From contig CBDDEI010000002.1 of NCBI GenBank assembly GCA_965226775.1, positions 2,278,930-2,342,929 on the forward strand: 64,000 bases of DNA. Reading direction: 5' to 3'. The notes under the pieces were generated by a model. It did not search any database. It was not told the origin of the DNA and saw nothing but the letters and a program-made list of their open reading frames with translations. Each line of letters begins with the position of its first letter. The first letter of the stretch is position 1. Origin of the DNA: Dehalococcoidia bacterium (GTDB lineage Bacteria > Chloroflexota > Dehalococcoidia > SHYD01). Positions 1 through 64,000 of this stretch are shown piece by piece. The position numbers and the translations under genes were made by a program.

Positions 1-214
1 TGGACGGGGAGCTGCCGGGCTAGCGAATCGGCTGTGGGGATGTTTTGACTTCCCGAGGTGAAGATATCTATGCTTGGCATCGGGATTTTGTAACATGACG
101 GGCTGTAAGCCTCCTTCCGGCCGCCGGGTATCGCCCTGCCAGCCTGGACCGGAAGCGTTGGAAGGGAACCGTTAGTGGCAGGTAGGGTCAGGGGCATGAC
201 TAAAGGGGGCAGCT

Positions 215-703
215 ATGACAGAAGGAAATGTAGAGGCACCGGGAATCTTCGGGCGATTCCTCCAGCCACTGACTGATGAGTTCTACTTGCTCTTCAGGCT
301 AATCTTCGCAGGTTTGGTTGCGCTGCATGGCGCACAGAAAGCGTTTTTGCTGTGGGGCTTTCCTGCAGAGGCGAATCCGAACGGGCTCGGCGCGCTGGTT
401 GATATTGCGGGCTGGGTCGAGCTTATTGCGGCAGTCCTTATCGGGTTCGGCATTCTGACCCGACTGGGGGCGGGCGCACTGGTTGTACTGACGACTGTCG
501 CGTACTTTGGCGTACACGCTGCCCTCAGCCCGGTATGGCCTTGGCCGCATCTGTATCCTAATCCTCCCGACGGAGGCAATGCGTTCGTGGCGCACGGTGG
601 CGAGGTTACAATCCTCTGGTTCATCTGCGCAGGCATCATCGGTGTCCTTGGCAGCCGCAAGTGGGGTATTGAGCGACGCCTATTTGGCAAGGAGCTTCTG
701 TAA
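215..703 (+). CDS. DoxX-family membrane protein
   Basis: 162-aa ORF with about 4 hydrophobic segments; LLFRLIFAGLVALHGAQK, ELIAAVLIGFGILTRLGA and GGEVTIL motifs typical of DoxX/SURF4. Confidence 0.8.
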   Translation: MTEGNVEAPGIFGRFLQPLTDEFYLLFRLIFAGLVALHGAQKAFLLWGFPAEANPNGLGALVDIAGWVELIAAVLIGFGILTRLGAGALVVLTTVAYFGVHAALSPVWPWPHLYPNPPDGGNAFVAHGGEVTILWFICAGIIGVLGSRKWGIERRLFGKELL

Positions 704-760
704 GGATCCACCTACCACCCCCGTGCAGTACGGGGGCAACAGAGCGAAGGGCAAAGTCCG

Positions 761-2191
761 GTGCCACGGACCGATAGCTACGACGCGATCGTGGTCGGCG
801 CGGGGCCCAATGGCCTGGCAGCCGCAATAGCCATCGCGCAAACAGGGCGTTCGGTGCTGGTCGTGGAGGGGGAGGACACGGTCGGAGGTGGTGCCCGGTC
901 CGCCGCCCTGACGTTGCCTGGATTCCTTCACGACGTGTGCTCGGCGGTCCACCCACTGGCAGTCGGCTCGCCATTCTTCTCTACACTGCCGCTGTCCAGT
1001 CACGGCTTGGACTGGGTACAGCCTCCCGCGCCGCTGGCGCATCCACTGGACGACGGCACGGCTGTAATGCTGGAGCGCTCGGTCGAGGCGACCGCCGACG
1101 GCTTGGGATCTGATTCGGCGTCGTACCGCGGGCTGTTTGGCCCTCTCGTGAGGGACTGGCCCAAGCTCACCGACGACCTCCTAGGCCCTCTGCGATTACC
1201 GCGTCACCCGCTGGTGACCGCGCGCTTCGGACTCACCGGCCTGCGGTCGGCGCTGTCAGTGGCGCAATCCCGCTTTGGAGGCGAACGGGCCAGGGCGCTG
1301 TTCGCCGGGCTGGCCGCACATTCCATACTGCCGCTCGAACGACCCGTCAGCGCCGCGTTCGGCCTCGTCTTGGGTGCTAGCGGTCATGCCGTCGGCTGGC
1401 CGATGCCGCGGGGCGGGGCCCAGCGAATAGCCGATGCCCTGGCCTCCCATCTGACCTCTCTCGGCGGTCAGATCGAGACGGGCAGGCCGGTGGAGCATCT
1501 GGAGGACCTGCCCACCGCGGAGGTCACCCTTCTCGACATGACGCCCAAGCAAGTCCTCAAGGTCGCCGGGCAACGCCTGCCCGCCTTCTTTCGACGCAGG
1601 CTGGAGGCGTACCGCTACGGACCGGGGGTCTTCAAGATGGACTGGGCGCTGAGCGGTCCGGTGCCCTGGAGGGCCTCGGAGTGCGCGCGGGCTGGCACGG
1701 TGCATCTGGGAGGCACGCTGGCTGAGGTCGCCCACTCCGAGCGTGAAGTGTGGCGCGGGAGTCACCCTGACCGGCCCTTCGTGCTGTTCTCCCAGCCGAG
1801 CCTCTTTGATCCGTCCCGTGCCCCCAGGGGGCAGCACACGGCATGGGCCTACTGCCACGTACCCAACGGGTCCAGCTTCGACATGACTGACAGGATAGAG
1901 GCCCAGGTGGAGCGTTTCGCGCCGGGGTTCCGCGAACGGATCCTCCAGAGAAGCGCTCGGCCGCCGGCAGCGATGGAAGAGTACAACCCAAACTACATTG
2001 GCGGCGACATCAACGGCGGCGTCCAGGACATTGGCCAGCTCTTCTCCCGTCCCGCCCGCATGTTCAGCCCCTACTCCATCCCGTCGACCGACCTCTTCAT
2101 CTGCTCCTCGTCGACGCCGCCCGGGGGCGGCGTGCACGGCATGTGCGGCTACTTCGCCGCCCAGGCCGCCCTCCGCCGCCTAGACCGCTGA
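761..2191 (+). CDS. Phytoene-desaturase-family FAD-dependent oxidoreductase
   Basis: N-terminal VVGAGPNGLAAA Rossmann motif, GGGARS, HDVCSAVHP, C-terminal CSSSTPPGGGVHGMCG; GTG start. Confidence 0.85.
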   Translation: MPRTDSYDAIVVGAGPNGLAAAIAIAQTGRSVLVVEGEDTVGGGARSAALTLPGFLHDVCSAVHPLAVGSPFFSTLPLSSHGLDWVQPPAPLAHPLDDGTAVMLERSVEATADGLGSDSASYRGLFGPLVRDWPKLTDDLLGPLRLPRHPLVTARFGLTGLRSALSVAQSRFGGERARALFAGLAAHSILPLERPVSAAFGLVLGASGHAVGWPMPRGGAQRIADALASHLTSLGGQIETGRPVEHLEDLPTAEVTLLDMTPKQVLKVAGQRLPAFFRRRLEAYRYGPGVFKMDWALSGPVPWRASECARAGTVHLGGTLAEVAHSEREVWRGSHPDRPFVLFSQPSLFDPSRAPRGQHTAWAYCHVPNGSSFDMTDRIEAQVERFAPGFRERILQRSARPPAAMEEYNPNYIGGDINGGVQDIGQLFSRPARMFSPYSIPSTDLFICSSSTPPGGGVHGMCGYFAAQAALRRLDR

Positions 2192-2436
2192 CTTCCCTAC
2201 AGCAATCGCATCTGAACATCCGCCGCTTTCAAGACCACCCCCACTCCATCGCCGGCGTACGCGCAATGAATCAGGCCGCGTTAAGCGACACGCGGAAGCG
2301 CGTTTAGCTAAGGGCTCGGTTCCTACAGGGCACTTCTCTACCGTTTAGCTTTGAACGGGGTCGAGTAGGTAGTTATTGGAGCGCCGCTCTCAATGCACTT
2401 ACGGCAAGGCGGCGACAGCGGCTTCGGGGCAGATGC

Positions 2437-3093
2437 CTACCCGGGCCACATGTGCGCCTGGGCTGAGGCGGCGACCGATACCCGGATGTCGTAGGTTGCC
2501 TGGGTCATGGCTTGACCGATGAGGTCAAGCTTGCTCACCTGCTCAATGCGGGCGGCCGCCCTGTCGCTCTCCTGCCTGGACAGCAGCTTGTCAAAGATAT
2601 TGCAAGCGTCGGCCAGGGAGATGATCATCGCGTCGCGCGGGGCCGGTATATCGTCGCTGAATAGCACTTCCATGATGCGCAGCTTAACCTCGCGCTCAGC
2701 CGTGCCGTCAACGAGCGGATAGCGCCTGGAGCGGAAAACCCACAAGAAGGTGTCCTCCTGGCGTTCCAGAATGCCGAGCTCGACCAGGTGGGAGAGGGCA
2801 GCCTCGTGGATCGCGTTGGCGCGCCCCGCGGTACGTTCTACCCAGAAACGGGCGTTGTGCTTATCCCCGGCTGCTATATCGGCCAGCGTCGGGTCAAGCA
2901 GGTTGTCGCCCAGGGGCGTGGCATCGAGCAGAATCAGATTATCTAGGTCGGTATCTATACGGTTCTCTATCGCTAGGTCCATCAGCACACCGCCGGCGAT
3001 GGCATAGTCCAACGACCAGCTTGGCATACCTACGAACATCCCACCCTCGTCGCGGAGCAGGAGTAAAGTGATTTCCTCTGCTAGTCTCAGCAT
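2437..3093 (-). CDS. GPP34/GOLPH3 (VPS74)-family protein
   Basis: MLRLAEEITLLLL...AGGVLMDLAIENRI...LVELGILE...RRYP pattern; GGAGG lies upstream of the ATG at 3093. Confidence 0.8.
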   Translation of the reverse strand: MLRLAEEITLLLLRDEGGMFVGMPSWSLDYAIAGGVLMDLAIENRIDTDLDNLILLDATPLGDNLLDPTLADIAAGDKHNARFWVERTAGRANAIHEAALSHLVELGILERQEDTFLWVFRSRRYPLVDGTAEREVKLRIMEVLFSDDIPAPRDAMIISLADACNIFDKLLSRQESDRAAARIEQVSKLDLIGQAMTQATYDIRVSVAASAQAHMWPG

Positions 3094-3707
3094 GCTACTT
3101 GTCATCCTCCAGTAATGTGTTACCCAAGCCCCGTTACCGGACCTTGGCCACATGACGGCCGCGCCGGGCAGTTGGGCGTCATAGAATATTTAGTGGATCC
3201 TCGTAAGCCCGCCGGTCTGCCAAAGTGGGTATCCGGGTGCTTCACTCGTTTATCTACCTAAGGTCGTCCAATCGACATCAGGTAAGTCCTCTATCCGGGA
3301 TTCTCAACGGAATTCCCCATTTGGGTTGCGCCCAAACCTTCCGTGGAGCCCCAATAGGATAGCGAGATTGTAGCCCTAGCCTCTAGGGCCCGTCAACCGC
3401 TCTAGGCTGAAGTGTAACCCTGCCACGTATAGCATGAGCAACTCCCGCAATCGCGTCGCCTCGGCCTGCTGAATTGGTGTCAGAGGACCTATTGCGCCTT
3501 GTCGCTGGGCGCCTTCAAAGATGCATCACACCAAGATCGTCGCTTAAGGGAATTGGAGATCTATCCTGGCATAGCCCGACCCTGTCTTCGCAATATTTGA
3601 TATAGTAGCCCTAAGGATAGGTATAGGATCGGCAGCCGTACGCCCGACGGTGTGTAGTCCACTGAGCTACGCCGCCCGGTGGGCTGACCCTGCCCAGGAG
3701 GAATTGC

Positions 3708-4199
3708 GTGTCTGCAAGAATTGCCGTCGTATTGGCGGGGTTGGCCGTGTTATTGTCTGCTTCGGCCCTGGTCGTCGCGGTCATAGCGCTTACCCAAGAT
3801 GCGCCCCCAGTGTACACACCGACCAAGGACGAGCCGGGCGCGTACACCAAATGGGTGGTGCAAGGTGCCATCCAGCACTACCAGCGGGACGGGTTGCAGG
3901 CAACCATGGAATACTACAGCAACCCTGAGCATGTTGACGGCCAGTGGTACGTGTTCATGATCAACGAAGAAGGCCGCACTTTTGTCCACTACAACCCTGA
4001 GCTCAGGAATCGCGACCCCAGCCTCCGCGTTGACTCGACCGGACGGTTCTATGGCGACGATCTGCTAGGAGCCACCGAAGAGGGCCGGTGGGTCGACTAC
4101 TTCATCAAGAATCCAGAGACGGGCGAGGATGACCAGAAGCACGCATGGATAGTTAAGCACGACGGTCTCTTGTTCGCCTCAGGCTGGTACGAACGGTAG
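3708..4199 (+). CDS. Stand-alone single Cache-like domain protein with N-terminal signal/anchor
   Basis: AGGAGG RBS and GTG start; hydrophobic N-terminus, then YVFMINEEG..VH.NP, WVDY..NP.TG..K.AW and SGWY motifs of sCache-type domains; no cytoplasmic output domain. Confidence 0.7.
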   Translation: MSARIAVVLAGLAVLLSASALVVAVIALTQDAPPVYTPTKDEPGAYTKWVVQGAIQHYQRDGLQATMEYYSNPEHVDGQWYVFMINEEGRTFVHYNPELRNRDPSLRVDSTGRFYGDDLLGATEEGRWVDYFIKNPETGEDDQKHAWIVKHDGLLFASGWYER

Positions 4200-4339
4200 C
4201 CCGCTCGCCCGGGGCGCAGCCGCCTCTTGTGCCTTACTCCTTACGGTAAGGGCTGCTCCCTCGGCGCACCACCCTGAACACCTGCTCCGCGACGACGTTG
4301 CTATCTTGCCGTCGCATCTTAGCCGTAGCTACGTGTCTG

Positions 4340-4849
4340 CTAGGCCTCGCCGGTATTTTTGTCGACCAGGTTACGCAACGCCTCGCCGTCCATCCGGAAG
4401 GTCCGCCATTCGTTTAGCACTACCGCCCCCAGTCCCTCGTAAAATCGGGCGGCGTTCTGATTCCAGTCCAGCGCCGACCATTCGAACCGGCCGCACCCAC
4501 GCTCCACAGCGATCCCTGCCACATGCCTGAGCAGCATTGTGCCTAACCCCTTCCGGCGATGCTCCGGCATCACGAAGATGTCCTCCAAATACATGCCGCG
4601 CCGCCCCAGAAACGTCGAGTAGGTGTGGAAGAAGACCGCAAACCCCACCGGATCGTCGCCTAGAAACCCCAGCGCCACCTCTGCACTAGGGTTCGGCCCA
4701 AACAGCGATTCCCTAAGGCTGTCTTCCGTGGCCGCCACAACGTGGCTCAGCCCCTCGAACTCCGCCAAGTCCCGAATGAACCGGAGGATCAAAGGCGCAT
4801 CATCGGGCTTAGCGGGACGAATGTGGAACCTGTTGTTTGTCATCGTCAT
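4340..4849 (-). CDS. GNAT N-acetyltransferase (SSAT/polyamine acetyltransferase-like)
   Basis: FHTYSTFLGRRGMYLEDIFV, HRRKGLG, ALDWNQNAARFYEGLGA motifs. Confidence 0.9.
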   Translation of the reverse strand: MTMTNNRFHIRPAKPDDAPLILRFIRDLAEFEGLSHVVAATEDSLRESLFGPNPSAEVALGFLGDDPVGFAVFFHTYSTFLGRRGMYLEDIFVMPEHRRKGLGTMLLRHVAGIAVERGCGRFEWSALDWNQNAARFYEGLGAVVLNEWRTFRMDGEALRNLVDKNTGEA

Positions 4850-5055
4850 CGTTCAATCCACCTGTGCCCAAGTTTACTGTATCCCAATTGAAGAGCAAGA
4901 ACTGCAGAGTAGCCGCCAAATTCATCAGCAGGCATCACAGATGAAGTGGCCTCAAAAAGCCTTGTCCAACATACACGAAACTGGCAGATGGCCTTCTACC
5001 GTATACTATATGGGGCTAGTATTCTTGGTTTCCTCAAGAAATGGAGGTCTTGCAC

Positions 5056-5430
5056 ATGATTCGTACTATTCTCTATGCTCTTTGGCTGCCTATCCTAGTG
5101 CTGGTTGTCTCTGCTGCCAGATTCGGCTTTACCATGCCGCTTGAAGGTCCCGGCCTGATGGGCATCGTCATGTTGTTCGCGCTGGCATGGCCTGCCGCGA
5201 TTCCACTTACATTGGCGATCCGGCGTCTGCATCGGCGCTCGCGTATCCTGGCATACGGTTGCGCCGTAGTGTTGGGGCTAGGGTCGGCTTGGACGGTCAT
5301 CCTGGGCGGGCTGTTTGGGCCGATAGGCGTCGTCCTATACACGCTCATAGCCTCCCTCCCCGCTTGGATACTCCTGGGCATCCTTGCCAAATTCCAAGGG
5401 GGCATGGGGAGCCAGCCTTCCAGCGCCTAG
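5056..5430 (+). CDS. Hypothetical 4-TM membrane protein
   Basis: GGAGG RBS before ATG 5056; four hydrophobic stretches; no family recognised. Confidence 0.6.
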   Translation: MIRTILYALWLPILVLVVSAARFGFTMPLEGPGLMGIVMLFALAWPAAIPLTLAIRRLHRRSRILAYGCAVVLGLGSAWTVILGGLFGPIGVVLYTLIASLPAWILLGILAKFQGGMGSQPSSA

Positions 5431-5567
5431 CTATCACCTCAAAGCTCACGCTGACACCGGCATCCTAATCTTTCCCGTGGATGGGAATGGACTTGGCCCC
5501 TGCCTCCGTTGGGAGAAAGCAGGGGCCAAGGTGCGTTAGATGCCTTTCTGGCGGGATGGCAGCGGCG

Positions 5568-6395
5568 CTACGGCTTGGTGGCGATACCCTCGCCGAAGGC
5601 GAAGCCCCCGACGGCTCCGGGATGGCTCTTCCACTGGGCGAGGTGCACGCGCCACTCGTCAAATTGCTGTTGTGTCACCAGTCCAAAGGCCGTCGCCGCT
5701 GCGATGACCCTAGGCGAGAAGAACCAGTCGCCGACGAAGGCGTGAAGGAAAGCAACGTCTTCCGGAGTGCTGAAGACATCGAAGGACGCAGTCGCCCGGA
5801 CGTTTGTGAACCCGGCCTCGATGAAGGTGTTCTTTAGGTCTTTCCCCATCTGTGGATGGCCGCCATTGCCTTCGAGAAGTCTTGCGAACACGCCCCATCC
5901 GGATCGGAGGCTGTCTGAGGTAGGCTCCATGAACGAGGATGCGACAATCATTTCACGGCTGGCAATGATGCCGCCGGGCTTCAAAACCCGCTTCACCTCA
6001 GCTAGGGCCGCCGTGGTATCCGGAACGTGCATGAGCACGGCGTGGCAATGGGCCACGTCGAAGGAGTTGTCTTCGAAGGGAAGTTCAGTCACGCTGCCAA
6101 CGTGGAACGTTACGTTGCTGTGTCCACCCGCTTCGGCGGCAGAGCGGGCCCAGTCGATCTGCGATTCCTCTATATCGATGCCGTGCACCTCGCCGGGTTC
6201 CACTGCCCTGGCCAGACCGACCGAGATGGTCCCCGGTCCACAACCAAAGTCGAGGACGCGGAGGCCGGGCTTGAGATACGGGAGCAGATGTGCGGCGTGG
6301 GTCTCCAAGCTGCGACGGTTTAGCAGCTGCTGAAAGTCATCGCTGTAGCCCATGGTGTAGCCGGATGTTGGAGCTGTTTCCTCAGCCATGGTCAT
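5568..6395 (-). CDS. Class I SAM-dependent methyltransferase (UbiE-like)
   Basis: VLDFGCGPG motif I, GIDIEE, LPFEDNSFDVAH, EVKRVLKPGG. Confidence 0.9.
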   Translation of the reverse strand: MTMAEETAPTSGYTMGYSDDFQQLLNRRSLETHAAHLLPYLKPGLRVLDFGCGPGTISVGLARAVEPGEVHGIDIEESQIDWARSAAEAGGHSNVTFHVGSVTELPFEDNSFDVAHCHAVLMHVPDTTAALAEVKRVLKPGGIIASREMIVASSFMEPTSDSLRSGWGVFARLLEGNGGHPQMGKDLKNTFIEAGFTNVRATASFDVFSTPEDVAFLHAFVGDWFFSPRVIAAATAFGLVTQQQFDEWRVHLAQWKSHPGAVGGFAFGEGIATKP

Positions 6396-6488
6396 GCGCT
6401 CCTTTACGTGTCGGTTGTTCGTTCTATATGGAACGAGCAGGGCAGCGGGTGCTGGCCTAAGCTTACGCCCTTGCCCCTTCGGAGAGCA

Positions 6489-8690
6489 TCACACTCGTTC
6501 TTCTTCGTCGTCCGACTTGTCCCCGTCCTGCCCTACTGCAGCCTTCACGCGCGGCTCTAGGGGCAGTTCGATAATCATCTCGGTGAACTCGCCGGGTTCG
6601 GTTTCCACGCGGATGGTGCCACCATGCTCGCGCACGATGTCGTTGGAAATCGCAAGGCCTAGGCCAGTGCCTTGGCCGGTGGGCTTGGTGGTGAAGAACG
6701 GGTTGAATATCTTCTCCACCACTTCGGGCGGCATCCCGTTCCCATTGTCCCTGATGCGGATCACTATGTGGTTCTCCGTCCGCTTGGTAGAGAGCATGAG
6801 CATTGGAGAGTAGGCGCGGCGCCGCTTTCCGTTTCCATGCTGGCGCGCCGCTTCTCATCAGTCGCGTAACAGGCGTTCCCCACCATATTCAGGAATACGC
6901 GGCCCAAGTCCTGCGGAATAGCTTCTATTTCGCCGGCATCGGGGTCAAGGTCTTGCCTTATGTCCAGTTGGAAATCCGGGTCGCTCGCCCGTGCGCTATG
7001 GAAGGCAAGCCTGGCGAATTCGTCTACCAAAGAATTGATATTGGTGAGCTGCCACTCGGAGGAGCCTCTGCCCATCATGAGCATGTCGTGGACAATCCGG
7101 TTGGCGCGTTCCGTGTGCTGTCCGATGCGCTCGAGGTTGCCGGTGAGGTCATTAGAAATATCCTCAACGAGTCCCCGCTGGTTCTCGCTCATGTTATTTC
7201 CGTCCTCTTCGAGGGCTTCCCGCAGTTCTACAAGAAGTTCCCCCGAGACCTCGGAGAAGTTCTTCACGAAGTTCAGGGGGTTCCTGATTTCATGGGCTAC
7301 GCCGGCGGTGAGCTCGCCCAGCGCCGCCAGCTTCTCACGCATAACAATCTGGTTTTGCGCCCGGTGCAGCTCCCCAACGGTACTCTCCAGTTCAGCGTTC
7401 TTCTCCTTCAACTCCTCCGCCAGTAACTCCACCAAGTTCAGGCGCTGCACCTCAAGGGCATGCTGGCGGAACACCTCCAAGGCCGCAGCCATGTCTGCCA
7501 CCTCGTCGCGCCCGCCGATCTCTACCTGTGCCTCCAAGTCGCCTGCGGCCATACGGCGCATCCAGTCCGACAACAGCTCCAGACGGCGCAGCAGTACCCG
7601 GCCAACGAAGACCCAAGCAATGAGCACAGCGCCGACGACGCTGAATGCGCTGAGGCTCAGCAGAAGGGTGCGGCCTGTTTGGGTTGCTTCCGTTGAGGCG
7701 AGTGTGGCTTCCTGAGCATTCGCGTGGGCCTCGCTCACCAAGCCATTGACCTCGGCTACAAGGGCGACGGATATGTCGCGATTTTGCGCCAGCAGATCGC
7801 GTTGACTCGCGACCAGCCTAAGCTCCCGGTCAAGCAGATCGAAGCCGCCCTGCTCTCCGATTCCTAACTCTACCAGCCTCCTCAGGAGCGGGCCGACTTC
7901 GGCATGCAGCGAGGAATCCTCCAGCGATGCCAGGCTCCGCTCAATGCGGCCGGCTGAGGACTCGAAACGCTCCCGCAGCGGCTCGAGGTGAGGGGCCTCC
8001 GAGACGCTGAAAGCGCTTTCCAAGAGGTGCGCAGCGATGCTGGCGTCTGAGTGTAAGTCCGCAAGGTGGCGGTAACGGTCGAGTTCTATCTCCGAGAAAT
8101 GGTCCGTGCGGTTGGCCTGGGAGTCGTCGAGGGAGCGGTAGCCGGTCAACGTGTAAAAGAGCTGATCGTCTACGGCCGGAACCAGCAAGTTGTCCAAGCG
8201 AGTGAGTAGTTCCTCCTCAAGCTCCGTTCGCAGTGCTCCAGAGCGGGCTCTCAGGTCGAAGATCTCCGTCCTCTCGTCCTCAATGGCCTGGATGTTACTG
8301 AATAGCTCGTTGGCGTTGGCTTGGATACGCGTTCGAAGTCTTCGTCGTACCCTTGATCCCGTCCCAGAATAGCCAGCTCTTCCTCCAAGGCCTGGTGCGC
8401 TTCGGTGATTTCGGCGTCGGCCAGAGCAAGCTCTTCAGGAGTTACGGCCGTCGTCAGGCGGGGGCCGCGACCACCAGGGTACCGCTGTGCTGTGCAACTC
8501 CGAAAGCGGCCACCAACGCCGGAACGCTGTTTTCGTTTACGCGACCTTGGGCTTCGCCCACCCGGTTGAAGGAAAACCAGCCCACCAAGCTCGCGGTCAG
8601 CGTCATAACGACACCGCCCCCGATTGCCAGGTAGAGTTGCGTGGAGATACGGTTGCGCCGCTCCAGCAGGCTCATCAATCGGGCTTGCAT
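6489..8690 (-). CDS. TorS-like sensor histidine kinase (helical extracytoplasmic sensor, HAMP, HisKA, HATPase); three apparent 1-nt deletions (~8462, ~8332, ~6830)
   Basis: Pieces join in order: TM1 (QLYLAIGGGVVMTLTASLVGW) in 8454-8690; sensor, TM2, HAMP (GRDEVADMA), H-box AGVAHEIRNPL and N-box FLNMVGNA in 6764-8197; DNGNG and GTGLGL G-boxes in 6489-6803. Start overlaps the upstream stop (TAATG). Confidence 0.8.
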
Positions 8691-9966
8691 TATCGCGCGT
8701 CCTGCAAGCTGCCGACGGACTGATAGTTGCCGTCGGTGCCGATAGTAGTCAGGAATACTTTGTCGGAGCCTTGGTTGTCGCCGGAGCCGTATCGTAGTTC
8801 AAACCCATTGATGTCGACGACGTCGGCGCGGCGCAGGCTGTCCAAGAAGCAGGCCCGGTCGACCTCCTGGCCGCAGCCGTTAAGGCCGGCGATAGCCAAG
8901 CGGCCTGCCAAGTATCCCTCAAAGGAGACGAAGCCGGGGATGGCGTTGGCGTCGTAGTCTGCTAGAGCATCGAGATAGGCGGCAGTGACTGGGAGAGAAT
9001 CGTCCGTCGGGAAGGGCACCACTTGGGTGACATAGACACCGGCGCCGTCGGGACCGAGTTCCTCCGCCAGTGCGTTGCTGCCTACAAAGGAAACGGTCAG
9101 GAAGACCGGGTTCATGCCCAAGTGCCGCGCCCATGTGATCAGCGCCGCTACCGGCTTGTAGGCCCCGATCATGATGACGGCCTCCGGCGACCCATCGCTC
9201 AGGTCCAGCAGGGCGGTCTTTACGGCTATTGTGTTGCGCGTGTACAACCCGATGGACACCGGTTCCAACCCGCGCTTATCCAGCGCAAGCCGCACTCCCT
9301 ATACCCGGCGCGGCCGTAGGAGTCGTCCTGATACATCACCGCGATACGATATATGCCAAGGTCTTCAGTAAGGCGGGCAACCATCTCCTCAGTCTCCTGG
9401 TAGTAGGAGGCGCGCAGGTTGAGGATGTTGTCCCACTTGGGATCGCGCAGGAATTCGGCGCCGGTGAACGGAGCGATGAAGGGAACGTTTGCTTCCGCAG
9501 CGACAGGAGTGGCGGAGCGCGACGTAGGCGTGCCCACCTCGCCAATCAGCGCGAAGACCCCCTCCTCGATCAGTTGGAGGGTGTTGGTGATGGCGGCTTC
9601 TGGTTCGTAGGCGTCGTCTAAGGAACTGAGCTCCAACTGCCGGCCATGGACGCCGCCGCCCTTGTTCGCTTCGTGGAACGCCGCCTCAATACCCAGCCGC
9701 ATGTTCCTGCCCAACTCCTGGGCGGGACCACTGAAGGCGGCGGACTGGCCGAAGAGGACGCGATCGTCTGAAACGCCTGGTACTGAAGGAGAGCCGCCAG
9801 TCTGCCCATTCGCAGGAGCGGCCGGTGGGTTAGTAACGGGAACTTCGGGATTGTCTGCGGAATTGCACGCAAGGCTGACGGCTGCGATGAGGGCTACGAG
9901 TAGCACGGGCAGAACGGCCCGCTGCGAGAAGGGGGAGGCTATGGGCGGACGAGGGATACGCTTCAT
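8690..9966 (-). CDS. Type I extracytoplasmic solute-binding lipoprotein (branched-chain amino acid ABC SBP-like); one frameshift ~9298
   Basis: Lipobox SLAC; GQSAAFSGPA, GGVHGRQLEL, DDAYEP, GEVGTPT, NLRASY. The frame changes in a G run (TAT AGG GAG -> GGA GTG) and continues in 8690-9295. Confidence 0.85.
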
Positions 9967-10382
9967 TTTGGCCTGCGGGCGACCAAGGTCAGGTGGTTCC
10001 TCTCCTCCTCACGCCGATAGTGCACCTCGTCCATCATCGTGCGTACCAGATGGACGCCGAGGCCGCCCACCTTCCGCTCACCGACCGGTGCATCCAAGTC
10101 TGGTTCGGGAACGTCGTTCAGCGGGTCGAAGGGCCGGCCGTCGTCCACGATCTCGATTGTAAGTGTGTCGGCCTCCGAAGTAAGGGTGACGTCGAACTCG
10201 TGGATACCTTCGCTATACCCGTAATCCATGACGTTGAGCACCATTTCTTCGAGCGCCATGTTCACCCGGAAGACGAAATCGGGAGGCCATTCCTCCTGCT
10301 CTGCTAGGCCTTCCATGGCAGCGACGACGGTTTCCAGTTCGTCACGCCTGGTCGCGACCTTCAGCGACAGCCTCGCACTCAT
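9963..10382 (-). CDS. Anti-sigma factor Ser kinase (RsbW/SpoIIAB-like, HATPase_c_2)
   Basis: ALEEMVLNVMDYG, DDGRPFDP, GGLGVHLV; ATGA overlaps with both neighbours. Confidence 0.9.
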   Translation of the reverse strand: MSARLSLKVATRRDELETVVAAMEGLAEQEEWPPDFVFRVNMALEEMVLNVMDYGYSEGIHEFDVTLTSEADTLTIEIVDDGRPFDPLNDVPEPDLDAPVGERKVGGLGVHLVRTMMDEVHYRREEERNHLTLVARRPK

Positions 10383-11551
10383 CTTTCGAACTCGCCTCGG
10401 CAAAGCGTGAGACAGGTAATATCATCGGACTGCGGGGTGCCGACGACGAAGGTGTCCACGGCATGGAGGACTCCCATATTGGCCTCTTCTGCATTCGCCG
10501 GGGCCCCCTCCGTGAAGATCGCCCGCAGGCGGTCATTCCCGAACTCCTCGGACTCCCCGTTCATCGCTTCGGTAACTCCGTCGGTGTACAGCACTATGGT
10601 GTCGCCAGGGGAGAGGGTGAGGCTGCCTTCCCGGTACTCAAGGTCGGGTACCAGGCCGAGGGCGATGCCGTCGGTCAAGGGAAGCAATTCCGATTTTCCG
10701 TCAGCGTGAACGATGAGCGGTGAGTTGTGACCGCCGTTAGCATAGGTCAGCTCCCCGCTCGCCGGATCATACACCGCGTACAGAATGGTCACGAACATCG
10801 CGGCTTCGTTATCCTCGTTGAGCAAGTTGTTGACCTCGCGCAACACAGCGCCGGGGTCGGAGGTGCCGATGGCCGCGCCTTTTAGCAGGGTGCGGGTGGA
10901 CATCATGAAGAGGGCAGCGATTACTCCCTTGCCGGAAACGTCCGCAATGGCCACGCCGATTTTTCCGTTCTCCAAGCGCATGATGTCAAAGAAATCGCCG
11001 CCCACGCTGCGCGCGGGTTTCATGCTGCCGAAGACCTCGTAGCTGGGCCCCTTGGGGAACTGGGTTGGAAGGATAGACTGCTGCATACTGCTGGCCACGT
11101 CGAGCTCGTTCTGCAGGACAACCAGCTTGTCCCTAGACTCGAGCGCATCACGCCACTCGGCTATGCTGCTCAGCGTCCGTTCGATGGTGACTTCAAGGTC
11201 CTCAAAGTCAATGGGTTTGGTGACAAAGTCAAACGCCCCACGGTTCATCGCCGTGCGAATGTTCTTCATGTCTCCGTAAGCAGAGATAATAACCGCACGT
11301 AAATCGGGGTCCACTTTGGGTATCTGTTGCAGCAGCGTAAGGCCGTCCATCTGGGGCATGTTGATGTCGGAGAGCACCATTACGATCTCTTTGTCTTCAT
11401 GTAGCCGCGCCAAGGCCTCTATACCGTTCTGTGCAAAGACGAACGTGTAGCTGCCGTCCCGGATTTTGCGCCGCATACGCTGCAGCACCAGGGGCTCTAC
11501 ATCCGGTTCGTCGTCAACTACGAGTATCTTGTACGGCTGTTGCAGCGTCAT
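10379..11551 (-). CDS. Response-regulator receiver fused to PP2C/SpoIIE phosphatase (RsbU/RsbP-like)
   Basis: VVDDE, LSDINMP and TKP receiver motifs; GGDFFD, ADVSGKG, NGGH, YTDGVTE and DDIT PP2C motifs. Confidence 0.92.
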   Translation of the reverse strand: MTLQQPYKILVVDDEPDVEPLVLQRMRRKIRDGSYTFVFAQNGIEALARLHEDKEIVMVLSDINMPQMDGLTLLQQIPKVDPDLRAVIISAYGDMKNIRTAMNRGAFDFVTKPIDFEDLEVTIERTLSSIAEWRDALESRDKLVVLQNELDVASSMQQSILPTQFPKGPSYEVFGSMKPARSVGGDFFDIMRLENGKIGVAIADVSGKGVIAALFMMSTRTLLKGAAIGTSDPGAVLREVNNLLNEDNEAAMFVTILYAVYDPASGELTYANGGHNSPLIVHADGKSELLPLTDGIALGLVPDLEYREGSLTLSPGDTIVLYTDGVTEAMNGESEEFGNDRLRAIFTEGAPANAEEANMGVLHAVDTFVVGTPQSDDITCLTLCRGEFER

Positions 11552-11757
11552 GCTTTGATAACTCGCTTTGCTAGCAAATAATGTAGTCCCAAGCCTCTGT
11601 CGTGCTCGTCTTAGTCACTAGACAAGCGGGCGTGGGCTTGACTCGTCGGTCTCGTTGCCCGGTTCGGCTATACCCGGTTCCCTCGCGATTATTCGTACAG
11701 CTTCTAGCAGGGCGGGCTGGTCATGCGGAGGGGACGGCGACGCGACGCGTATCCCAG

Positions 11758-12135
11758 TTATTTACTGACTGCGGAAAGCGCGTCGTCCTGCGCGGCGTAA
11801 GTTGGGATGATCTTGTCAAAGCCGCTAATCTGGAACACCTCGCTAATGGGGCCTGGGAGCGAGCACACTGCAAATTTCGCAGACTGACTCTGTAGCTGCT
11901 TGGCCACTAGAAGTATGACCCTGAGCCCTGCGCTGCTGATATAGGACAGCTTCTCCATGTCCAAGACCATGGCGCTGTTGCTCCCTTCCAAGACGGTTTG
12001 CAGGGCGCCCTGGAGTTGACTGGCGTTGCTGCCGTCGACGCGGCCCGTGGCCTTTACGACCAATGTCCCGGCCTTCTGTTCGCCCTCTAAGGTCAAATCC
12101 TTTATATCGTCAACCGTCCAAGTGTTAGCTTCCAT
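11758..12135 (-). CDS. STAS anti-sigma factor antagonist (RsbV/SpoIIAA-like)
   Basis: LDMEKLSYISSAGLR with phosphorylatable Ser, VFQISGF; AAGGAG RBS before ATG 12135. Confidence 0.92.
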   Translation of the reverse strand: MEANTWTVDDIKDLTLEGEQKAGTLVVKATGRVDGSNASQLQGALQTVLEGSNSAMVLDMEKLSYISSAGLRVILLVAKQLQSQSAKFAVCSLPGPISEVFQISGFDKIIPTYAAQDDALSAVSK

Positions 12136-12482
12136 TAGGGCCTGCTCCTTTATAATTGCTATCCAAGATTCCACTTGACCACAATGGGCATATTCCGCGC
12201 CCAATGACATCGGTAAGTCTTGTCGACCCTCGCGTCCTCTTCAATGCTTCGGGCAGAGATTTGCTCATACTACTATATTAAAACCCTGTAAGTCTCTTCA
12301 AGTAATACCTAAAACTCAGTTTCCGCCGTCGACTGTGCCGGCATCTGTGGAGTCCGAAATAGCAGCGGGCAACCACGGTTTACCCGCGGTCATGATAGTC
12401 CCCCACACTCTGCCAGTACCGGTGTCGCACCAGCACCCTGCTTGCGGGCTTCAGCTTCGTAGACTTCTCCGCAGCAAGCCTG

Positions 12483-12497
12483 TAGGATATTATCCTA
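12483..12497. promoter_or_regulatory. Perfect palindrome TAGGATA-T-TATCCTA, candidate operator
   Basis: 7-bp inverted repeat with 1-nt centre, ending 23 bp before the ATG at 12521, in the divergent STAS/Rid intergenic region. Confidence 0.35.
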
Positions 12498-12520
12498 AAT
12501 CAATCGTGGAGGAACAAGTC

Positions 12521-13678
12521 ATGCCGCAACGTCGTCAGTGTTATCAGCTTTCAGACACCTCTGCCGAGCGCGATCCGTGGGGCTCACCCGCTGCAACAAA
12601 GCTCGGCGACTATCTATTCTCCGGCGCTTGCACAGGCCAGGACCCCGCCACGGGCCAACTGGCGCAGGGCGCAGACCAGCAGGCGGCTCAAGCCTTCATG
12701 AACGTGAAGGCAGTGGTCGAGAGCTCCGGCTTCAGCACAGACGACATTCTCCGGGTGTGGGTCTGGCTAAAGGACTGGAGCGCACAAGATGCAGTAAAGA
12801 AACCCTGGATGGAGCTGTTCCCGAATCCGGACAGCCGGCCTGCGGCCACGTTCGTGGCAGCAGCAGACCTCCCGCCCGGTCAGCTCCTGCAGGTCGAGAT
12901 TGCAGCAAAGCAGAGTAGTGATGCGCGTCGCAGCATCAGCATCCCCGGTGCAACCCTTGACGATGCCTATCCCACCATCTCCATCAAGGGAGATTGGTTC
13001 GCAACGGGCTCGCTCCAGGGCGATAGCGGAGCCCCCACCCCAGACCAGGCCGAGAGTCTGCACGGACGACTGCAGGCAGCGCTGGAAGCAGCCGGCACCA
13101 ACACCGATAGCGTCGCCCATATATTGTCCTGGTATCGCGACCACAGCTCACGTGATGTCCAGAATACGCCCTTCGCAAGACTCTTCCCGATGTTGGGTGA
13201 CCGGCCAAACCGCCACTCGGTTATTCGAGATATGCCGGACGGTATCGAGATCACTTCGGAGGCCATGGGCGTTGTGGGCGGGATGCGCGTGAACTTCACC
13301 ATGCACGGCCCGCGGCATGGCGGCATCGATGGGCTGTCGAACTCGCTTCCCCTGGGCATAGCCATCGGAAACCTGGTGCACTCAGCTGGAACCATGGGCC
13401 GCGACCCGGTTACCGACGACACTCCCAAAGACCCCAACATGCAGGCGGAGCTCGCGTTGGCAAACACCCGGCGCCTGATGGAAGCCGCAGGGCTTTCCCT
13501 CTCAGACATCGGCCACATGTTTGTCTGGCACAAGGGTCAGGCCGCCCGTGACGCTCTGAATGCGCCCTTGCAGGCCTTTTTCCCCGACCCCAACGACCGC
13601 CCCGCCTGGCACGTCCTTGAAGCTGACCTGCCGGGAGACATGGTGGTCCAAGTGGAGGTCATCGCTGTCAGGCCATAG
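12521..13678 (+). CDS. Protein with three fused RidA/YjgF domains
   Basis: GGAGG RBS; three ~125-aa units with RP motifs (RPAAT, RPNRH, RPAWH), each ending in a VEIAA/ITSEAMG/VEVIA-like strand. Confidence 0.8.
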   Translation: MPQRRQCYQLSDTSAERDPWGSPAATKLGDYLFSGACTGQDPATGQLAQGADQQAAQAFMNVKAVVESSGFSTDDILRVWVWLKDWSAQDAVKKPWMELFPNPDSRPAATFVAAADLPPGQLLQVEIAAKQSSDARRSISIPGATLDDAYPTISIKGDWFATGSLQGDSGAPTPDQAESLHGRLQAALEAAGTNTDSVAHILSWYRDHSSRDVQNTPFARLFPMLGDRPNRHSVIRDMPDGIEITSEAMGVVGGMRVNFTMHGPRHGGIDGLSNSLPLGIAIGNLVHSAGTMGRDPVTDDTPKDPNMQAELALANTRRLMEAAGLSLSDIGHMFVWHKGQAARDALNAPLQAFFPDPNDRPAWHVLEADLPGDMVVQVEVIAVRP

Positions 13679-13752
13679 TGTGGAGCTAGCATGGCCTTAC
13701 AAGGTTGATCTGGCCCTGAGGGCACCCTTGAACTAGCTAAATAAAACAGACG

Positions 13753-13791
13753 AGCGGGAGGCGCATACTCCGAAATGCCTCCCGCTTTTTT
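13753..13791 (+). terminator. Intrinsic terminator (possibly bidirectional)
   Basis: AGCGGGAGGC...GCCTCCCGCT stem followed by a T run; A-rich stretch upstream. Confidence 0.8.
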
Positions 13792-13829
13792 GTTGCCCAA
13801 CAGCAGGGCAGCAGCTCCCAGACCTGCTA

Positions 13830-13993
13830 CGAATGGCCGCGCCGCGTGGGCGGAGACTGCCCGCCGCCTCGGAACTTTCTCTTACGCGGTATGGCGTTGG
13901 TGGAAGGGCGGAGTGCGTCCCAACGCTCAGCACATGATGGCGCTGCGGGAGATGGCCGACGCCCTGAGCCTCGGCCATCTGTTCACCAACTGA
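13830..13993 (+). pseudogene. XRE-type helix-turn-helix fragment
   Basis: AWAETARRLGTFSYAVWRWWKGGVRPNAQHMMAL; the only upstream in-frame ATG lies inside the terminator hairpin. Confidence 0.45.
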
Positions 13994-14206
13994 GGCGATG
14001 CGAGACGCCGAGCGACTGCGACCGCAGCGGCTGGATCTGGAGTCCGTATTGGACGCTGTTGGGGCAATTATACCAGTCCCGGCCCAAACTTACACTAACT
14101 TCACGGAAAATCACCAATGCTCTCACGGCCATCTTACACGCCACCAGTAAAGTGGAGTACGCAGGGTCCCCCGCACGTGTGCAAACACAACGCAAGGAGG
14201 AGAGCC

Positions 14207-14748
14207 ATGACCAATGCAATGCCAAACTTCAGTATTTCCTTTTGGGCAGCGTGGACGAGGCTGGCCCAGTTCCTCGCGGCCAGCGGCCTGATGGCCGTCT
14301 TCCCGGCCCCGCAGGCCCACGCCCAGGGGGTGGAGACGACGGACGTGGCGCTCTGAACCGCTACGCTCACGGTAGGGGGTGGGACTTTCCGAGAATACTC
14401 CTCTGTGGATAACTATGGTTCGATCACTTCGACTTCCCTGTCGTTTCCTTCGAACAGCTACACGATTGGCGGTCTCGGATACTCCACCATCACGAACAGA
14501 CTCGAACTGAGACTGAATCCCGGCCCCAGTCAAACGAGTACGACGATTTGATGCTGGTGGTCGGCAACAGGCGGTTTGCCTTTTCCAGCGCAGGCGCCAC
14601 TAACAGCGGCACCAATAGTGAGGTCTTCCGTTGGTTTAACTGCAGCCTTTCGTGGGCAGAGATTGCCCGCCGCCTGGGGACCTATCACCCCTACACCACA
14701 ATGGCAGACCCCCGGCTCAACGTTGCCCAGACCACCATCCAAACATAG
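14207..14748 (+). pseudogene. Decayed secreted protein fragment with a second HTH remnant
   Basis: AAGGAGG RBS and signal-peptide-like MTNAMPNF...AHA-QG, then early stops and frame changes; LVVGNRRFAFSS..., ending in SWAEIARRLGT, which resembles 13846-13880. Confidence 0.45.
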
Positions 14749-14760
14749 GAGTGTAACCTG

Positions 14761-17700
14761 ATGCGCAACAGCATCTTCACCAGCAGGGTAGCCGCACTGG
14801 CCCTCTTTGCCGTTGTTGGCTTTTTTGCCGCCCTCGCGCCCCCCATTGCATCCCTAAACCTGGCCCGCGCCCACTCGCCGGGCGGCGCCACCCTCACTGC
14901 GCTGTCGGTGACTGCGGGAGGGACGGCGCAAACGCTCTCCCCGACGTTTAGCAGCACGGTGACTGACTACACGGTCGCCGTGGCCAACACCGTGACCCAG
15001 ATCACCATCGAGGCCACGCCGGACGGCGACGGCACTGTGGCCTATCAGAACACGGACGGGACGACGCTTACGGACGCCGACACGAACACTGCCGGCCAGC
15101 AGGTGAACCTCCCCGCGGGGGACGACAAGCGCATCAACGTGGTGGTGACCCATACCGACAGCGGGACGACGACGACGCAGACCTACCGCGTGCTGGTGAG
15201 CCGCGAGGCGACGGACGACCCATGCGACGGCGGCGGCTACAACCCAACGCCCACGGCCGTCACGGTGGACACCGTGCCTATCGTGGTCGAGTCCACCACT
15301 GACGACTACTTTGTGCTCTACGTGAACCACGAAGTGAACGGCAGGGAGGTGGAGCTGCCGGTCCTGGTGAAGCGGGGCGAAGCCGGGACGACCGAGCTGG
15401 ACGAGAATATCGAGGCGCTGCCCCCGGAACGCTACCGGGTGGAGAAGTACCTCATCTCGGACCCGGCCGACGTCGATGGCGACTGCATCGACGACATCAC
15501 CGAGCTGGACGACTATGGGAAAATGAACCCGGTCAACTTCGCCGCGTCAATTGCCTTTAAGCACGGCACTGTCACCATTCCCGATCGCAGGACCTTCGAA
15601 CGGCTCTCTTACCAAGGTGATGATGTGCAGATTGACCAGCATCTCGCCGGTCTGGAGTACGTCAAGTTCTTCATCACCCGCATGAATTCCGACCAGCCAG
15701 CGGTCTATTTCATGAACACGGTTAGACACCGGTGTCACTGCACTTTTGCCCTCGCTGTCAATTTTACGTTCAGAAAAGGGATGCGCGGCGAGATCATCTA
15801 CCACCCCAATGTCGTGGCGCCGGACGGTTCGATAGGCGTCTACCGGTTCGAATTCGAGCCGGGGGATAACTATCCCTTTCGGGCTGTGCAATATGGGTAT
15901 GAGGTGCTGGCCGCCAGCATGCCGCTGCTTGAGAACAACCTAGCGTACTACCCGATGCCCTACCGCGCGCTACCGCGGTATCACAGAGAAAAGGAGCAGT
16001 ATGACGCCTCCCGGGTCAAAGTGTTGTTGGAAGAGGACATCTTACCCGATGTTGATTTCATCTCCCTCAACCAAGAGACCGGTTACGGGTTCTTGCGAGT
16101 CATGTCGCTGGACGAGCGTCCCTATCCTCGCGACATCGTGATCTATGACACGCTGCCCAACGACCTGCCACGGGTCGCCGGCATCATGACCACCGTGCCG
16201 CAAACGCCGCTCTCGCACGTCAACCTGCGCGCCGTGCAAGACGGCGTTCCCAATGCCTTTATCCGCGACGCCCTTGATGATGACACCATTGATGACCTGA
16301 TCGACAGCCACGTCCAATACACTGTCACGCAGGACGGCTACACCATCCGCGCGGCCAACAAGGCGGAAGTCGACGCCCACTACGAGGCTTCCCGCCCGAC
16401 CACGGCGCAGACGCCGGTGCGGAACCTCTCGGTCACCGAGATCACAGCGCTCAGCGATATCGGATTCGACGACTGGGATGCGTTCGGGGTGAAGGCGGCG
16501 AACGTGGCCGTGCTGGGGACGCTGGGGTTCCCGGCGGGCACCGTCCCCGACGGATTTGCCGTGCCCTTCTATTTCTACGACGAGTTCATGAAGGCCAACG
16601 ACCTCTATGCCATGGTCTCAACCATGCTGGCAGACTCCGACTTCCAGACGGACTACGACACACAGGAGGACGAGCTCAAGCAACTGCGCTCGGCCATAAA
16701 GGATGCAACCACGCCGGACAGGATCATCACCGCGCTTGAGGCTATGCACGCGGAGTTCCCGGACGGCACGTCACTGCGCTACCGCTCCAGCACCAACAAT
16801 GAGGACCTGCCGGGATTCAGCGGCGCCGGGCTGTACGACTCCAAGACGCAGGACCCCGACGAGACCGAGGAAGACGGGATCGACAAGTCGATCAAAGGGG
16901 TTTGGGCGAGCCTGTGGAACTTCCGCGCCTTTGTCGAACGTGACTTCCACCGCGTCGACCACTATGCGACGGCGATGGGAGTCCTGGTGCACCCCAACTA
17001 CTCAGACGAGCTGGTCAACGGCGTCGCCGTCAGTTTCGATCCCTTCAATGGCAGAGAGGGGAGCTACTACGTCAACAGCCAGGTCGGCGAGGACCTGGTC
17101 ACCAATCCCGACGCGCGCTCGATTCCAGAGGAACTCCTGTTGGGCCCGGTTGGGGGCACGTATGGGCCATTCACGATTCTTGGTACTTCCAACCAAGTAC
17201 CGGCTGGGCAACTCCTCATGACGGAAACTCAAATGGCCCAGTTACGTCAACACCTCGAGGTGATCCACGACCACTTCGCGGGGCTGTACGACCCTGTAGC
17301 CGGCAAACCGTTCGCCATGGAGATCGAGTTCAAGATCACCAGCGAGAATGTCCTGGCGATTAAGCAGGCCCGCCCCTGGGTCTTTGGCTCAGCAGAAACG
17401 GTAACCCCGCCGCCCACGAACCAGGCCCCTGTGTTCACGGATGGCGCAAGTACAACCCGCAGCGTGGCCGAAACCACCACCGCGGGCGTGAACATCGGCG
17501 CACCGGTCGCAGCCACCGACCCCGACAACGATCCCCTGACCTACAGCCTGGGCGGCGACCGATGCGGCCTCCTTCGACATCGTCGCGTCCTCCGGCCAGT
17601 TGCAGACCAAGCTCCCTCTGGACCGAGAGACCAAGGCCAGTTACTCCGTCACCGTGTCAGTCAGCGACGGCGACCCCGACACGGCGATCGACACCACGAC

Positions 17701-18998
17701 CACGGTGACGATCAACGTCACCACCACAACCACCGCCACTGCCACCGCTACCGCCACTGCCACTGCCACCGCCACAACCTCATCGGGGAGCAGGGGAGGA
17801 GGAGGAGGCCGCGGCCGCGCTACCCCAACGCCAACACCAACTCCGAGCCCAACGCCTACGGCGACACCAACCCCTACCGGACCGCAGTTCTCCGGCTTGA
17901 TTGCCGCTGAGCCCAGCGTGACCGCAACGGTGGTTCCTGAGGGCACTACCCTGGGCCTCAACGGCGGCGCAGACCTGCCAGGCGGCGTCTACGTGAACTT
18001 CCCGCCCACCGCAGTGGCCTTGCCGGTGCACGTGAGCGTCTCGGTGAGCAACGAAGCACCGAGCGACGTGGTTGCGCCCAGCGGCACCACCTCTGCTGCC
18101 GCTCACCATCGACATCACTCCGGAAACTCCCATCACCCTGGGCGAGCCGCTGACCATTGAAATCAACCCCACGCCGGAACAGCTGGAGGCCGCAGGCGGT
18201 GACCTGAACAACCTCTCCGTGGGCGTGGTGACCCCCAACGGCATTGTGGTGCTGCCCGCGCAGGTGATGCACGGCAGGCTGGTGGTGACCACCGACCGCC
18301 TCGCCCCCTTCGTCCTGTTAGCCATCACGGACACCGGCCCAGTTCTGACCCAGCCGCCTATGGGCGATGCCTCGTCCATGGGCCCGCTGCTGCAGTGGAC
18401 CCAACCGCCGCGCACTACCTGGTTCCAGGTGCAGGTGATCCCCTTCAATGAGGACGGCCCCGGCATCAACCTGGTTATCGGCGACCGCGCGCTGGTGCGC
18501 GCCGCGCAGTACCAGGTCCTGGGCCCCAACTTCGGCAGCGCCGACCCCAACTACGTGATGCTGCCCGGCATGACCTACCTCTGGCGGGTGCGCACTACCA
18601 CGGTGACCACGAACCCCACGGAGGACGACTGGAGCGCGTGGGCAGTGAGCAGCTTCAAGACACCGCCAGCCAGCAGCAGCACCATCACCCCGGTGGCGCC
18701 GCCGGCCTTTGCGGAGGTGAGCACGCTCACCCCGACGTTGACCTGGGCGAACTCCAACACCACCGTGTTCTACTACGAGGTGCAGGTTAGCAAGGACTAC
18801 GCGTTCGGGCCGAACGCCTTCCTCTACAGTGAGTACGTCCATGGCGGAGCCAGCACCCCGCCCAACAGCTACGTGGTGCCGGCAGCCTTCCCGCTAGAGG
18901 CAGGCGAGATCTACTACTGGCGCGTCCGGCCGCGGATTCAGGGCGACGGCGACCCGCTGCCGTGGAGCGCCACCTACGTGTTCCTAGCGCCGGGCTAG
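14761..18998 (+). CDS. Secreted multidomain protein: signal peptide, cadherin-like sandwich, unknown domain, phospho-His swivel-like motif, PEP-synthase/PPDK-type ATP-grasp domain, cadherin domain, shared C-terminal cassette; frameshifts ~17557 and ~18091
   Basis: Signal peptide MRNSIF...ARA-HS; TLTALSVT..LSPTFSSTVTDYTV (cadherin-like); TPLSHVNLRAVQDGVP (His at 16216); GVKAAN (Lys 16492); RSSTNNEDLPGFSGAGLYDS (16783); IEFKI...IKQARP; NQAPVF..ATDPDND cadherin. Pieces 17600-18160 and 18072-18998 continue in order. Confidence 0.8.
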
Positions 18999-19100
18999 GG
19001 CAGAGGCCGGCAGACGAGCGTTGAGTAAGGAGGGGGCCTGATGGCCTCCTCCTTTCCTTGGTAGCGTTTTTGATGGGCAGATAAAGTAAGGTGAACTGCT
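17822..19100 (+). repeat. Shared C-terminal cassette plus terminator, copy 1 of 3
   Basis: Near-identical by eye to 26256-27527 and 57892-59169, from the TPTPTPSPTPTATPTPTGPQFSG linker through the stop codon and ~100 bp of 3' non-coding sequence. Confidence 0.95.
19027..19060 (+). terminator. Hairpin/terminator after cassette copy 1
   Basis: AAGGAGGGGGCC-TGAT-GGCCTCCTCCTT followed by TCCTT. Confidence 0.7.
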
Positions 19101-19118
19101 GGTTAGCGGGCGAGCCTA

Positions 19119-19259
19119 TGTACCCCAGCCGCAGGCCAGAAACTACACAGTAATTGTCACGATGGCGGCCTATGTGCACACATCATGTATACCTAAGGGC
19201 TGTATCATGGACTATATATAATCTAGGGATATTATTTAGGGCCATACAGGTGGAGTGAA
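19119..19259 (+). promoter_or_regulatory. Conserved upstream region of the chaperone-protease operon, copy A
   Basis: Shares CAGCCGCAGGCCAGAAACTACACAGTAATTGTCACGATGGCGGCCTATG and CTAGGGATATTAYTTAGGGCCATACAGGTGGAGTGAA-ATG with 48766-48887. Confidence 0.6.
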
Positions 19260-20035
19260 ATGAGAAAGCTCATTGTCCTGCTGACCATAGTTGCCCTTGA
19301 ATCAAGCGTGATGACGGTCCTGGCCGGATGCGGATCGCCTACACCGACGGACCAGCCCGCTGCAGCGCCCACGGAGACCGCATCGCCACTCCTGAAACCC
19401 ACCGCAACCGTAGCTACTCCTCTCGTGGATGACTCCGTGTCTACACCAACTCCCGCGTCGTCTGCCAGCGACGGGATTGAATTCACGCCCGTCGACTCTT
19501 CGGAACGTCCAAGAAACAGGACCCTATAACGGTTGCTGATCAGGATTCTCCCCAGAAGGATGGCCCCGGCGCTACCGGCCCTGTCCAGGGTGACCCCTAC
19601 ACCTGGCAGGACGGCGACAGGACCATGACGGTGATGCTTCAGGCAGACCTGGTAGTCGAGAAAGACTCCGGCGGATTGCCTCGTGACGTCGTTTCAGCCA
19701 ACGAGGGTGGAACTAACGTTGTCAGGAGTGCGGATGCACAATCGAACAGTGCTACCCTGCCCGTCTTTCGCGCGGAGTCCGGCGCGCTGATGACCCTCCC
19801 CGGCGGCGTTCTGCTGGTGCTCAGCTCTGAATGGAGCCAGGCGGAAACGAACGCCTTTTTCTCCAACAATGGGATCAAGATGGACCGCGTGTCGGAGTTG
19901 GGCTACGTCGCTAACGGCTTCTTCGTTGAAACTGAACCAGGATTCCCCTCGCTGGACCTCGCCAACGCCCTGGCAGTGCAGGACGGTGTGGAAATCTCCA
20001 GCCCCAACTGGGGAAGAGACGCCACCCCGAAGTGA
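19260..20035 (+). CDS. Lipoprotein, putative stand-alone propeptide/external chaperone of the downstream S8 protease (copy A; frameshift ~19498)
   Basis: Lipobox LAGC, P/T-rich linker, C-terminal GGVLLVL...SPNWGRDATPK; the intact paralog at 48888-49664 defines the frame. Confidence 0.7.
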
Positions 20036-20114
20036 TTGTTGCCTGTGCATACCACCGGTTGTTGTGACCCACTGTTCCCGTGAACGCTAACGTCTCTTCA
20101 GCGTCATCTATCCC

Positions 20115-23100
20115 ATGACCAGGATGCTCAGTCCGGCCAGACTGCTGCCGGCGGCGGGATGTGCCCTGCTCTGCCTAGTGCTGGCCCTGAGCTACGCCAG
20201 CGCGCAGACTCCTCCTGCCGCGCCTACCACCGACTCTGTAACTTCTGGCGATACCTCACTTACCGTGGCCTGGACCGCTCCCGCCGGCGAGACCGGCATC
20301 ACGGCCTACGACGTGCGTCACATCGAGACCAGCGCGGATGAGACGATGGACTCCAACTGGATCATCAAGGACAACGCCTGGACATCCAGCGCGCTGCAAT
20401 ATACCATCACCGGCTTGACCAACGGCACGGAGTACGACGTGCAGGTACGCGCGGTAAACTCTCACGGAGACGGGACCTGGTCAGACATCAAGACCGGTAC
20501 GCCGGCACTCCCTGCTCCCATTATAGATTCCGTGCGTGCCGATGACCGAGCCGTGCTGGTTTCCTGGAGCGCACCCACCGGCATCACCACCGGAGTCTCG
20601 GCTTACGACGTGCGCTACATCGAGACCAGCGCTGATAAGACGATGGACTCCAACTGGACTGTGGAGGAGGACGCCTGGGAAGAGGGCGACGGCAGCCTGG
20701 CCTACGCCGTCACCGGCCTGACCAACGGCACGGAGTACGACGTGCAGGTGCGCGCGGTGGACGAAAAAGATGTCGACGGCGCCTGGTCGGCCACAACCAG
20801 CGCAACTCCCGCGGACCACGGCAACACCCAGGCAGCAGCCACTACCGTCTCTCCTGGCGCCAGAGTGTGGGGAGCCATTGACCCCGCCGACGATGAAGAC
20901 TACTTCAGCTTTAGTGTGTCAAGGACAGCCGATTACTGGATATATACTTTAGGCGACCTGGATACCGTGGGTGAGCTGCTGGACGGTGACGGCATGTCCA
21001 TCGACATCAGCGATAGAGGCTCCGTGCTGCCCAACCCGGACAACTTCTTCCTGTGGCAAAGACTCCAGTCCGGGACGTACTACATCAAGGTAACCGGCTA
21101 CGGATCTACTGACGAACCATATGTCCTTAGGATCAGGGAGTTTAGGGACACAACTTCAAGGAGCAACGCGGCCACTCTGAATCTCAACGGCTCCGCAAGC
21201 GCCACCATAGACCCGGAAGACGACGAAGACTACTTCAAGCTGGAGCTTTCCGAGACAACGGAAGTTGCCATTCGCGCCTCCGGGTACCCAGACACCGTTG
21301 GTGAGCTGCAAAGGAGCAACGGCACGGTAATTGCCTCCAACGATGACGGCTTTCTCTCTGGCGGCTGGACGAACTTTCTCATCCGGGAGAGCCTAAACGC
21401 CGGGGTGTACTACGTCAAGGTCAGCTCTTTCGCAAGTAGTTCCGATGGTCCATACACAGTATATGCTACGGCTATAACCGAGCCGGGCAGCGCCATCGCC
21501 GACGCTCAGCCGCTGACCCTCGGCGGTACCGCAGGCGGAATCATAGACCCGGCCGGCGACGAGGATTACTTCAGCCTGACCCTCGAAGAGACAACGTACG
21601 TGATAATCGGTGGAGCGGGCGAAGTCGTTAATATCAGCGGCGATCTGACCGATGAAAACGACCTCGCTGCCCCGGTAGACTCAGTTCACTTTAACCACTT
21701 ATTCTTCTTCCAGGGCAGATTGGACGCGGGCACATACTACTTGAAGGTGACGGGCAAGGACGCCACGGAAACAGGGCGTTACACCGTCAGGGCTATTGTG
21801 GAGAGCAGCTACACTTATTTTGTAAACCGCTGCTCCAACATCCCAACCAGCAGCAGCATCAACGACCCGCTCTACGGATGCCAGTGGCACCTGAAGAACA
21901 ATGACCAGTTCCGCAACAGTGGTGGGCATGACATACGCGTCGAGGAGGTATGGCCCACCTACACAGGCTCCGGCATCAACGTGGCAGTGGTGGACGATGG
22001 AATGCACTACTGGCACGAGGACCTGACCGGCAATGTCCTCACCTCCTTCAATCACAACTATGACCCCGACCTGACCGACATCTACCATCCATTCGAGGAC
22101 CACGGCACCGCGGTGGCCGGGCTCATCGCGGCGAAGGACAACAGCCTTGGCATGCGCGGCGTAGCCCCCGAGGCCAAGATATACGGTTACAATTATCTGG
22201 TGGTAGATACCGTGGCCAACGCGGCGGACGCAATGTCTCGCAACGCGGCGACCACGGCCATTTCCAACAACAGCTGGGGGCCTGGGGATTACGGTCGCCC
22301 GGAACCTGCCCCTGAGCTGTGGGAGACTGCGGTCAAGCATGGCGTCACCACCGGATACGACGGGAAAGGCGTCTTCTACGCGTGGGCTGCCGGCAACGGA
22401 GGAGACCGCGACGACTACTCCACTCTGGACGAGTTAGCGAACTTCTATGCCGTGACGGCAGTCTGCGCTGTCGGGCACGACGACATTAGAAGCGACTACT
22501 CGGAAGCAGGCGCAAACCTGTGGGTGTGCGGGCCGTCCAGCAGCGGGAGGGATGGCCAGCCCCGAATAGCCACCACCGATAACGGACACCGGTATAGGGG
22601 CAGTTTTGGCGGCACCAGCGCCGCCACTCCCATCGTATCCGGCGTCGTCGCGCTGGTGCGCGAGGCCAACAGCGCGTTGACGTGGCGGGACGTCAAGCTC
22701 ATCCTGGCGGCCTCCGCCCGCAAGAACGACCCAGATAACACCGGCTGGGTGGAAGGCGCTTTCAAGTACGGGTCGAGCACGGACCGCTACAACTTCAACC
22801 ACGAGTACGGCTTCGGCATGGTGGACGCCAAGGCGGCCACGGACCTGGCTCCGGGCTGGACCAACGTACGCGACTTGAGGGAAATCACCTCCGAATCCGG
22901 CGTCATCAACCTGCCAATCCCCGACTTCCCGTCATCCGGTACGCCTACCACCGTAACCACCAACCTGACCATCGACCCGTTTGTGGAGTTCGTCGAGTTT
23001 GTGGAGGTCAACGCCCACTTCTTCCACGCTAACTTCCGGGACCTGACCGTTGAGCTGGTCTCGCCCTCAGGGACCGTTTCAACGCTGTCCACTACCGCCC

Positions 23101-26100
23101 TTAGATTCGGGTCGTTGACCTACAAGTTCCGCTTTGGTTCGGCCCGACATCTGGGCGAGGACGCGGCCGGCGAGTGGACGTTGCGGATTAAAGACCTGGA
23201 AAGAGTTGATACAGGAGCTCTCAGGTCGTGGGGTCTCACCATCTACGGTCATGGCTTCGTTCCCGGCGAGCCTGAAATCGACGTTGTGACTCCGGGTGGA
23301 GGCACACTCGAAATTGACTGGAAAGCGCCGACCGACACAGGGGAGACTGCCATCACCTCCTACGACCTGCGCTATATCCGAGATGACGTCACCGACAGGA
23401 GCGATGACAACTGGTCTGTGGTGACGGGCGTGGGGACGCCGAGCAACCGGAGCTACACCATCACCGGACTGAGCGGCGGAGTTAAGTACGATTTCCAACT
23501 CCGTGCCCACAACGATTCCGGACACGGCCCCTGGTCCCTAGGGGAAGCTGACGAGCCCACCACGGTCAAGCCGGCCGCACCGGCCATTACCGACGTCACT
23601 CGCAGCGATAGGACACTGGCGGTCGTCTGGACGGCCCCCGCTGACACGGGTGGCGGGGTCACAGCCTACGACGTGCAGTACATCGAGACCAGCGAAGACG
23701 AGACGATGGAAGCCAACTGGACGGTACGGGACAACGCCTGGAGAAGCGGTGACCTTAGATATATCATCTCCAATCTCACAAACGCGACGGAGTACGACGT
23801 ACAGGTGCGGGCCGTCAACTCCGCAGGGGATGGAGCATGGTCTGGCACAGAGACCGGCACGCCGCTGCCGGATGACATACCCATAACGTTGCAGTGGGAA
23901 GAGACCTCTATTGAAGTGGCCGAGAACGCCGGGAGCATAGTCCTGAGGGCAGTAGTCACAACCACACTGGACGCGCCGCCGGAGGCTGACTTCACCTTCG
24001 ATGTGACACTGACCACCACCGATACCGGCACGACCCAAGGCGACGACTACACGGCTCCGCCTTCGTCCGCAACCTTTGTCGCGAGCGACTTCAGCCAGAC
24101 CGACGTGAACGGCCAGCAGCGCTACCGCGCCACCAGGGATTTCACCGTGGCTATCATAGACGACACCGCGGATGAATCGAATGAATCATTCAGGGTAAGG
24201 CTGGCCTACCTGACTCCCGGCCTCACGCATCTCCAGGGAGGCCCCTCTACCGCAGTCGTCACAATCCAGGACAACGAACACGTTCCAGTTACTATCAGCT
24301 GGGAACAGCCGGATCTAACGGTCAGTGAGAACACCGGAAACGCCACCCTGCGCGCTTACGCCATCACCACGGTGGACAAGCGGCCTGAAGACGGGTTCGC
24401 CTTCGACGCCTCCATCTATACGTCTGACGGCAGCGCGACCCAGCCCGGCGACTATACGCGGGTGGACGATACCGTCACTTTCAGCCGGACCGACTTCAGC
24501 CGGGTAACCATCAACGGCGAACGACGCTATCGCGCCGCAAAGCAAGTGCCTGTGCCCATTCAGGATGACACATCCGACGAAGACGAGGAGGACTTCACGG
24601 CAACCATTGAGTACGCGAATCCCGGCCCGCTTCACCTGCAGGGCGGACCAGCCGTGATGACTGTAAAGATCACCGACAACGACTTCGTACCCGTCACCAT
24701 CAGCTGGGAACAGCCGTTGGTGAGCGTCGACGAGGATGCGACAACGGTCACCCTGCAGGCCAGGGCTACCACCACGTCGGACAAAATGCCGGAGAGCGGT
24801 TTCACCGTCGCGCTGTCCGCGGCGACGGCCGGCGACACCGCCACCCGAGGCTCGGACTATCGGAGGCTGACCAGCAACTTCCGCTTCAGCCAGGGCGACT
24901 TCACGCGCGTAGAGGTGGGGGGCCAATTCCGCTTCCAGGCAACCAAGGACATCAGCGTCTCCATCATCAATGACACCGCCGACGAGCCGGACGAGGACTT
25001 CACGGTAACCCTGAGCTACTCCAACCCAAGCCTCCCTCATCTACAGGGAGGTCCCGCCACTACGACGGTGACCATTACTGATAACGACCACGTGCCCGTG
25101 GTCCTGAGTTGGGAGCAGGCGGCGGTGACGGCCGAAGAAGCCACGAGTCCTGGGAGCACGCGCCCCGTCTCCCTGCGCGCCGTCGCCGTCACCACCAAGG
25201 ACAAGATGCCGGAGAGCGGCTTCACCTTCGACGTAACCGTAGCCACCGCAGATGACAGCGCAACCCAACCCGCCGACTACCTGCGGTTGTCCGACACGGC
25301 GACCTTCAACCGGAGTGATTTCAGCCTGGCGACCGTCAGCGGCCAGCGGCGTTACCGCGCGGTGAAGACCTTCACGGTATCCGTCACTCACGACACCCTC
25401 CAGGAACCCAACGAGACCTTCACTGTGACCCTGGCCTACGCCGACTCCAGTCTGCCTCACCTGCTAGGGGGAAGGGACACGGCGACGGCGACGGTGACCA
25501 TCACCGACGACATATCATCTACTGTGGACTTGAGTACAACGGTATCCGGCTCGCCCTTCCGTGTCTCCCGAGGCGAGGAGTTGACCTACGACTACACAGT
25601 CAGTAACTCCGGCCCGGCTGCATCGACAAACACGGTTGTGACGAGCACGCTCGACCGCGGCGTGAGCTTCGTGTCGGCTACTCCCGCTGACAAGTGCGCC
25701 CACTCGGGAGGAGCGACCGGCGGCGTGGTCACCTGTAGGTTCGATGCCCTGAATTCGGGCGCAAGCGAGGCAGGCGAGATCGTGGTGCAGGTCGGGCCAG
25801 CGGCATCCGCGGACATCGCCATAACCTCCGTAGCCACTGGCAACGAGCTGGACCGCAGTCCGGGGGACAACACGGCCACCGCGTTCACCGAACTCCTTGC
25901 CCCGCCCGAGCAGGTGACGAATCTGTCACCTGCTCGGAGCGGCGTCGATTTCATCGAACTATCGTGGGCCACGCCCGCAGACAATGGCAGCCCCATCACC
26001 CGTTACGAGCTGGAACGCAAGGAGGCCGGCGAGAGCTATGTCCCCATCAATCCCGGACCTAGCGCCGCGGCTACAACGTACCTGGACAGCCAGGTGCCGG

Positions 26101-27432
26101 CTGGAACGACCTACACCTACCAGTTGCGCGCCGTCAACGCCGACGGCGACGCCGAATGGTCCAACGAGGCGACCGCAACCGCTAGGGAAACCCGGCCTCC
26201 ACCTACTCCTGGGCCGCGCGGCGGCGGGGGAGGAGGTGGGGGTCGCTCTGCCCAAACGCCAACACCAACGCCTACACCGAGCCCAACGCCTACGGCGACA
26301 CCAACGCCTACCGGACCGCAGTTCTCCGGCCAGATTGCCGCGGAGCCCAGCGTGACTGCAACGGTGGTTCCTGAGGGCACCACCCTCGGCCTTAACGGCG
26401 GTGGAGACCTGCCAGGCGGCGTCTACGTGAACTTCCCGCCCACCGCAGTGGCCTTGCCGGTGCACGTGAGCGTCTCGGTGAGCAACGAAGCACCGAGCGA
26501 CGTGACTGCGCCAAGCGGCACTACCCTGCTGCCCTTAACCATCAACATCACCCCGGAAACGCCCCTCACCCTGGGCGAGCCGCTGACCATTGAGATAAAC
26601 CCCACGCCGGAACAGCTGGAGGCCGCAGGCGGTGACCTGAACAACCTCTCCGTGGGCGTGGTGACCCCCAACGGCATTGTGGTGCTGCCCGCGCAGGTGA
26701 TGCACGGCAGGCTGGTGGTGACCATCGACCACCTCTCCACCTTCGTCCTGTTGCCATCACCGACCCCGGCCCGTTCTGACGCAGCCGCCGATGGGCGATG
26801 CCTCGTCCATGGGGCCGCTGCTGCAGTGGACCCAACCGCCGCGCACTACCTGGTTCCAGGTGCAGGTGATCCCCTTCAATGAGGACGGCCCCGGCATCAA
26901 CCTGGTTATCGGCGACGGCGCGCAAGTGCGCCGCGCAGTACCAGGTCCTGGGCCCCAACTTCGGCAGCGCTGACCCCAATTACGTGATGCTGCCCGATAT
27001 GACCTACCTCTGGCGGGTGCGCACTACCACGGTGCTGACGAACCCCACGGAGGCAGACTGGAGCGCGTGGGCAGTGAGCAGCTTCAAGACGCCGCCGGCC
27101 AGCAGCAGCACCATCACCCCGGTGGCGCCGCCGGCCTTTGGGAGGTGAGCACGCTCACCCCAACGTTGACCTGGGCGAACTCCAACACCGCCGTGTTCTA
27201 CTACGAGGTGCAGGTAAGCAAGGACTACGCGTTCGGGCCAAACGCCTTCCTATATAGTGAGTACGTGCATGGCGGAGCCAGCACCCCGCCCAACAGCTAC
27301 GTGGTGCCGGAAGCCTTCCCGCTAGAGGCAGGCGAGATCTACTACTGGCGGGTGCGGCCGCGGATTCAGGGCGACGGCGACCCGCTGCCGTGGAGCGCCA
27401 CCTACGTGTTCCTAGCGCCGCCGGGCCAGTAG
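20115..27432 (+). CDS. Giant secreted kexin-like S8 protease A: signal peptide, 2 FN3, 3 PPC-like, S8, P-domain, 2 FN3, 4 Calx-beta-like, DUF11, FN3, shared cassette; small indels at 26750-27145
   Basis: Catalytic D (VVDDG, 21993), H (DHGTAVAG, 22101), oxyanion N (AAGNG, 22395), S (GTSAATP, 22617); HEYGFGMVDA; P-domain FVEVN..DLTVELVSPSG..GEWTLRI..WGLTIYG; TEYDVQVRAV FN3 repeats; VTITDND Calx-beta ends. Confidence 0.9.
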
Positions 27433-27527
27433 GCCAGAAGACGAGCGCTGAGTAAGGAGGGGGTCATCAGACCCCCTCCTTTCCTTGGTAGCGTTTTTGA
27501 TGGGCAGATAAAGTAAGGTGAACTGCT
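26256..27527 (+). repeat. Shared C-terminal cassette plus terminator, copy 2 of 3
   Basis: Direct match to copies 1 and 3; contains IDHLSTFVLL at 26724-26753. Confidence 0.95.
27454..27490 (+). terminator. Hairpin/terminator after cassette copy 2
   Basis: AAGGAGGGGGTC-ATCA-GACCCCCTCCTT. Confidence 0.7.
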
Positions 27528-27730
27528 CATTAGCGGGCGGGGAGGCTTGTCCAAATACATTATCTCCTCAGTTGTCTTCTGAATAGTGCGCCGCGCCCAG
27601 GCCGCAGCCAATGTGCGCGAGTGGTTCCGCGATAGAGCCCACGCCGTGCACGTCGCAGCGGGACCTGCTGGTAGTTGGCGATGCTGGAAGTAAGCTGCTA
27701 ATGTGTCTAGCAATCTCGAGGGGGTGAGCT

Positions 27731-29671
27731 GTGGGACGTCGGAGCGAAGTATCCAACTCTACCTGGGCATCTGTGGCGGCGCTGCTGCTGGGCGCGCTGA
27801 CGGTGATGTTTGGCCTCCAGCTTATGCGGATGCTCTTCGTGGGGATGGCAGTCTACCTGACTCAGGTCCAGGACATCAGCTCGATTTTGGTGGGCGTCAT
27901 GGGTCTGGCCGTGTTCCTGTGCGGATTGCTGGAGCCCCTCGTGCGCCGAGTTCTCGGGTTCCGGAATGCCTTACCAATAGTCGTGGGCAGTCTGTCGCTG
28001 GTTTGGCTGGCCGAAAAGCTCGTCTTATCTCTTCCCGTGGACCTCGGCCTCTCCATCGCCGGTACGGTGCTGTTCCTGTGGTCCTTGCCGCTCCTGTTTC
28101 GGTCGCTCCGAACGCCGGGAGGCCACGGCAGCGCCGCTCATGCCGTGATCGCCTTCATGGTGGGCATTTCTGCCGATACCGCGGTCAAGGGCATCTTCGG
28201 CACCATCGACCTCTCGTGGGTGCAAGGAGTTGCGGGATACAGCGTCGTTTTTGGTTTGGTTGCCGCCCAAGGGTTCCTTCTGTGGCAATTCGCATCGCAT
28301 AGGAGCCAAGAGCAGGAACAAGGGCCCGCTGCCTCAGCCATGTCCTATTTGGCCTTCGGTCCGGCGCTGGCATTGCAGTTCCTACTGTTCCAGAACGTTG
28401 CCCAACAGACCGTGCTCATCGGCTGGCCGCAACCCGCGGTGTACGCCTGGATTCTTACAGCCAACCTCATTGGGGTTGCGATCGCTGTGGAGCTGACGAG
28501 ATGGGGCAGACACCCATCCTGGCCAGTACTGGCGCTGATCGGAGGGCTGCTGATCGCGATGGTAGCAGTCGATCAGTCTGGCTTGGCAGCGGCCCTAGTA
28601 GTGCTAGCCGGCCAGGTGGTCATTGCCGTCTCCCTGGTGTCCGTCGTCAAGGCGGCACGAGAACCCATCGTCGAACATTCGAACCGCGGTATTTCTATTT
28701 GGATGGGCGTTGGCATGGTAGTTATGCTGATGTTGCTCTTCATCTATTACGCAAGCTACGATACCAACGTCTTGGTGCCAAAGGAGGCCGTGCGTCCCCT
28801 AGCCGCACTGTTGATTGGTCTGGCGGCGCTTTGGGCCAGTTTAGCGAGCCACACTGTTGGAGCGCCGGTAACCAGGGCGGCCAGCATCCCTGCACTGCTC
28901 CTGCTGTTACTCCCATTGGTCTCTCTGGCGATGTGGAAGGACGTGCAGCCGGCTCCGGGCGCAGGATTCCCTGTTAAGGTTATGTCCTACAACCTCCACC
29001 AGGGATTCGACGTCTATGGAAGCCACGGAATGGAGAACCTGGCCAGGGTCATAGAGGCCGAAGACCCGGACATCATCGCGTTGCAAGAGGTATCAAGAGG
29101 CTGGGTCGTCAACGGTTCTGTCGATATGCTGGTATGGCTCTCACAGCGTCTCGAAATGAACTACGCGTGGGGTCCGGCAGCAGATTCGGTGTGGGGCAAC
29201 GCAGTCCTCAGCAAACGCCCGATTACCGGGTTCCAGAACCATGAGATGCCCAACAACGGCGTACTTCGCCTCGACCGGGCGTTCCTGGTAGCGGAGGTCG
29301 ACGTGGGTGGCGGAGAGGCGCTTGAGGTAGTAGCTACTCACTTCCACAACGACGAGGACGACTCAGCGATCAGGGTGCCGCAGGCGCGGGCGGTACTGGA
29401 GGCTACCGGCAGCGACCGGGCTACCGTCTTGATTGGAGACTTCAACGCCCACCCCGATCACCCGGAGATGCTGCTGATTGCCGGCGCCGGCCTCAACGAT
29501 ACCTTCGTCGCTTCTGGAGCAACGGGGGACGGCTTTACCTTTCCCACCGACGCTCCCTGGCGCCGCATTGATTACATTTGGGCCAGCCCCAACTTGAAGG
29601 CGCGAGACTTTTCTATCCCCAACAGCCTAGCCTCGGATCACTTCGCCGTGGCGGTAACGCTCTACCGGTAA
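27731..29671 (+). CDS. Multi-TM protein with C-terminal endonuclease/exonuclease/phosphatase domain (CWH43/PGAP2IP-like architecture)
   Basis: About 400 aa of consecutive hydrophobic helices, then MSYNLHQGF, LQEV, GDFNAHP, IDYIW and SDHFAV EEP motifs. Confidence 0.85.
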   Translation: MGRRSEVSNSTWASVAALLLGALTVMFGLQLMRMLFVGMAVYLTQVQDISSILVGVMGLAVFLCGLLEPLVRRVLGFRNALPIVVGSLSLVWLAEKLVLSLPVDLGLSIAGTVLFLWSLPLLFRSLRTPGGHGSAAHAVIAFMVGISADTAVKGIFGTIDLSWVQGVAGYSVVFGLVAAQGFLLWQFASHRSQEQEQGPAASAMSYLAFGPALALQFLLFQNVAQQTVLIGWPQPAVYAWILTANLIGVAIAVELTRWGRHPSWPVLALIGGLLIAMVAVDQSGLAAALVVLAGQVVIAVSLVSVVKAAREPIVEHSNRGISIWMGVGMVVMLMLLFIYYASYDTNVLVPKEAVRPLAALLIGLAALWASLASHTVGAPVTRAASIPALLLLLLPLVSLAMWKDVQPAPGAGFPVKVMSYNLHQGFDVYGSHGMENLARVIEAEDPDIIALQEVSRGWVVNGSVDMLVWLSQRLEMNYAWGPAADSVWGNAVLSKRPITGFQNHEMPNNGVLRLDRAFLVAEVDVGGGEALEVVATHFHNDEDDSAIRVPQARAVLEATGSDRATVLIGDFNAHPDHPEMLLIAGAGLNDTFVASGATGDGFTFPTDAPWRRIDYIWASPNLKARDFSIPNSLASDHFAVAVTLYR

Positions 29672-29855
29672 AGCTGCGCAATCTTGCGCCGGCTTGGCGC
29701 CGAGCAGACTTCGATGCTTTTCCCCAGCAGCCCGTAGTTTCTCTCGCAGTAGATCGGGATGTTAGGCGATTGATCTACTAAGGGGGTCGCCCCAAAATGC
29801 CCAAGTGCTGGGTAAAAGAGGTACTGGGCTCGACATACGAGGGGCTTTCTCTAAG

Positions 29856-29893
29856 CCACTGCCCCGCCTGTTAGAGCGGGGCAGTGGATTTGT
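29856..29893. terminator. Bidirectional terminator between convergent genes
   Basis: Perfect 12-bp stem CCACTGCCCCGC / GCGGGGCAGTGG with 8-nt loop. Confidence 0.75.
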
Positions 29894-29940
29894 TATCCAG
29901 TAGTCTGGATATGTTCTAGCCGATATTAGGGGAGAAGGAG

Positions 29941-30960
29941 CTACTCCGTCGGCCAGCCGTCGGCGACTTCGTTGGCGCTTAGGGCGGCATTGATGGAGCT
30001 AGCAGCATCGTCGGTAACCCAGTTCGACCAGACGTTGGGCTGGGTCTTGAGCCACCAAAGAGCGGCGTCATTCGCGCTCGCGTCCGGGTTGTCGTTTTGC
30101 CAGGCGGCGACTTCCTTATAGACGTCGATGTTGAAGCCCCACGCCTCAAGCATAGCTACGACTTCCGGAGCCCTCTCCGGTAGCTCTGGGTGCACCGCTA
30201 TGAAGATCGTTGCATCTTCGTAGGCGCATGCCTTGGTGCTCTCCCAACACTCATCGCTATAAGCGGGCTCTTTGAGCCGCACCAGGTCCAGGAGCAGGGC
30301 TGGGTCGTTCGTGCCCCACTGATAGCCAAGCCAAGGCTCACCCTTTTCAAAGGCGCCGTACAGATCGGCGTTGGCCGCTGCCGAGTCCCCAGGGTTGAGC
30401 ACATGAACGTAGTCGGTCAACCCGTAGCTCTCGATCTGCTTCGCGTTCACTTCTTCACATGCCCAGCCGATTACGCAAGACACCATGCGCGCCTTGCCGT
30501 CGGTCTCTGCAGTCGCAAAGAGCTTCGCATACTTCTCTTCCTTCAGGTCTTCAACGCTGTCCAGATCGGGATATTCCTTCTGCAGATAGGCAGGGATGGT
30601 GAAAGCCGACTGCCAGTCATTGCCCAGACTAGCGCCAAGGCGAACTACCTCCTTGGCGGCAAGGGCCTCCGCCCAAGCTTCGTCTTGGTTAGGCAGCCAG
30701 ATCTCCATAGTTACGTGGGTGTCGCCCTTGCGCAAGCCCTGGAAGAGGGGTAGCGTTGCGCCGAATACCACGTCCGTAGGGTAACCGTACCCCTTCTCTA
30801 CGATGTACTGAGCAACGCGATTCTGGACTTGGGCGCTTGCCCAGTTCAGGTCGCTGAAGACTATAGGCTCCTTCGGCCCGGCAAGCATGTCGCAGGCGGA
30901 GAGGGCCATGGCGGCCACCATCACTACTACAAGGAGTAGTAGTCTGATCCTAGATATCAA
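29941..30960 (-). CDS. proX: Glycine betaine/proline ABC transporter substrate-binding lipoprotein
   Basis: AGGAGG and TTG start; lipobox LSAC; EIWLPN, CVIGWAC, WLGYQWG; follows the permease. Confidence 0.85.
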   Translation of the reverse strand: MISRIRLLLLVVVMVAAMALSACDMLAGPKEPIVFSDLNWASAQVQNRVAQYIVEKGYGYPTDVVFGATLPLFQGLRKGDTHVTMEIWLPNQDEAWAEALAAKEVVRLGASLGNDWQSAFTIPAYLQKEYPDLDSVEDLKEEKYAKLFATAETDGKARMVSCVIGWACEEVNAKQIESYGLTDYVHVLNPGDSAAANADLYGAFEKGEPWLGYQWGTNDPALLLDLVRLKEPAYSDECWESTKACAYEDATIFIAVHPELPERAPEVVAMLEAWGFNIDVYKEVAAWQNDNPDASANDAALWWLKTQPNVWSNWVTDDAASSINAALSANEVADGWPTE

Positions 30961-31080
30961 TTGTGCACCTCCTGATTGTTTGTTGGCTGCAATGCCGGGT
31001 ACTCTCCCATTCCGACGATTCGCGCCTGGCACGATTGTGGCACAAATATTGCGAGACGTACAGTCAAGCGACGCCGGCGG

Positions 31081-32130
31081 TTAGCCCGCATTCGTTACTC
31101 TTCTTCCGCTCCTGGCCAAGGCCTGGGTCAAGCGGTCTATTATTATGGCGAGGAACACGATGGCAAGCCCCGCGATTGCCCCATTACCAGGCTGGTTCTT
31201 CTGCAGCGCCCGCAGTACGTTATCGCCCAGTCCACCCGCGGCCACCATGCTCGCAATGGTCACCATTGCCAGAGCCAGCATCGTAGTCTGGTTAATGCCG
31301 GCCATGATCGTGGGGAGAGCCATAGGTATCTGGACCTTGGACAGCACCTGCCAGTATGATGCCCCGAAGGACCGGGCGGCTTCAACGGTCTCGGCGGAAA
31401 CCTGGCGTAGCCCCAGGTTAGTCAGCCGTATCGTCGGCGCGACCGCGTAGATGATGGTGGCGAAGATGCCCGCCGGGTCCCCCAATCCAAAGAAGAGCAC
31501 ACCCGGCAGTAGGTAGACGAAACTGGGCATGGTCTGCATCGCGTCCAGGATGGGACGCAACACGTAGTCCGCCGTCTGGTTGCGAGCGGCCAAGACGCCC
31601 AGCGGAAGCCCGATCGACACTGCGACGACCACCGCCACTACCATGAGCGCTATGGTTTCTATCATGTTCTCCCAAAGGCCCATGAAGCCGATGAAGAGCA
31701 GGGCCAGGGCCGTGAAGATCAGCAGGCTCCATCGACCCGCCACAAAGGAAAGCAGCGCAAGGCCCACCACGACGGCCGGCCAGGGCAGCCACTTCAAGGC
31801 CCTTTCGATATAGACCAGCGCATAGGTGACTGCCGTACTCGGGCCATCGAATAGCCAGGAGGCCTCCTTGGTAATCCAGTCCACCGAGTCGTCGATGGTT
31901 CTGCTGGCGACGTCTCGAATCGATCTATCAAGGGTAACTGGGCCGGATGTGATGGTGGCTACGGTAGTCGGGAAACCCATCTCCGGGCCCCAGAGCAAGA
32001 TGCTCGCCACAAGGACGGCCACCACCACAATCAGCCCCGCTACCAAGCGGTAGATGGGCGAGCCAACTCCGGACGTGACCTGCTGTGCCCAGGTCTCGAT
32101 ACTGGATTGCGTATTCTGGGTTTCGGCCAT
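31081..32130 (-). CDS. proW: Glycine betaine/proline ABC transporter permease
   Basis: RPILDAMQTMPSFVYL, IRLTNLGLRQV, EAARSFGA, GINQTTMLALAMV. Confidence 0.9.
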   Translation of the reverse strand: MAETQNTQSSIETWAQQVTSGVGSPIYRLVAGLIVVVAVLVASILLWGPEMGFPTTVATITSGPVTLDRSIRDVASRTIDDSVDWITKEASWLFDGPSTAVTYALVYIERALKWLPWPAVVVGLALLSFVAGRWSLLIFTALALLFIGFMGLWENMIETIALMVVAVVVAVSIGLPLGVLAARNQTADYVLRPILDAMQTMPSFVYLLPGVLFFGLGDPAGIFATIIYAVAPTIRLTNLGLRQVSAETVEAARSFGASYWQVLSKVQIPMALPTIMAGINQTTMLALAMVTIASMVAAGGLGDNVLRALQKNQPGNGAIAGLAIVFLAIIIDRLTQALARSGRRVTNAG

Positions 32131-32140
32131 GCCAGACCTC

Positions 32141-33334
32141 CTAACTGCCATCGGCCATGCCTGTGAGCAGGACGCCCCGGGGGATCTCCCCCAACAGGCT
32201 CCCGTTGTCGCCAACCACCGCTATCGGGAACTCAGTCTCGGCCGCTTTCGGGATTATAGACTCAATATAGTCATCAGGGTCTGTGGTCACCGCCTCGACG
32301 ACCTGCGTGCCTTCCAACGATTCCTTCCCCTCTGAAACCAGGTCATTGGCCCGCTCCCGCGTGAGAATCCCCCGCAGGGTGGCGTCCCGCGCTAGCAGAA
32401 ACACCGCGCCGACGTCGTGATTCAGCATGACGTGCAACGCCACACGGGGATTCTGCCATTCGTACACGACCACGTTGGGCTCCCGCATGATCCCCTTAGC
32501 CCGGATTACCTTTGCCTTCGACACGTCTCTCACGAACTCGGTAACGTAGTCGTCGGTCGGCAGGGTTACAACCTCCTCCGGCGAACCCTCTTGGATGATC
32601 TCCCCGTCACGCATGATAGCAATGCGATCGCCTATTTTGAGGGCTTCGTTTAAGTCGTGCGTGATGAACACAATGGTCTTTTGAAGCTCCGACTGAATGG
32701 AGACGAGCTCATCCTGCATCTCCCTACGTATGAGCGGGTCCAAGCCGCTGAACGGCTCGTCCATGAGTATCACGTCGGAGTCCACGGCCAGCGCCCTTGC
32801 CAGGCCGACTCGCTGCTGCATCCCGCCGCTCATCTCACTCGGATAGTAGGTCTCCCAGCCCTTAAGTCCCACGGTCTCAATGGCCTTCTCAGCGGCCTTG
32901 TACCTCTCCGCCTTGTCCATGCCCTGAATCTCTAGGCCGTATGCCACGTTATCCAATACGTGACGGTGAGGGAGAAGACCAAAGTGTTGGAAAACCATGG
33001 CGACCTTGGTCCGGCGGAACTGCATCAGCTGCGCCGGTGAGTATGTGCAGATATCCTCGCCGTCGAAGCGTATCTGCCCGCTCGTAGCTTCCATGAGCCG
33101 GGTGAGACAGCGCACCAGGGTCGACTTGCCGCTGCCGGACAACCCCATGACGACGAATATCTGCCCGGCGTCCACCTGGAACGATATGTTCCGTAGTCCC
33201 ACCACTACGCCCAGATGCTCCTGGAGCTCTGTGCGGCTCATCTCTAGGTACTCCGGCTGGAAGACCCGCTCCGGCTTGTCGCCGAAGACCTTCCATACGT
33301 CGTTGACCTCAATCCGTCGCTCTGGCTCATTCAT
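32141..33334 (-). CDS. proV: Glycine betaine/proline ABC transporter ATPase with CBS domains
   Basis: GLSGSGKST, MSGGMQQRVGLARAL, LMDEPFSGLDP, VFITHDLNEA. Confidence 0.92.
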   Translation of the reverse strand: MNEPERRIEVNDVWKVFGDKPERVFQPEYLEMSRTELQEHLGVVVGLRNISFQVDAGQIFVVMGLSGSGKSTLVRCLTRLMEATSGQIRFDGEDICTYSPAQLMQFRRTKVAMVFQHFGLLPHRHVLDNVAYGLEIQGMDKAERYKAAEKAIETVGLKGWETYYPSEMSGGMQQRVGLARALAVDSDVILMDEPFSGLDPLIRREMQDELVSIQSELQKTIVFITHDLNEALKIGDRIAIMRDGEIIQEGSPEEVVTLPTDDYVTEFVRDVSKAKVIRAKGIMREPNVVVYEWQNPRVALHVMLNHDVGAVFLLARDATLRGILTRERANDLVSEGKESLEGTQVVEAVTTDPDDYIESIIPKAAETEFPIAVVGDNGSLLGEIPRGVLLTGMADGS

Positions 33335-33599
33335 GTTGTCAACATCTCCTCTGGGCAGCCATTCACGCCAACCAGTTCTCTCACCTGCACCTCAGCTGGG
33401 TGCACACTATCCTATCAAAACTGCGGCAGCAATGGCTTCAAGCTTTTCGTTTAGGCTGCTTGACCTACGTCGTGTTGGCGCAGCTAGTATACTTCTTCTA
33501 CCAGAACCCAGGAAGTGGCGGAAGAGTGGCGTCTGGCTGTCTGGTCAGGCTGCCCCGGCGGGCAGCAGCATCGGTTCATCCGCCGTGTGCTGAGCGCCG

Positions 33600-35260
33600 A
33601 CATAGAATTGCGGCATGAGGTTTCGGCCCTAGACTACCCGTGGACTGCGCATCTTTGTCGCCCAAGCCTTAACTCACCCTACCGCCTAACCCGACGCCGC
33701 ACCGCGGGAACCCGTAAAAGCTTTTTCAATGAGGGCCAAGCTCTTATCTACGCGCCAGGCTTTGTTAAATCCGATTACATTTCATTGAGCCCGGAGTACG
33801 AATAGCCTGCAAGATGGGATCTCGAAGCCCTCGAAGAACCAACTTCGAAAGGTCCATAAAGGCTTGTGCCCATTCGTCGCGGCTGCCCGTTCGAGGAGGC
33901 CCCAGGGCGCGTTCAAGAACGTTTCTTCACGAAGCTTCCACCAGTTACATTAGACTCAGACCACTGTCGCATATCAACAGAATGTCCTCCAAAGGGTGGG
34001 TTATTTCTGTCCATTCGCCTCTGGTCGAAGAGCGCGCGTTCGGAAATCTCCGCTTTGGGTTTCTCATTGAAGCTCTTCCAGTACAGTTGTTCCTGATAAG
34101 GAAGGGCTCCTAGCATATGTAGGTATGGACTTGGCCGGCTTCGTTGATATCGTAAGTCTTCAACTCCCAGCCGCCTCCTCTTACGATCGGTGTTCTTCGT
34201 TGATCGTGTACTTTTCTCTGTCAGCCTTGTATTTCGAGGACAGAACCTGCGGGTCGCGGAAAAATGCCGGGGATACCTCGTGGAAGCGAATTCCTTGGTG
34301 CGTCAAAATAACTGGTCGTGACTGCTGGATTGGTCGATATACTCGCTACGCGTTTGTTGCGCCAATCCCGCGCTATGAATTCACAATACTCACGGTCTTT
34401 GCGTAGCAGTCCTTCCATCTTTGATTGATGAGAATATCATGCTCTTTAGATGGCGTGGGGCGAATGATTCGCACGCCGCGGGTATACGCTGCTTTCTCGG
34501 CATCGACCTTTTGCCGGTAGAAAAAATCTTCGCTCTCCCTAACCACATTTTCAGGGCCATCAGGCCATTGGATGAATTCAGAATGCCGCAATAACGCGAA
34601 GTCGAACATACGGATCAATACTGAAGTTCGAGGCGGCGAGATACTGCTCCCAGGAAGCTCCTCGCGCTTGAACGACACGAGTGCCACGTCTCCCTTTTTT
34701 TCTTTTGACGTGATAGAACTACTGGCTATGAAGTCCCCGAGCTCGTCGAAGCGGCAATAAGCGTGCAGTTCTGGACGCCAGTGAAGCGACCCTGATAGAT
34801 GAGAATACTCCTGCAGAATTTCAAAATGCACCCTATCGCTTCCACGTAAACCTTCGAACTCACGGCCAAATACGAGCAGTCGCGCATCCTGCAGTGCCTT
34901 GGAACCCCAAATTGGGCCGTCTCTTTCAATCCAAACATCGTCTCTCCCTCCACCCCAAGTGTAGCTCGCGCAAGAAGAGTATGGATTACCGTTCCAATGT
35001 AGCAAGTCATCCTGGACAACCTAACCTGACCAAAGGCTATCTTCACTTACGACGACTTCATTGATGAATGTATAATCTCCAGACTTCCCTTCTAGATGAT
35101 GGAACTCGTCATCGTCGTCGGTGTCACGTAGCAAGCCTCATGTGTTCGCCAGCCCTTGATCCAAGCTGCATGTGCCTGGCAGAATTATCTTGGGCGGAGT
35201 GTCGAGCCTGGCGATGCGCTCGAGCAACTTATGCCGTGGTCGGATAGCTTGGCATGACAT
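33600..35260 (-). pseudogene. Decayed, lower-GC hypothetical gene
   Basis: Collinear fragments (34373-35005, 34221-34418, 33913-34116 and upstream pieces to ~35260) broken by in-frame stops and frame changes; visibly more AT-rich than the flanks; family not identified. Confidence 0.5.
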
Positions 35261-35427
35261 TGACCTCCATTCCGCTTAGCGATACGACTAATAGTGATTC
35301 TAAGTTTGGTCTAAACGTTCTGTGATTATCCAGTATAGCTAATCCCCCACATATTAGGGATCCCCTTCGGGAGGCTGGCTGCGGCACCATCGCCGACGTT
35401 GGAAACGGGGGCTAGTGTGAGCACGCA

Positions 35428-38400
35428 ATGCAGACGCTAAATGGGCAATTGGTCTACTCGGCGACGGACCTCGTGGGCTTCCTCGAGTGCCGGCATCTCG
35501 CCAACCTTGAGCGAGCGGCCACGGAAGGTCACATCAAGAGGCCTGTGCGGAACGACCCCGTGCTAGACCGGATCGCCCAAAAAGGGCAGGATCACGAAGC
35601 CCGTTTCCTCGCGGACCTGGCTGTCGACGGCGTCACCGTCGAGGAAATCAAGCCGGCCGGGAATACTTCTCCAGCAGCGCGCATTAAGAGCGGGCGTGAG
35701 GCCACGTTGCAGGCGCTACAATCGGGGGTAGACGTTGTCTACCAGGCAACCTTCTTCGATGGCCGCCGGCTTGGTTACGCCGACTTCCTGCGCAGGGTGG
35801 AGCGTCCCAGCAACCTGGGTGCGTGGAGCTACGAAGTCTGGGACACAAAGCTGGCCCGGCACGCCAAGGCCTCTGCGGTGCTGCAACTCTGCATGTACTC
35901 GGAGATGCTGACTGCACTCCAGGGCGTTGCGCCCGAGCGGATGCACCTGGCGCTCGGCGGTGTGCAGCGTGAGACGGTCTCGTTTCGTGTGGCCGACTAC
36001 GCTGCGTACTACCGCTCGGTGGCGCGGGACTTCGAGCAACACTTGGGCGCCGCGGAACCCTCCTTCCCGGTGGCAACGACGCCTGAGCCCGTGGAACACT
36101 GCGACATCTGCCGCTGGAGTCTGGATTGCAAGGCACAGTGGCGACGGGATGACGATCTGGCGCTCGTTGCGAACCTGAGTGCTCGCCAACGGCGCGCCTT
36201 GCACACAAAAGACGTTACTACGAGGACCGCGCTCGCAGAACTGTCGCTCCCACTCCCCGAACCTCTGGACGGCGCGGGACGGGATGCGCTGGCACGCATC
36301 CAGGCGCAGGCAAATATCCAGGTGCGGGGCGAACGGCAGCGGCAGATCATCTCCGAGCGCATCCCCCAGGCCCGTGACCGCGAGGGCATGCTTGACGCTG
36401 ACCAGGGATTGCTGATACTCCCTGAGCCATCTCCCGGCGACCTCTTCTTTGATATTGAGGGCGACCCATTCTATGGGTCCACTGAGGCGGACGGCATCGA
36501 CTATCTGTTTGGCTTTATCGAACCTGGCCACTTGGATGACGCGGGGAATCCGACATTCCAAGCGCTATGGGCCATCGAAGACGGCAGCGTATCAGGCGGG
36601 GCCGAACGCCGGATGTTCGAGGCTTTTATCGACCGCGTCATGGAGGGGTTGGCTGCCGACCCCAAAATGCACGTTTACCACTACGCACCGTATGAACCCA
36701 CTGCGGTGAAGCGGCTGGCCGGCCGTTATGGTACCCGAGAAACGGAAGTGGACCAACTGCTCCGCGGCGGCGTCTTCGTCGACCTTTATCGCGCCGTGCG
36801 CCAGGGCATCCGTGCCTCGGTGGAAAGCTACTCTATCAAGAAACTAGAGCCGCTCTATGGCTTTAAGCGAGTAATCGACCTGCGTGACGCCGGCGACAGC
36901 ATCGTCCAGTTCGAGACGTGGCTGGAGCTCGGGGACGGCCAGGAGCGCGACGAAGTACTGCGGGAGATAGAAGGCTACAACCGTGACGACTGCGTTTCTA
37001 CCCTGCTCCTCCGCAACTGGCTAGAGGACCAGCGAGCCGCGCTTGAAGGTGAGCTGGGCGAGACGCTGCCGCGAGGACGTGTGAAGGAGCCGGAAGAGAC
37101 TGAGGATAGCGAGGCCCTGAAGGAAATAAAGCAAAAGGTAGAGCAGCTGACGGCCGGTGTTCCCGATAACCTGGAAAGTGCGACCGAAGAGCAGCGGGGG
37201 CGATGGCTCTTGGCGCAAATGCTTCTGTGGCACCGCCGGGAGGCAAAATCTATCTGGTGGCGGTATTTCCTCCTGAAGAACGAGCTAACCGACGAAGAGC
37301 GTCTAGGAGAGCCCGATGCCTTAAGCGGCCTAGTCTTTAAGGACTCCTGGCCCGATCCGAAGCCTAGGGCCAGTTCTACCATCTATCGTTTCAGCTTCCC
37401 ACCCCAGGAGCACAAGATCAGCGTCGGTGACTCGCTCCGTGATCCTGTGACCGACATGCCCGCTGGCACAGTGGCGTCTCTAGACGACGAAGCATGCGTG
37501 CTGGAATTGAGGCTTGGGACAAAAAACCCGCCGCCAATAGCCGCCACCTCGCTCATCCAGATGCCTTTCATGCGTCTCTCGCCTAGGCCGGAAAGCCTCC
37601 AGCGTCTAGCAGACTGGGTGATCGAGAACGGCTGTGACGCAGACGGCGATTTCAGGGCAGCGCGTGACCTACTCATGCGCCGCCTGCCGCGTGTTAGCGG
37701 TTCGCCGGAGGGAGTCGCACTCCAGCAAGGCGAAAGCCCGCAGCATGCGGCGCGGCGGCTCGTCCTTGCCCTCGACCACAGCTACCTTGCACTTCAGGGA
37801 CCGCCGGGTTCCGGCAAGAGCTCGGTTGGAGCAGAGATGATTGTGGACTTGGTTGCGGCCGGGAAGCGTGTCGGAGTCACGGCCAACAGCCACAAAGTCA
37901 TTGGCGAGCTACTGGATAAAGTGGACAAAGAAGCCCAGAAACGAGCCGTTCCCTTGCGCATCGGCCAGCGGACCGACGAAGAGCCAACCTTCCCCAAAGC
38001 AGTTCGATTAAAGTCGACTGCTGACGCACAGCAGCAGCTGGCTAACGGAACCCTCAAGGTAGTAGGCGGCACCAGCTGGCTCTGGGCGGCCGAGGCGATG
38101 ATCCGCAGCGTCGATGTGCTCTTTATCGACGAGGCGGGCCAGATGTCCCTTGCGGACGCACTCGCGGCGGCGCCTTGCGCGGCGAACCTTGTGCTCCTTG
38201 GGGACCCGCAGCAGCTGGACCAGCCACTCCAGGGTATCCACCCGCCGGGGGCCGAGCGTTCGGCATTGGCGCACGTCCTCAACGGCGAAAGCGTGATGCC
38301 GGATCATCTTGGCATCTTCCTCGATGGCACCTGGCGCTTGCATCCCACAATCAGCGCCTACACCTCTGAGGTCTTCTATGAGGGGCGACTGCACTCCCAG

Positions 38401-38940
38401 CCTGGCCGCGAGTTCCTCGCCCTGCAGGGGAGGCCGCCGCTTTCGGGTGTCGGTATGCGGTTCATCTCCGTGCCCCACGAAGGGCATTCCAGCGATGCGC
38501 CGGAGGAAGCTGCAGCGATTGCCAAGCTGGTGGACCAGCTACTGGCCGCGGGCGCGACGTGGACCGATGCGAGTAGCCAGACGAAACGGCTGACGGCACA
38601 GGACGTGCTGATGATAACCCCGTACAACGCCCAGGTGAGAGTGCTTAGCGCCGGCCTTCCCGGCTATCGCGTTGGCACCGTTGACAAGTTTCAAGGGCAG
38701 GAAGCGCCCATTTCGGTTTACTCAATGGCGACAAGCTCCTCGGATGAGGCCCCTCGTGGGTTGGAGTTCCTCTACAGCCTGAACCGCTTGAATGTCGCGA
38801 CCAGCCGGGCGCAGTGCCTGGCCGTCGTTGTCGCGAGCCCTCGGCTGCTGTCGGTGCGATGCCGCACGCCCCGTCAGATGCGGCTGGTGAACGCGCTTGC
38901 TCGTCTAGTTGAGGTTGCTACCACCGAACCTGGGCCTTAA
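35428..38940 (+). CDS. TM0106-family RecB-like nuclease fused to RNase H-like domain and SF1 (DNA2/UPF1-type) helicase
   Basis: GYADFL..EVWDTKLA..QLC.Y PD-(D/E)xK; FFDIEGDP and YNRDDC; QGPPGSGKS, DEAGQ, LGDPQQL, TVDKFQGQE, RLNVATSRA. Confidence 0.9.
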   Translation: MQTLNGQLVYSATDLVGFLECRHLANLERAATEGHIKRPVRNDPVLDRIAQKGQDHEARFLADLAVDGVTVEEIKPAGNTSPAARIKSGREATLQALQSGVDVVYQATFFDGRRLGYADFLRRVERPSNLGAWSYEVWDTKLARHAKASAVLQLCMYSEMLTALQGVAPERMHLALGGVQRETVSFRVADYAAYYRSVARDFEQHLGAAEPSFPVATTPEPVEHCDICRWSLDCKAQWRRDDDLALVANLSARQRRALHTKDVTTRTALAELSLPLPEPLDGAGRDALARIQAQANIQVRGERQRQIISERIPQARDREGMLDADQGLLILPEPSPGDLFFDIEGDPFYGSTEADGIDYLFGFIEPGHLDDAGNPTFQALWAIEDGSVSGGAERRMFEAFIDRVMEGLAADPKMHVYHYAPYEPTAVKRLAGRYGTRETEVDQLLRGGVFVDLYRAVRQGIRASVESYSIKKLEPLYGFKRVIDLRDAGDSIVQFETWLELGDGQERDEVLREIEGYNRDDCVSTLLLRNWLEDQRAALEGELGETLPRGRVKEPEETEDSEALKEIKQKVEQLTAGVPDNLESATEEQRGRWLLAQMLLWHRREAKSIWWRYFLLKNELTDEERLGEPDALSGLVFKDSWPDPKPRASSTIYRFSFPPQEHKISVGDSLRDPVTDMPAGTVASLDDEACVLELRLGTKNPPPIAATSLIQMPFMRLSPRPESLQRLADWVIENGCDADGDFRAARDLLMRRLPRVSGSPEGVALQQGESPQHAARRLVLALDHSYLALQGPPGSGKSSVGAEMIVDLVAAGKRVGVTANSHKVIGELLDKVDKEAQKRAVPLRIGQRTDEEPTFPKAVRLKSTADAQQQLANGTLKVVGGTSWLWAAEAMIRSVDVLFIDEAGQMSLADALAAAPCAANLVLLGDPQQLDQPLQGIHPPGAERSALAHVLNGESVMPDHLGIFLDGTWRLHPTISAYTSEVFYEGRLHSQPGREFLALQGRPPLSGVGMRFISVPHEGHSSDAPEEAAAIAKLVDQLLAAGATWTDASSQTKRLTAQDVLMITPYNAQVRVLSAGLPGYRVGTVDKFQGQEAPISVYSMATSSSDEAPRGLEFLYSLNRLNVATSRAQCLAVVVASPRLLSVRCRTPRQMRLVNALARLVEVATTEPGP

Positions 38941-39090
38941 GCGCCGGAAGAGTGCGCTTAGCAGGGGCCGTTCCCAGCCTTTAGACGATGGTATCGAGTG
39001 ATAGCGCCTCATTGACACAAGTACCTAGATACTTGATCACATCTGAACGGTTTCGGATGCTTCCCTTGTCAATCCATTCCTGAACAATGT

Positions 39091-39774
39091 TCAGTTGCCC
39101 TTGTTCAAGCCGTCCGTTGTAGAGATGTCCAGCAGTCCGTTACGGATGCACCAGAGCACTAGCCCCTGCATTGTCCCGACCTTCAACTTTTGCTGGATGC
39201 CGTAGATGGCGTTCCGAACGGTCACCGGCTTTATCCCCCTCTCCTCCGCTATCCGAGCGTAGGACATGCCCCGGGCAAAGGAGACAAGTATCTCCCGCTC
39301 CCTAGAAGTCAGCCCGTCGGTGGCATCTTCCGTCCTTCTTGCGCCGCGTATCGCCGAGAACGCCCTTCTGACAATTACAGGTGGCAAACGATAATCGCCC
39401 AGAAACACGTTCCGCACGGCTGACAGCAGTTGCTCCATGCCAGTCTCCTTCTGGAGGTATCCGTTAGCGCCGGCGGCCACGGCCTGCACAACGGCGTCTT
39501 CCTCGGTCGAGGCCGTTAGCATGAGCACGCGGGTCTTGGGTGCGTACTCCATGATCTCCCTGCACGCCTCAATTCCATCCTTCTTCGGCATTATCACATC
39601 CATCACCACCACGTCTGGTGACACGTCTGCGGCCACCCTAACCGCCTCCTCGCCATCCTCCGCCAGTCCCACTACCTCGAACTCGCCGGACTGCTCTAGG
39701 ACCCGTTGCAGGCCGGCCCTCACAATAGAATGATCGTCAACGATCATCACCCTTATGCGCTCGTCCGTTGACAT
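39091..39774 (-). CDS. NarL/LuxR-family response regulator
   Basis: IVDDH, VMDVIMP receiver; LTSREREIL..IAEERGIKPVTV HTH. Confidence 0.92.
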   Translation of the reverse strand: MSTDERIRVMIVDDHSIVRAGLQRVLEQSGEFEVVGLAEDGEEAVRVAADVSPDVVVMDVIMPKKDGIEACREIMEYAPKTRVLMLTASTEEDAVVQAVAAGANGYLQKETGMEQLLSAVRNVFLGDYRLPPVIVRRAFSAIRGARRTEDATDGLTSREREILVSFARGMSYARIAEERGIKPVTVRNAIYGIQQKLKVGTMQGLVLWCIRNGLLDISTTDGLNKGN

Positions 39775-39787
39775 CCCGGTCCTCCTC

Positions 39788-41041
39788 TCACTTTCGTTCC
39801 AGCGGGATCACGCAGGTCACGGTCGCGCCGCCCATGGCGCCTTTCTTATCCACCTCAAGACGCCCGCCCAGCCGCTCGGCGGCACTGCTCATGTTCGCAA
39901 AACCGCTACCGCGCTCCGCGTAATCATCGGGAAGCCCGGCCCCGTCGTCCGACACCGAGAGGCGACTATCCTCCTCGGCAAACTCCAAGTTGATGGCCAC
40001 ACTCTTCGCCTCAGCATGGCAGTATGCGTTGGTGAGCGCGTTGTGGGCTATCGAGAAGAGCAGGCTCTTCGCCTCTATCGAAAGGGGCGGCTCGACTCCC
40101 GTCTGTGTCATTGCAGCGGGCACGGAGGTGACATTCGTAAAACTGGACGCGTGCGACCTGAGTGCCCGGCTCAACTCCCTGCCCTCGAAGATACCGCCTA
40201 CGTTAATGGGATGTCTCAGCTCCAAAATGATGGACCGGGACAGCCGGGACGTCGCCTCAAGCGTCGCGGTCAGCGCGGGGTTCGCGTCTCCGGCCAGGGC
40301 CTGCGCCGAGTCAATGCCCAACCTGATCATGTACGCAGACTGGGCCGCAGTGTCGTGAATGGCCCGGGACAGCTCGACCCGCTCACCCTGAAGTGCCCGC
40401 TCGCGCTCCACCCCCTGCCTCCACCTGATCCGCTCGAACCTGGTTGCCAGGTTGACCGCCACAACGACCGCATACATGACAGCTATCCTGGCCACCAACG
40501 CCTTTTCATCCTTTGCCTCGATGTCTATTCCATCCCCCACGGTCAGGCTGATCGCCACATAGATGAGGGACACCATCGTCACCCAGGCTATGTTGAGCCT
40601 GAAGGAAGTGAATAGCACCGCCATCCCGGCCAACACAGGATAATAGAACAGGTGGCTGAAGGGGTGGCTGAAGCCGTTGCTTAACGCCGCCACTGCCGAA
40701 AGTAGGAACACATCCAACGCGTAGAGAGCCACAAGCCAGTGCCATGTAATCAGCCTCTTCGACAGGATACGGTAGTGAATGTACCCGTTGAACCCGATCA
40801 ACACCAGGATCAGCAGCGCAAAGGCGGCATATGTGGCAACCCCAAAATCGAGATTGGGGCGATACACCACTTCAAACAATCCTACGACGATCAGGAACCA
40901 GTGCGCTCTGACCGAAATGGTCGCCACGTACTTTAGGCCGTCCGGGTCTATCTGGTTGAGCGTCCAGTCGTTTAGCCGGAAGGTGTCGGTTGCCTTTGTG
41001 ACTAGCCGCATGACGCGGCTGTAGTGGAATCCGTGAGGCAT
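39788..41041 (-). CDS. Membrane sensor histidine kinase (HisKA_3/NarX-type)
   Basis: About 6 TM helices; SRAIHDTAAQ H-box, HNALTNAYCHA, DDGAG, GFANM. Confidence 0.88.
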   Translation of the reverse strand: MPHGFHYSRVMRLVTKATDTFRLNDWTLNQIDPDGLKYVATISVRAHWFLIVVGLFEVVYRPNLDFGVATYAAFALLILVLIGFNGYIHYRILSKRLITWHWLVALYALDVFLLSAVAALSNGFSHPFSHLFYYPVLAGMAVLFTSFRLNIAWVTMVSLIYVAISLTVGDGIDIEAKDEKALVARIAVMYAVVVAVNLATRFERIRWRQGVERERALQGERVELSRAIHDTAAQSAYMIRLGIDSAQALAGDANPALTATLEATSRLSRSIILELRHPINVGGIFEGRELSRALRSHASSFTNVTSVPAAMTQTGVEPPLSIEAKSLLFSIAHNALTNAYCHAEAKSVAINLEFAEEDSRLSVSDDGAGLPDDYAERGSGFANMSSAAERLGGRLEVDKKGAMGGATVTCVIPLERK

Positions 41042-41489
41042 CTCGTTTCCTGGTCCATGAGTCTATGAGCCGCTTGGATGGTTGCGCGCTGGAGTTCCCA
41101 TCGCAGCCTTTTTCAATCTAACCAGTAGGGGCCATGTGGGCAAGAAGCAAATGTATCTACCCGCTATAGCGAAAGTACCTGTAGTGGGAGCATTGTCACT
41201 AGATAGGCGTAACAATCGGAGATCTGCGAGCGGTCTTGAATGACTATCTCCAAATTAGGCTGGGCCTAAGGTTATGGGGTGCGCGCAGAAGAGGCATTCT
41301 TATTCCCTTCAGAAGCGCTTTTGACGTTCCTGTGGCAGGGCAAAAACCCCTTGGAATAGGGCGTTTGGTAATTGTCGGCGGCAAGGAAATCAGAGAGTCT
41401 AAGGTTACACCATCGGGGCTGGGTCTGTTCAATCCCATCCCATTGTAGGTAGAGGATCGTAGGACACGTACACCATCAGCTTTACGAAG

Positions 41490-41991
41490 ACGGAAGGAAG
41501 GCGGCCGGAAGTTCACGTCCAAAGACGAAGACACACTCATCTTGTTTGCCGCCCAAGCGGCAATGGCCATCGCCAACGCCCTGAGTCACAGTACGGAACA
41601 GCAGGCCAGAGCCGACCTAGAGGCCCTGATCAACATCTCGCCCGTGGGCATCCTGGTCTTCGATGCGAAGACCGGAGACCTGATGTCGGCTAATGAGGAG
41701 ACCCGACGGATCGCCGGCAAGCTGAATGCGCCGGGCCGCACCCTAAAGCAGCTCCTTGAGGTGGTGACTCCCAGAAGCGTGGATGGGCACTATATCCCGT
41801 TGGATGAGCTTCCTACTGCAAAGGCGCTGAGAAACGGCGAAACCGTACTCGCCGATGAGGTCGTCATCCACCTACCGGATGGACGGGCGGTCACCACTCT
41901 CGTCAACGCCAGGCCGCTCTACCGGGAAGACGGCGAGGCCGTGTCCGTCGTAGCCACCTTGCAGGACATAACCCCGCTGGAAGAGAATTGA
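41490..41991 (+). pseudogene. GAF-end plus PAS fragment of the hybrid-kinase family (paralog of 61549-63969)
   Basis: KEGGRKFTSKDEDTLILFAAQAAMAIANA...DLEALINISPVG matches KEGGSEFTAEDEETLVMFASQAAMVIANA...DLETLINTSPVG; it stops at TPLEEN, just before the HisKA helix, and has no N-terminus. Confidence 0.75.
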
Positions 41992-42008
41992 GAGGATCGG
42001 ATGCCGCT

Positions 42009-42491
42009 ATGAATTCGGACCTGAGTCGACAGCAGGCCGCCATAACGGGAAAGCCGCCCCTTGAGCTAGAGGAATGTGTGACCGGCTTTGTGAACGCGGG
42101 TGCCAGGGGGCTGGCGCATCAGGTGGCACACCATGATTTCACCCCCTTGGAGTTTGCTCTCCTCAGAGTCTTCCTGAGGCAAGAGGAGTGCACCACCACC
42201 CAGTTGGCGCAGATACTCCCCGTCACCCCGTCTCTCATAAGCCGCGTGGTGACCAAGATGGTAAACCGGGGCCTGATGCGCAGGCGCCGCCTCCGCAACG
42301 ACCGGCGCATCGTGATGCTGACGTTGACCGAGGAGGGGAAGAACCTGACGCTAAAGCTTCACCAGCGCGTGCTGGCATACGTTGCAATGCTCTTCGAGGG
42401 CATCAGTGAGGAGGAGACGGCGGTCTTCGCATCCGTAACCTTAAAGGTCATGGCCAACTACTCCGCCTTGGAGGAGTCAAACCTATCGTAA
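42009..42491 (+). CDS. MarR-family transcriptional regulator
   Basis: FTPLEFALL, TTTQLAQ, SRVVTKMVNRGLMRR..DRR.V.LTLTEEG. Confidence 0.85.
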   Translation: MNSDLSRQQAAITGKPPLELEECVTGFVNAGARGLAHQVAHHDFTPLEFALLRVFLRQEECTTTQLAQILPVTPSLISRVVTKMVNRGLMRRRRLRNDRRIVMLTLTEEGKNLTLKLHQRVLAYVAMLFEGISEEETAVFASVTLKVMANYSALEESNLS

Positions 42492-43025
42492 CAGCCCACG
42501 TAGTCAAGTGAAGAGGAACAGGGGAGCGGCGGCGTTGGGCATCGACCCCAGGACGGTGGTCGCGTGCAGGAGAGGGAGAAGGCTCTGCTGCGGCCCTAAT
42601 TCATGGAGTGGGTTCAGCCGCTGCCGTGGCGGGCGCAGGCCGCGCCAGCGGGGGTTTCCTCCGAGTCTGGACCACAGGCAAGAACCAGAACTGCCGGAGC
42701 GAAGCTTATCTTCTTGGCCGATAACGGTTAGCCCGTGACCCCACATGTGGTCGGTTTCAGGTCCCGTGGGGCGGCCGAACGACATGGCTGCATCGTAAAT
42801 GGTCATTCGATGCCGGTCCATCTCCGGTGTCTCCATGTTGTGCAAAGGTCCGTGGAGGGGGACCCAGCGCCCTAGATTCCGGCCTGCGACGGAATGGAGA
42901 TGTGAGACAAGCGAGCGACGAAAATGGAAACGTGGTGAACGGGAAATTGCTTTGCATTCGGCCTTGCCTCTTGTATGCTGTAGGCGCTTTTTATCGGTCC
43001 GCAAACCATGTGTGAGGAAAAGACA

Positions 43026-43756
43026 ATGGGCGCCATGACGGAGAACAAGATCGGCGGATTCGCGCTAATGAGCGGAGCGATTCTGATGATGGTCGCATCC
43101 TTGATCGCACCTGGAACGGGCCTCGTGGACACCATGGAGCAACAGACCGACCTGGTGGCACTGATGGAGTCCATGGTGGACAACTCCAACTAGACCCACG
43201 TCACGTCGCTGCTAATCTCCCTGGCGATGGTGTTGCAGATCTATGGGATCGTCGTCCTCTGGCAGAACACTGGAGACAGCGGTGCCGCCGGCACTCTAGT
43301 GAGGCTGGGCCTGTCCGTCATAGTGGTTGCGATAGTCTTTCTGCTGGCGGGTAAGGGCTTGGACCACGCCTCCGTCCACGTCAGAGTGCACGGTGTGGGC
43401 ATGGGCGTTGGGGAGGCGCAGGCGCCAGCGCTGCAGGCGATGGCGCTAACGATCCTGGCTGTCAAGGGCGGCCTGTACGTCATGGCCAGCACCGCAGGCA
43501 GCTTAGCTACATTGTCTTTGGGCTGGGCATGGCGGCCAGGTTCCCATCCATGAACTTTCACAAGATAGCGCCGCTCATTGTGACCGTCTTAGCAGTCTTC
43601 GGTTTGGCAAGCGTAGTCGGCGCCGAGCACGCCCACGACCTACTCGACCCGGCGGTCAAGTTCTCCCAGGTCCTCATTTTTGTGAACCTCCTCTACCTAG
43701 TGATGGTTGGATGGGGCCTCTACCGGGGCGTGGCCGGCTACGCAAGGGAGGAATGA
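43026..43756 (+). pseudogene. Interrupted multi-TM membrane protein
   Basis: In-frame TAG at 43191-43193 joins ORFs 43008-43193 and 43227-43553; a frame change near 43530 joins 43529-43756; about 6 hydrophobic helices overall. Confidence 0.6.
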
Positions 43757-43968
43757 GGCGACGGCGCACGGCCCAATCCGTTCGCCCTTAATGAGGCCCG
43801 CATGGCGGATGGCTGTTAGCGGTGTCAGACCTGTGTGCAGGAGAGCGGGTTAGCCCCTAAAACGGAAGTCAGGGCCGGCTACTAATGACCTGCCTCGCAA
43901 GAACGGGTCCAGGCTCAATGGCCTGGCGGACACACCCGAGTGGGAGCGATACGCTGTCCATCGAGCCT

Positions 43969-44002
43969 GGGTGTAGTGAGGTGCGGGCACCCCACTACAC
44001 CC
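43969..44002. other. Strong palindromic hairpin
   Basis: GGGTGTAGTG-A-GGTGC-GG-GCACC-C-CACTACACCC. Confidence 0.6.
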
Positions 44003-44015
44003 GATGGTTCCAATC

Positions 44016-45260
44016 ATGATTAACAAGTATTTGGTTCAGATACAGGCCGCCACGCAGACTACTGGTATCTATGCCTACCGGGGACAGCGAGACTCTGCAT
44101 GGCCGCTCCACTCAGCAGCTACGCGTCCATGGTCGTGACATAGTACGGGACCCAGACTTTCCACAGTTATACATCAACTACAATCGCGACACTCTCGTAG
44201 AACCGGCACGAACCCGCGGATTCGGGTCTGAATCAGGGCGTCGACTGTCAGACTTAGAAGTGCTTGCAAAGTTGCAACACTTCGGCGCAGCGACTGCGCT
44301 GCTGGATTTCTCGTGGAGTCCCCTAATCGCCTGAAGTGGTTCGCGTGCGAAGACCTGACCAGCGACCTATTTTTGATCGACACGAACGATGCCATACGAG
44401 TTTCTAGGGTTTTCAGCGATGAGGCGGCCCAGGAACTGACCGCTGTGCTTCTGGGTCTCCACCGTATTGGGAACCAATCATGAGCGGGGATGCTTTGGCG
44501 CGGATTCTCCGGCAACGTAGTGTATTCATCATTGGCCGACCTCTACTGCCAGTCGATAAAGATATCTTGAGTGAAATATTGGTCGCGAAGGAAGATAAGG
44601 AGGCACTCAGGCTTGGCAAACTCTTGATTTCCACCAGGAATCACTAGTTCAAGACGTGTATGGGTTTGCTCAGGCCAGCCATAGAAGGCCAGTCCCAGCG
44701 CGTACCAACGACTCGGCAATCGGCACTATCCAAGGAGAGTACACCGAGGCGGTCGCAGCCTACAGCAAAGCCCAACTTGCTCCAAATGTGGGCATGACAC
44801 ACCTCTTGCGCGGCTGCAAATGCGGACTCCATCAAAAGGCTATCACGACAAGGCTGTAGCTCACATTGTCTCCTCCATAGTCGAAGATAGGTTTTCTTTA
44901 AGTAATTCCAAAGCGGAGTATAGACTACCACCCGACTACACGGAAGTGATAGGGGTTGCCTACTATAACCGAGGCAACACGTACGTAGATACAGATTCCT
45001 TTGCTCCTACGATCACAGGAAATACCCAGGTGGAGGCCGCCTTCAATAGAGGCAATACTCTATTGGCGCTGGGGCTGGCCGAGGCACGACTTTGTTATAC
45101 GAATGCCGTTGCGAAGGGCGTAGATCATGAAGGGATCGCCCAAAACCTGTGGACGTTAGAGCAGGTACTGTTGGTGGTAAATGATTTGGATTATACGGTC
45201 AGGGCACTCCCCGATCCAAACACAAGCAGCATGTGTCTGAGGTTCGAGGTACTAGCCTGA
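44016..45260 (+). pseudogene. FRG-domain plus TPR-like protein, decayed
   Basis: YAYRGQRDSAWPLHS, LQHFGAATALLDFSWSPL and WFAC FRG motifs split over several frames; AYYNRGNTY, AAFNRGNTLLALG TPR-like segments downstream. Confidence 0.7.
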
Positions 45261-45591
45261 GCGAGGTCAAAGCCTAAAACGCCTCTTATTTTTTGGACGA
45301 CAGGGAAATAATGGCAATATCGGCGGGCTATATGGGTAAACGTATCTATGTAGATTCGGAACGAAGATACGTGCTTCCTGACATGTACATAAGTACGGGG
45401 CGTCTATTGGGAGCAACATATACAGCACCGAGGTCTCGGGTGTCGGCACCTAACCTCCGCCTACAGTGGCAATTCGCCGCAGCATGGCGCTCCACTTCGC
45501 CGATAGCTATTGCCTCCTAGCCATTCCACCGGACTTCAGGCTAGTTAGCAACTTACGTCTATACGCCTTGCCCTCTCTGGCAAGTACAACC

Positions 45592-47055
45592 TCAGGCAAT
45601 ACCATCCGGTTCCTTGACATATTCCATCTTCATCAACAGGGCCGGCACAATTGCAAGCAGGGACAGGAACCCCGCGATCATAAAGAGGTTCTGGAACACG
45701 GTGACGCCGGCTTCTATCAGGATGGCCTCGGTCTCCGCAAAGTTCGCTCCAAGACTCACGTCAGCGGTCAGACTGTAGAAGCGCTCTATACCCCAGGCGG
45801 ACAGGGCCGCCAGCCCCAGCGCCATCCCCACCATTCGCGACGCGGTGACCAATGAGGCCGCTGCTCCCCAATAATCCCTGGGCGCTGCGCTCAAAGCGCT
45901 AACGCCTATCGGAGGGATGACCAGGCCAAATCCCAAACCCGCTGCCACCAGGGGCAAGGTTAGCCTGAGCTCCCCAACATCCGTCTCCCAGCCACTCATG
46001 AACAGCAAGCCCGTTCCCATCAACACAAGGCCGGTTATGCACACCTTTCTCACTCCCGCCCAGGGAAGAATGTAGCCTCCTACCAACGCCCCCACCGGAA
46101 TGGCGGCCGTAAGGCGCACCAGGCTAAGGGCGCTCTCCCAAGTCTCCCTTTTCATGACGGTGCCGGTCATGAGGGGCACGCATACCAAAGCCATGATCAA
46201 TGCGATCCCCACCAGAAACTGGGTAATGTTGGACGATAAGAACGCCCTGGAGGTATACAGGAAAGAAGCCAGCAGAGGTTGGGCCGCCCGTCTCTCCACC
46301 ATGATCAGTACGCCGATAGGGATGGCTGCTCCGGCCAACATCAGGTACGGGTAGATGGACTCCGCGGTGAAGATGCTTCTTTGGGCCAGTGCAACAGTTA
46401 GCACTGTGAGCGCCGCTCCAAGCGCCAACGCCCCTAAGTAGTCCATCTTTGCAGCAGGATTGGGGCGGTTCGGCAAGATGGCCATCAGCGCTATGAGAAA
46501 GAGGCTCTGGGGTACGTCCAGCCAGAATATCCATCGCCAGCCAATCCATTCGATGATGGCTCCTCCATAGAGGGGGCCCACAACGGATCCGGCTTCAGCC
46601 GAGGCGGCCACTAGTCCTATTGCAATCCCCCTCTTCTCCGTTGATACGGCTCCCACGGCCATAGCCAGGCCTATGGGTACCGTAGCGCCGCCTCCGATGG
46701 CCTGGACCACCCTGGCGGGCACAATCCAAGCGAAGTTCGGCGCAAGCGCTACCAACGCCGATCCAACGGCGAACACAACCAGCGCCGCCTGGAACATCCT
46801 GACGCGGCCGTAGACGTCGGACAGACGCCCCGCCAATGCCATGGCCACCGTGTAGCTGATCAGATACGCGGTTATGATCCAGGACGCCTTATCCAGGTCC
46901 GAAAGGGGGAGCTCCAGGTCCACCATGACGCGCTGCAGGGCGGCGACCACAACGGTCTGATCCAGCGCAGTCGAAAATACCCCCAGACAGAGAATCCCCA
47001 ATACAACCGACTGGGAAGAGCCCAGGCGATTGAGGGCAGACCTCACGCCGCTCAC
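45592..47055 (-). CDS. 14-TM MFS transporter resembling mycobacterial P55 (Rv1410c)
   Basis: ALDQTVVV, GRLSDVYGR, EAGSVVGPLYG, RMVGMALGLAALSAWG.ERF; start overlaps the upstream stop. Confidence 0.85.
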   Translation of the reverse strand: MSGVRSALNRLGSSQSVVLGILCLGVFSTALDQTVVVAALQRVMVDLELPLSDLDKASWIITAYLISYTVAMALAGRLSDVYGRVRMFQAALVVFAVGSALVALAPNFAWIVPARVVQAIGGGATVPIGLAMAVGAVSTEKRGIAIGLVAASAEAGSVVGPLYGGAIIEWIGWRWIFWLDVPQSLFLIALMAILPNRPNPAAKMDYLGALALGAALTVLTVALAQRSIFTAESIYPYLMLAGAAIPIGVLIMVERRAAQPLLASFLYTSRAFLSSNITQFLVGIALIMALVCVPLMTGTVMKRETWESALSLVRLTAAIPVGALVGGYILPWAGVRKVCITGLVLMGTGLLFMSGWETDVGELRLTLPLVAAGLGFGLVIPPIGVSALSAAPRDYWGAAASLVTASRMVGMALGLAALSAWGIERFYSLTADVSLGANFAETEAILIEAGVTVFQNLFMIAGFLSLLAIVPALLMKMEYVKEPDGIA

Positions 47056-47840
47056 GGGCCGGAGGTTATATCCGGAAGCTCGATGTCAACGGGGACGTTG
47101 ATGTCTTCGATGGTTAGAAGACGGCTAGTCTCCGGGGCGTCGCCGTTGTAGATTTGGCCCACGAGCCTCACCTGTCGCAAAACAAACTCTGTTTCGTCAA
47201 TCCACAAGGTCAGGGTCACCTCATTACCCGGATCCGCAGACGTGATGAGGTCCAACAGAGCCTCAGACGCAACCACTCCTTCAATGCGAATGGTCTGGGC
47301 GCCCTGCACGGTCTCCCGGCCTGTCATGGCTACGTTCTGTACCGTAGCAGGCAAATTGGCAAAAACCATACCCAACCCTGCAAAGTTGAAGGGCACTTGC
47401 TCCACGGGCAATGGGGACCACCGCGCGTTTTTGGAAAGTTTGACAAAGGCCTGATCCCCTACCTTTATCATCTCAATTTCCAGAAAACCAAAACCCGGAG
47501 CCACCACGTCCACCAGCATTCTGAGGCCGTCTGGGGCTTCTAGTACCGCTTCCATGCTCTTGAAAGTCGCCCCAAAGAACAGCGCGCCCGTTCCCGTTTC
47601 GTCGACCATACTGAACTTTGCCGTCTGCATGGCGCCTATATTCGCCCCCGCCGCCGCAAGATAATCTGCCGCACTTGGGGTGGGGGTCGGTGTGGGCGTG
47701 GGGGCAGGAGTGGCAGTGGCAGTGGGTGCAGGAGCGGGAGTAGCTGTAGGCTCCTCTGCGCACGCAGCGGCCATGAACAGGGAGGCGACCATCAACACGG
47801 TGATTGACAACCCGCGAATAGGCGTCATGCACACTCTCAT
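47052..47840 (-). CDS. LppX/LprAFG-family lipoprotein
   Basis: Lipobox AAAC, PT linker, GRETVQGAQTIRIEG, VTLTLWIDE..LRQV and INVPVDIELP C-terminus; translationally coupled to the MFS gene. Confidence 0.7.
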   Translation of the reverse strand: MRVCMTPIRGLSITVLMVASLFMAAACAEEPTATPAPAPTATATPAPTPTPTPTPSAADYLAAAGANIGAMQTAKFSMVDETGTGALFFGATFKSMEAVLEAPDGLRMLVDVVAPGFGFLEIEMIKVGDQAFVKLSKNARWSPLPVEQVPFNFAGLGMVFANLPATVQNVAMTGRETVQGAQTIRIEGVVASEALLDLITSADPGNEVTLTLWIDETEFVLRQVRLVGQIYNGDAPETSRLLTIEDINVPVDIELPDITSGP

Positions 47841-47852
47841 GTCATATCTCCT

Positions 47853-48185
47853 TCATCCAATGTCCGGCTGGAAGGCGGCAATCTCACGAGGAGCGGAGCC
47901 TACGTGCAAGTTACCAGGCGATTGCACCCCTACAGACGTAGCATTTATGTATCCTACTATGCTGCCAACCGCAGCGGAAGTGCGGTTCTTGGGCCTTCTG
48001 ATGAAGGCCGGCAGTTCTTCCGTGTCGCCAAGAACGGTTATCGCTCCATATCGTGAGCCAGTAAGAGAGCGGGCGCTGTCCACGATCCCCTGAAGCAAGT
48101 TGTCCAAGTCGAGGCCCTCGCTGAGACGGGACAGCCGGTCTATCTGAGCCTGCATCTCCAGGTCCCGTGCATCGTCTCGCTTCAT
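47853..48185 (-). pseudogene. N-terminal fragment 1 of the hybrid-kinase family
   Basis: Starts MKRDDARDLEMQA, identical to the 63969 start, with similar upstream DNA; homology is lost after GAITVLGD. Confidence 0.75.
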
Positions 48186-48526
48186 ATCTCCGCCTTGATT
48201 GGGATTGCGGAAGACCCGGGGTCCCCTCCACAGCGACCCAGGCTCCATGAAGCCGGATTCGACGTCTTGGGGCAAATTAAACAATCTCGACCAAAACTTA
48301 CATATATTTCATATAAAATAGCTGATTATCTCACAGTAACCTTACACACACCCTGTAGAATAGAGCGTAATAGGGAGGTGTTAGGCCAATCCCTGCGCTA
48401 GTCGGACTGAGATAGCAGCCGGTACCAAGGATGGGGGCAGGGCACATCTCGACGGCGGACACGTCGGGTATCGCCTACGGAGACAGGCTGGACAACGCCA
48501 CGTTAACCCCTTGTGTTCTTGAGGGG

Positions 48527-48733
48527 TCATCCCCGAGACGATGAAGGCGGCAGCTCTTCAGTGTCGCAAAGGACGATTATCTCTCCATATCGTGAACCGG
48601 TAAGAGAGCGGGCGCTGTCCACGATCCCCTGAAGCAAGTTGTCCAAGTCGAGGCCCTCACTGATGCGCCGGCCGGCCTCGCTCAAGCAGGACAGACGGCC
48701 GACCCGTGTTCGCCCCGGTCGGGAATCCGCCAC
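48527..48733 (-). pseudogene. N-terminal fragment 2 of the hybrid-kinase family
   Basis: RLSCLSEAGRRISEGLDLDNLLQGIVDSARSLTGSRYG; about 90 bp near-identical to 48040-48125. Confidence 0.7.
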
Positions 48734-48765
48734 GGATTGGGCGTCATCGCCTAGACTGGGCCGAT

Positions 48766-48887
48766 TGTACCAGCCGCAGGCCAGAAACTACACAGTAATT
48801 GTCACGATGGCGGCCTATGGATACACGTTATGTATACATAGGGGCTGTATCTAGGGATATTACTTAGGGCCATACAGGTGGAGTGAA
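48766..48887 (+). promoter_or_regulatory. Conserved upstream region of the chaperone-protease operon, copy B
   Basis: Matches 19119-19259 except for a short indel in an AT-rich segment. Confidence 0.6.
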
Positions 48888-49664
48888 ATGAGAAAGCTCG
48901 TTATCCTGCTGACCACAGTTGCCCTTGTACCAAGCGTGATGACGGTCCTGGCCGGATGCGGATCGTCTACACCGACGGACCAGCCCGCTGCAGCGCCCAC
49001 GGAGACCACATCCCCTCTCCTGAAACCCACCGCCACCGTAGCTACTCCTCTCGTGGGTGACTCCGTGTCAACACCAACTCCCGCGTCGTCTGTTAGCGAC
49101 GGGATTGAATTTGTGCCCGTCAACTCCTTCGGATCTTCCACGAAACAGGAACCTATAACGGTTGCTGATCAGGATTCTCCCCAGAAGCGCGGCCCCGGCG
49201 CCGACGGCCCTGTCCAGGGTGACCCCTACACCTGGCAGGACGGCGACAGGGCCATGACAGTGCTGCTTCAGACAGACCTGGTAGTCGAGAGAGGCGCCGA
49301 CGGACTGCCTCGTGACGTCGTTTCAGCCAACGAGGATGGAACTAACGTTGTCAGGAGTGCGGAAGCACAATCGAAGGGTGATACCCTGCCCGTCTTTCGC
49401 TCGGAGTCCCGCGCGCTGATGACCCTCCCCGGCGGCGTTCTGCTGGTGCTTAGCTCTGAATGGAGCCAGGCGGAAACAAACGCCTTTTTCTCCAACAACG
49501 GGATCAAGATGGACCGCGTGTCGGAGTTGGGCTTCGTCGCTAACGGCTTCTTCGTTGAAACTGAACCAGGGTTCCCCTCGCTAGACCTCGCCAACGCCCT
49601 GGCAGTGCAGGACGGGGTGGAAATCTCCAGCCCCAACTGGGAAAAAGACGCCACCCCGAAGTGA
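48888..49664 (+). CDS. Lipoprotein, putative stand-alone propeptide/external chaperone (copy B, intact)
   Basis: 258 aa; LAGC lipobox; ends QDGVEISSPNWEKDATPK; 79 bp upstream of protease B. Confidence 0.75.
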   Translation: MRKLVILLTTVALVPSVMTVLAGCGSSTPTDQPAAAPTETTSPLLKPTATVATPLVGDSVSTPTPASSVSDGIEFVPVNSFGSSTKQEPITVADQDSPQKRGPGADGPVQGDPYTWQDGDRAMTVLLQTDLVVERGADGLPRDVVSANEDGTNVVRSAEAQSKGDTLPVFRSESRALMTLPGGVLLVLSSEWSQAETNAFFSNNGIKMDRVSELGFVANGFFVETEPGFPSLDLANALAVQDGVEISSPNWEKDATPK

Positions 49665-49743
49665 TTGTTGCCTGTGCATACCACGGGTTGTTGTGACCCA
49701 CTGTTCCCGTGAACGCTAACGTCTCTTCAGCGTCATCTATCCC

Positions 49744-52700
49744 ATGACCAGGATAACCAGGATGCTTAGTCCGGCCAGACTGCTGCCGGCGGCGGGATGT
49801 GCCCTGCTCTGCGTAGTGCTGGCCCTGGGCTACGCCAGCGCGCAGACTCCTCCTGTCGCGCCTACCATCGACTCTGTAACCTCAGGCGATACCTCACTTA
49901 CCGTGGCCTGGACCGCTCCCGCCGGCGAGACCGGCATCACGGCCTACGACGTGCGTCACATCGAGACCAGCGAGGATGAGACAGATGACGCCAATTGGAT
50001 CATCGAGGACAACGCTTGGACATCCGGCGCGCTGCAATACACCATCACTAGCCTGACCAACGGCACGGAGTACGACGTGCAGGTGCGGGCGGTAAACTCC
50101 CACGGAGACGGGACCTGGTCCGCAACTGAGGTCGGGACGCCGGCCTTGCCCGCTCCCGCCGTCGACTCCGTTCGCGCCGACGACCTGGCCGTGCTGGTTT
50201 CCTGGAGCGCTCCCACCGGCATCACCACCGGAGTTGCCGCTTACGACGTGCGCTACATTGAGACCAGCGATGATGAGACGATGGACTCCAACTGGACTGT
50301 GGAGGAGGGCGCCTGGAAAGAGGGCAGTGGCAGCTTGGCCTACGCCGTCACTGGCCTGACCAACGGCACGGAGTACGACGTGCAGGTGCGCGCGGTGGAC
50401 GAAGACAATGTCGACGGCGCCTGGGCGGCCACAACCAGCGCAACTCCCGCGGACCACGGCGACACCCAGGCAGCGGCCACCACTATCTTCTCTCCGGACG
50501 CCAGTGTGTGGGGAGCCATTGACCCCGCCGACGATGAAGACTACTTCAGCTTTAGCGTGTCAAGCACAGCCGATTACTGGATATATACGTTAGGCGACCT
50601 GGATACCGTGGGTGAGCTGCTGGACAGCGGCGGCATGTCCATCAAGAGCAATGATAGAGGCGGCGCGCTGCCCAACCCGGACAACTTCTTCCTGTGGCAA
50701 AAACTACAATCCGGGACGTACTACATCAAGGTAACCGGCTACGGACCTACTGACGAACCGTATATCCTCAGGATCAGGGAGTTCCCGGACACCACGTCTA
50801 GGAGCAACGCCGCAACTCTGAATCTCAACGGCTCCGCAATCGCCACCATAGACCCGAAAGACGACGAAGACTACTTCAAGCTGGAGCTTTCCGAGACAAC
50901 GGAAGTTGCCATTCGCACCTCCGGGTTCCCTGACACCATAGGTGAGCTGCAAGACAGCAGCGGCACAGTAATTGCCTCCAACGACGACGGCTATCTTCCG
51001 GGCGGTATAAGGGATTTTCTCATTCGGGAAAGCCTCCAACAGGGAATCTACTACGTTAAGGTCAGCTCTTACGACGAAGATTCCGATGGGGCTTATTCAG
51101 TGTACGCTGCGTCCATAACGGAGCCGGGCAGCTCCATCACCGACGCCCAGCCACTGACCCTCGGCGGTCTGGCGGGCGGAATCATAGACCCGGCCGGCGA
51201 CGAGGACTACTTCAGCCTTACCCTCGAAGAGACAACTCACGTGATAATCGGTGGAGTGAGCACTGCCATTAATATCAGCGGCTATCTGACCGATGAAAAC
51301 GACCTAGCGGCCACGGTAGAATCAGGTCACTTAGACAACTATTTTAGCTTCGAAGGCAGATTGGATGCGGGCACATACTACTTGAAGGTGACGGGCAAGG
51401 ATGGCACAGAGACAGGACGTTACACCGTGATAGCTATCGTGGAGCCCGATCTAACCTATTTAGAAAACCGCTGCCACAACATTCCCAGGAGTGCAGGCAT
51501 AAAAGACCCGCTCTACGGATGCCAGTGGCACCTGAAGAACAATGACCAGTTCCGCAACAGTGGTGGGCATGACATACGCGTCGAGGAGGTGTGGCCCACC
51601 TACAAAGGCTCCGGCATCAACGTGGCGGTGGTGGACGCTGGTATGCACTTCCAGCATGAGGACCTGACTGACAACGTTCTCACCTCTTTCAATCACAACT
51701 ATCACCCCGACCTAACCGACATCTACCACCCCTTAGCGAACCACGGTACCGCCGTGGCTGGCCTCATCGCGGCGAAGGACAACAGCCTCGGCATGCGCGG
51801 CGTAGCCCCCAAGGCCTCTATCTACGGCTACAACGTACTGGTGGTTAGACCAAGCGCTGCCAACAAAGTGGACGCCATGTCGCGTAACGCGGCGACTACG
51901 GCCATTTCCAACAACAGTTGGGGCCCTGGAGACGACGGCCTGCCGCAACCTGCCAGTGCACTGTGGGAGACGGCAGTCAAAGATGGAGTCACGACCGGGT
52001 ATGGCGGAAAAGGCGTTTTCTACGCGTGGGCTGCTGGCAATGGCCATGGAGAATTCTTCCACGACTACTCCACTCTGGACGAGTTATCGAACTTCTATGC
52101 CGTCACTGCCGTCTGCGCCGTCGGCCACGACGACATAAGAAGCGACTACTCGGAAGCAGGCGCAAACCTGTGGGTGTGCGGGCCATCTAGCAGCGGGAGG
52201 GAGGGCCAACCCGAAATAGCCACCACCGACAACGGCCATCGCTATAGGGGCAGTTTTGGCGGTACCAGCGCCGCCACCCCCATAGTCTCCGGCGTGGTAG
52301 CGCTGATTCGAGAAGCAAATAACGCGTTGACGTGGCGGGACGTCAAGCTCATCCTGGCGGCCTCCGCCCGCAAGAACGACCCGGATAATACCGGCTGGGA
52401 GCAAGGAGCATTCAAATACGGGTCGACCACGAACCGCTACAACTTCAACCATGAGTACGGCTTCGGCATGGTGGACGCCAAGGCAGCCGTGGACCTGGCT
52501 CTGGGCTGGACCAACGTCCCCGACTTGAGGGAAATCACCTCTGAGTCAGGCGTCATCGACCTACTAATCCCGGATGCGCCGCGGTACGGTACGCCTGACA
52601 CGGTTACAACCAGCCTGACCGTAGACCCTTATGTAGAGTTCGGTGAGTTTGTGGAGGTCAACACCCACTTCGACCACCCTTACTTCCGGGACCTGACCGT

Positions 52701-55700
52701 TGAGCTGGTCTCGCCCTCAGGGGCCGTTTCAACGCTGTCCCCGACTGCAGCACGAGTGCCGGGGGCGCTGACCACCGAGTTTCGCTTTGGTTCGGCCCGC
52801 CACCTGGGCGAGGACGCGGCCGGCGAGTGGACGCTGCGGATCAAGGACGCTGTGACGATAGATAGCGGGACCCTCAAGTCGTGGGGTCTCACCATTTACG
52901 GTCATGGCTTCATTCCCGGCGCGCCCGGAATCGACACTGTGACTGCGGGAGGAGGCACACTCGAGGTTAACTGGAACGCGCCGACCGACACAGGGGAGAC
53001 GGCCATCACCTCCTACGACCTGCGCTACATTCGCGAAGATGCTACGGACAAGAGCGATGACAACTGGTCTGTGGTGACGGGCGTGGAGACGCCGAGCAAC
53101 CGGAGCTACACCATCACCGGACTGAGGGGCGGGGTGCAGTACGAAATCCAACTGCGGGCCCACAACGGTTCCGGACACGGCCCCTGGTCCCAAGCGGAAG
53201 CTTACGAGCCCACCACGGTCGCGCCGGCCGCGCCGGCCATAACCTCCATCACACGCGGCGACACGACTCTGGCTGTCGTCTGGACGGCCCCCGCTGACAC
53301 GGGTGGCGGGGTCATCACAGCCTACGACGTGCGCTACATTGAGACCAGCGAAGACGAGACAGATGACGCCAACTGGACGGTGCGGGACAACGCCAAGAGA
53401 AGAGGCTTCCTGCGGTACACCGTCACTGGCCTCACCAATGCCACGGAGTACGACGTACAGGTGCGGGCCGTTAACTCCGCGGGGGATGGAGCCTGGTCTG
53501 ACACAGAGACCGGCACTCCGCGGGCGGAAGCTATACCCATAACGTTGCAGTGGGAAGAGACCTCTTTTGAAGTGGCCGAGGACGCCGGGAGCGTCGTCTT
53601 GAGGGCAGTCTTCACAACCACACTTGACGCGCCGCCGGAGGTTGACTTTACTTTCGATGTGACACTGACCACCACCGATAGCGGCACAACCCAAGACGAC
53701 GACTACACGGCTCCGCCTTCGTCCGCGACTTTTGTCGCGAGCGACTTCAGCCAGACCGACGTGAACGGCCAGCAGCGATATCGCGCAACCAGGGATTTCA
53801 ACGTAGCCATCATAGACGACACAGCGGATGAATCGAACGAAGCCTTCAACGTGACCCTGGCCTACCTGACTCCCGACCTCACGCATCTCCAGGGAGGCCC
53901 CTCCACGGCAGTCGTCACAATCACCGACAACGACTTCGTACCCGTCACCCTCAGCTGGGAACAGGCGGCTATAACGGTCGGTGAGCACGTCGGAACCGCC
54001 ACACTGCACGCCTACGCCATCACCACTAAGGACAAGCGGCCCGAAGTCGGGTTCTCCTTCGACGCCTCTATCTCTACCTCGAACGGCAGCGCGGCCCAGC
54101 CCGGCGACTATACGCGGGTGGACGATACCGTCACGTTCAGCCGGAACGACTTCAGCCGGGTGACCATCAACGGCCAACCCCGCTATCGCGCCGCTAAGCA
54201 AGTGCCCGTGACCATTCAGGATGACACGTCCGACGAAGGCGAGGAGGACTTCACCGTAACCATTGAGTACGCAACTCCCGCCCCGCCGCACCTGCAGGGC
54301 GGAGCAGCCACGATGCGCGTAACGATCACCGACAACGACTTCGTACCCGTCACCCTCAGCTGGAACCAGGCATCCGTGAGCGTCGACGAGAATGCGCTAA
54401 CGGTCACCCTGCAGGCCCGGGCTACCACCACCTCGGACAAAATGCCGGAGAGCGGTTTCACCGTCGCCCTGTCCGCGACAACGGCCGGCAACACCGCCAC
54501 CCAAGGCTCGGACTATCGGAGGCTGAACAGCAGCTTCAGCTTCAGCCAGGGCGACTTCACGCGCACAAACGTTGGGGGTCGATTCCGCTTCCAGGCAACC
54601 CGGGACATCAGCGTCTCCATCATCAACGACACCGTCGACGAGCCAGACGAGGACTTCACGGTAATCCTGAACTACTCCGACCCAAGCCTCCCCCATCTAC
54701 AGGGAGGTCCCTCCACGGCAGTCGTCACAATCCAGGACAACGAACACGTACCCGTCACCCTCAGCTGGGAACAGGCGGCTATAACGGTCGGTGAGCACGC
54801 CGGAAGCGCCACACCGCGCGCCTACGCCATCACCACTGTGGACAAGCGGCCGGAGAGCGGCTTCTCCTTCGACGCCTCCATCTCTACCTCGAACGGCAGC
54901 GCGGCCCAGCCCGGCGACTATACGCGGGTGGACGTTACCGTCACGTTCAGCCGGAACGACTTCAGCCGGGTGACCATCAACGGCCAACCCCGCTATCGCG
55001 CCGCTAAGCAAGTGCCAGTGACCATTCAGGATGACACAGCAGACGAAGGCGAGGAGGACTTCACCGTAACCATTGAGTACGCGAACCCCGGCCCAATTCA
55101 CCTGCAGGGCGGAGCAGCCACGATGCGCGTAACGATCACCGACAACGACTTCGTACCCGTCACCCTCAGCTGGGAACAGCCGGACGTGAGCGTCGACGAG
55201 AATGCGCTAACGGTCACCCTGCAGGCCCGGGCTACCACCACCTCGGACAAAATGCCGGAGAGCGGTTTCACCGTCGCCCTGTCCGCGACAACGGCCGGCA
55301 ACACCGCCACTCAAGGCTCGGACTATCGGAGGCTGAACAGCAGCTTCAGCTTCAGCCAGGACGACTTCACGCGCACAAACGTTGGGGGTCGATTCCGCTT
55401 CCAGGCAACCCGGGACATCAGCGTCTCCATCATCAACGACACCGTCGACGAGCCGGACGAGGACTTCACGGTAATCCTGAACTACTCCGGCCCAAGCCTC
55501 CCCCATCTCCAGGGAGGCCCCTCTACGGCAGTCGTCACAATCCAGGACAACGACTTCGTAGCCGTCACCCTCAGCTGGGAACAGCCGGACATAACGGTCG
55601 CTGAGCACGTCGGAAGCGCCGCACTCCGTGCCTACGCCATCACCACTGTGGACAAGCGGCCGGAGAGCGGGTTCACCTTCGACGCCTCCATCTCTACCTC

Positions 55701-58700
55701 GAACGGCAGCGCGACCCAGCCCGGCGACTATACGCAGGTGGACGATACCGTCACGTTCAGCCGGAACGACTTCAGCCAGACCGACGTGAACGGCCAGCAG
55801 CCGCGCAACCAGGGACCGTAGCCATCATAGACGACACCGCGGATGAATCGAACGAAGCCTTCAAACTGGCCTACCTGACTCCCGGCCTCACGCATCTCCA
55901 GGGAGGCCCCTCTACCGCAGTCGTCACAAAAGACAACGAACACGTGCTCAGCTGGGAACACTCGGACGTAACGGTTGAGAACGCCGGAAGCGACTGCGCG
56001 CCTACGCCGTCACCACCGTGGACAAGCGGCCTGAAGACGGGTTCTCCTTCGACGCCTCCATCTCTAGTCTAACGGCAGCGCGGCCCAGCCCGGCGACTAT
56101 ACGCAGGTGGACACCGTCACGTTCAGCCGGAACGACTTCAGCCGGGTGACCATCAACGGCCAACCCCGCTATCGCGCCGCTAAGCAAGTGCCTGTGCCCA
56201 TTCAGGATGACACACGACTGCGAGGAGGCGTAACCATTGAGTACGCGAATCCCAGGCCCGCTTCATGCAGGGCGGACCAGCCAAGCGTAACGATCACCGA
56301 CAACGACTTCGTACCCGTCACCCTCAGCTGGGAACAGCCGTTGGTGAGCGTCGACGAGGATGCGCTAACGGTCACCCTGCAGGCCCGGGCTACCACCACC
56401 TCGGACAAAATGCCGGAGAGCGGTTTCACCGTCCCCCTGTCCGCGACGACGGCCGGCAACACCGCAACCGAAGGCTCAGACTATCGGAGGCTGACCAGCA
56501 GCTTCAGCTTCCGCCAGGGCGACTTCACGCGCACAGACGTGGGGGGCGGCCAATTCCGCTTCCAGGCAACCCGGGACATCAGCGTCTCCATCATCAATGA
56601 CACCGCCGACGAGCCGGACGAGGGCTTCACGGTAATCCTGAACTACTCCGACCCAAGCCTCCCCCATCTACAGGGAGGTCCCGACACTGCGACGGTGACC
56701 ATCGCCGACAACGACCACGTGCCCGTGGTCCTGAGTTGGGAGCAGGCGGCGGAGACGGCCGAAGAAGCCACCAGCCCTGGGAGCACTAACCCCGTCTCCC
56801 TGAGCGCCGTCGCCATCACCACTAAGGACAAGAGGCCGGAGAGCGGCTTCTCCTTCGACGTAACCGTAGCCACCGCAGACGGCAGCGCAACCCAACCCGC
56901 CGACTACCTGCGGTTGTCCGACACGGAGACCTTCGACCGGAGTGATTTCAGCCCGGCGACCGTCAGCGGCCAGCGACGTTACCGCGCGGTGAAGACCTTC
57001 ACGGTACGCGTAACTCACGACACCGTCCAGGAACCCAACGAGACCTTCACGGTGACCCTGGCCTACGCCGACCCCAGTCTGCCGCACCTGCAAGGTGGAA
57101 GGGACACGGCGACGGTGACCATCACCGACGACATATCATCTATCGTGGACTTGAGTACAACGGTATCCGGCTCGCCCTTCCGTGTCTCCCGAGGCGATGA
57201 GTTGACCTACGACTACACCGTCACGAACTCCGGCCCGGCTGTATCGACAAACACGGTTGTGAGGAGCACGCTCGACCGGGGCGTGAGCTTCGTGTCGGCT
57301 ACTCCCGCTGACAAGTGCGCCCACTCGGGAGGAGCAACCGGCGGCGTGGTCGCCTGTACGTTCGATACCCTGGATGCGAGTGCAAACGAGGCCGGCGAGA
57401 TCTTGGTGCGGATCGGGCCAGCGGCATCCGCGGACATCGCCATTACCTCCATAGCCACTAGCAACGAGCTCGACCGCAGTCCGGGGGACAACACGGCCAC
57501 CGAGTTCACCGAACTCTTTGCCCCGCCCGAGCAGGTGACGAATCTGTCACCCATCCGGAGCAGCGTCGATTTCATCGAACTGTCGTGGGCCACGCCCGCA
57601 GACAATGGCAGCCCCATCACCCGTTACGAGCTGGAACGCAAGGAGGCCGGCGAGAGCTATGCCCCCATCAATCCCGGACCTAGCGCCGCGGCTACAACGT
57701 ACCTGGACAGCCAGGTGTCGGCTGGAACGACCTACACCTACCAGTTGCGCGCCGTCAACGCCGACGGCGACGCCGAATGGTCCAACGAGGCGACCGCAAC
57801 CGCTGGGGGAACCACGCCTACGGCGACGGCGACACCGACGCCGCGCAGCGGCGGGGGAGGCGGCGGCGGCGGCAGCAGCAGCTCTGCCCAAACGCCAACC
57901 CCAACCCCAACACCGAGCCCAACGCCTACGGCGACCCCAACGCCTACCGGACCGCAGTTCTCCGGCGTGATTGCCGCGGAGCCCAGCGTGACTGCAACGG
58001 TGGTTCCCGAGGGCACTACCCTGGGCCTTAACGGCGGTGGAGACCTGCCAGGCGGCGTCTACGTGAACTTCCCGCCCACCGCAGTGGCCTTGCCGGTGCA
58101 CGTGAGCGTCTCGGTGAGCAACGAAGCACCGAGCGACGTGACAGCGCCCAGCGGCACTACCCTGCTGCCGCTTGACCATCGACATCATCCCGGAAACGCC
58201 CCTCACCCTGGGCGAGCCGCTGACTATTGAGATAAACCCCACGCCGGAACAGCTGGAGGGCCGTACGCGGTAACCTGAACAACCTCGCCGTGGGCGTGGT
58301 GACTCCCCAATGGCATTGTGGTGCTGCCCGCGCAGGTGCTGCACGGCAGGCTGGTGGTGACCATCGACCACCTCTCCACCTTCGTCCTGTTGGCCATCAC
58401 CGACCCCGGCCCGATCCTGACCCAGCCGCCTATGGGCGATGCCTCGTCCATGGGGCCGCTGCTTAAGTGGACGCAGCCGCCGCGCACTACCTGGTTCCAG
58501 GTGCAGGTGATCCCCTTCAATGAGGACGGCCCCGGCATCAACCTGGTTATCGGCGATGGCGCGCTGGTGCGCGCCGCGCAGTACCAGGTCCTGGGCCCCA
58601 ACTTCGGCAGCGCTGACCCCAACTACGTGATGCTGCCCGACATGACCTACCTCTGGCGGGTGCGCACTACCACGGTGACCACGAACCCCACGGAGGACGA

Positions 58701-59070
58701 CTGGAGCGCGTGGGCGGTGAGCAGCTTCAAGACCCCACCGGCCAGCAGCAGCACCATCACCCCGGTGGCGCCGCCGGCCTTTGGGCAGGTGAGCACGCTC
58801 ACCCCGACGTTGACCTGGGCGAACTCCAACACCGCCGTGTTCTATTACGAGGTGCAGGTAAGCAAGGACTACGCGTTCGGGCCGAACGCCTTCCTCTACA
58901 GTGAGTACGTCCACGGCGGAGCCAGCACCCCGCCCAACAGCTACGTGGTGCCGGCAGCCTTCCCGCTAGAGGCGGGCGAGATCTACTACTGGCGGGTGCG
59001 ACCGCGGATTCAGGGTGACGGCGACCCGCTGCCGTGGAGCGCCACCTACGTGTTCTTGGCGCCGGGATAG
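49744..59070 (+). CDS. Giant secreted kexin-like S8 protease B, same architecture as A but with about 9 Calx-beta-like modules; indels at 55790-56290 and 58170-58320
   Basis: D (VVDAG, 51634), H (NHGTAVAG, 51742), AAGNG, S (GTSAATP, 52267); P-domain; pieces 49744-55821, 56107-58230 and 58318-59070 are collinear with protease A. Confidence 0.88.
53941..55790 (+). repeat. 810-bp intragenic tandem repeat (two Calx-beta-like modules per unit), about 2.3 units
   Basis: (C/G)CCGTCACCCTCAGCTGGGAACAG recurs at 53941, 54751 and 55561 with near-identical intervening sequence. Confidence 0.9.
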
Positions 59071-59169
59071 GGCGCAGGCGAGACGAGCGTTGAGAAAGGA
59101 GGGGGCCTGATGGCCCCCTCCTTTCCTTGGTAGCGTTTTTCATGGGCAGATAAAGTAAGGTGAACTGCT
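57892..59169 (+). repeat. Shared C-terminal cassette plus terminator, copy 3 of 3
   Basis: Direct match to copies 1 and 2; IDHLSTFVLL at 58363-58392. Confidence 0.95.
59096..59130 (+). terminator. Hairpin/terminator after cassette copy 3
   Basis: AAGGAGGGGGCC-TGAT-GGCCCCCTCCTT. Confidence 0.7.
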
Positions 59170-59848
59170 CGTTAAACGACGCCCTCGCCGAGCGCTCAGC
59201 CTACCTAGTGGATCGGGCCAAGGCCGAGTCGCTGTGCTTGTGGGAGGACGACGATCGGGTGGCGACGCTCATGGAGCGGTGGGGGTAAGCGAGGGACCTG
59301 CTCCCAGACACCTGCGCCAAGGTAAACGAGCGTCCTCTGTGGGACAGTGCTTATCTATAGGAAGACGAACTTGCGGAAGAGCGGACCGTGGGCCTGCTAC
59401 GGGCGCGGGACGGCCGGTGCACCGGCAGGATGGTGTTCCCTGTTTTCCAATAGACACCAAAAGCTCCGGTACCCGTGGGCGGTAGACTTGAAGCCAGTCC
59501 ATAGTCGGACATGGCCGTTCCTCGGCAATGGGCATCACGACCTTAATGGTCGGTTCGAGCCTTCTCAGGTGGGCCTAAAGGGACTGAATTGCGAACTTTT
59601 TGCTGGGAGGTCCTCATATAAGGAGCTGGTCGAGCCGCCCCGGATTAGCTCCTCGGAGCCTCAGGCCCGCCGGATTGGAGGCTCTGTCATTCATCGGAGG
59701 CGACCGCGATGCCTCTCGTCAGCGGACGTGAGAACAGGCCCAACCACAAGCATCGGGGCTCCCCACCGCGAGACAAGACCCTGTGCAGCGGTTTCGCCAG
59801 GGCTTTGGCCAAGCGTCCTCTCCCTCAGGACTTCCCGGACAACCTGAC

Positions 59849-60268
59849 TCATCCTTTTCTAACGGCGCTGGGATTGGACGAGCGGTAGCGCCCCTGCACT
59901 ACGTCTCGCAGGGTATTCAAGAGTTGATCCCTGCCCCACAGCTTGGGCAAGTAGCCAATCGCCCCCGCGGCCACCGCATTGTTCGAGGCGTTACTGTCCG
60001 AAAAGGCGGTCAGCATGAGCACTTTCGCGTCGGGCAGCGCCGTCATGATCTCCCGGCACGCGTCGATGCCGTTCTTCCCGGGCATCAGCACGTCCATCAG
60101 AATTACATCGGGCCGGAGCCTCTCCGCCAAACCCAGTGCTTCTTCTCCTTCGCCAGTCTGCCCGACCACCGTGAAGTCATCCGAGTGTTCTAACGCTTCC
60201 TGAAGGCCTTTCCGGACGATTTCATTGTCGTCGACCAGCATCACTCTAATCGGCACTCTCGCTGACAC
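59849..60268 (-). CDS. Receiver-only response regulator (NarL-type REC, no HTH)
   Basis: LVDDNE, LMDVLMPGKNG, GYLPK; ends ~20 aa after the receiver domain; paralog of the N-terminal part of 39091-39774. Confidence 0.8.
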   Translation of the reverse strand: MSARVPIRVMLVDDNEIVRKGLQEALEHSDDFTVVGQTGEGEEALGLAERLRPDVILMDVLMPGKNGIDACREIMTALPDAKVLMLTAFSDSNASNNAVAAGAIGYLPKLWGRDQLLNTLRDVVQGRYRSSNPSAVRKG

Positions 60269-60269
60269 T

Positions 60270-61556
60270 CTACACACCTCCTGGATTTGCTTGGTAGGGG
60301 ACTACGCAGGTTACTCTGGTGCCGACTCCGCCAACGCCTGGCGATACCTCCAAACGTCCGCCCATGCGCTGCGCGTTGGCGGCCATGTTGCGGAGACCGT
60401 GGCCCCATCTTTCGCGCGCTTGGGGTATCCCGATGCCGTCGTCCAACACGGACAGACCTAGGTGGTCGGCCTGGAAATCGAGGGCGACTTCGACCCGGCT
60501 AGCTTGCGCATGGCGCAACACGTTGGTCATCGCGTTGTGGGCGATGGCAAAGAGCAGCCCCCTGATGAGCGGCGGCAGGTCGGGTTCTTCGCCAGCCTGG
60601 ATCACCTCCACGGGCAGGGACGTAATGGCGGTAAACGCGGAGGCGTGGGAGTTCAACGCCTCCGCGAGGTCCCGGCCCTCAAAGATTTGACCTGAGTCAA
60701 TAGGGTGCCTCAGTTCCCACATGGCCGTTCTGGACATGCCGAGGATCGCCTCCAGCCTGGCCGCCAATCCATCGTTGGTCTCCTTGGCCAGATCCCTGGC
60801 CGTCTCGACACCCAGTCCCACAACGTACACGGACTGCGCCACGGTGTCGTGGATGGTCTGGGAAAGCTCTATACGCTCCCTTTGAAGCGCGCGCTCCCGT
60901 TCCATGGCCTCCTGCCTCTTCATCCTCTCGGAGCTGGTGACAAAATTAGCGGATGCCGCTACCGCATACATGACGGCGATTCTTGCAAACAGCGCCTTGT
61001 CGTCTCTTGCCTCAAGGTCGAGACCTTCTCCAACCGTCAGGCTCACAAGGGCGTAAATAACGGCCACCATTGTCACCCATGCGAAGGTTAGTCTGAAGGA
61101 GCTGAAGAAGACGGCGAACCAAACCAGGGCAGGGTAGTACAGCAAGTAGAACAAGTAGTGTTTGAACCCGCCGGCCACTACCAAGCCCGCCGTAATCAGG
61201 ACCAAATCCATAGCGCTGAGCGCGAGCATCCAGTGCAATGTCACTGTACGACCTGACCGGACGCGGTAGTGAACGTACCCATTTAATGCTACCAGCAGTG
61301 TGAGGAAGAGTGTGTAAGCTCCATATGTGAAGAGGGTAAAATCGGGGCGGTAAATCAAAAGGATCAGGCACAAGACGACAATGAACCAGCGCACCCAGAC
61401 AAATAGCGTCGCCGGATATCGCAACGCATCCGCGTCGGCTGCTTTTGGGTTCCAACGGCTCGCTGGAGAAGCACCGGTTACTGCGGCTAGCAGTCTCAAG
61501 GCGCGACTCCGCGGTTTTGAGTAGCTCGGTGACGATGGAGAGTCAGGATTATGCAT
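60270..61556 (-). CDS. Membrane sensor histidine kinase (HisKA_3), paralog of 39788-41041
   Basis: SQTIHDTVAQ, HNAMTNVLRHA, DDGIG, GLRNM; shares LDLEARDDKALFARIAVMYAV-type segment with the paralog. Confidence 0.88.
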   Translation of the reverse strand: MHNPDSPSSPSYSKPRSRALRLLAAVTGASPASRWNPKAADADALRYPATLFVWVRWFIVVLCLILLIYRPDFTLFTYGAYTLFLTLLVALNGYVHYRVRSGRTVTLHWMLALSAMDLVLITAGLVVAGGFKHYLFYLLYYPALVWFAVFFSSFRLTFAWVTMVAVIYALVSLTVGEGLDLEARDDKALFARIAVMYAVAASANFVTSSERMKRQEAMERERALQRERIELSQTIHDTVAQSVYVVGLGVETARDLAKETNDGLAARLEAILGMSRTAMWELRHPIDSGQIFEGRDLAEALNSHASAFTAITSLPVEVIQAGEEPDLPPLIRGLLFAIAHNAMTNVLRHAQASRVEVALDFQADHLGLSVLDDGIGIPQARERWGHGLRNMAANAQRMGGRLEVSPGVGGVGTRVTCVVPYQANPGGV

Positions 61557-63969
61557 TCTGACCTGCAGTATTGGAGATCTCCGTCCCGTTGACCTGCCCC
61601 TCCCCCTTGGGCATCCGGTAGCCGACGCGGAGCTCCGTGAAGATGTAGGCCGGGTTTTCTGCGTCGTCGCCCAGCTTGCGGCGGATGCTACTTAAGGCGG
61701 TCCGCATCGGGCGAACGTCGGCGTCGGCGTCGAGCCCCCAGACCCGCCGCAGCAGATGCTCGTAGGTCAGCACGCGCCCGGCGTTGGTCGAAAGCTCGAC
61801 CAGCATCCCGTACTCAATAGCGGTCAGTTGGATGGGGCGACCGGCGAGGGTCACCCGGCGCTCGTTATAGTCGATGGTCAGATCGCCCAGGACGTAGGGC
61901 TCCGACGGCTTAGGGGCCTCGCGCCTGCGCAGCGCGGCCCTGATCCTGGCCGACAGCTCTGCCGGCGAGAAGGGCTTGACCACGTAGTCGGCGGCTCCCA
62001 TGTCGAAGGCCCTGGCGACGAGCTTGTCCTGGCCGTAGGCGGACAGGAATATGACCGGCACGTCTCTCCTCACCGCGATGTCCCTCATCAAGTCTATCCC
62101 GTCGGTCCCAGGCAGCACCATGTCGAGCAGGACCAAATGGGGCTTCTCCTCCTGCACGAGACGGAGCGCCTCCTCCGGGTCGGCCGTAACCAGCGGTTCG
62201 TAGCCCGACCTGACTAGGGCCTCACGGACATACCTGAGGGCCTGGGGGTCGTCGTCCACAACAAGTATCCGCACCTGTTCCGACGCCCGCCGTCGCATGG
62301 CGCGGGTAGAGGGCTGGGCGGGCGCCACCGGAGAGACGTACCCGGCCTCCTCGACCGTCGGAAGGGTGAAGGTGAACCGTGCGCCCAGGCCCGGCCCGTC
62401 GCTCTCGGCCCAGATGCGGCCCCCGTGGGCCTCCACTATCCCCTTGCAGATGGCAAGGCCCAGGCCGGTGTCGCCCCCCTGCTCCTCGGACTCGATCCGG
62501 GAGAACTTCCGAAACAGGAGCTGCAAGCTCTCGGCGGGGATGCCCCTGCCCTGGTCGGACACTGACACCGCAACGTGGACTCCCTCCCCCACTGCGCTCA
62601 CCCGGATGACGGAGGAATCGTGCGAGTGCCTGGCTGCGTTGGTCAGCAGGTTGCCCAGCACCTGGACCATGCGCAGCCTGTCCGCCATGACCCAGGGCAG
62701 GTCCGGCGCAAGGTCGATTTCGATGTTGTGCCTTATCCCGCCGCTGATGAAGCCGTTGCGGGCCTCGCCCACCAGGATGGCCACGTCCGTCGGTTCGGGT
62801 GAGATAGCAAGCGTGCCCGTCTCGATGCGAGCCACGTCCAGCAGATCGCTTATCAGAATGTGCATCCGGTCGATCTGCGCGTCGATAATGCGGAAGAACT
62901 GCCTCGTCTCGGCGGAGTTGAGCACGGTGGGAGGGTTCAGCAGCGTCGTGACTGAGCCTTTGACCGAGGTCAGCGGGGTGCGCAGCTCGTGGCTCACCAT
63001 GGCCAGAAACTCGGCCCGCAGCCGCTCGATCTCCTCCAAGGCCGTCATGTCCTGTATGGTCACGACGAAGGACTCGACCTCCCCGTTCTCCGACCGGATG
63101 GGCGTGGCGTTTATCAGCGCACTCACGCTCCGGCCATCAGGCACCTGGAAAACCATCTCCTCGGCGCGCACCGTCTCCCCAATGCTCAGCACCTCAGCCA
63201 GGGGGACCTCAGCCAGGGATAGCCTCCGCCCGTCTCCCCGCTGGACGGTGAGCACGTGTAGGAGGTGCTCCGGCGGCTGGTCCGGCGACCTCAGGGCCTC
63301 CATGATTCTCGCCGCCTCCCGGTTGAATGACATCGGGGCTCCCGTCCTGGCGTCGAAGACCACCACACCCACCGGAGAGGTGTTGATCAGGGTCTCCAGA
63401 TCGGCCCTGGCCCGCTGCTCGTCCCGGTACCGGCGGGCGTTGGCGATGACCATCGCTGCCTGGGAGGCGAACATCACCAGCGTCTCCTCGTCCTCGGCGG
63501 TGAACTCCGAGCCGCCTTCCTTCTCGGCAAGATGGATGATGCCAACTCGCTCGCCGCCGTGGCGGACCGGAGCCGCCAGAAAGGGGAAGACGGACCCCAC
63601 CGGCATGGGTGGGTGGAACTCGGGCAACCCCAGCAACCGTGTGTGGCCGTGGAAGTCCCGCAGCCGCAGCGGCTCCACAATCTTGCCCAGGTACTCAAAG
63701 AGGCGCTGGCCCTCCGGCAAGTCTCGGAGCCCCTTGGCCTCTTCGGGAGTTAACCCCGAAGTGAGGAAGTCCTGTGCCAGCGCCGAATCGTTGACGACCG
63801 TCATCGCCCCGTAGCGGGCCTGGGTGAGGTCGCGGGCGGAGTCCAGGACCCCCTGGAGCACCGTCTCGAAGTCTAAACTCTCGTTGATGCGCAGGCTGGC
63901 CTCACTCAGCCGGGACAGCCGGTCTCTCAGGGCCTGCATCTCCAAGTCTCGTGCATCGTCTCGCTTCAT
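61549..63969 (-). CDS. Soluble hybrid kinase-regulator: GAF, PAS, HisKA, HATPase, REC, OmpR-type winged helix
   Basis: SHELRTPL, GNLLTNA, DQGRGI, TGLGL, VVDDD/LLDMVLP/KPF, LTAIEYGML..YIFTELRVGYR; no TM segments. Confidence 0.9.
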   Translation of the reverse strand: MKRDDARDLEMQALRDRLSRLSEASLRINESLDFETVLQGVLDSARDLTQARYGAMTVVNDSALAQDFLTSGLTPEEAKGLRDLPEGQRLFEYLGKIVEPLRLRDFHGHTRLLGLPEFHPPMPVGSVFPFLAAPVRHGGERVGIIHLAEKEGGSEFTAEDEETLVMFASQAAMVIANARRYRDEQRARADLETLINTSPVGVVVFDARTGAPMSFNREAARIMEALRSPDQPPEHLLHVLTVQRGDGRRLSLAEVPLAEVLSIGETVRAEEMVFQVPDGRSVSALINATPIRSENGEVESFVVTIQDMTALEEIERLRAEFLAMVSHELRTPLTSVKGSVTTLLNPPTVLNSAETRQFFRIIDAQIDRMHILISDLLDVARIETGTLAISPEPTDVAILVGEARNGFISGGIRHNIEIDLAPDLPWVMADRLRMVQVLGNLLTNAARHSHDSSVIRVSAVGEGVHVAVSVSDQGRGIPAESLQLLFRKFSRIESEEQGGDTGLGLAICKGIVEAHGGRIWAESDGPGLGARFTFTLPTVEEAGYVSPVAPAQPSTRAMRRRASEQVRILVVDDDPQALRYVREALVRSGYEPLVTADPEEALRLVQEEKPHLVLLDMVLPGTDGIDLMRDIAVRRDVPVIFLSAYGQDKLVARAFDMGAADYVVKPFSPAELSARIRAALRRREAPKPSEPYVLGDLTIDYNERRVTLAGRPIQLTAIEYGMLVELSTNAGRVLTYEHLLRRVWGLDADADVRPMRTALSSIRRKLGDDAENPAYIFTELRVGYRMPKGEGQVNGTEISNTAGQNA

Positions 63970-64000
63970 ATCTTCGCCTCAATAGGGCTGTGGAAGGCCC

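Follow-up and report, generated by a model that had tools for sequence, protein, structure and literature searches.

A five-gene cassette of Dehalococcoidia that probably couples a solute-binding protein and a TorS-like kinase to a REC-PP2C/STAS/RsbW switch

Results

Organisation of the cassette

The window, a stretch of 64,000 nucleotides from an uncultured Dehalococcoidia bacterium (contig CBDDEI010000002.1, hereafter C2), carries five packed genes on its minus strand (Table 1). Open reading frames and Pfam matches bear out the gene content, order and strand of the original prediction, and all five genes lie at the positions it gave. The chain of overlaps it described is equally present. The start of the RsbW-like kinase gene and the stop of the REC-PP2C gene share an ATGA (10379-10382), a second ATGA joins the RsbW-like and binding-protein genes (9963-9966), and the sensor kinase start overlaps the binding-protein stop within a TAATG (8690-8694). 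The STAS gene is located just upstream, 206 nt from REC-PP2C. A candidate promoter precedes the STAS start by ~135 nt, although the consensus scan returned 4 sites compared to 2.1 in shuffles and hence is not above chance. Inspection of reading frames and Pfam matches revealed no ABC permease or ATPase genes in the window's operon, and Pfam detected no DNA-binding domain in the cassette, both as had been predicted; the sole receiver has a PP2C output. A five-gene cassette of such make-up is not described in the literature searched.

Table 1 Features of the cassette in the window
Feature	Position	Strand	Evidence
Candidate operon promoter, weak sigma-70-like match TTGAAG-18-TATAGT	12272..12301	-	Consensus scan
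STAS-only protein, 125 aa	11758..12135	-	Pfam STAS 67.4 bits
REC-PP2C response regulator, SpoIIE-type phosphatase output, 390 aa	10379..11551	-	Pfam Response_reg 80.9 and SpoIIE 180.9 bits
RsbW/SpoIIAB-like serine kinase, 139 aa	9963..10382	-	Pfam HATPase_c_2 92.9 bits
Orphan type I solute-binding protein, Peripla_BP_6 (LivJ-type), split here	8690..9966	-	Pfam, two pieces: 113 and 57 bits
Sensor histidine kinase, TM1-sensor-TM2-HAMP-HisKA-HATPase, split here	6489..8692	-	Pfam on pieces

The partner-switch components

The STAS protein exceeds the cut-off of the NCBIfam anti-sigma factor antagonist model TIGR00377 (78.6 versus 53.45 bits). Its motif SYISSAGLRVIL retains the Ser that aligns with Ser58 of SpoIIAA; both this residue (within ISSAGL) and the metal motifs of PP2C are visible in the translations. 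As judged from these features, the STAS protein is a predicted phospho-switch of the anti-sigma-antagonist type. In REC-PP2C, both the receiver Asp motif (LSDINMP) and the metal motifs (GGDFFD, DVSGKG, TDGVTE and DDITCL) are present by eye. The SpoIIE domain scores far above the Pfam cut-off of 25 bits, while the best NCBIfam match of the protein, Pseudomonas RssB, reaches 125 bits against a cut-off of 700. The RsbW-like kinase clears the HATPase_c_2 cut-off (27.4 bits) and is only weakly matched by the curated RsbW model NF003144 (39.6 bits, cut-off 145) and the SpoIIAB model TIGR01925 (27.1 bits, cut-off 135). An identical RsbW-like protein is encoded on four independent long contigs with intact cassettes and on a fifth, short contig. 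The components of a partner switch are present: the STAS protein carries a phosphorylatable Ser, the RsbW-like protein is a HATPase_c_2-type GHKL serine kinase, and REC-PP2C supplies the phosphatase. A genome search found the STAS, RsbW-like and PP2C set of the cassette to be the sole one.

The sensor kinase

In intact relatives the kinase spans 732-733 aa and consists of TM1, a helical extracytoplasmic sensor of ~300 aa, TM2, HAMP, HisKA and HATPase. The Pfam TorS_sensor_domain (PF21689, cut-off 27) is matched with 44.6 bits by an intact ortholog; the largest kinase fragment in the window falls just below the cut-off (25.4 bits) because the gene is split by frame breaks. An AlphaFold model of the kinase (pLDDT 84.5) was compared to the PDB with Foldseek. 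TorS sensor structures account for all six best matches, and three of these derive from TorS-TorT complexes; the TM-scores are 0.57-0.79 relative to the target. The model thus places the sensor in the TorS-type fold, in line with the TorS-like sensing originally proposed. TorS is also the best NCBIfam match (residues 16-440), where the TorS equivalog TIGR02956 (cut-off 676.5) scores 172.6 bits and aligns over model positions 3-431 only. The sensor is followed only by HAMP, HisKA and HATPase_c, and the kinase lacks the unorthodox receiver/HPt architecture of TorS.

The binding protein

The binding protein, 425 aa in intact relatives (an intact ortholog is found at relative locus L011), has a signal peptide followed by a Cys (VSLAC) and is therefore a probable lipoprotein. 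Its closest solved relative, PDB 4KV7, aligns over the whole mature protein (E 8e-66) and has the FTGA motif in common with it; 4KV7 is a structural-genomics protein. Across 77 orthologs from five phyla, 158/354 positions are at least 97% conserved and the pocket positions are invariant. By this alignment, the protein is evidently under extreme constraint.

The amino and carboxyl contacts of LivJ (Ser79, Ala100, Thr102, Tyr202 and Glu226) are only partly preserved. Thr146 (corresponding to Ser79) and Tyr270 (Tyr202) are kept, and the position of Tyr150 is occupied by Tyr or Phe. In contrast, Phe167-Thr168-Gly169 replace Ala100-Ala101-Thr102, Ser293 replaces Glu226 and a Leu replaces Tyr18. The changed yet invariant positions are not those of a LivJ amino-acid pocket; the curated LivJ/LivK model NF011933 scores 58 bits (cut-off 477). 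The TMAO-type ligand considered in the original prediction is not supported either, given that the protein belongs to Peripla_BP_6 rather than being TorT-like and that its pocket differs from that of LivJ.

Conservation and spread

Using the sensor domain alone, 80 related loci were retrieved. Gene order and strand are the same in ~70/80, well beyond chance. The possibility, raised with the original prediction, that the arrangement is not conserved elsewhere can thus be set aside. Cassette loci occur in five phyla (Chloroflexota, Latescibacterota, Acidobacteriota, Spirochaetota and Verrucomicrobiota), which are intermixed on the kinase tree, and the intact operon is found with identical order in the sister genome (G001) and in a member of another family (G014). 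Four-base overlaps connect the binding-protein and kinase genes at 60/80 loci, the RsbW and binding-protein genes at 49/73, and the PP2C and RsbW genes at 59/71. ATP-grasp/Alpha-E genes often flank the cassette.

The binding protein adjoins the kinase in 75+ loci from five phyla. Together with the translational coupling and the lack of transporter genes, this supports the notion that it serves the kinase, as first suggested. It could instead be an ordinary transport protein for an ABC importer encoded elsewhere, with the kinase sensing its ligand directly. The genome does contain four other Peripla_BP_6 paralogs, presumably with importers, and binding proteins can act in both transport and signalling (PMC8050422). 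We nevertheless consider a purely transport role very unlikely: the protein is fixed between RsbW and kinase with overlapping stop/start codons in 60+ loci from five phyla, no permease or ATPase family is found among the conserved neighbours of the 80 loci, and, among sensor classes, only the TorS type has a solved structure that includes a binding protein.

The kinase is accompanied by REC-PP2C in 70+ loci, an architecture that fits RsbK-RsbY-type input to a partner switch. REC-PP2C, the only receiver of the cassette, is furthermore kept where STAS and RsbW are absent, in G029 and in 4/5 Spirochaetia loci, which argues for the proposed role of REC-PP2C as the target of the kinase.

Frame breaks in two cassette genes

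The kinase frameshifts mentioned in the original prediction are indeed present in the sequence, with three breaks splitting the gene into four frames, and a further break is found in the binding protein. The four sites are a 1-base deficit in the binding protein at ~9296-9300 (GGG versus GGGG) and, in the kinase, a -1 break at ~8459-8464 (C5 versus C6), 2 extra bases at ~8324-8332 and 1 missing base at ~6816-6819. Two of these sites fall outside homopolymer runs. All are unique to the window's assembly among the relatives compared: of six independent relatives with 94-98% DNA identity, G001 and L101-L104 have both genes intact and L106 is in frame at the four sites. A single open kinase frame of 729-818 aa is seen in 50 other Dehalococcoidia genomes (one with a TAG), leaving the window's genome with the only split sensor among 51 positive genomes. 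Within the same assembly, strain contig C1 is intact at the single break site it covers (site 4) and stops within the kinase gene, at position 8048 of the window.

Compared to the sister genome, dN/dS is 0.12-0.20 for all five genes, with REC-PP2C at 0.16 and the two broken genes (0.16-0.20) equal to the intact ones. The cassette genes are under purifying selection. On the window's own branch, synonymous changes outnumber non-synonymous ones by 14 to 3 in the C-terminal 520 codons of the kinase.

The binding protein and kinase might nonetheless be a true pseudogene pair in this strain, in which case STAS, REC-PP2C and RsbW would be a remnant cut off from its signal, either orphaned or in decay. 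Comparison with the sister genome over 13 kb places all four uncompensated coding indels in these two genes; the remaining three genes of the cassette and those flanking it have none. Four such indels in 3.5 kb, compared to ~1 per 17 kb elsewhere in C2, amount to ~20 times the contig background, and the non-homopolymer position of two breaks and the isolated status of the split sensor point the same way. The clustering is, however, consistent both with real decay of the input module and with local assembly trouble. The breaks adjoin the end of the strain-variant contig, where consensus quality is likely poor. Moreover, 1-base indels break conserved reading frames elsewhere in such assemblies: C1 and C2 each disrupt frames that are intact in the other, L101 has a split adjacent dikinase-like gene, and L106 a split binding protein of its own. 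With no relaxation in the substitutions and C1 intact at site 4, genuine loss of the pair appears doubtful. Given that no relative compared has the breaks, that six independent relatives are intact and that the substitutions follow the 14:3 pattern, we regard errors in the consensus of a low-coverage long-read assembly, or mutations that arose very recently in a single strain, as more likely than an old pseudogene.

Discussion

Relation to known systems

The closest counterpart of the input module is TorT-TorS of E. coli and Vibrio parahaemolyticus (PDB 3O1H, 3O1I, 3O1J, 3I9Y and 3I9W), in which a transporter-less type I binding protein is likewise encoded beside the kinase and the extracytoplasmic sensor is a stacked double four-helix bundle, as modelled here. 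TorS is, however, an unorthodox kinase with receiver and HPt that feeds the DNA-binding TorR, whereas the cassette kinase has a plain HAMP-HisKA-HATPase core predicted to feed a phosphatase. TorT is a Peripla_BP_1 protein that binds TMAO, in contrast to the Peripla_BP_6 protein of the cassette (PMC8050422). That 2021 review includes TorT-TorS among the precedents for binding-protein-stimulated kinases, and the only Peripla_BP_6 signalling case we noted in it is an archaeal chemoreceptor partner. LivJ/LivK, which bind branched-chain amino acids, have the fold family PF13458 in common with the cassette protein, but the latter has changed amino and carboxyl contacts and no linked importer genes.

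Two-component systems driving REC-PP2C partner switches have precedents in PMC4574943, PMC6482189 and PMC10950880. The Bacillus cereus RsbK-RsbY-RsbV-RsbW-SigB pathway similarly runs from sensor kinase to REC-PP2C to STAS antagonist, opposed by RsbW (PMC4574943). RsbK, in contrast, is a kinase of the hybrid type that carries different sensor domains and has no partner binding protein, and its module lies beside and controls sigB, while the cassette lacks a linked sigma gene and the genome a SigB-type sigma factor. In Pseudomonas aeruginosa, HptB-HsbR-HsbA and RssB-RssC resemble the cassette in that a phosphorelay-driven REC-PP2C acts on a STAS protein with an output other than classical SigB (PMC6482189). 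HsbR differs in fusing receiver, PP2C and kinase, and is fed via an HPt protein by several hybrid kinases. To our knowledge, neither P. aeruginosa system receives binding-protein input. The Mycobacterium smegmatis RsfS-RsfR pair also feeds a STAS/RsbW switch; it controls SigF, however, and what it monitors is the respiratory chain, not a solute outside the cell via a binding protein (PMC10950880).

Proposed mechanism

The inferred wiring from binding protein to kinase to REC-PP2C to STAS/RsbW is well supported, with the protein-protein and phosphotransfer steps proposed as follows. The exported, probably lipid-anchored binding protein would capture a small solute in a pocket that is not the amino-acid pocket of LivJ. 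It may then dock on the kinase's double four-helix-bundle sensor in the manner of TorT and TorS, setting the kinase/phosphatase balance of the HAMP-HisKA-HATPase core. By analogy with B. cereus RsbK-RsbY and P. aeruginosa HptB-HsbR, phosphorylation of the REC-PP2C receiver by the kinase would alter phosphatase activity. The RsbW-like kinase is expected to phosphorylate STAS on the conserved Ser and the PP2C domain to reverse this, such that unphosphorylated STAS would sequester the RsbW-like protein and free whatever the latter otherwise holds. We consider it likely that the cassette is a self-contained five-gene signalling unit in which the binding protein and TorS-like kinase provide the input to the REC-PP2C/STAS/RsbW switch. 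The original prediction therefore stands for its input, from binding protein via kinase to REC-PP2C, and not for the unlinked sigma factor or the TMAO-type ligand.

Output of the switch

The window's genome has six sigma-70 genes, encoding RpoD and five ECF-sized proteins (193-215 aa). Sigma-70 region 3 is confined to the 501-aa RpoD both here and in the sister genome, and 9/22 other cassette-bearing Chloroflexota genomes have no second region-3 sigma factor either. The predicted unlinked sigma factor of the SigB/SigF kind is hence not supported, and the output is probably not of this type because the genome has none. The switch could still act on a sigma factor from another locus, which here would have to be RpoD or one of the five ECF-sized proteins. 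The RsbW-like protein belongs to the anti-sigma serine kinase family by its HATPase_c_2 domain and weak RsbW/SpoIIAB matches, the STAS protein scores above the cut-off of the superfamily model for anti-sigma antagonists, and sigma-70 genes are at hand. Binding of the primary sigma factor by RsbW has reportedly been seen in Chlamydia. We know of no RsbW-type kinase that holds an ECF sigma factor, however, and no sigma gene is found among the conserved neighbours in the 80 loci, which together with the distribution of region 3 makes a sigma-factor output unlikely.

An ammonium transporter (Amt) gene lies <8 kb from the cassette in 29/80 loci compared to ~1% by chance, although the loci are phylogenetically non-independent. 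The linked Amt genes come from three phyla (Chloroflexota, Acidobacteriota and Latescibacterota) and show no fewer than four distinct arrangements; amtB-glnK is located directly upstream of STAS in five loci. No Amt is linked in the window or its closest relatives, but the window's genome retains a close ortholog of the linked type, without glnK, at C2:1228588-1230081. A tentative and rather improbable alternative is that STAS/RsbW acts post-translationally on nitrogen acquisition (e.g. on the ammonium channel or the products of the flanking ATP-grasp/Alpha-E genes), with the binding protein, itself from an amino-acid/amide/urea-binding fold family, sensing a nitrogen compound. The proximity of these genes could stem from co-regulation or co-transfer instead of direct control, and no precedent is found in the literature searched.

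At its most speculative, and with a low likelihood in our estimation, the cassette may represent a horizontally exchanged sensory unit of co-habiting, uncultured and probably sponge-associated marine bacteria from unrelated phyla. The invariant orphan binding protein would then detect one particular host- or community-derived nitrogen compound, and a sigma-free STAS/RsbW switch would directly control ammonium uptake or nitrogen-starvation functions, in parallel to PII/GlnK.

Gene content of the cassette

The cassette lies on contig C2 of the two-contig, 2.42 Mb assembly G000 and comprises five genes with unambiguous Pfam scores. A 206 nt spacer separates STAS from the receiver-PP2C gene, while the following junctions read ATGA, ATGA and TAATG. 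Translation of REC-PP2C places the receiver Asp in LSDINMP and reveals the PP2C metal motifs GGDFFD, DVSGKG, TDGVTE and DDITCL. The histidine kinase contains the H box HEIRNPL as well as N and G boxes, and GHKL motifs can be read in the RsbW-like kinase. The STAS protein has a Ser within the motif ISSAGL, which, from an alignment by eye, we take to be equivalent to the Ser that is phosphorylated in SpoIIAA and in RsbV. Gene calls, Pfam and junction sequence bear out the originally predicted five-gene arrangement in full; as predicted, the cassette contains neither ABC transporter genes nor a DNA-binding regulator.

Cassette genes in the window
Feature	Length (aa)	Position	Strand	Basis
STAS protein	125	11758–12135	minus	Pfam
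Receiver-PP2C protein	390	10379–11551	minus	Pfam
HATPase_c_2 kinase, RsbW/SpoIIAB kind	139	9963–10382	minus	Pfam
Peripla_BP_6 binding protein, signal peptide with VSLAC end		8690–9966	minus	Pfam
Histidine kinase		6489–8692	minus	Pfam

The gene list around the cassette contains no integrase or transposase, GC content is even there, and a scan for promoters and terminators gave no signal above chance. A fused multi-domain RidA (L-PSP) gene (12335–13678, plus strand) is divergent from STAS, a position kept in the same-genus sister genome G001 and in 4/4 close strain contigs, where the gene is called at 385 aa. Synonymous divergence from G001 is 0.35 for REC-PP2C versus 0.12–0.15 for the four neighbouring cassette genes, which suggests that a diverged allele may have recombined into this gene alone.

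Conservation and transfer of the cassette

When the sensor portion of the intact kinase was used as a protein query, at least 1804 relatives were retrieved, many with a precomputed TorS_sensor_domain match, and species-representative genomes scanned with an alignment of the sensor domain yielded at least 564 confirmed relatives. To assess synteny, the proteins of the window were searched against the ORFs of the best 80 of these (at least) 564 loci. It was found that the proposed arrangement is indeed conserved elsewhere: approximately 70 of the best 80 loci have STAS, REC-PP2C, RsbW-like kinase, binding protein and sensor kinase in this order on one strand, with four-base overlaps in 60/80 cases between binding protein and kinase, 49/73 between RsbW-like kinase and binding protein, and 59/71 between REC-PP2C and RsbW-like kinase. 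According to the record titles, the 80 loci belong to five phyla (Chloroflexota 66, Latescibacterota 6, Spirochaetota 5, Acidobacteriota 2 and Verrucomicrobiota 1). As most are located on single-contig chromosomes, binning errors are unlikely.

The kinase tree was read without the window fragment, which had been cut out of frame and formed a spurious branch of length 10. Sequences from Latescibacterota, Acidobacteriota and Opitutales are intermixed on this tree with strong support and short branches, which points to transfer of the cassette between phyla. Among 301 evenly sampled Dehalococcoidia genomes the sensor is present in 51 (17%), distributed over 17/192 genera; within the window's family it is confined to the window's own genus in the same sample.

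A reduced set consisting of REC-PP2C, binding protein and kinase only is found in the cassette-bearing genome G029 and in 4/5 Spirochaetia loci, and five loci contain an extra stand-alone receiver. Regulator, binding protein and kinase thus constitute the most stable core, supporting the notion that they would form one signalling unit. At one Dehalococcoidia locus (L062:11048–15293) the cassette is directly followed by a second set of STAS, REC-PP2C, RsbW-like kinase and an 801-aa kinase. A binding protein is missing from this set, and its kinase gives no Pfam match to the TorS sensor.

A TorS-like sensing end

The first 370 residues of the kinase were modelled with AlphaFold from 30 locus-encoded sequences, and the model is all-helical with a mean pLDDT of 84.5. 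Its six best PDB matches are all TorS sensor domains, three of them from TorS–TorT complexes (TM 0.77–0.79 relative to target), followed by the double four-helix bundles of chemoreceptors. The intact kinase ortholog passes Pfam TorS_sensor_domain, and its top NCBIfam match is TorS, covering the sensor and HAMP only and far below the equivalog cut-off. Searching the PDB with a sequence profile of the sensor gave no meaningful match, and the relation to TorS is visible only through Pfam on the intact ortholog and through fold comparison. Unlike TorS, the cassette kinase has neither a receiver nor an HPt domain. These matches indicate a kinase that is TorS-like at its predicted sensing end, yet not a TorS.

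Binding protein pocket

The binding protein has a LivJ fold, with 4KV7 as nearest solved relative (E 8e-66). Ligand contacts of LivJ, which we take to be Tyr18, Ser79, Ala100-Ala101-Thr102, Tyr150, Tyr202 and Glu226, were mapped onto it through a HMMER alignment. The hydroxyl at the Ser79 position and Tyr202 are kept and the Tyr150 position is Tyr or Phe, whereas Ala100-Ala101-Thr102 is replaced by Phe-Thr-Gly, Glu226 by Ser and Tyr18 by Leu. All but one of the mapped pocket positions are invariant in 77 orthologs from five phyla, and in the same set conservation reaches at least 97% at 158 of the 354 mature positions. The combination of an invariant, non-LivJ pocket with such extreme conservation argues that the ligand is probably one and the same across phyla, and probably something other than a standard amino acid. 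The Chloroflexota binding proteins examined carry a Cys after the signal peptide, whereas those examined from Latescibacterota and Opitutales have a plain signal peptide, which fits the one-membrane and two-membrane envelopes, respectively.

Frame breaks in the window's copy

Frame breaks were located by comparing the window with G001, a single-contig genome with unbroken copies of the five genes, including a kinase of 733 aa and a binding protein of 425 aa, and with overlaps as in the window. The binding-protein gene lacks one G from a G run at ~9296, and the kinase gene lacks one C from a C run at ~8459, has two additional bases at ~8329 and lacks one base at ~6817. All four indels are exclusive to the window. 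Programmed frameshifting was rejected, as the four sites are unlike in both sign and context, and no relative has any of them.

The breaks could mark the binding protein and kinase genes of this strain as genuine, established pseudogenes. Four breaks in 3.5 kb represent ~20 times the C2 background, 2/4 are outside homopolymers, and G000 alone among the 51 positive Dehalococcoidia genomes has a split sensor. However, the dN/dS values relative to G001 (binding protein 0.20, kinase 0.16) lie in the same range as those of the three unbroken genes (0.12–0.18). Furthermore, with G001 and the small second contig of G000 (C1) as references, the window's own branch has accumulated 14 synonymous and 3 non-synonymous changes over 520 kinase codons, which indicates strong purifying selection on the kinase up to the present.

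C1 (52,069 bases) is a strain variant of C2:2230909–2286977 (56 kb), 97–98.7% identical; hence, G000 mixes two strains in that region. It ends within the kinase gene, at window position 8048, and is in frame at the single break site within its span. Between the two contigs there are 49 indels, and several of these disrupt an ORF: C1 breaks ORFs kept by C2, and vice versa. Three independent assemblies contribute four further long contigs (~98% DNA identity) that encode the exact RsbW-like protein of the window, and in all four the binding protein has 425 aa and the kinase 732 or 733 aa; an exact-match look-up of the window's REC-PP2C protein returned no match. An exported dikinase-like gene, whole in the window (14761–17910, 1049 aa), is cut into pieces of 784 and 431 aa by a single-base difference in a close relative (L101:1–1623), showing that frame-breaking indels occur in conserved genes of these assemblies. 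In another close relative, L106, with a coverage of 2x judging from its contig name, the gene for its own binding protein is split. While an established pseudogene thus appears rather unlikely, there is a good chance that the four frame breaks are an assembly error or a very recent event.

In comparison with G001 and L106, single-base indels form a series around a 163-aa sCache_2-like gene and its flanks (window ~3100–4300); either the sequence there is non-coding, or consensus is poor or decay has occurred here as well.

Output of the switch

G000 has no STAS, RsbW-like or PP2C genes outside the cassette. Six sigma-70 family genes are present in this genome, encoding a 501-aa RpoD and five proteins of 193–215 aa. 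Region 3 is a feature of SigB/SigF-type sigma factors; in G000 and G001 it is confined to RpoD, as it is in 9/22 further cassette-bearing Chloroflexota genomes. No sigma gene occurs among the conserved neighbours of the cassette in the best 80 loci. Hence, the sigma factor normally targeted by such a switch is absent. The original prediction is supported for the TorS-like sensor and for a unit of regulator, binding protein and kinase, but its last step, an unlinked sigma factor, is unsupported.

Association with ammonium transporters

An ammonium transporter is located within 8 kb of the cassette in 29 of the best 80 loci, in some cases directly after the kinase and in others between an Alpha-E gene and a circularly permuted ATP-grasp gene, and five loci have an amtB–glnK pair directly before STAS. 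The ATP-grasp/ammonium transporter/Alpha-E trio can lie to either side of the cassette and is seen in Chloroflexota, Acidobacteriota and Latescibacterota (loci L018, L022–L025, L035, L040, L049, L052, L055, L075, L085, L092 and others). G000 contains no ATP-grasp or Alpha-E homologs. It does encode a close ortholog (772 bits) of the cassette-linked transporter type ~1 Mb from the cassette (C2:1228588–1230081), with no adjacent PII gene (glnK), and a classical amtB followed by glnK (C2:867970–869610). Control of nitrogen uptake by the cassette would be the most interesting reading of what is an association, rather than the explanation.

Relation to known systems and significance

Every part of the cassette is of a known kind. 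The B. cereus RsbK–RsbY system established that a histidine kinase can drive a REC-PP2C regulator of a STAS/RsbW switch (PMC4574943), and related designs are Pseudomonas HptB–HsbR–HsbA and RssB–RssC (PMC6482189) and Mycobacterium RsfS–RsfR (PMC10950880). Binding-protein-stimulated kinases are likewise established, with TorT–TorS as structural model; in the tables of the review concerned we found neither a Peripla_BP_6 protein paired with a kinase nor a binding-protein input feeding a partner switch (PMC8050422). We found no description of the cassette in the literature searched. Nor does that literature describe the combination of a TorS-type kinase, presumably stimulated by a binding protein, with a phosphatase regulator predicted to act on a STAS/RsbW switch, in genomes without a matching sigma factor.

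The window's copy, possibly broken or mis-assembled and without a linked target gene, is of modest added value alone. The cassette itself is real, conserved and uncharacterised. It is common, exchanged among phyla and very strongly constrained, and therefore likely reports a signal that matters in its habitat. It would offer a defined, testable case in two respects: a partner switch whose output is not a sigma factor, and LivJ-fold sensors with a new class of ligand.

Follow-up and report, generated by a model that had tools for sequence, protein, structure and literature searches.

The gene at positions 14761-18998 of the window analysed here (64,000 nucleotides of the genome of a Dehalococcoidia bacterium; the gene and all its features lie on the plus strand) raises the question of whether a histidine-swivel dikinase can operate outside the cell, where ATP is scarce. 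As enzymes that spend ATP, PEP synthase, pyruvate phosphate dikinase (PPDK), glucan,water dikinase (GWD), rifampin phosphotransferase and the phenol dikinases are, to our knowledge, all confined to the cytoplasm or to plastids. The original prediction read the locus as an exported, permuted PEP-synthase-like dikinase on a surface stalk, and every motif it listed was found at its position when the sequence was re-checked. Residues 1-932 comprise, in order, a signal-peptide-like N-terminus, a cadherin-like domain, a module of about 280 residues, a swivel-type His domain and a PPDK_N ATP-grasp domain. We consider it reasonably probable that the protein is an exported, catalytically competent His-swivel dikinase whose novel N-terminal domain would select an extracellular acceptor.

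The span is not the single open reading frame that had been assumed, its pieces lying in frames 1, 2 and 3. Frame 1 stays open over 14761-17910, the final 118 codons being out-of-frame nonsense, and extra single bases at 17557 (GGC[G]ACC) and 18092 (ACC[T]CTG) carry the sensible reading from frame 1 to frame 2 and from frame 2 to frame 3. Precisely these two bases are missing from a strain that is about 98% identical, whose protein (P0082) runs uninterrupted across the first disruption (...SLGGTDAASFDIV...). This strain has two frameshifts of its own in the same gene, at different sites. Programmed +1 frameshifting is ruled out, as the close strain simply lacks both bases and has other disruptions instead.

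These disruptions make it possible, though in our view doubtful, that this copy, one of four paralogues in the 2.4-Mb genome, is a decaying pseudogene that yields no functional full-length product. Neither insertion sits within a homopolymer run, the close strain bears its two other frameshifts in this very gene, the same strain comparison found no frameshift in 2.5 kb of housekeeping neighbours, and the adjacent ORFs (6.8 kb and 6.1 kb) are unbroken. On the other hand, both disruptions are confined to the stalk and tail, in sequence that is repeated many times genome-wide and where consensus errors are likelier, whereas the 932-codon head is unbroken and a product ending at 17910 would retain the signal peptide and the entire head. 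An old pseudogene is disfavoured because the dN/dS values of stalk and tail against the close strain, when read in their shifted frames, are 0.16 and 0.18, the same as in the head (0.18). The two disruptions are either very recent or assembly errors.

The last part of the head (16483..17409, residues 575-883) is an ATP-grasp domain of the PPDK/PEP-synthase type, presumably binding ATP or AMP, that follows the His motif as originally proposed. Its match to PPDK_N (PF01326) covers profile positions 4-319 of 328 and scores 93.5 bits, far above the cut-off of 27. GVKAAN lies at 16486, RSSTNNED and SGAGLYDS at 16783-16842, and IEFKI and KQARP at 17323-17376, the MEIEF...KQAR motif being like that of the separate, ordinary PPDK that the same genome encodes elsewhere. 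Sequence alignment with rifampin phosphotransferase and motif comparison with this PPDK predict K578, R675, S694, E854/E856, Q869 and R871 as nucleotide- or Mg-binding residues. K578, R675, S694 and E854/E856 correspond to K22, R117, T136 and the Mg ligand E297 of rifampin phosphotransferase, whose roles have been described (PMC4844700), and these positions, like the MEIEF...KQAR motif, show no or almost no variation among 30 homologues. PDB sequence matches of the domain are to PEP synthase (9dae, 2ols) and rifampin phosphotransferase. Its Foldseek match is the rifampin phosphotransferase structure 5hv6 (E 1.9e-6), which is all that we use of a whole-core AF2 model built with 30 close homologues (pLDDT 61 overall, below 50 in the ATP-grasp half). 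The pyruvate-binding TIM barrel is absent, also in agreement with the original prediction, since PEP-utilizers_C (PF02896) was matched by Pfam in no frame piece.

The motif LSHVNLRAVQDGVP at 16210-16251 contains His486 (codon 16216-16218), 90 residues ahead of the ATP-grasp domain. The suggestion that it belongs to a phosphohistidine swivel holds at the level of fold but not at the level of sequence. The segment matched neither PF00391 nor PF22973 in Pfam even at E up to 10, and hhalign found no match to the genome's own PPDK. However, the N-module (411 residues) was modelled by AF2 with pLDDT 90.7 and pTM 0.73, and its only significant PDB matches in Foldseek were the full-length rifampin phosphotransferase chains 5hv1, 5hv2, 5fbt and 5fbu (probability 0.99-1.0, E 3e-3 to 8e-3, 116-159 columns). 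Because the aligned residues are not reported, we infer that these matches fall on 16057..16395, so that residues 433-545 are assigned to a swivel phosphohistidine-type domain. Of 55 diverse family members, 53 retain the putative catalytic His486 and all have R490. The His loop (LSHVNLRA) resembles that of GWD1 (LSHVSVRA), the loops of family and GWD1 aligning in register, weakly (hhalign E 0.02, probability 2%), and the residues before the His (TVPQTPLSH) are without GG.

The conserved core begins with a small beta-sandwich followed by an acidic loop, DPADVDGDCIDDITE (15223..15510; AF2, pLDDT >90). The loop, DxDxDGDCxDDxxE, probably binds Ca; D237, D239, D241 and D245 do not vary, and 53 of the 55 sequences have E248. 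Cys155 and Cys242 vary together (37 sequences have both, and the N-terminal Cys is missing from all 8 that have Gly242) and form a probable disulfide. Then comes an alpha/beta domain (15553..16050; AF2, pLDDT 80-97), coinciding with the segment at about 15560-16050 that had been left unassigned, and this domain presumably binds and selects the extracellular acceptor. Its residues Y316, N319, H326, Y347, S417, R418 and D426 are kept in 49-54 of 55 sequences, and conservation of the 280-residue module in this set is as strong as that of the catalytic domains. The alpha/beta domain was confidently modelled and has no significant PDB relative, with no Foldseek match better than E 0.15 and probability 0.5, and no Pfam match at E up to 10. 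With hhalign, it showed no similarity to the region upstream of the GWD1 His domain, and only the His loop was aligned when the whole N-module and its first 285 residues were compared with a 60-sequence GWD1 alignment. The predicted acceptor domain appears to be a new fold.

Export is indicated at the N-terminus (14761..14874, MRNSIFTSRVAALALFAVVGFFAALAPPIASLNLARA|HS), where basic residues and a 17-residue hydrophobic core are followed by ARA|HS, the hydrophobic 12-mer maximum being 2.72 at residue 9. Judged by eye and by hydrophobicity scan, this resembles a Sec-type signal peptide, in line with the original reading. The start position is shared by close homologues, and in most of the complete family members an h-region precedes AxA|Q. 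The cadherin-like beta-sandwich expected before the core was also recovered (14893..15207), PF12733 matching residues 45-149 with E 2.1e-11 and 44.5 bits against a cut-off of 24.2. Following the core, a cadherin repeat (PF00028, 17425..17716) scores 26.7 bits, slightly below its cut-off of 28.8, and is broken by the extra base at 17557. The frame 2 reading then passes through T/A-rich and G-rich low-complexity linkers (17717..17842) to a PT linker and a C-terminal cassette of about 385 residues (17843..18998), broken at 18092 where frame 2 gives way to frame 3. The cassette consists of one beta-sandwich and two FN3/Ig-like domains, with a weak match of Ig_Rha78A_N under the Pfam cut-off. It is common to other large genes of the same genome, with about 15 genomic copies at 85-97% protein identity, among them the tails of the window's two subtilases, and it may serve these proteins in common for sorting or anchoring. 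The surface stalk of the original prediction fares less well: no known surface anchor was found in the protein, which has just this shared cassette at its C-terminus, and the stalk is twice disrupted in frame. Anchoring at the surface is something we infer, and SLH or CW_binding_2 domains are present in some family members (Pfam). Taken together, the Sec signal, the covarying Cys pair, the acidic loop and the adhesin-type flanks suggest that the chemistry takes place outside the cytoplasm.

The core of about 750 residues is a member of a very large family, for which our full-text search of PMC open-access articles and bioRxiv found no description. In total, 1601 clusters at 50% identity match the N-module, and at least 586 loci in species genomes from six phyla show 56-80% identity. 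In the class to which this bacterium belongs, the core is present in 1 of 55 genera. Phyla are intermixed in the tree (18 label changes against a minimum of 5), and the family seems to have passed among six or more phyla, being traded by unrelated bacteria. Sponge-symbiont lineages in several phyla contribute many of the carriers, and for most MAGs a sponge origin is read from their names and naming series; Poriferisodalaceae and Aldehydirespiratoraceae are sponge-symbiont families (PMC11706023). The gene stands alone, as no neighbour gene is conserved across 80 loci, and with neither conserved neighbours nor a recognisable relative of the acceptor domain there is no clue to the substrate. A secreted nuclease/phosphatase of the Exo_endo_phos type is encoded 9 kb downstream.

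An extracellular ATP-dependent phosphotransferase, originally proposed beside a nucleotide-processing enzyme and with its acceptor left open, is still the best reading in view of the export signals and the conserved ATP-site residues and His. If the protein works as rifampin phosphotransferase, PEP synthase and GWD do, the C-terminal ATP-grasp domain would bind Mg-ATP, and His486 on the mobile swivel domain would attack the beta-phosphate with release of AMP, the gamma-phosphate going to water. The phospho-His domain would then swing to the N-terminal alpha/beta domain and pass its phosphate to a bound hydroxyl-bearing acceptor. Since many members come from sponge-symbiont lineages, this acceptor, be it a polymer or a small molecule, would most likely belong to the host matrix or to the surface of the symbiont itself, and the ATP might be supplied by host tissue.

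The same His relay could instead deliver both phosphates to water (ATP + 2 H2O -> AMP + 2 Pi), making the protein an ecto-ATP pyrophosphatase that quenches host extracellular-ATP signalling or scavenges phosphate and nucleotides, with the N-terminal domain in a structural or regulatory role. The ATP half-reaction can stand alone, because rifampin phosphotransferase mutants unable to phosphorylate rifampin keep wild-type ATP pyrophosphatase rates (PMC4844700). Host tissue could provide the extracellular ATP, Foldseek recognises no acceptor-type fold in the N-module, and the Exo_endo_phos protein encoded downstream would also fit. We nevertheless judge this unlikely: a 280-residue N-module as conserved as the catalytic domains, with polar residues retained by 49-54 of 55 sequences, is not readily accounted for unless it binds a ligand, and simpler ecto-nucleotidases already do this job.

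The ATP-supply paradox would disappear if the swivel His took its phosphate from an extracellular donor (polyphosphate, a phosphorylated glycan or a phospho-metabolite) and handed it to AMP/Pi or another acceptor. Some organisms are generally known to run pyruvate phosphate dikinase in the reverse direction. Additionally, HpeH alone can exchange phosphate between a phospho-product and a second substrate without ATP (PMC12167813). But the whole ATP-grasp domain is kept, including the Lys and Arg that position the triphosphate, extracellular ATP synthesis would bring no obvious benefit and no donor candidate is known, all of which makes such a reaction improbable. Uptake into sponge cells (e.g., by phagocytosis), where host cytosolic ATP would serve to phosphorylate a host molecule, would also solve the ATP problem and would suit both the symbiont lineages and the cadherin/FN3 flanks, which are like the eukaryote-like adhesion domains typical of sponge symbionts, but it is very improbable given that no translocation domain or secretion-system signal was recognised, that the probable disulfide and predicted Ca-binding loop suit extracellular rather than cytosolic conditions, and that some members have cell-wall-binding SLH or CW_binding_2 domains.

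For the exported phosphotransferase that we prefer, a wider interpretation is offered tentatively, namely that the family represents the first true ecto-dikinases, a horizontally traded factor of sponge-prokaryote symbiosis that uses host extracellular ATP. Displayed outside the cell, such enzymes would use their novel-fold acceptor domain to phosphorylate a component of the sponge matrix or cell surface, or would turn signalling ATP into AMP, and would thereby alter host recognition, digestion or tolerance of the bacterium. What the family holds is a complete dikinase head, selectively maintained, multiplied within genomes and routinely combined with export signals and adhesin-type domains. 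If active outside the cell, it would constitute a new extracellular phosphorylation chemistry in animal-microbe symbiosis and would offer a concrete way to test how symbionts change their host or conceal themselves from it.

[quoted passage not shown] It is a small-molecule dikinase that yields AMP, Pi and the phospho-acceptor by way of a swivelling His (PMC4844700). However, its order of ATP-grasp, rifampin-binding domain and His is reversed in the family, and it is cytoplasmic whereas the family protein is exported. With the rifampin phosphotransferase model NF041857 the score is 52.7 bits, where the cut-off is 999, and the N-module match is partial, 116-159 of 411 columns being too few for both the His domain and a rifampin-binding-type domain. 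These differences argue against membership in that family.

PEP synthase and PPDK give the best sequence matches for the ATP-grasp domain (NF005057, 76 bits; PDB 9dae, 2ols) and share with the family the order of ATP-grasp motifs and a G-[VI]-P at the same offset after the His. Their His domain follows the ATP-grasp domain and is accompanied by the TIM barrel, whereas in the family the His comes first and the barrel is absent. With this different order, and with NF005057 at 76 bits against a cut-off of 598, the protein is not assigned to them either.

The two-component dikinases HpeHI, CreHI and PpsAB (phenylphosphate synthase) have substrate-binding and swivel domains on one component and the ATP-grasp domain on the other, and their acceptors are hydroxyl groups (PMC12167813). 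Fusion in that sequence would give the order of the family. However, they are separate cytoplasmic polypeptides rather than one exported chain, and their substrate-binding domain is a homologue of the rifampin-binding domain, which the N-module apparently is not. Their swivel loop is T/SxxGGxxxH, from which TVPQTPLSH, with no GG, is set apart by the published description; compared by description in this way, and with no rifampin-binding-type domain apparent, the family falls outside this group.

The architecture has a parallel in alpha-glucan,water dikinase (GWD1) and phosphoglucan,water dikinase (PWD) of plants and algae, which share the order of substrate-binding region, phospho-His domain and C-terminal PPDK_N. 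In A. thaliana GWD1 (P0264), a Pfam scan places GWD1_pHisD at 942-1055 and PPDK_N at 1196-1398, in line with the published domain order (PMC6805951). The permuted order that the original prediction presented as distinctive is therefore not a novelty, as GWD1 has the same His-before-ATP-grasp arrangement. GWD1 and the family also have in common the His loop LSHV-x-[LV]-RA, which has no GG loop like those in PEP synthase and rifampin phosphotransferase (for the GG consensus of swivel loops in other dikinases, see PMC12167813), and the motif NEDLxGxxGAGLYDS (E 1.4e-5). Their ATP-grasp domains are 24% identical over 223 residues, with GAGLYDS about 120 residues further downstream in that of GWD1. 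GWD is plastidial and acts on starch, whereas the family is exported and prokaryotic, with signal peptides found across it. In Pfam, the protein has none of the GWD/PWD starch-binding modules CBM45, CBM20, Ig_N_CWD1 and DUF7067; without these, the PF22973 signature or the plastid location, it is not a GWD/PWD member although the order matches. Overall, PPDK_N above threshold, conserved nucleotide and Mg residues and, at the fold level, a swivel His place the core in the superfamily of PEP-utilising, histidine-swivel dikinases, as a family outside those of PEP synthase, rifampin phosphotransferase and GWD.

In frame 1 the dikinase gene (14761-18998) starts with the ATG at 14761 and stays open up to 17910, a reading of 1049 codons (P0001). 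Pfam places in it a cadherin-like beta-sandwich (PF12733, residues 45-149) and a complete PPDK_N ATP-grasp domain (PF01326, residues 575-883; 93.5 bits with the cut-off at 27, spanning 4-319 of the 328 profile positions). Pfam detects no PEP/pyruvate TIM barrel in the gene, which agrees with the original prediction of a PPDK-type ATP-grasp domain without a barrel, and the motifs quoted with that prediction, including the His codon at 16216, are all in place. NCBIfam ranks PEP synthase models first and rifampin phosphotransferase models next for P0001; all scores are far under the equivalog cut-offs, and all matches run through the N-terminal ~220 residues of these models. Residues 150-560, the N-module that precedes the ATP-grasp domain and forms with it a conserved head of ~750 residues, match no Pfam family at E up to 10.

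The gene as first delimited (14761 to 18998) does not form a single ORF, as the reading moves from frame 1 to frame 2 and then to frame 3. Past ...TYSLGG (17556) frame 1 becomes Arg/His-rich nonsense and the cadherin repeat goes on in frame 2; past ...APSGTT (18091) the sensible reading is frame 3, up to 18998. The homologue P0082 comes from a strain (contig L088, ENA ERZ21829562) that differs from the window in ~2% of bases over this gene. It is uninterrupted across both break points, and DNA alignment with L088 locates one surplus base in the window at 17557 (GGC[G]ACC) and another at 18092 (ACC[T]CTG). The L088 copy has two other one-base changes in the gene (window positions 16022 and 18320), and none of the four lies at a homopolymer run. 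Within the 14 kb common to both strains, the four frameshifting indels in the dikinase gene vs none in 2.5 kb of response-regulator phosphatase and RidA genes favor decay of the window copy, a question apart from its function and an outcome that we consider possible but doubtful. Against it, dN/dS relative to L088 is 0.16 for the stalk in frame 2 and 0.18 for the tail in frame 3, similar to the head (0.18), and synonymous changes predominate along the whole gene. Until very recently, purifying selection has therefore acted on the shifted frames, a pattern that argues against long-standing decay. The frameshifts would then be of recent origin or be consensus errors within repeats. The head is intact under both accounts.

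The host genome carries one ordinary PPDK and four paralogous heads (66-73% identity), of which three have frame changes. Paralogues are located at positions 15189-17942 and 24300-26666 of the host contig C2 and at 14761-17556 of the window. If C2 is circular or its ends are joined, three of the four and most cassette copies lie within ~90 kb, and a surface-protein island would extend across the contig ends. The C-terminal cassette (17843-18998, ~385 residues), comprising a PT linker along with one beta-sandwich and a pair of FN3/Ig-like domains, recurs in ~15 copies (85-97% protein identity) on further large genes of the genome (C2:1-37600, 1396900-1405300 and 2297000-2359300), with copies on both window subtilases (~26277-27420 and ~57913-59067). 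Remoter copies (40-77%) occur elsewhere. About half of the ~15 copies have a frame disruption, and the copies may have been homogenised by recombination. Subtilase A (window 20115-24000 vs L088 10121-14010) is 11.8% different between the strains vs 1-2% for flanking genes, with a dN/dS of 0.32 and several indels, and is either a surface protease that evolves fast or a copy changed by recombination. An ORF of 646 residues with a C-terminal Exo_endo_phos nuclease/phosphatase domain (27731-29671) is found 9 kb downstream of the dikinase gene, amid large surface-protein genes.

Several features speak for export. The window protein begins with basic residues, a hydrophobic core of 17 residues and ARA|HS, a start common to its close homologues, and a classic signal peptide with an AxA|Q end is present at the start of most complete homologues. 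Cys155 and Cys242 co-vary, with both present in 37 sequences and the N-terminal Cys missing from all eight sequences with Gly242, which suggests a putative disulfide. Across the family, the flanking domains are cadherin, FN3, Ig-like, Calx-beta and PQQ-type sugar dehydrogenase, with SLH or CW_binding_2 in a few members. The family members P0014, P0073, P0081 and P0088 join the head to a soluble glucose/sorbosone dehydrogenase domain of PQQ type (PF07995), which hints weakly at sugars or glycans as relevant substrates. Since one cassette is borne by differing enzyme heads, it may serve all of them for sorting or anchoring, which would suit the surface stalk that had been proposed; however, the window gene has no known anchor (LPXTG, transmembrane segment or SLH), so that the stalk is no more than plausible.

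The AlphaFold2 model of the N-module, built with a 55-sequence alignment, is confident (pLDDT 90.7, pTM 0.73). It opens with a small beta-sandwich and an acidic loop (DPADVDGDCIDDITE), followed by an alpha/beta domain (residues 265-430) that corresponds to the originally unassigned domain at 15560-16050, and by a beta/alpha domain of ~110 residues bearing His486. In the acidic loop the four Asp never vary and 53 of 55 sequences keep Glu248, a further feature in favor of export. The only significant PDB matches in Foldseek are full-length rifampin phosphotransferase chains (5hv1, 5hv2, 5fbt and 5fbu; probability 0.99-1.0, E 3e-3 to 8e-3, 116-159 columns), all others having E >=0.15 and low probability. 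[quoted passage not shown] Foldseek found no recognisable relatives in the PDB for the beta-sandwich and alpha/beta domain. Y316, N319, H326, Y347, S417, R418 and D426 of the acceptor-side domain are kept in 49-54 of 55 sequences, suggesting a putative ligand site.

By alignment to rifampin phosphotransferase, whose residue roles are described (PMC4844700), K22, R117 and T136 correspond to K578 (GVKAAN), R675 (YRSS) and S694 (LYDS) of the window protein, and comparison with the host's own PPDK (MQDIEF...LQTR) identifies the acidic/Gln/Arg cluster in MEIEF...KQAR (E854, E856, Q869 and R871). The mapped ATP-grasp columns are invariant or nearly so among 30 homologues; of 55 diverse members, 53 have His486 and all have R490. 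A whole-core model from 30 close homologues is poor in its ATP-grasp half, which still matches the rifampin phosphotransferase ATP-binding domain (5hv6, E 1.9e-6). Domain content and order, catalytic residues and export signals can be read directly from the window protein, and chemistry, ATP source and acceptor are deduced; the protein is probably, at moderate confidence, an exported three-site dikinase with a hydroxyl acceptor on the novel domain. The ATP-grasp domain would charge His486 with the beta-phosphate, AMP and Pi would leave, and the swivel would take the phosphate to the acceptor. An ecto-ATP pyrophosphatase that works with no acceptor is an unlikely reading of the same catalytic set, ATP-independent or reverse phosphotransfer is somewhat less likely still, and we give least credence to an effector at work within host cells.

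The core search returned, among the matches listed, more than 120 with 61-99% identity (nearly all above 65%) and coverage above 89% of the core. The N-module search matched 1601 clusters (50% identity), of which 423 had E <=1e-30, with matches nearly always end to end and in some cases two per protein. At least 586 loci encode the N-module in one-genome-per-species contigs. The best 80 of these (56-80% identity) are all from MAGs, mostly of Chloroflexota (53), Actinomycetota (12) and Acidobacteriota (10), and also of Latescibacterota, Binatota and Thermodesulfobacteriota. They take in Ca. Poriferisodalis, Ca. Poriferisocius and Ca. Aldehydirespirator, as well as some MAG series that we take to be sponge-derived. 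Sponge symbiosis is documented for the families Poriferisodalaceae and Aldehydirespiratoraceae (PMC11706023), and most of the MAGs are presumably sponge-associated, judging by names rather than metadata. A maximum-likelihood tree built from 81 heads requires 18 or more changes of phylum label vs a minimum of 5, and among 60 relatives of the host genome the N-module occurs in 1 of 55 genera, the host's own. Taken together, these findings on the family point to repeated horizontal transfer. A comparison of 80 loci revealed no conserved neighbor gene. P0164, P0203, P0239, P0259, P0260 and P0262 lack both Cys of the putative disulfide, have Gly at position 242, and have low-complexity-free N-termini of Bacteroidota-like composition by eye; the family may therefore not be confined to the sponge-symbiont lineages prevailing among the top matches.

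The domain order had originally been set against PEP synthase and rifampin phosphotransferase only, from which it does differ, but it is found in glucan,water dikinase (GWD). Among the retrieved sequences, A. thaliana GWD1 (P0264, 1399 residues) has N-terminal binding modules, GWD1_pHisD (942-1055) and PPDK_N (1196-1398) (Pfam; PMC6805951), an order identical to that of the window protein (putative binding region, His domain, PPDK_N). Their His loops are alike (LSHVSVRA in GWD1 vs LSHVNLRA), the GWD1 motif GEDLEGYAGAGLYDS is resembled by NEDLPGFSGAGLYDS, the ATP-grasp domains share 24% identity over 223 residues, and neither protein has the T/SxxGGxxxH loop that is present in PEP synthase, rifampin phosphotransferase and HpeH (PMC12167813). 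On the other hand, the window His segment has no PF22973 match and aligns weakly with the GWD1 His-domain profile (E 0.02), the regions upstream of the His domain share no similarity, GAGLYDS is placed differently within the ATP-grasp domain, and GWD is plastidial whereas the window protein has export signals. The nucleotide-binding strand of GWD1 with the canonical RSS..ED motif is degenerate at ~1185-1200 (KSSDMPWPGDEGE) and a well-kept motif copy (FRSDSNGEDLEGYAGAGLYDS) lies ~120 residues downstream (1308-1337), which suggests that the ATP-grasp domain of GWD was rearranged internally, unlike that of the bacterial head family. Fusion of the two components of the phenol dikinases HpeHI, CreHI and PpsAB would yield the window protein's order, but unlike it these enzymes possess a rifampin-binding-type domain and the GG loop (PMC12167813). 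Based on these likenesses and differences, the head family is a new branch of the dikinase superfamily, outside all named families, and would work most like GWD or rifampin phosphotransferase.

Follow-up and report, generated by a model that had tools for sequence, protein, structure and literature searches.

A ZU5/GAIN_B-like hinge domain with a candidate self-cleavage motif, and its R-x-A-P variant, in a family of large exported Dehalococcoidia proteins

The GAIN_B-like MAIN (Microbial Autoproteolysis INducing) domains, such as that of B. subtilis YfkN, have been shown experimentally to cleave between the last two residues of an HFS (HXS) motif, to lose this activity upon an S-to-A change and to keep the resulting fragments docked (Brogan & Rudner, bioRxiv 2026, 10.64898/2026.05.12.724683). 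The proteins of that preprint, which covers a 15,000-protein set, belong mainly to Firmicutes and have, for the most part, sortase or SLH anchors; Dehalococcoidia are not mentioned in its text. Earlier, ZU5 autopeptidases had been predicted in bacterial surface proteins and polymorphic toxins (Zhang et al., 2012, PMC3482391). The H-X-S motif is not sufficient for cleavage, as ADGRB2/BAI2 carries HLS and is not cleaved (PMC13062082), and in Nup98 the replacement of His by Ala or Gln lowers cleavage only slightly (PMC3210808).

Here we describe a C-terminal cassette encoded by three genes (A, B and C) of a 64,000-nucleotide stretch of a Dehalococcoidia genome, hereafter the window. The cassette is 376 aa long and consists of a Gly/Pro-Thr linker, a 150-aa ZU5/GAIN_B-like domain and two FN3-like domains. 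Cassettes of this kind end a paralogous family of about 16 large Sec-exported proteins laid out as signal peptide, ectodomain, ZU5-like domain and C-terminal module, with S8/kexin-like proteases, PPDK_N-type enzymes and LRR/cadherin adhesins as cargos. MAIN proteins share with them the Sec signal, a large ectodomain with adhesion or enzymatic modules (LRR, cadherin, fn3, hydrolases), the beta-sandwich ending with H-X-S/T in a beta-turn and the C-terminal module; in both, the cut is predicted to fall before the Ser and the last strand to stay docked, and the S-to-A replacement seen in part of our family is the change known to inactivate MAIN domains. The family described here differs in its host lineage, in having a tandem lineage-specific FN3-like pair without a sortase, SLH or cell-wall-binding anchor, and in holding natural, putatively dead alleles (R-x-A-P) beside putatively live ones among its paralogs. 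We consider that it extends the known MAIN/ZU5-type class to Dehalococcoidia (Chloroflexota). The features of the window are as follows.

14761-17910, + strand: gene A, first ORF piece, with signal peptide, cadherin-like domain and PPDK_N domain (PEP-utilising, ATP-grasp-type)
17873-18320, + strand: gene A, ZU5-fold domain, split by a 1-nt insertion at 18092
18291-18320, + strand: gene A, hinge motif TDRLAPFVLL (ACC GAC CGC CTC GCC CCC TTC GTC CTG TTA)
18321-18998, + strand: gene A, linker, tandem FN3-like C-terminal pair and stop codon
20115-26882, + strand: gene B ORF, with signal peptide, fn3, PPC, S8 subtilase with P-domain, fn3, four Calx-beta, DUF11, fn3, Gly/PT linker and ZU5-fold domain, in this order
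26307-26753, + strand: gene B, ZU5-fold domain, in frame (AF2 pLDDT 90.7)
26724-26753, + strand: gene B, hinge motif IDHLSTFVLL (His 26730-26732, Ser 26736-26738; predicted scissile bond between Leu and Ser)
26754-27432, + strand: gene B, FN3-like pair, out of frame in the assembly
49744-58230, + strand: gene C, coding for another S8 protease with an expanded Calx-beta array and split into ORF pieces 49744-55821 and 56107-58230
57943-58392, + strand: gene C, ZU5-fold domain, broken by three 1-nt insertions (~58170, 58258 and 58304)
58363-58392, + strand: gene C, hinge motif IDHLSTFVLL (His 58369-58371, Ser 58375-58377)
58393-59070, + strand: gene C, linker, tandem FN3-like pair and stop codon

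The N-termini of gene A (MRNSIFTSRVAALALFAVVGFFAALAPP...) and gene B (MTRMLSPARLLPAAGCALLCLVLALSYASAQ) were judged by eye to be signal peptides, and the PPDK_N domain of gene A was matched by Pfam with E=2e-26. Congruently with an earlier note on this DNA, the PPDK_N protein reads TDRLAPFVLL at the hinge and the two proteases read IDHLSTFVLL, both from the codons ATC GAC CAC CTC TCC ACC TTC GTC CTG TTG. In gene A, Arg (18297-18299) takes the place of the His and Ala (18303-18305) that of the Ser nucleophile. The count given there of four substitutions within 15 nt, all of them nonsynonymous, was also right (18292, 18298, 18303 and 18306; I/T, H/R, S/A and T/P). As an argument from pairwise clustering it is not significant: the cassettes of genes A and B show 57 differences over 1128 coding positions (26 nonsynonymous, 31 synonymous), and ~73% of shuffles contain a 15-nt window with at least four A/B differences (P about 0.7-0.9). 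That all four are nonsynonymous has a P of about 0.04, the eight-codon window of the motif holds five shared amino-acid replacements, the densest in the cassette, and the changes strike the most conserved polar residues of the domain family. The motif differences gain their weight from this context and not from pairwise clustering. A sequence error as the source of the R-x-A-P state is very unlikely, since this state is found in seven paralogs of this genome, in independent assemblies (P0007, P0009-P0011 and P0017) and in a sister genome (L020 and L024).

The AF2 model of the 150-aa hinge domain of gene B is a beta-sandwich with a pLDDT of 90.7, all-beta except for one short helix and with no Cys. 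DSSP on the model placed DHLS (residues 141-144; pLDDT about 94 at D141-S144) in the turn that joins the penultimate strand (135-140) to the last one (145-151). When the isolated domain was searched against PDB folds, the best 19 matches all belonged to the ZU5 superfamily (ZU5, GAIN and FIIND), at modest Foldseek E-values of about 2e-3. The best of them were the non-cleaving ZU5 domains of ankyrins (TM 0.53-0.63, prob 1.00); the GAIN domain of CD97 (9mqr_A; TMq 0.54, prob 1.00) and the FIIND of NLRP1 (7crw, 7crv) were also among the top matches, and the FIIND of CARD8 (7jn7_B) came lower, at rank 33. The ZU5 signal needs the isolated domain, as the whole 376-aa cassette retrieved tandem FN3 structures only. 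At the sequence level the only recurrent Pfam family was ZU5 (PF00791), weakly matched by 3 of 22 members (best E 6.6e-4) and not by the domains of the window genes themselves; the domain had no Pfam GPS or GAIN match at E up to 10, the domain HMM found no meaningful match among PDB sequences, and the cassette had none in NCBIfam. The hinge domain is thus, as far as the model goes, a ZU5/GAIN_B-like beta-sandwich.

With the ZU5 autopeptidases (PIDD, UNC5CL and the FIIND of NLRP1/CARD8) it shares the fold (ankyrin ZU5 TM about 0.6) and an H-Phi-S at the C-terminal end of the domain, ahead of a long strand. It differs from them in that the Dehalococcoidia proteins are extracellular and lack a downstream UPA or death domain, and from the ZU5 toxin examples in lying near the C-terminus rather than N-terminal to RHS repeats. 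The likeness to the GAIN/GPS domains of adhesion GPCRs and polycystin-1 lies in the CD97 match, in an H-L-S/T-x-F motif with a cut, here predicted, before the S/T and a hydrophobic strand after it (STFVLLA here; TNFAILM is an example of a Stachel) and in the existence of natural cleavage-deficient paralogs. The earlier note had called the motif GPS-type. The modelled fold and the placement of the turn support a GPS/ZU5-type site in the structural sense, with a hydrophobic residue between His and S/T before the last strand in B and C but not in A (DRLA). Membership of GAIN/GPS in the strict sense does not stand, as the cassette lacks the helical GAIN_A, the paired GPS cysteines, the GPS Trp, a downstream 7TM/11TM region and tethered-agonist signalling.

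In the assembly, genes A, B and C all lack a continuous ORF. According to indel positions read from the DNA alignment, gene A shifts frame at about 17560, where the frame is lost, and at 18092; gene B lacks 1 nt at each of ~26753, 26774 and 27142 and 2 nt at ~26927; and gene C has, besides its three 1-nt insertions, an additional break between 55821 and 56107. Of the approximately 16 cassettes of the genome, seven are HLS, seven R[IL]AP, one RLSR and one is cut by the contig end.

In a set of 14 homologs at 27-43% identity, the Ser/Thr and the Phe/Tyr of the motif are present in all and the His, the most conserved polar residue of the domain, in 13. Loss of the His and loss of the Ser are coupled across cassettes, and copies that have lost the His and kept the Ser are also found: RLSR (c10), RLSK (P0014) and QLST (L025). 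The reading that we favour, with a probability of roughly 0.6, is that the cassette is a MAIN-type self-cutting hinge, live in its HLS form and dead in its RxAP form, with a state that is not bound to the cargo. The model takes GAIN, PIDD, Nup98 and the experimentally tested bacterial MAIN domains as its precedents. The ancestral last beta-turn would have read D-H-[L/F]-[S/T]-x-F; the Ser hydroxyl, activated by the His, would attack the Leu carbonyl in an N-O acyl shift and so break the chain at the Leu-Ser bond. STFVLLA, now an N-terminal strand, would then remain docked in the sandwich, holding the ectodomain non-covalently until force or unfolding might detach it. To our knowledge, cleaved fragments stay docked in all relatives. 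The R-[L/I]-A-P form should stay a single covalent chain, since nucleophile and base are both missing. The need for exactly this His and this nucleophile, as the earlier note had it, agrees for the Ser with the loss of cleavage in tested MAIN domains upon S-to-A, whereas the role of the His is less absolute in Nup98. That the Arg in place of the His offers the co-encoded kexin-like S8 proteases a site for cleavage in trans is a more speculative idea, made unlikely by the Asp at P2.

It is possible, though we doubt it, that the motif is purely structural, so that neither version cleaves and H-L-S and R-x-A-P are tolerated variations of a tight turn. This would fit the ankyrin ZU5 domains at the top of the fold matches, the uncleaved HLS of BAI2 and the R-x-A-P of intact sister-genome ORFs, from which cleavage must be dispensable for at least some members. 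A turn alone, however, would not demand a His and a Ser/Thr conserved far beyond their neighbours at 27-43% identity, nor would it explain their coupled loss, and nearly all tested bacterial MAIN domains with the same motif and architecture do cleave. The motif might also have been shaped by relaxed selection if the RxAP genes, or even A, B and C together, were decaying pseudogenes: frameshifts affect every window gene and each of the seven RxAP genes of this genome, and the deletions of gene B start directly after the motif. We find this explanation very unlikely. In the sister genome OZ244809.1 RLAP lies within intact long ORFs, one of 2448 aa and another of at least 1372 aa, which led us to largely reject RxAP as a pseudogene marker, and called proteins of other assemblies carry it as well (P0007 and P0011). 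Frameshifts are equally frequent among the HLS copies (B, C, c14 and c15), the shared polymorphisms of the cassette are mostly synonymous (41 nonsynonymous against 89 synonymous), and the indels are restricted to multi-copy genes, a pattern that fits consensus errors in repeats. Some of the frameshifted copies may nevertheless be pseudogenes, given the frameshifts in all the window genes and all seven RxAP genes.

The initial attraction of the finding was the proposal, made in the earlier note, of a cargo-specific release switch, by which proteases with a live hinge would be shed and the kinase-like cargo with a dead hinge would stay tethered. The three window genes agree with it, and so does a trend over three genomes, in which the S8 cargos are five HLS and one RLAP and the PPDK_N cargos four RxAP and one HLS. 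Yet there are intact exceptions in both directions. While the PPDK_N genes A, c4 and c6 are RxAP, the PPDK_N protein c9 (1976 aa) is HLS, and the orthologous S8 protease of OZ244809.1 (L020/L072, the 2448-aa ORF) carries TTDRLAPFVLV. The LRR cargos are split as well (three HLS, three RxAP and one RLSR; in this genome RLAP in c5, RLSR in c10 and HLS in c14 and c15). Recent duplication of whole genes accounts for the trend itself, since B, C and c7 are closely related paralogs and A, c4 and c6 form a second such group; the cassette is also a mosaic. In the genomes compared, motif state does not depend on which enzyme or adhesin is attached, which leaves the cargo-specific switch highly improbable.

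The mosaic is seen in the four-gamete test, in which 65 of 119 informative sites are incompatible with motif state, and the RxAP copies group together only in a tree of the +/-100-nt flanks. A tree of the whole cassette is uninformative as to RxAP monophyly because the cassette is recombinant. Judging from these sequence comparisons, the motif state has been shuffled among cassettes via recombination. Under the self-cutting hinge model, R-[L/I]-A-P would be a derived allele with a single origin, older than the split from the sister species, that has moved between cassettes by duplication and gene conversion and for that reason is not tied to a type of cargo. A reading that seems to us rather unlikely is that the lineage maintains the live and the dead hinge as two alleles and exchanges them between cargo genes through gene conversion. 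If it were true, any surface protease, enzyme or adhesin could toggle between force-releasable and permanently tethered, so that shedding would undergo something like phase variation at the level of the cassette. The same cargo types occur with nearly identical cassettes that either have or lack the nucleophile, which makes the family a natural experiment on the purpose of cleavage.

Finally, the C-terminus of the cassette is the tandem FN3-like pair, ending in ...YVFLAPG and the stop codon. No TM segment, LPXTG, SLH or known sorting signal was found in it, and Pfam returned only weak matches to Ig_Rha78A_N. The pair is present on about 24 proteins of this genome and may be a candidate for a new surface-retention, sorting or anchor module.

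Re-reading the sequence confirmed the hinge motifs that the earlier note had reported in the three window genes sharing the C-terminal cassette, as well as four amino-acid-changing substitutions within this conserved unit. Each motif was read directly from the sequence:

18291-18320, gene A (PPDK_N cargo), hinge motif TDRLAPFVLL
26724-26753, gene B (S8 protease), hinge motif IDHLSTFVLL
58363-58392, gene C (S8 protease), hinge motif IDHLSTFVLL

Gene A departs from B and C at 18292, 18298, 18303 and 18306 (I/T, H/R, S/A and T/P), all four changes being nonsynonymous, in a cassette that with its 3' flank spans ~1.2 kb and shows 89-96% identity across A, B and C. As a pairwise cluster, four substitutions in 15 nt proved unexceptional: with 57 differences between A and B over 1128 coding positions, ~73% of shuffles contained a 15-nt stretch with four or more. 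What is exceptional is the location of the changes, not their clustering. Seven paralogs share the state lacking the His and the Ser nucleophile (R[I/L]AP, hereafter RxAP), and it is also present in a sister species and in other assemblies, which rules out sequencing error.

The motif-bearing domain of A, B and C had no Pfam match. The AF2 model of the 376-aa cassette of c7, an intact S8 paralog (21-sequence alignment; pLDDT 89.5, pTM 0.82), forms a beta-sandwich over residues 1-151 and two FN3-like domains after it, with D141-H-L-S144 forming the turn that joins strands 135-140 and 145-151. The whole-cassette model matched only tandem FN3 structures in the PDB. When the gene B domain was modelled in isolation (window 26307-26753, pLDDT 90.7), its top 19 PDB fold matches all belonged to the ZU5 superfamily, with ankyrin ZU5 at TM 0.53-0.63 (prob 1.00), and CD97 GAIN and NLRP1 FIIND also among them; CARD8 FIIND came lower, at rank 33. 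A HMMER search of 1.8 billion representative proteins returned only 37 relatives, and in each of them the same tri-domain cassette forms the C-terminus, behind varied cargos. Pfam ZU5 was the sole recurrent family match among family members (3/22, best E 6.6e-4). The genome-contig scan assigned the family to freshwater and groundwater MAGs of Dehalococcoidia/Chloroflexota. Among 14 homologs at 27-43% identity, His142 (13/14) is the top-conserved polar residue of the domain, and Ser/Thr144 and Phe/Tyr146 are invariant in class (14/14 each). Fold, turn position and conservation thus uphold a ZU5/GPS-type reading of the motif. Since the domain contains neither Cys nor a helical GAIN_A part and no TM comes after it, it is ZU5/GAIN_B-like rather than GAIN/GPS proper. 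In one distant homolog (P0036, 1516 aa), an additional upstream ...CSTTHLTTFGML motif near residue 1110 suggests that the protein may hold two ZU5-like hinges.

ZU5, GPS and Nup98 autopeptidases have been unified, and ZU5 autopeptidases predicted in toxins and large surface proteins of bacteria (Zhang et al. 2012, PMC3482391). Microbial GAIN_B-like MAIN domains, set between signal peptide plus ectodomain and an anchor, cut between a hydrophobic residue and the Ser of HXS, lose cleavage on S-to-A and keep their fragments docked after the cut (Brogan & Rudner, bioRxiv 2026, 10.64898/2026.05.12.724683). The Dehalococcoidia proteins have the same domain order and the same motif in the equivalent turn, from which we infer that HLS copies would cut themselves at Leu|Ser and then hold the ectodomain non-covalently, whereas RxAP copies would not cleave and would remain covalent. 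Three points call for caution: BAI2 carries HLS yet is uncleaved, so that HLS alone is insufficient (PMC13062082); the His is only partly required in Nup98 (PMC3210808); and the ankyrin ZU5 domains that fit the B domain best are non-cleaving. The cassette is a new lineage-specific addition to a known, recently validated class, with the useful twist that its naturally occurring live and dead alleles have been shuffled from paralog to paralog.

The 2.42-Mb genome holds seven HLST copies, seven R[I/L]AP, one RLSR and one lost at a contig end; c2 to c15 below are numbered cassette copies in this genome.

Motif state by cargo
S8 protease: HLS in B, C and c7; RxAP in none; other, none
PPDK_N: HLS in c9 (intact, 1976 aa); RxAP in A, c4 and c6; other, none
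LRR/cadherin: HLS in c8, c14 and c15; RxAP in c2, c3 and c5; other, c10 (RLSR)

The proposal of a cargo-specific switch, with live proteases and dead kinase-like cargo, fails in both directions: the PPDK_N protein c9 is HLS, and the S8 ortholog of the sister genome OZ244809.1, a single 2448-aa open frame with 86% identity across the catalytic region, reads TTDRLAPFVLV. That genome also encodes a PPDK_N protein with RLAP and an LRR protein with QLST. Recent whole-gene duplication accounts for the leftover tendency. Motif state showed four-gamete incompatibility with 65 of 119 informative cassette sites, and RxAP copies grouped together only in the tree of the +/-100-nt flank; together these patterns point to a single RxAP origin, with later spread by duplication and gene conversion.

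By Pfam, gene A carries a cadherin-like domain and PPDK_N, and genes B and C carry fn3, PPC, S8 subtilase with P-domain, Calx-beta repeats, DUF11 and fn3. The Calx-beta modules form 405/810-nt tandem repeats (window 24000-25500 and 53800-57100), in a longer array in C than in B. Four paralogs (A, 14761-17910; c4, c6, c9) carry PPDK_N, a PEP-utilising, ATP-grasp-type domain, on a cadherin stalk preceded by a Sec signal peptide, an odd, extracellular setting for an ATP-dependent fold. Upstream of each S8 protease gene (19625-20035, 48888-49664), and also of c7, lies a small conserved gene whose product ends in ...SSPNWG(R/K)(D/E)(A/S)TPK.

None of A, B and C is a continuous ORF in the present assembly, each being broken by 1-2-nt indels:

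~17560 and 18092, gene A, frame changes
~26753, gene B, loss of 1 nt directly after FVLL, with further losses at ~26774, 26927 and 27142
~58170, 58258 and 58304, gene C, three 1-nt insertions within the domain, with a further break at 55821-56107

Because the single-copy genes of the window appear intact, consensus errors in repeats are a plausible source. As assembled, gene B would stop 43 codons past its first deletion, without the FN3 pair. Beyond the three stop codons (18999-19100, 27430-27530, 59071-59170) the repeat continues with a GC-rich hairpin, itself conserved (AAGGAGGGGGCC...GGCCTCCTCCTT), plus a T-run and ~40 further conserved bases, so the duplicated or converted unit takes in the terminator region. 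Both ends of contig C2 lie inside the cassette family (C2:1-29000, C2:2343000-2364919), where c1 begins mid-gene and c16 breaks off at ...NFPPT; a ~12-gene array across the junction probably caused the assembly break.

The FN3-like pair occurs without the ZU5-like domain in many relatives, and in this genome it lies at ~24 loci, ~16 of which have the ZU5-like domain too. It looks like a lineage-wide Dehalococcoidia C-terminal sorting or retention module, unannotated in databases; we found in it no TM, LPXTG, SLH or NCBIfam sorting domain, and a role as anchor is conjecture. Proteins that end in the pair but have no ZU5-like domain are encoded on C2 at 89111, 224660, 355920, 588447, 630873, 1733960, 1769920 and 1771450, and at loci L036-L068; in these the pair often follows a beta-propeller or a Pro/Thr/Ser linker. 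The LRR/cadherin copy c8 (C2:964267-966513, minus strand) has three pairs in tandem behind an HLS hinge. Homologs of the pair on contigs assigned to unrelated phyla (L055, Hydrogenedentota MAG; L057, Aenigmatarchaeota MAG) could reflect horizontal transfer or binning error.
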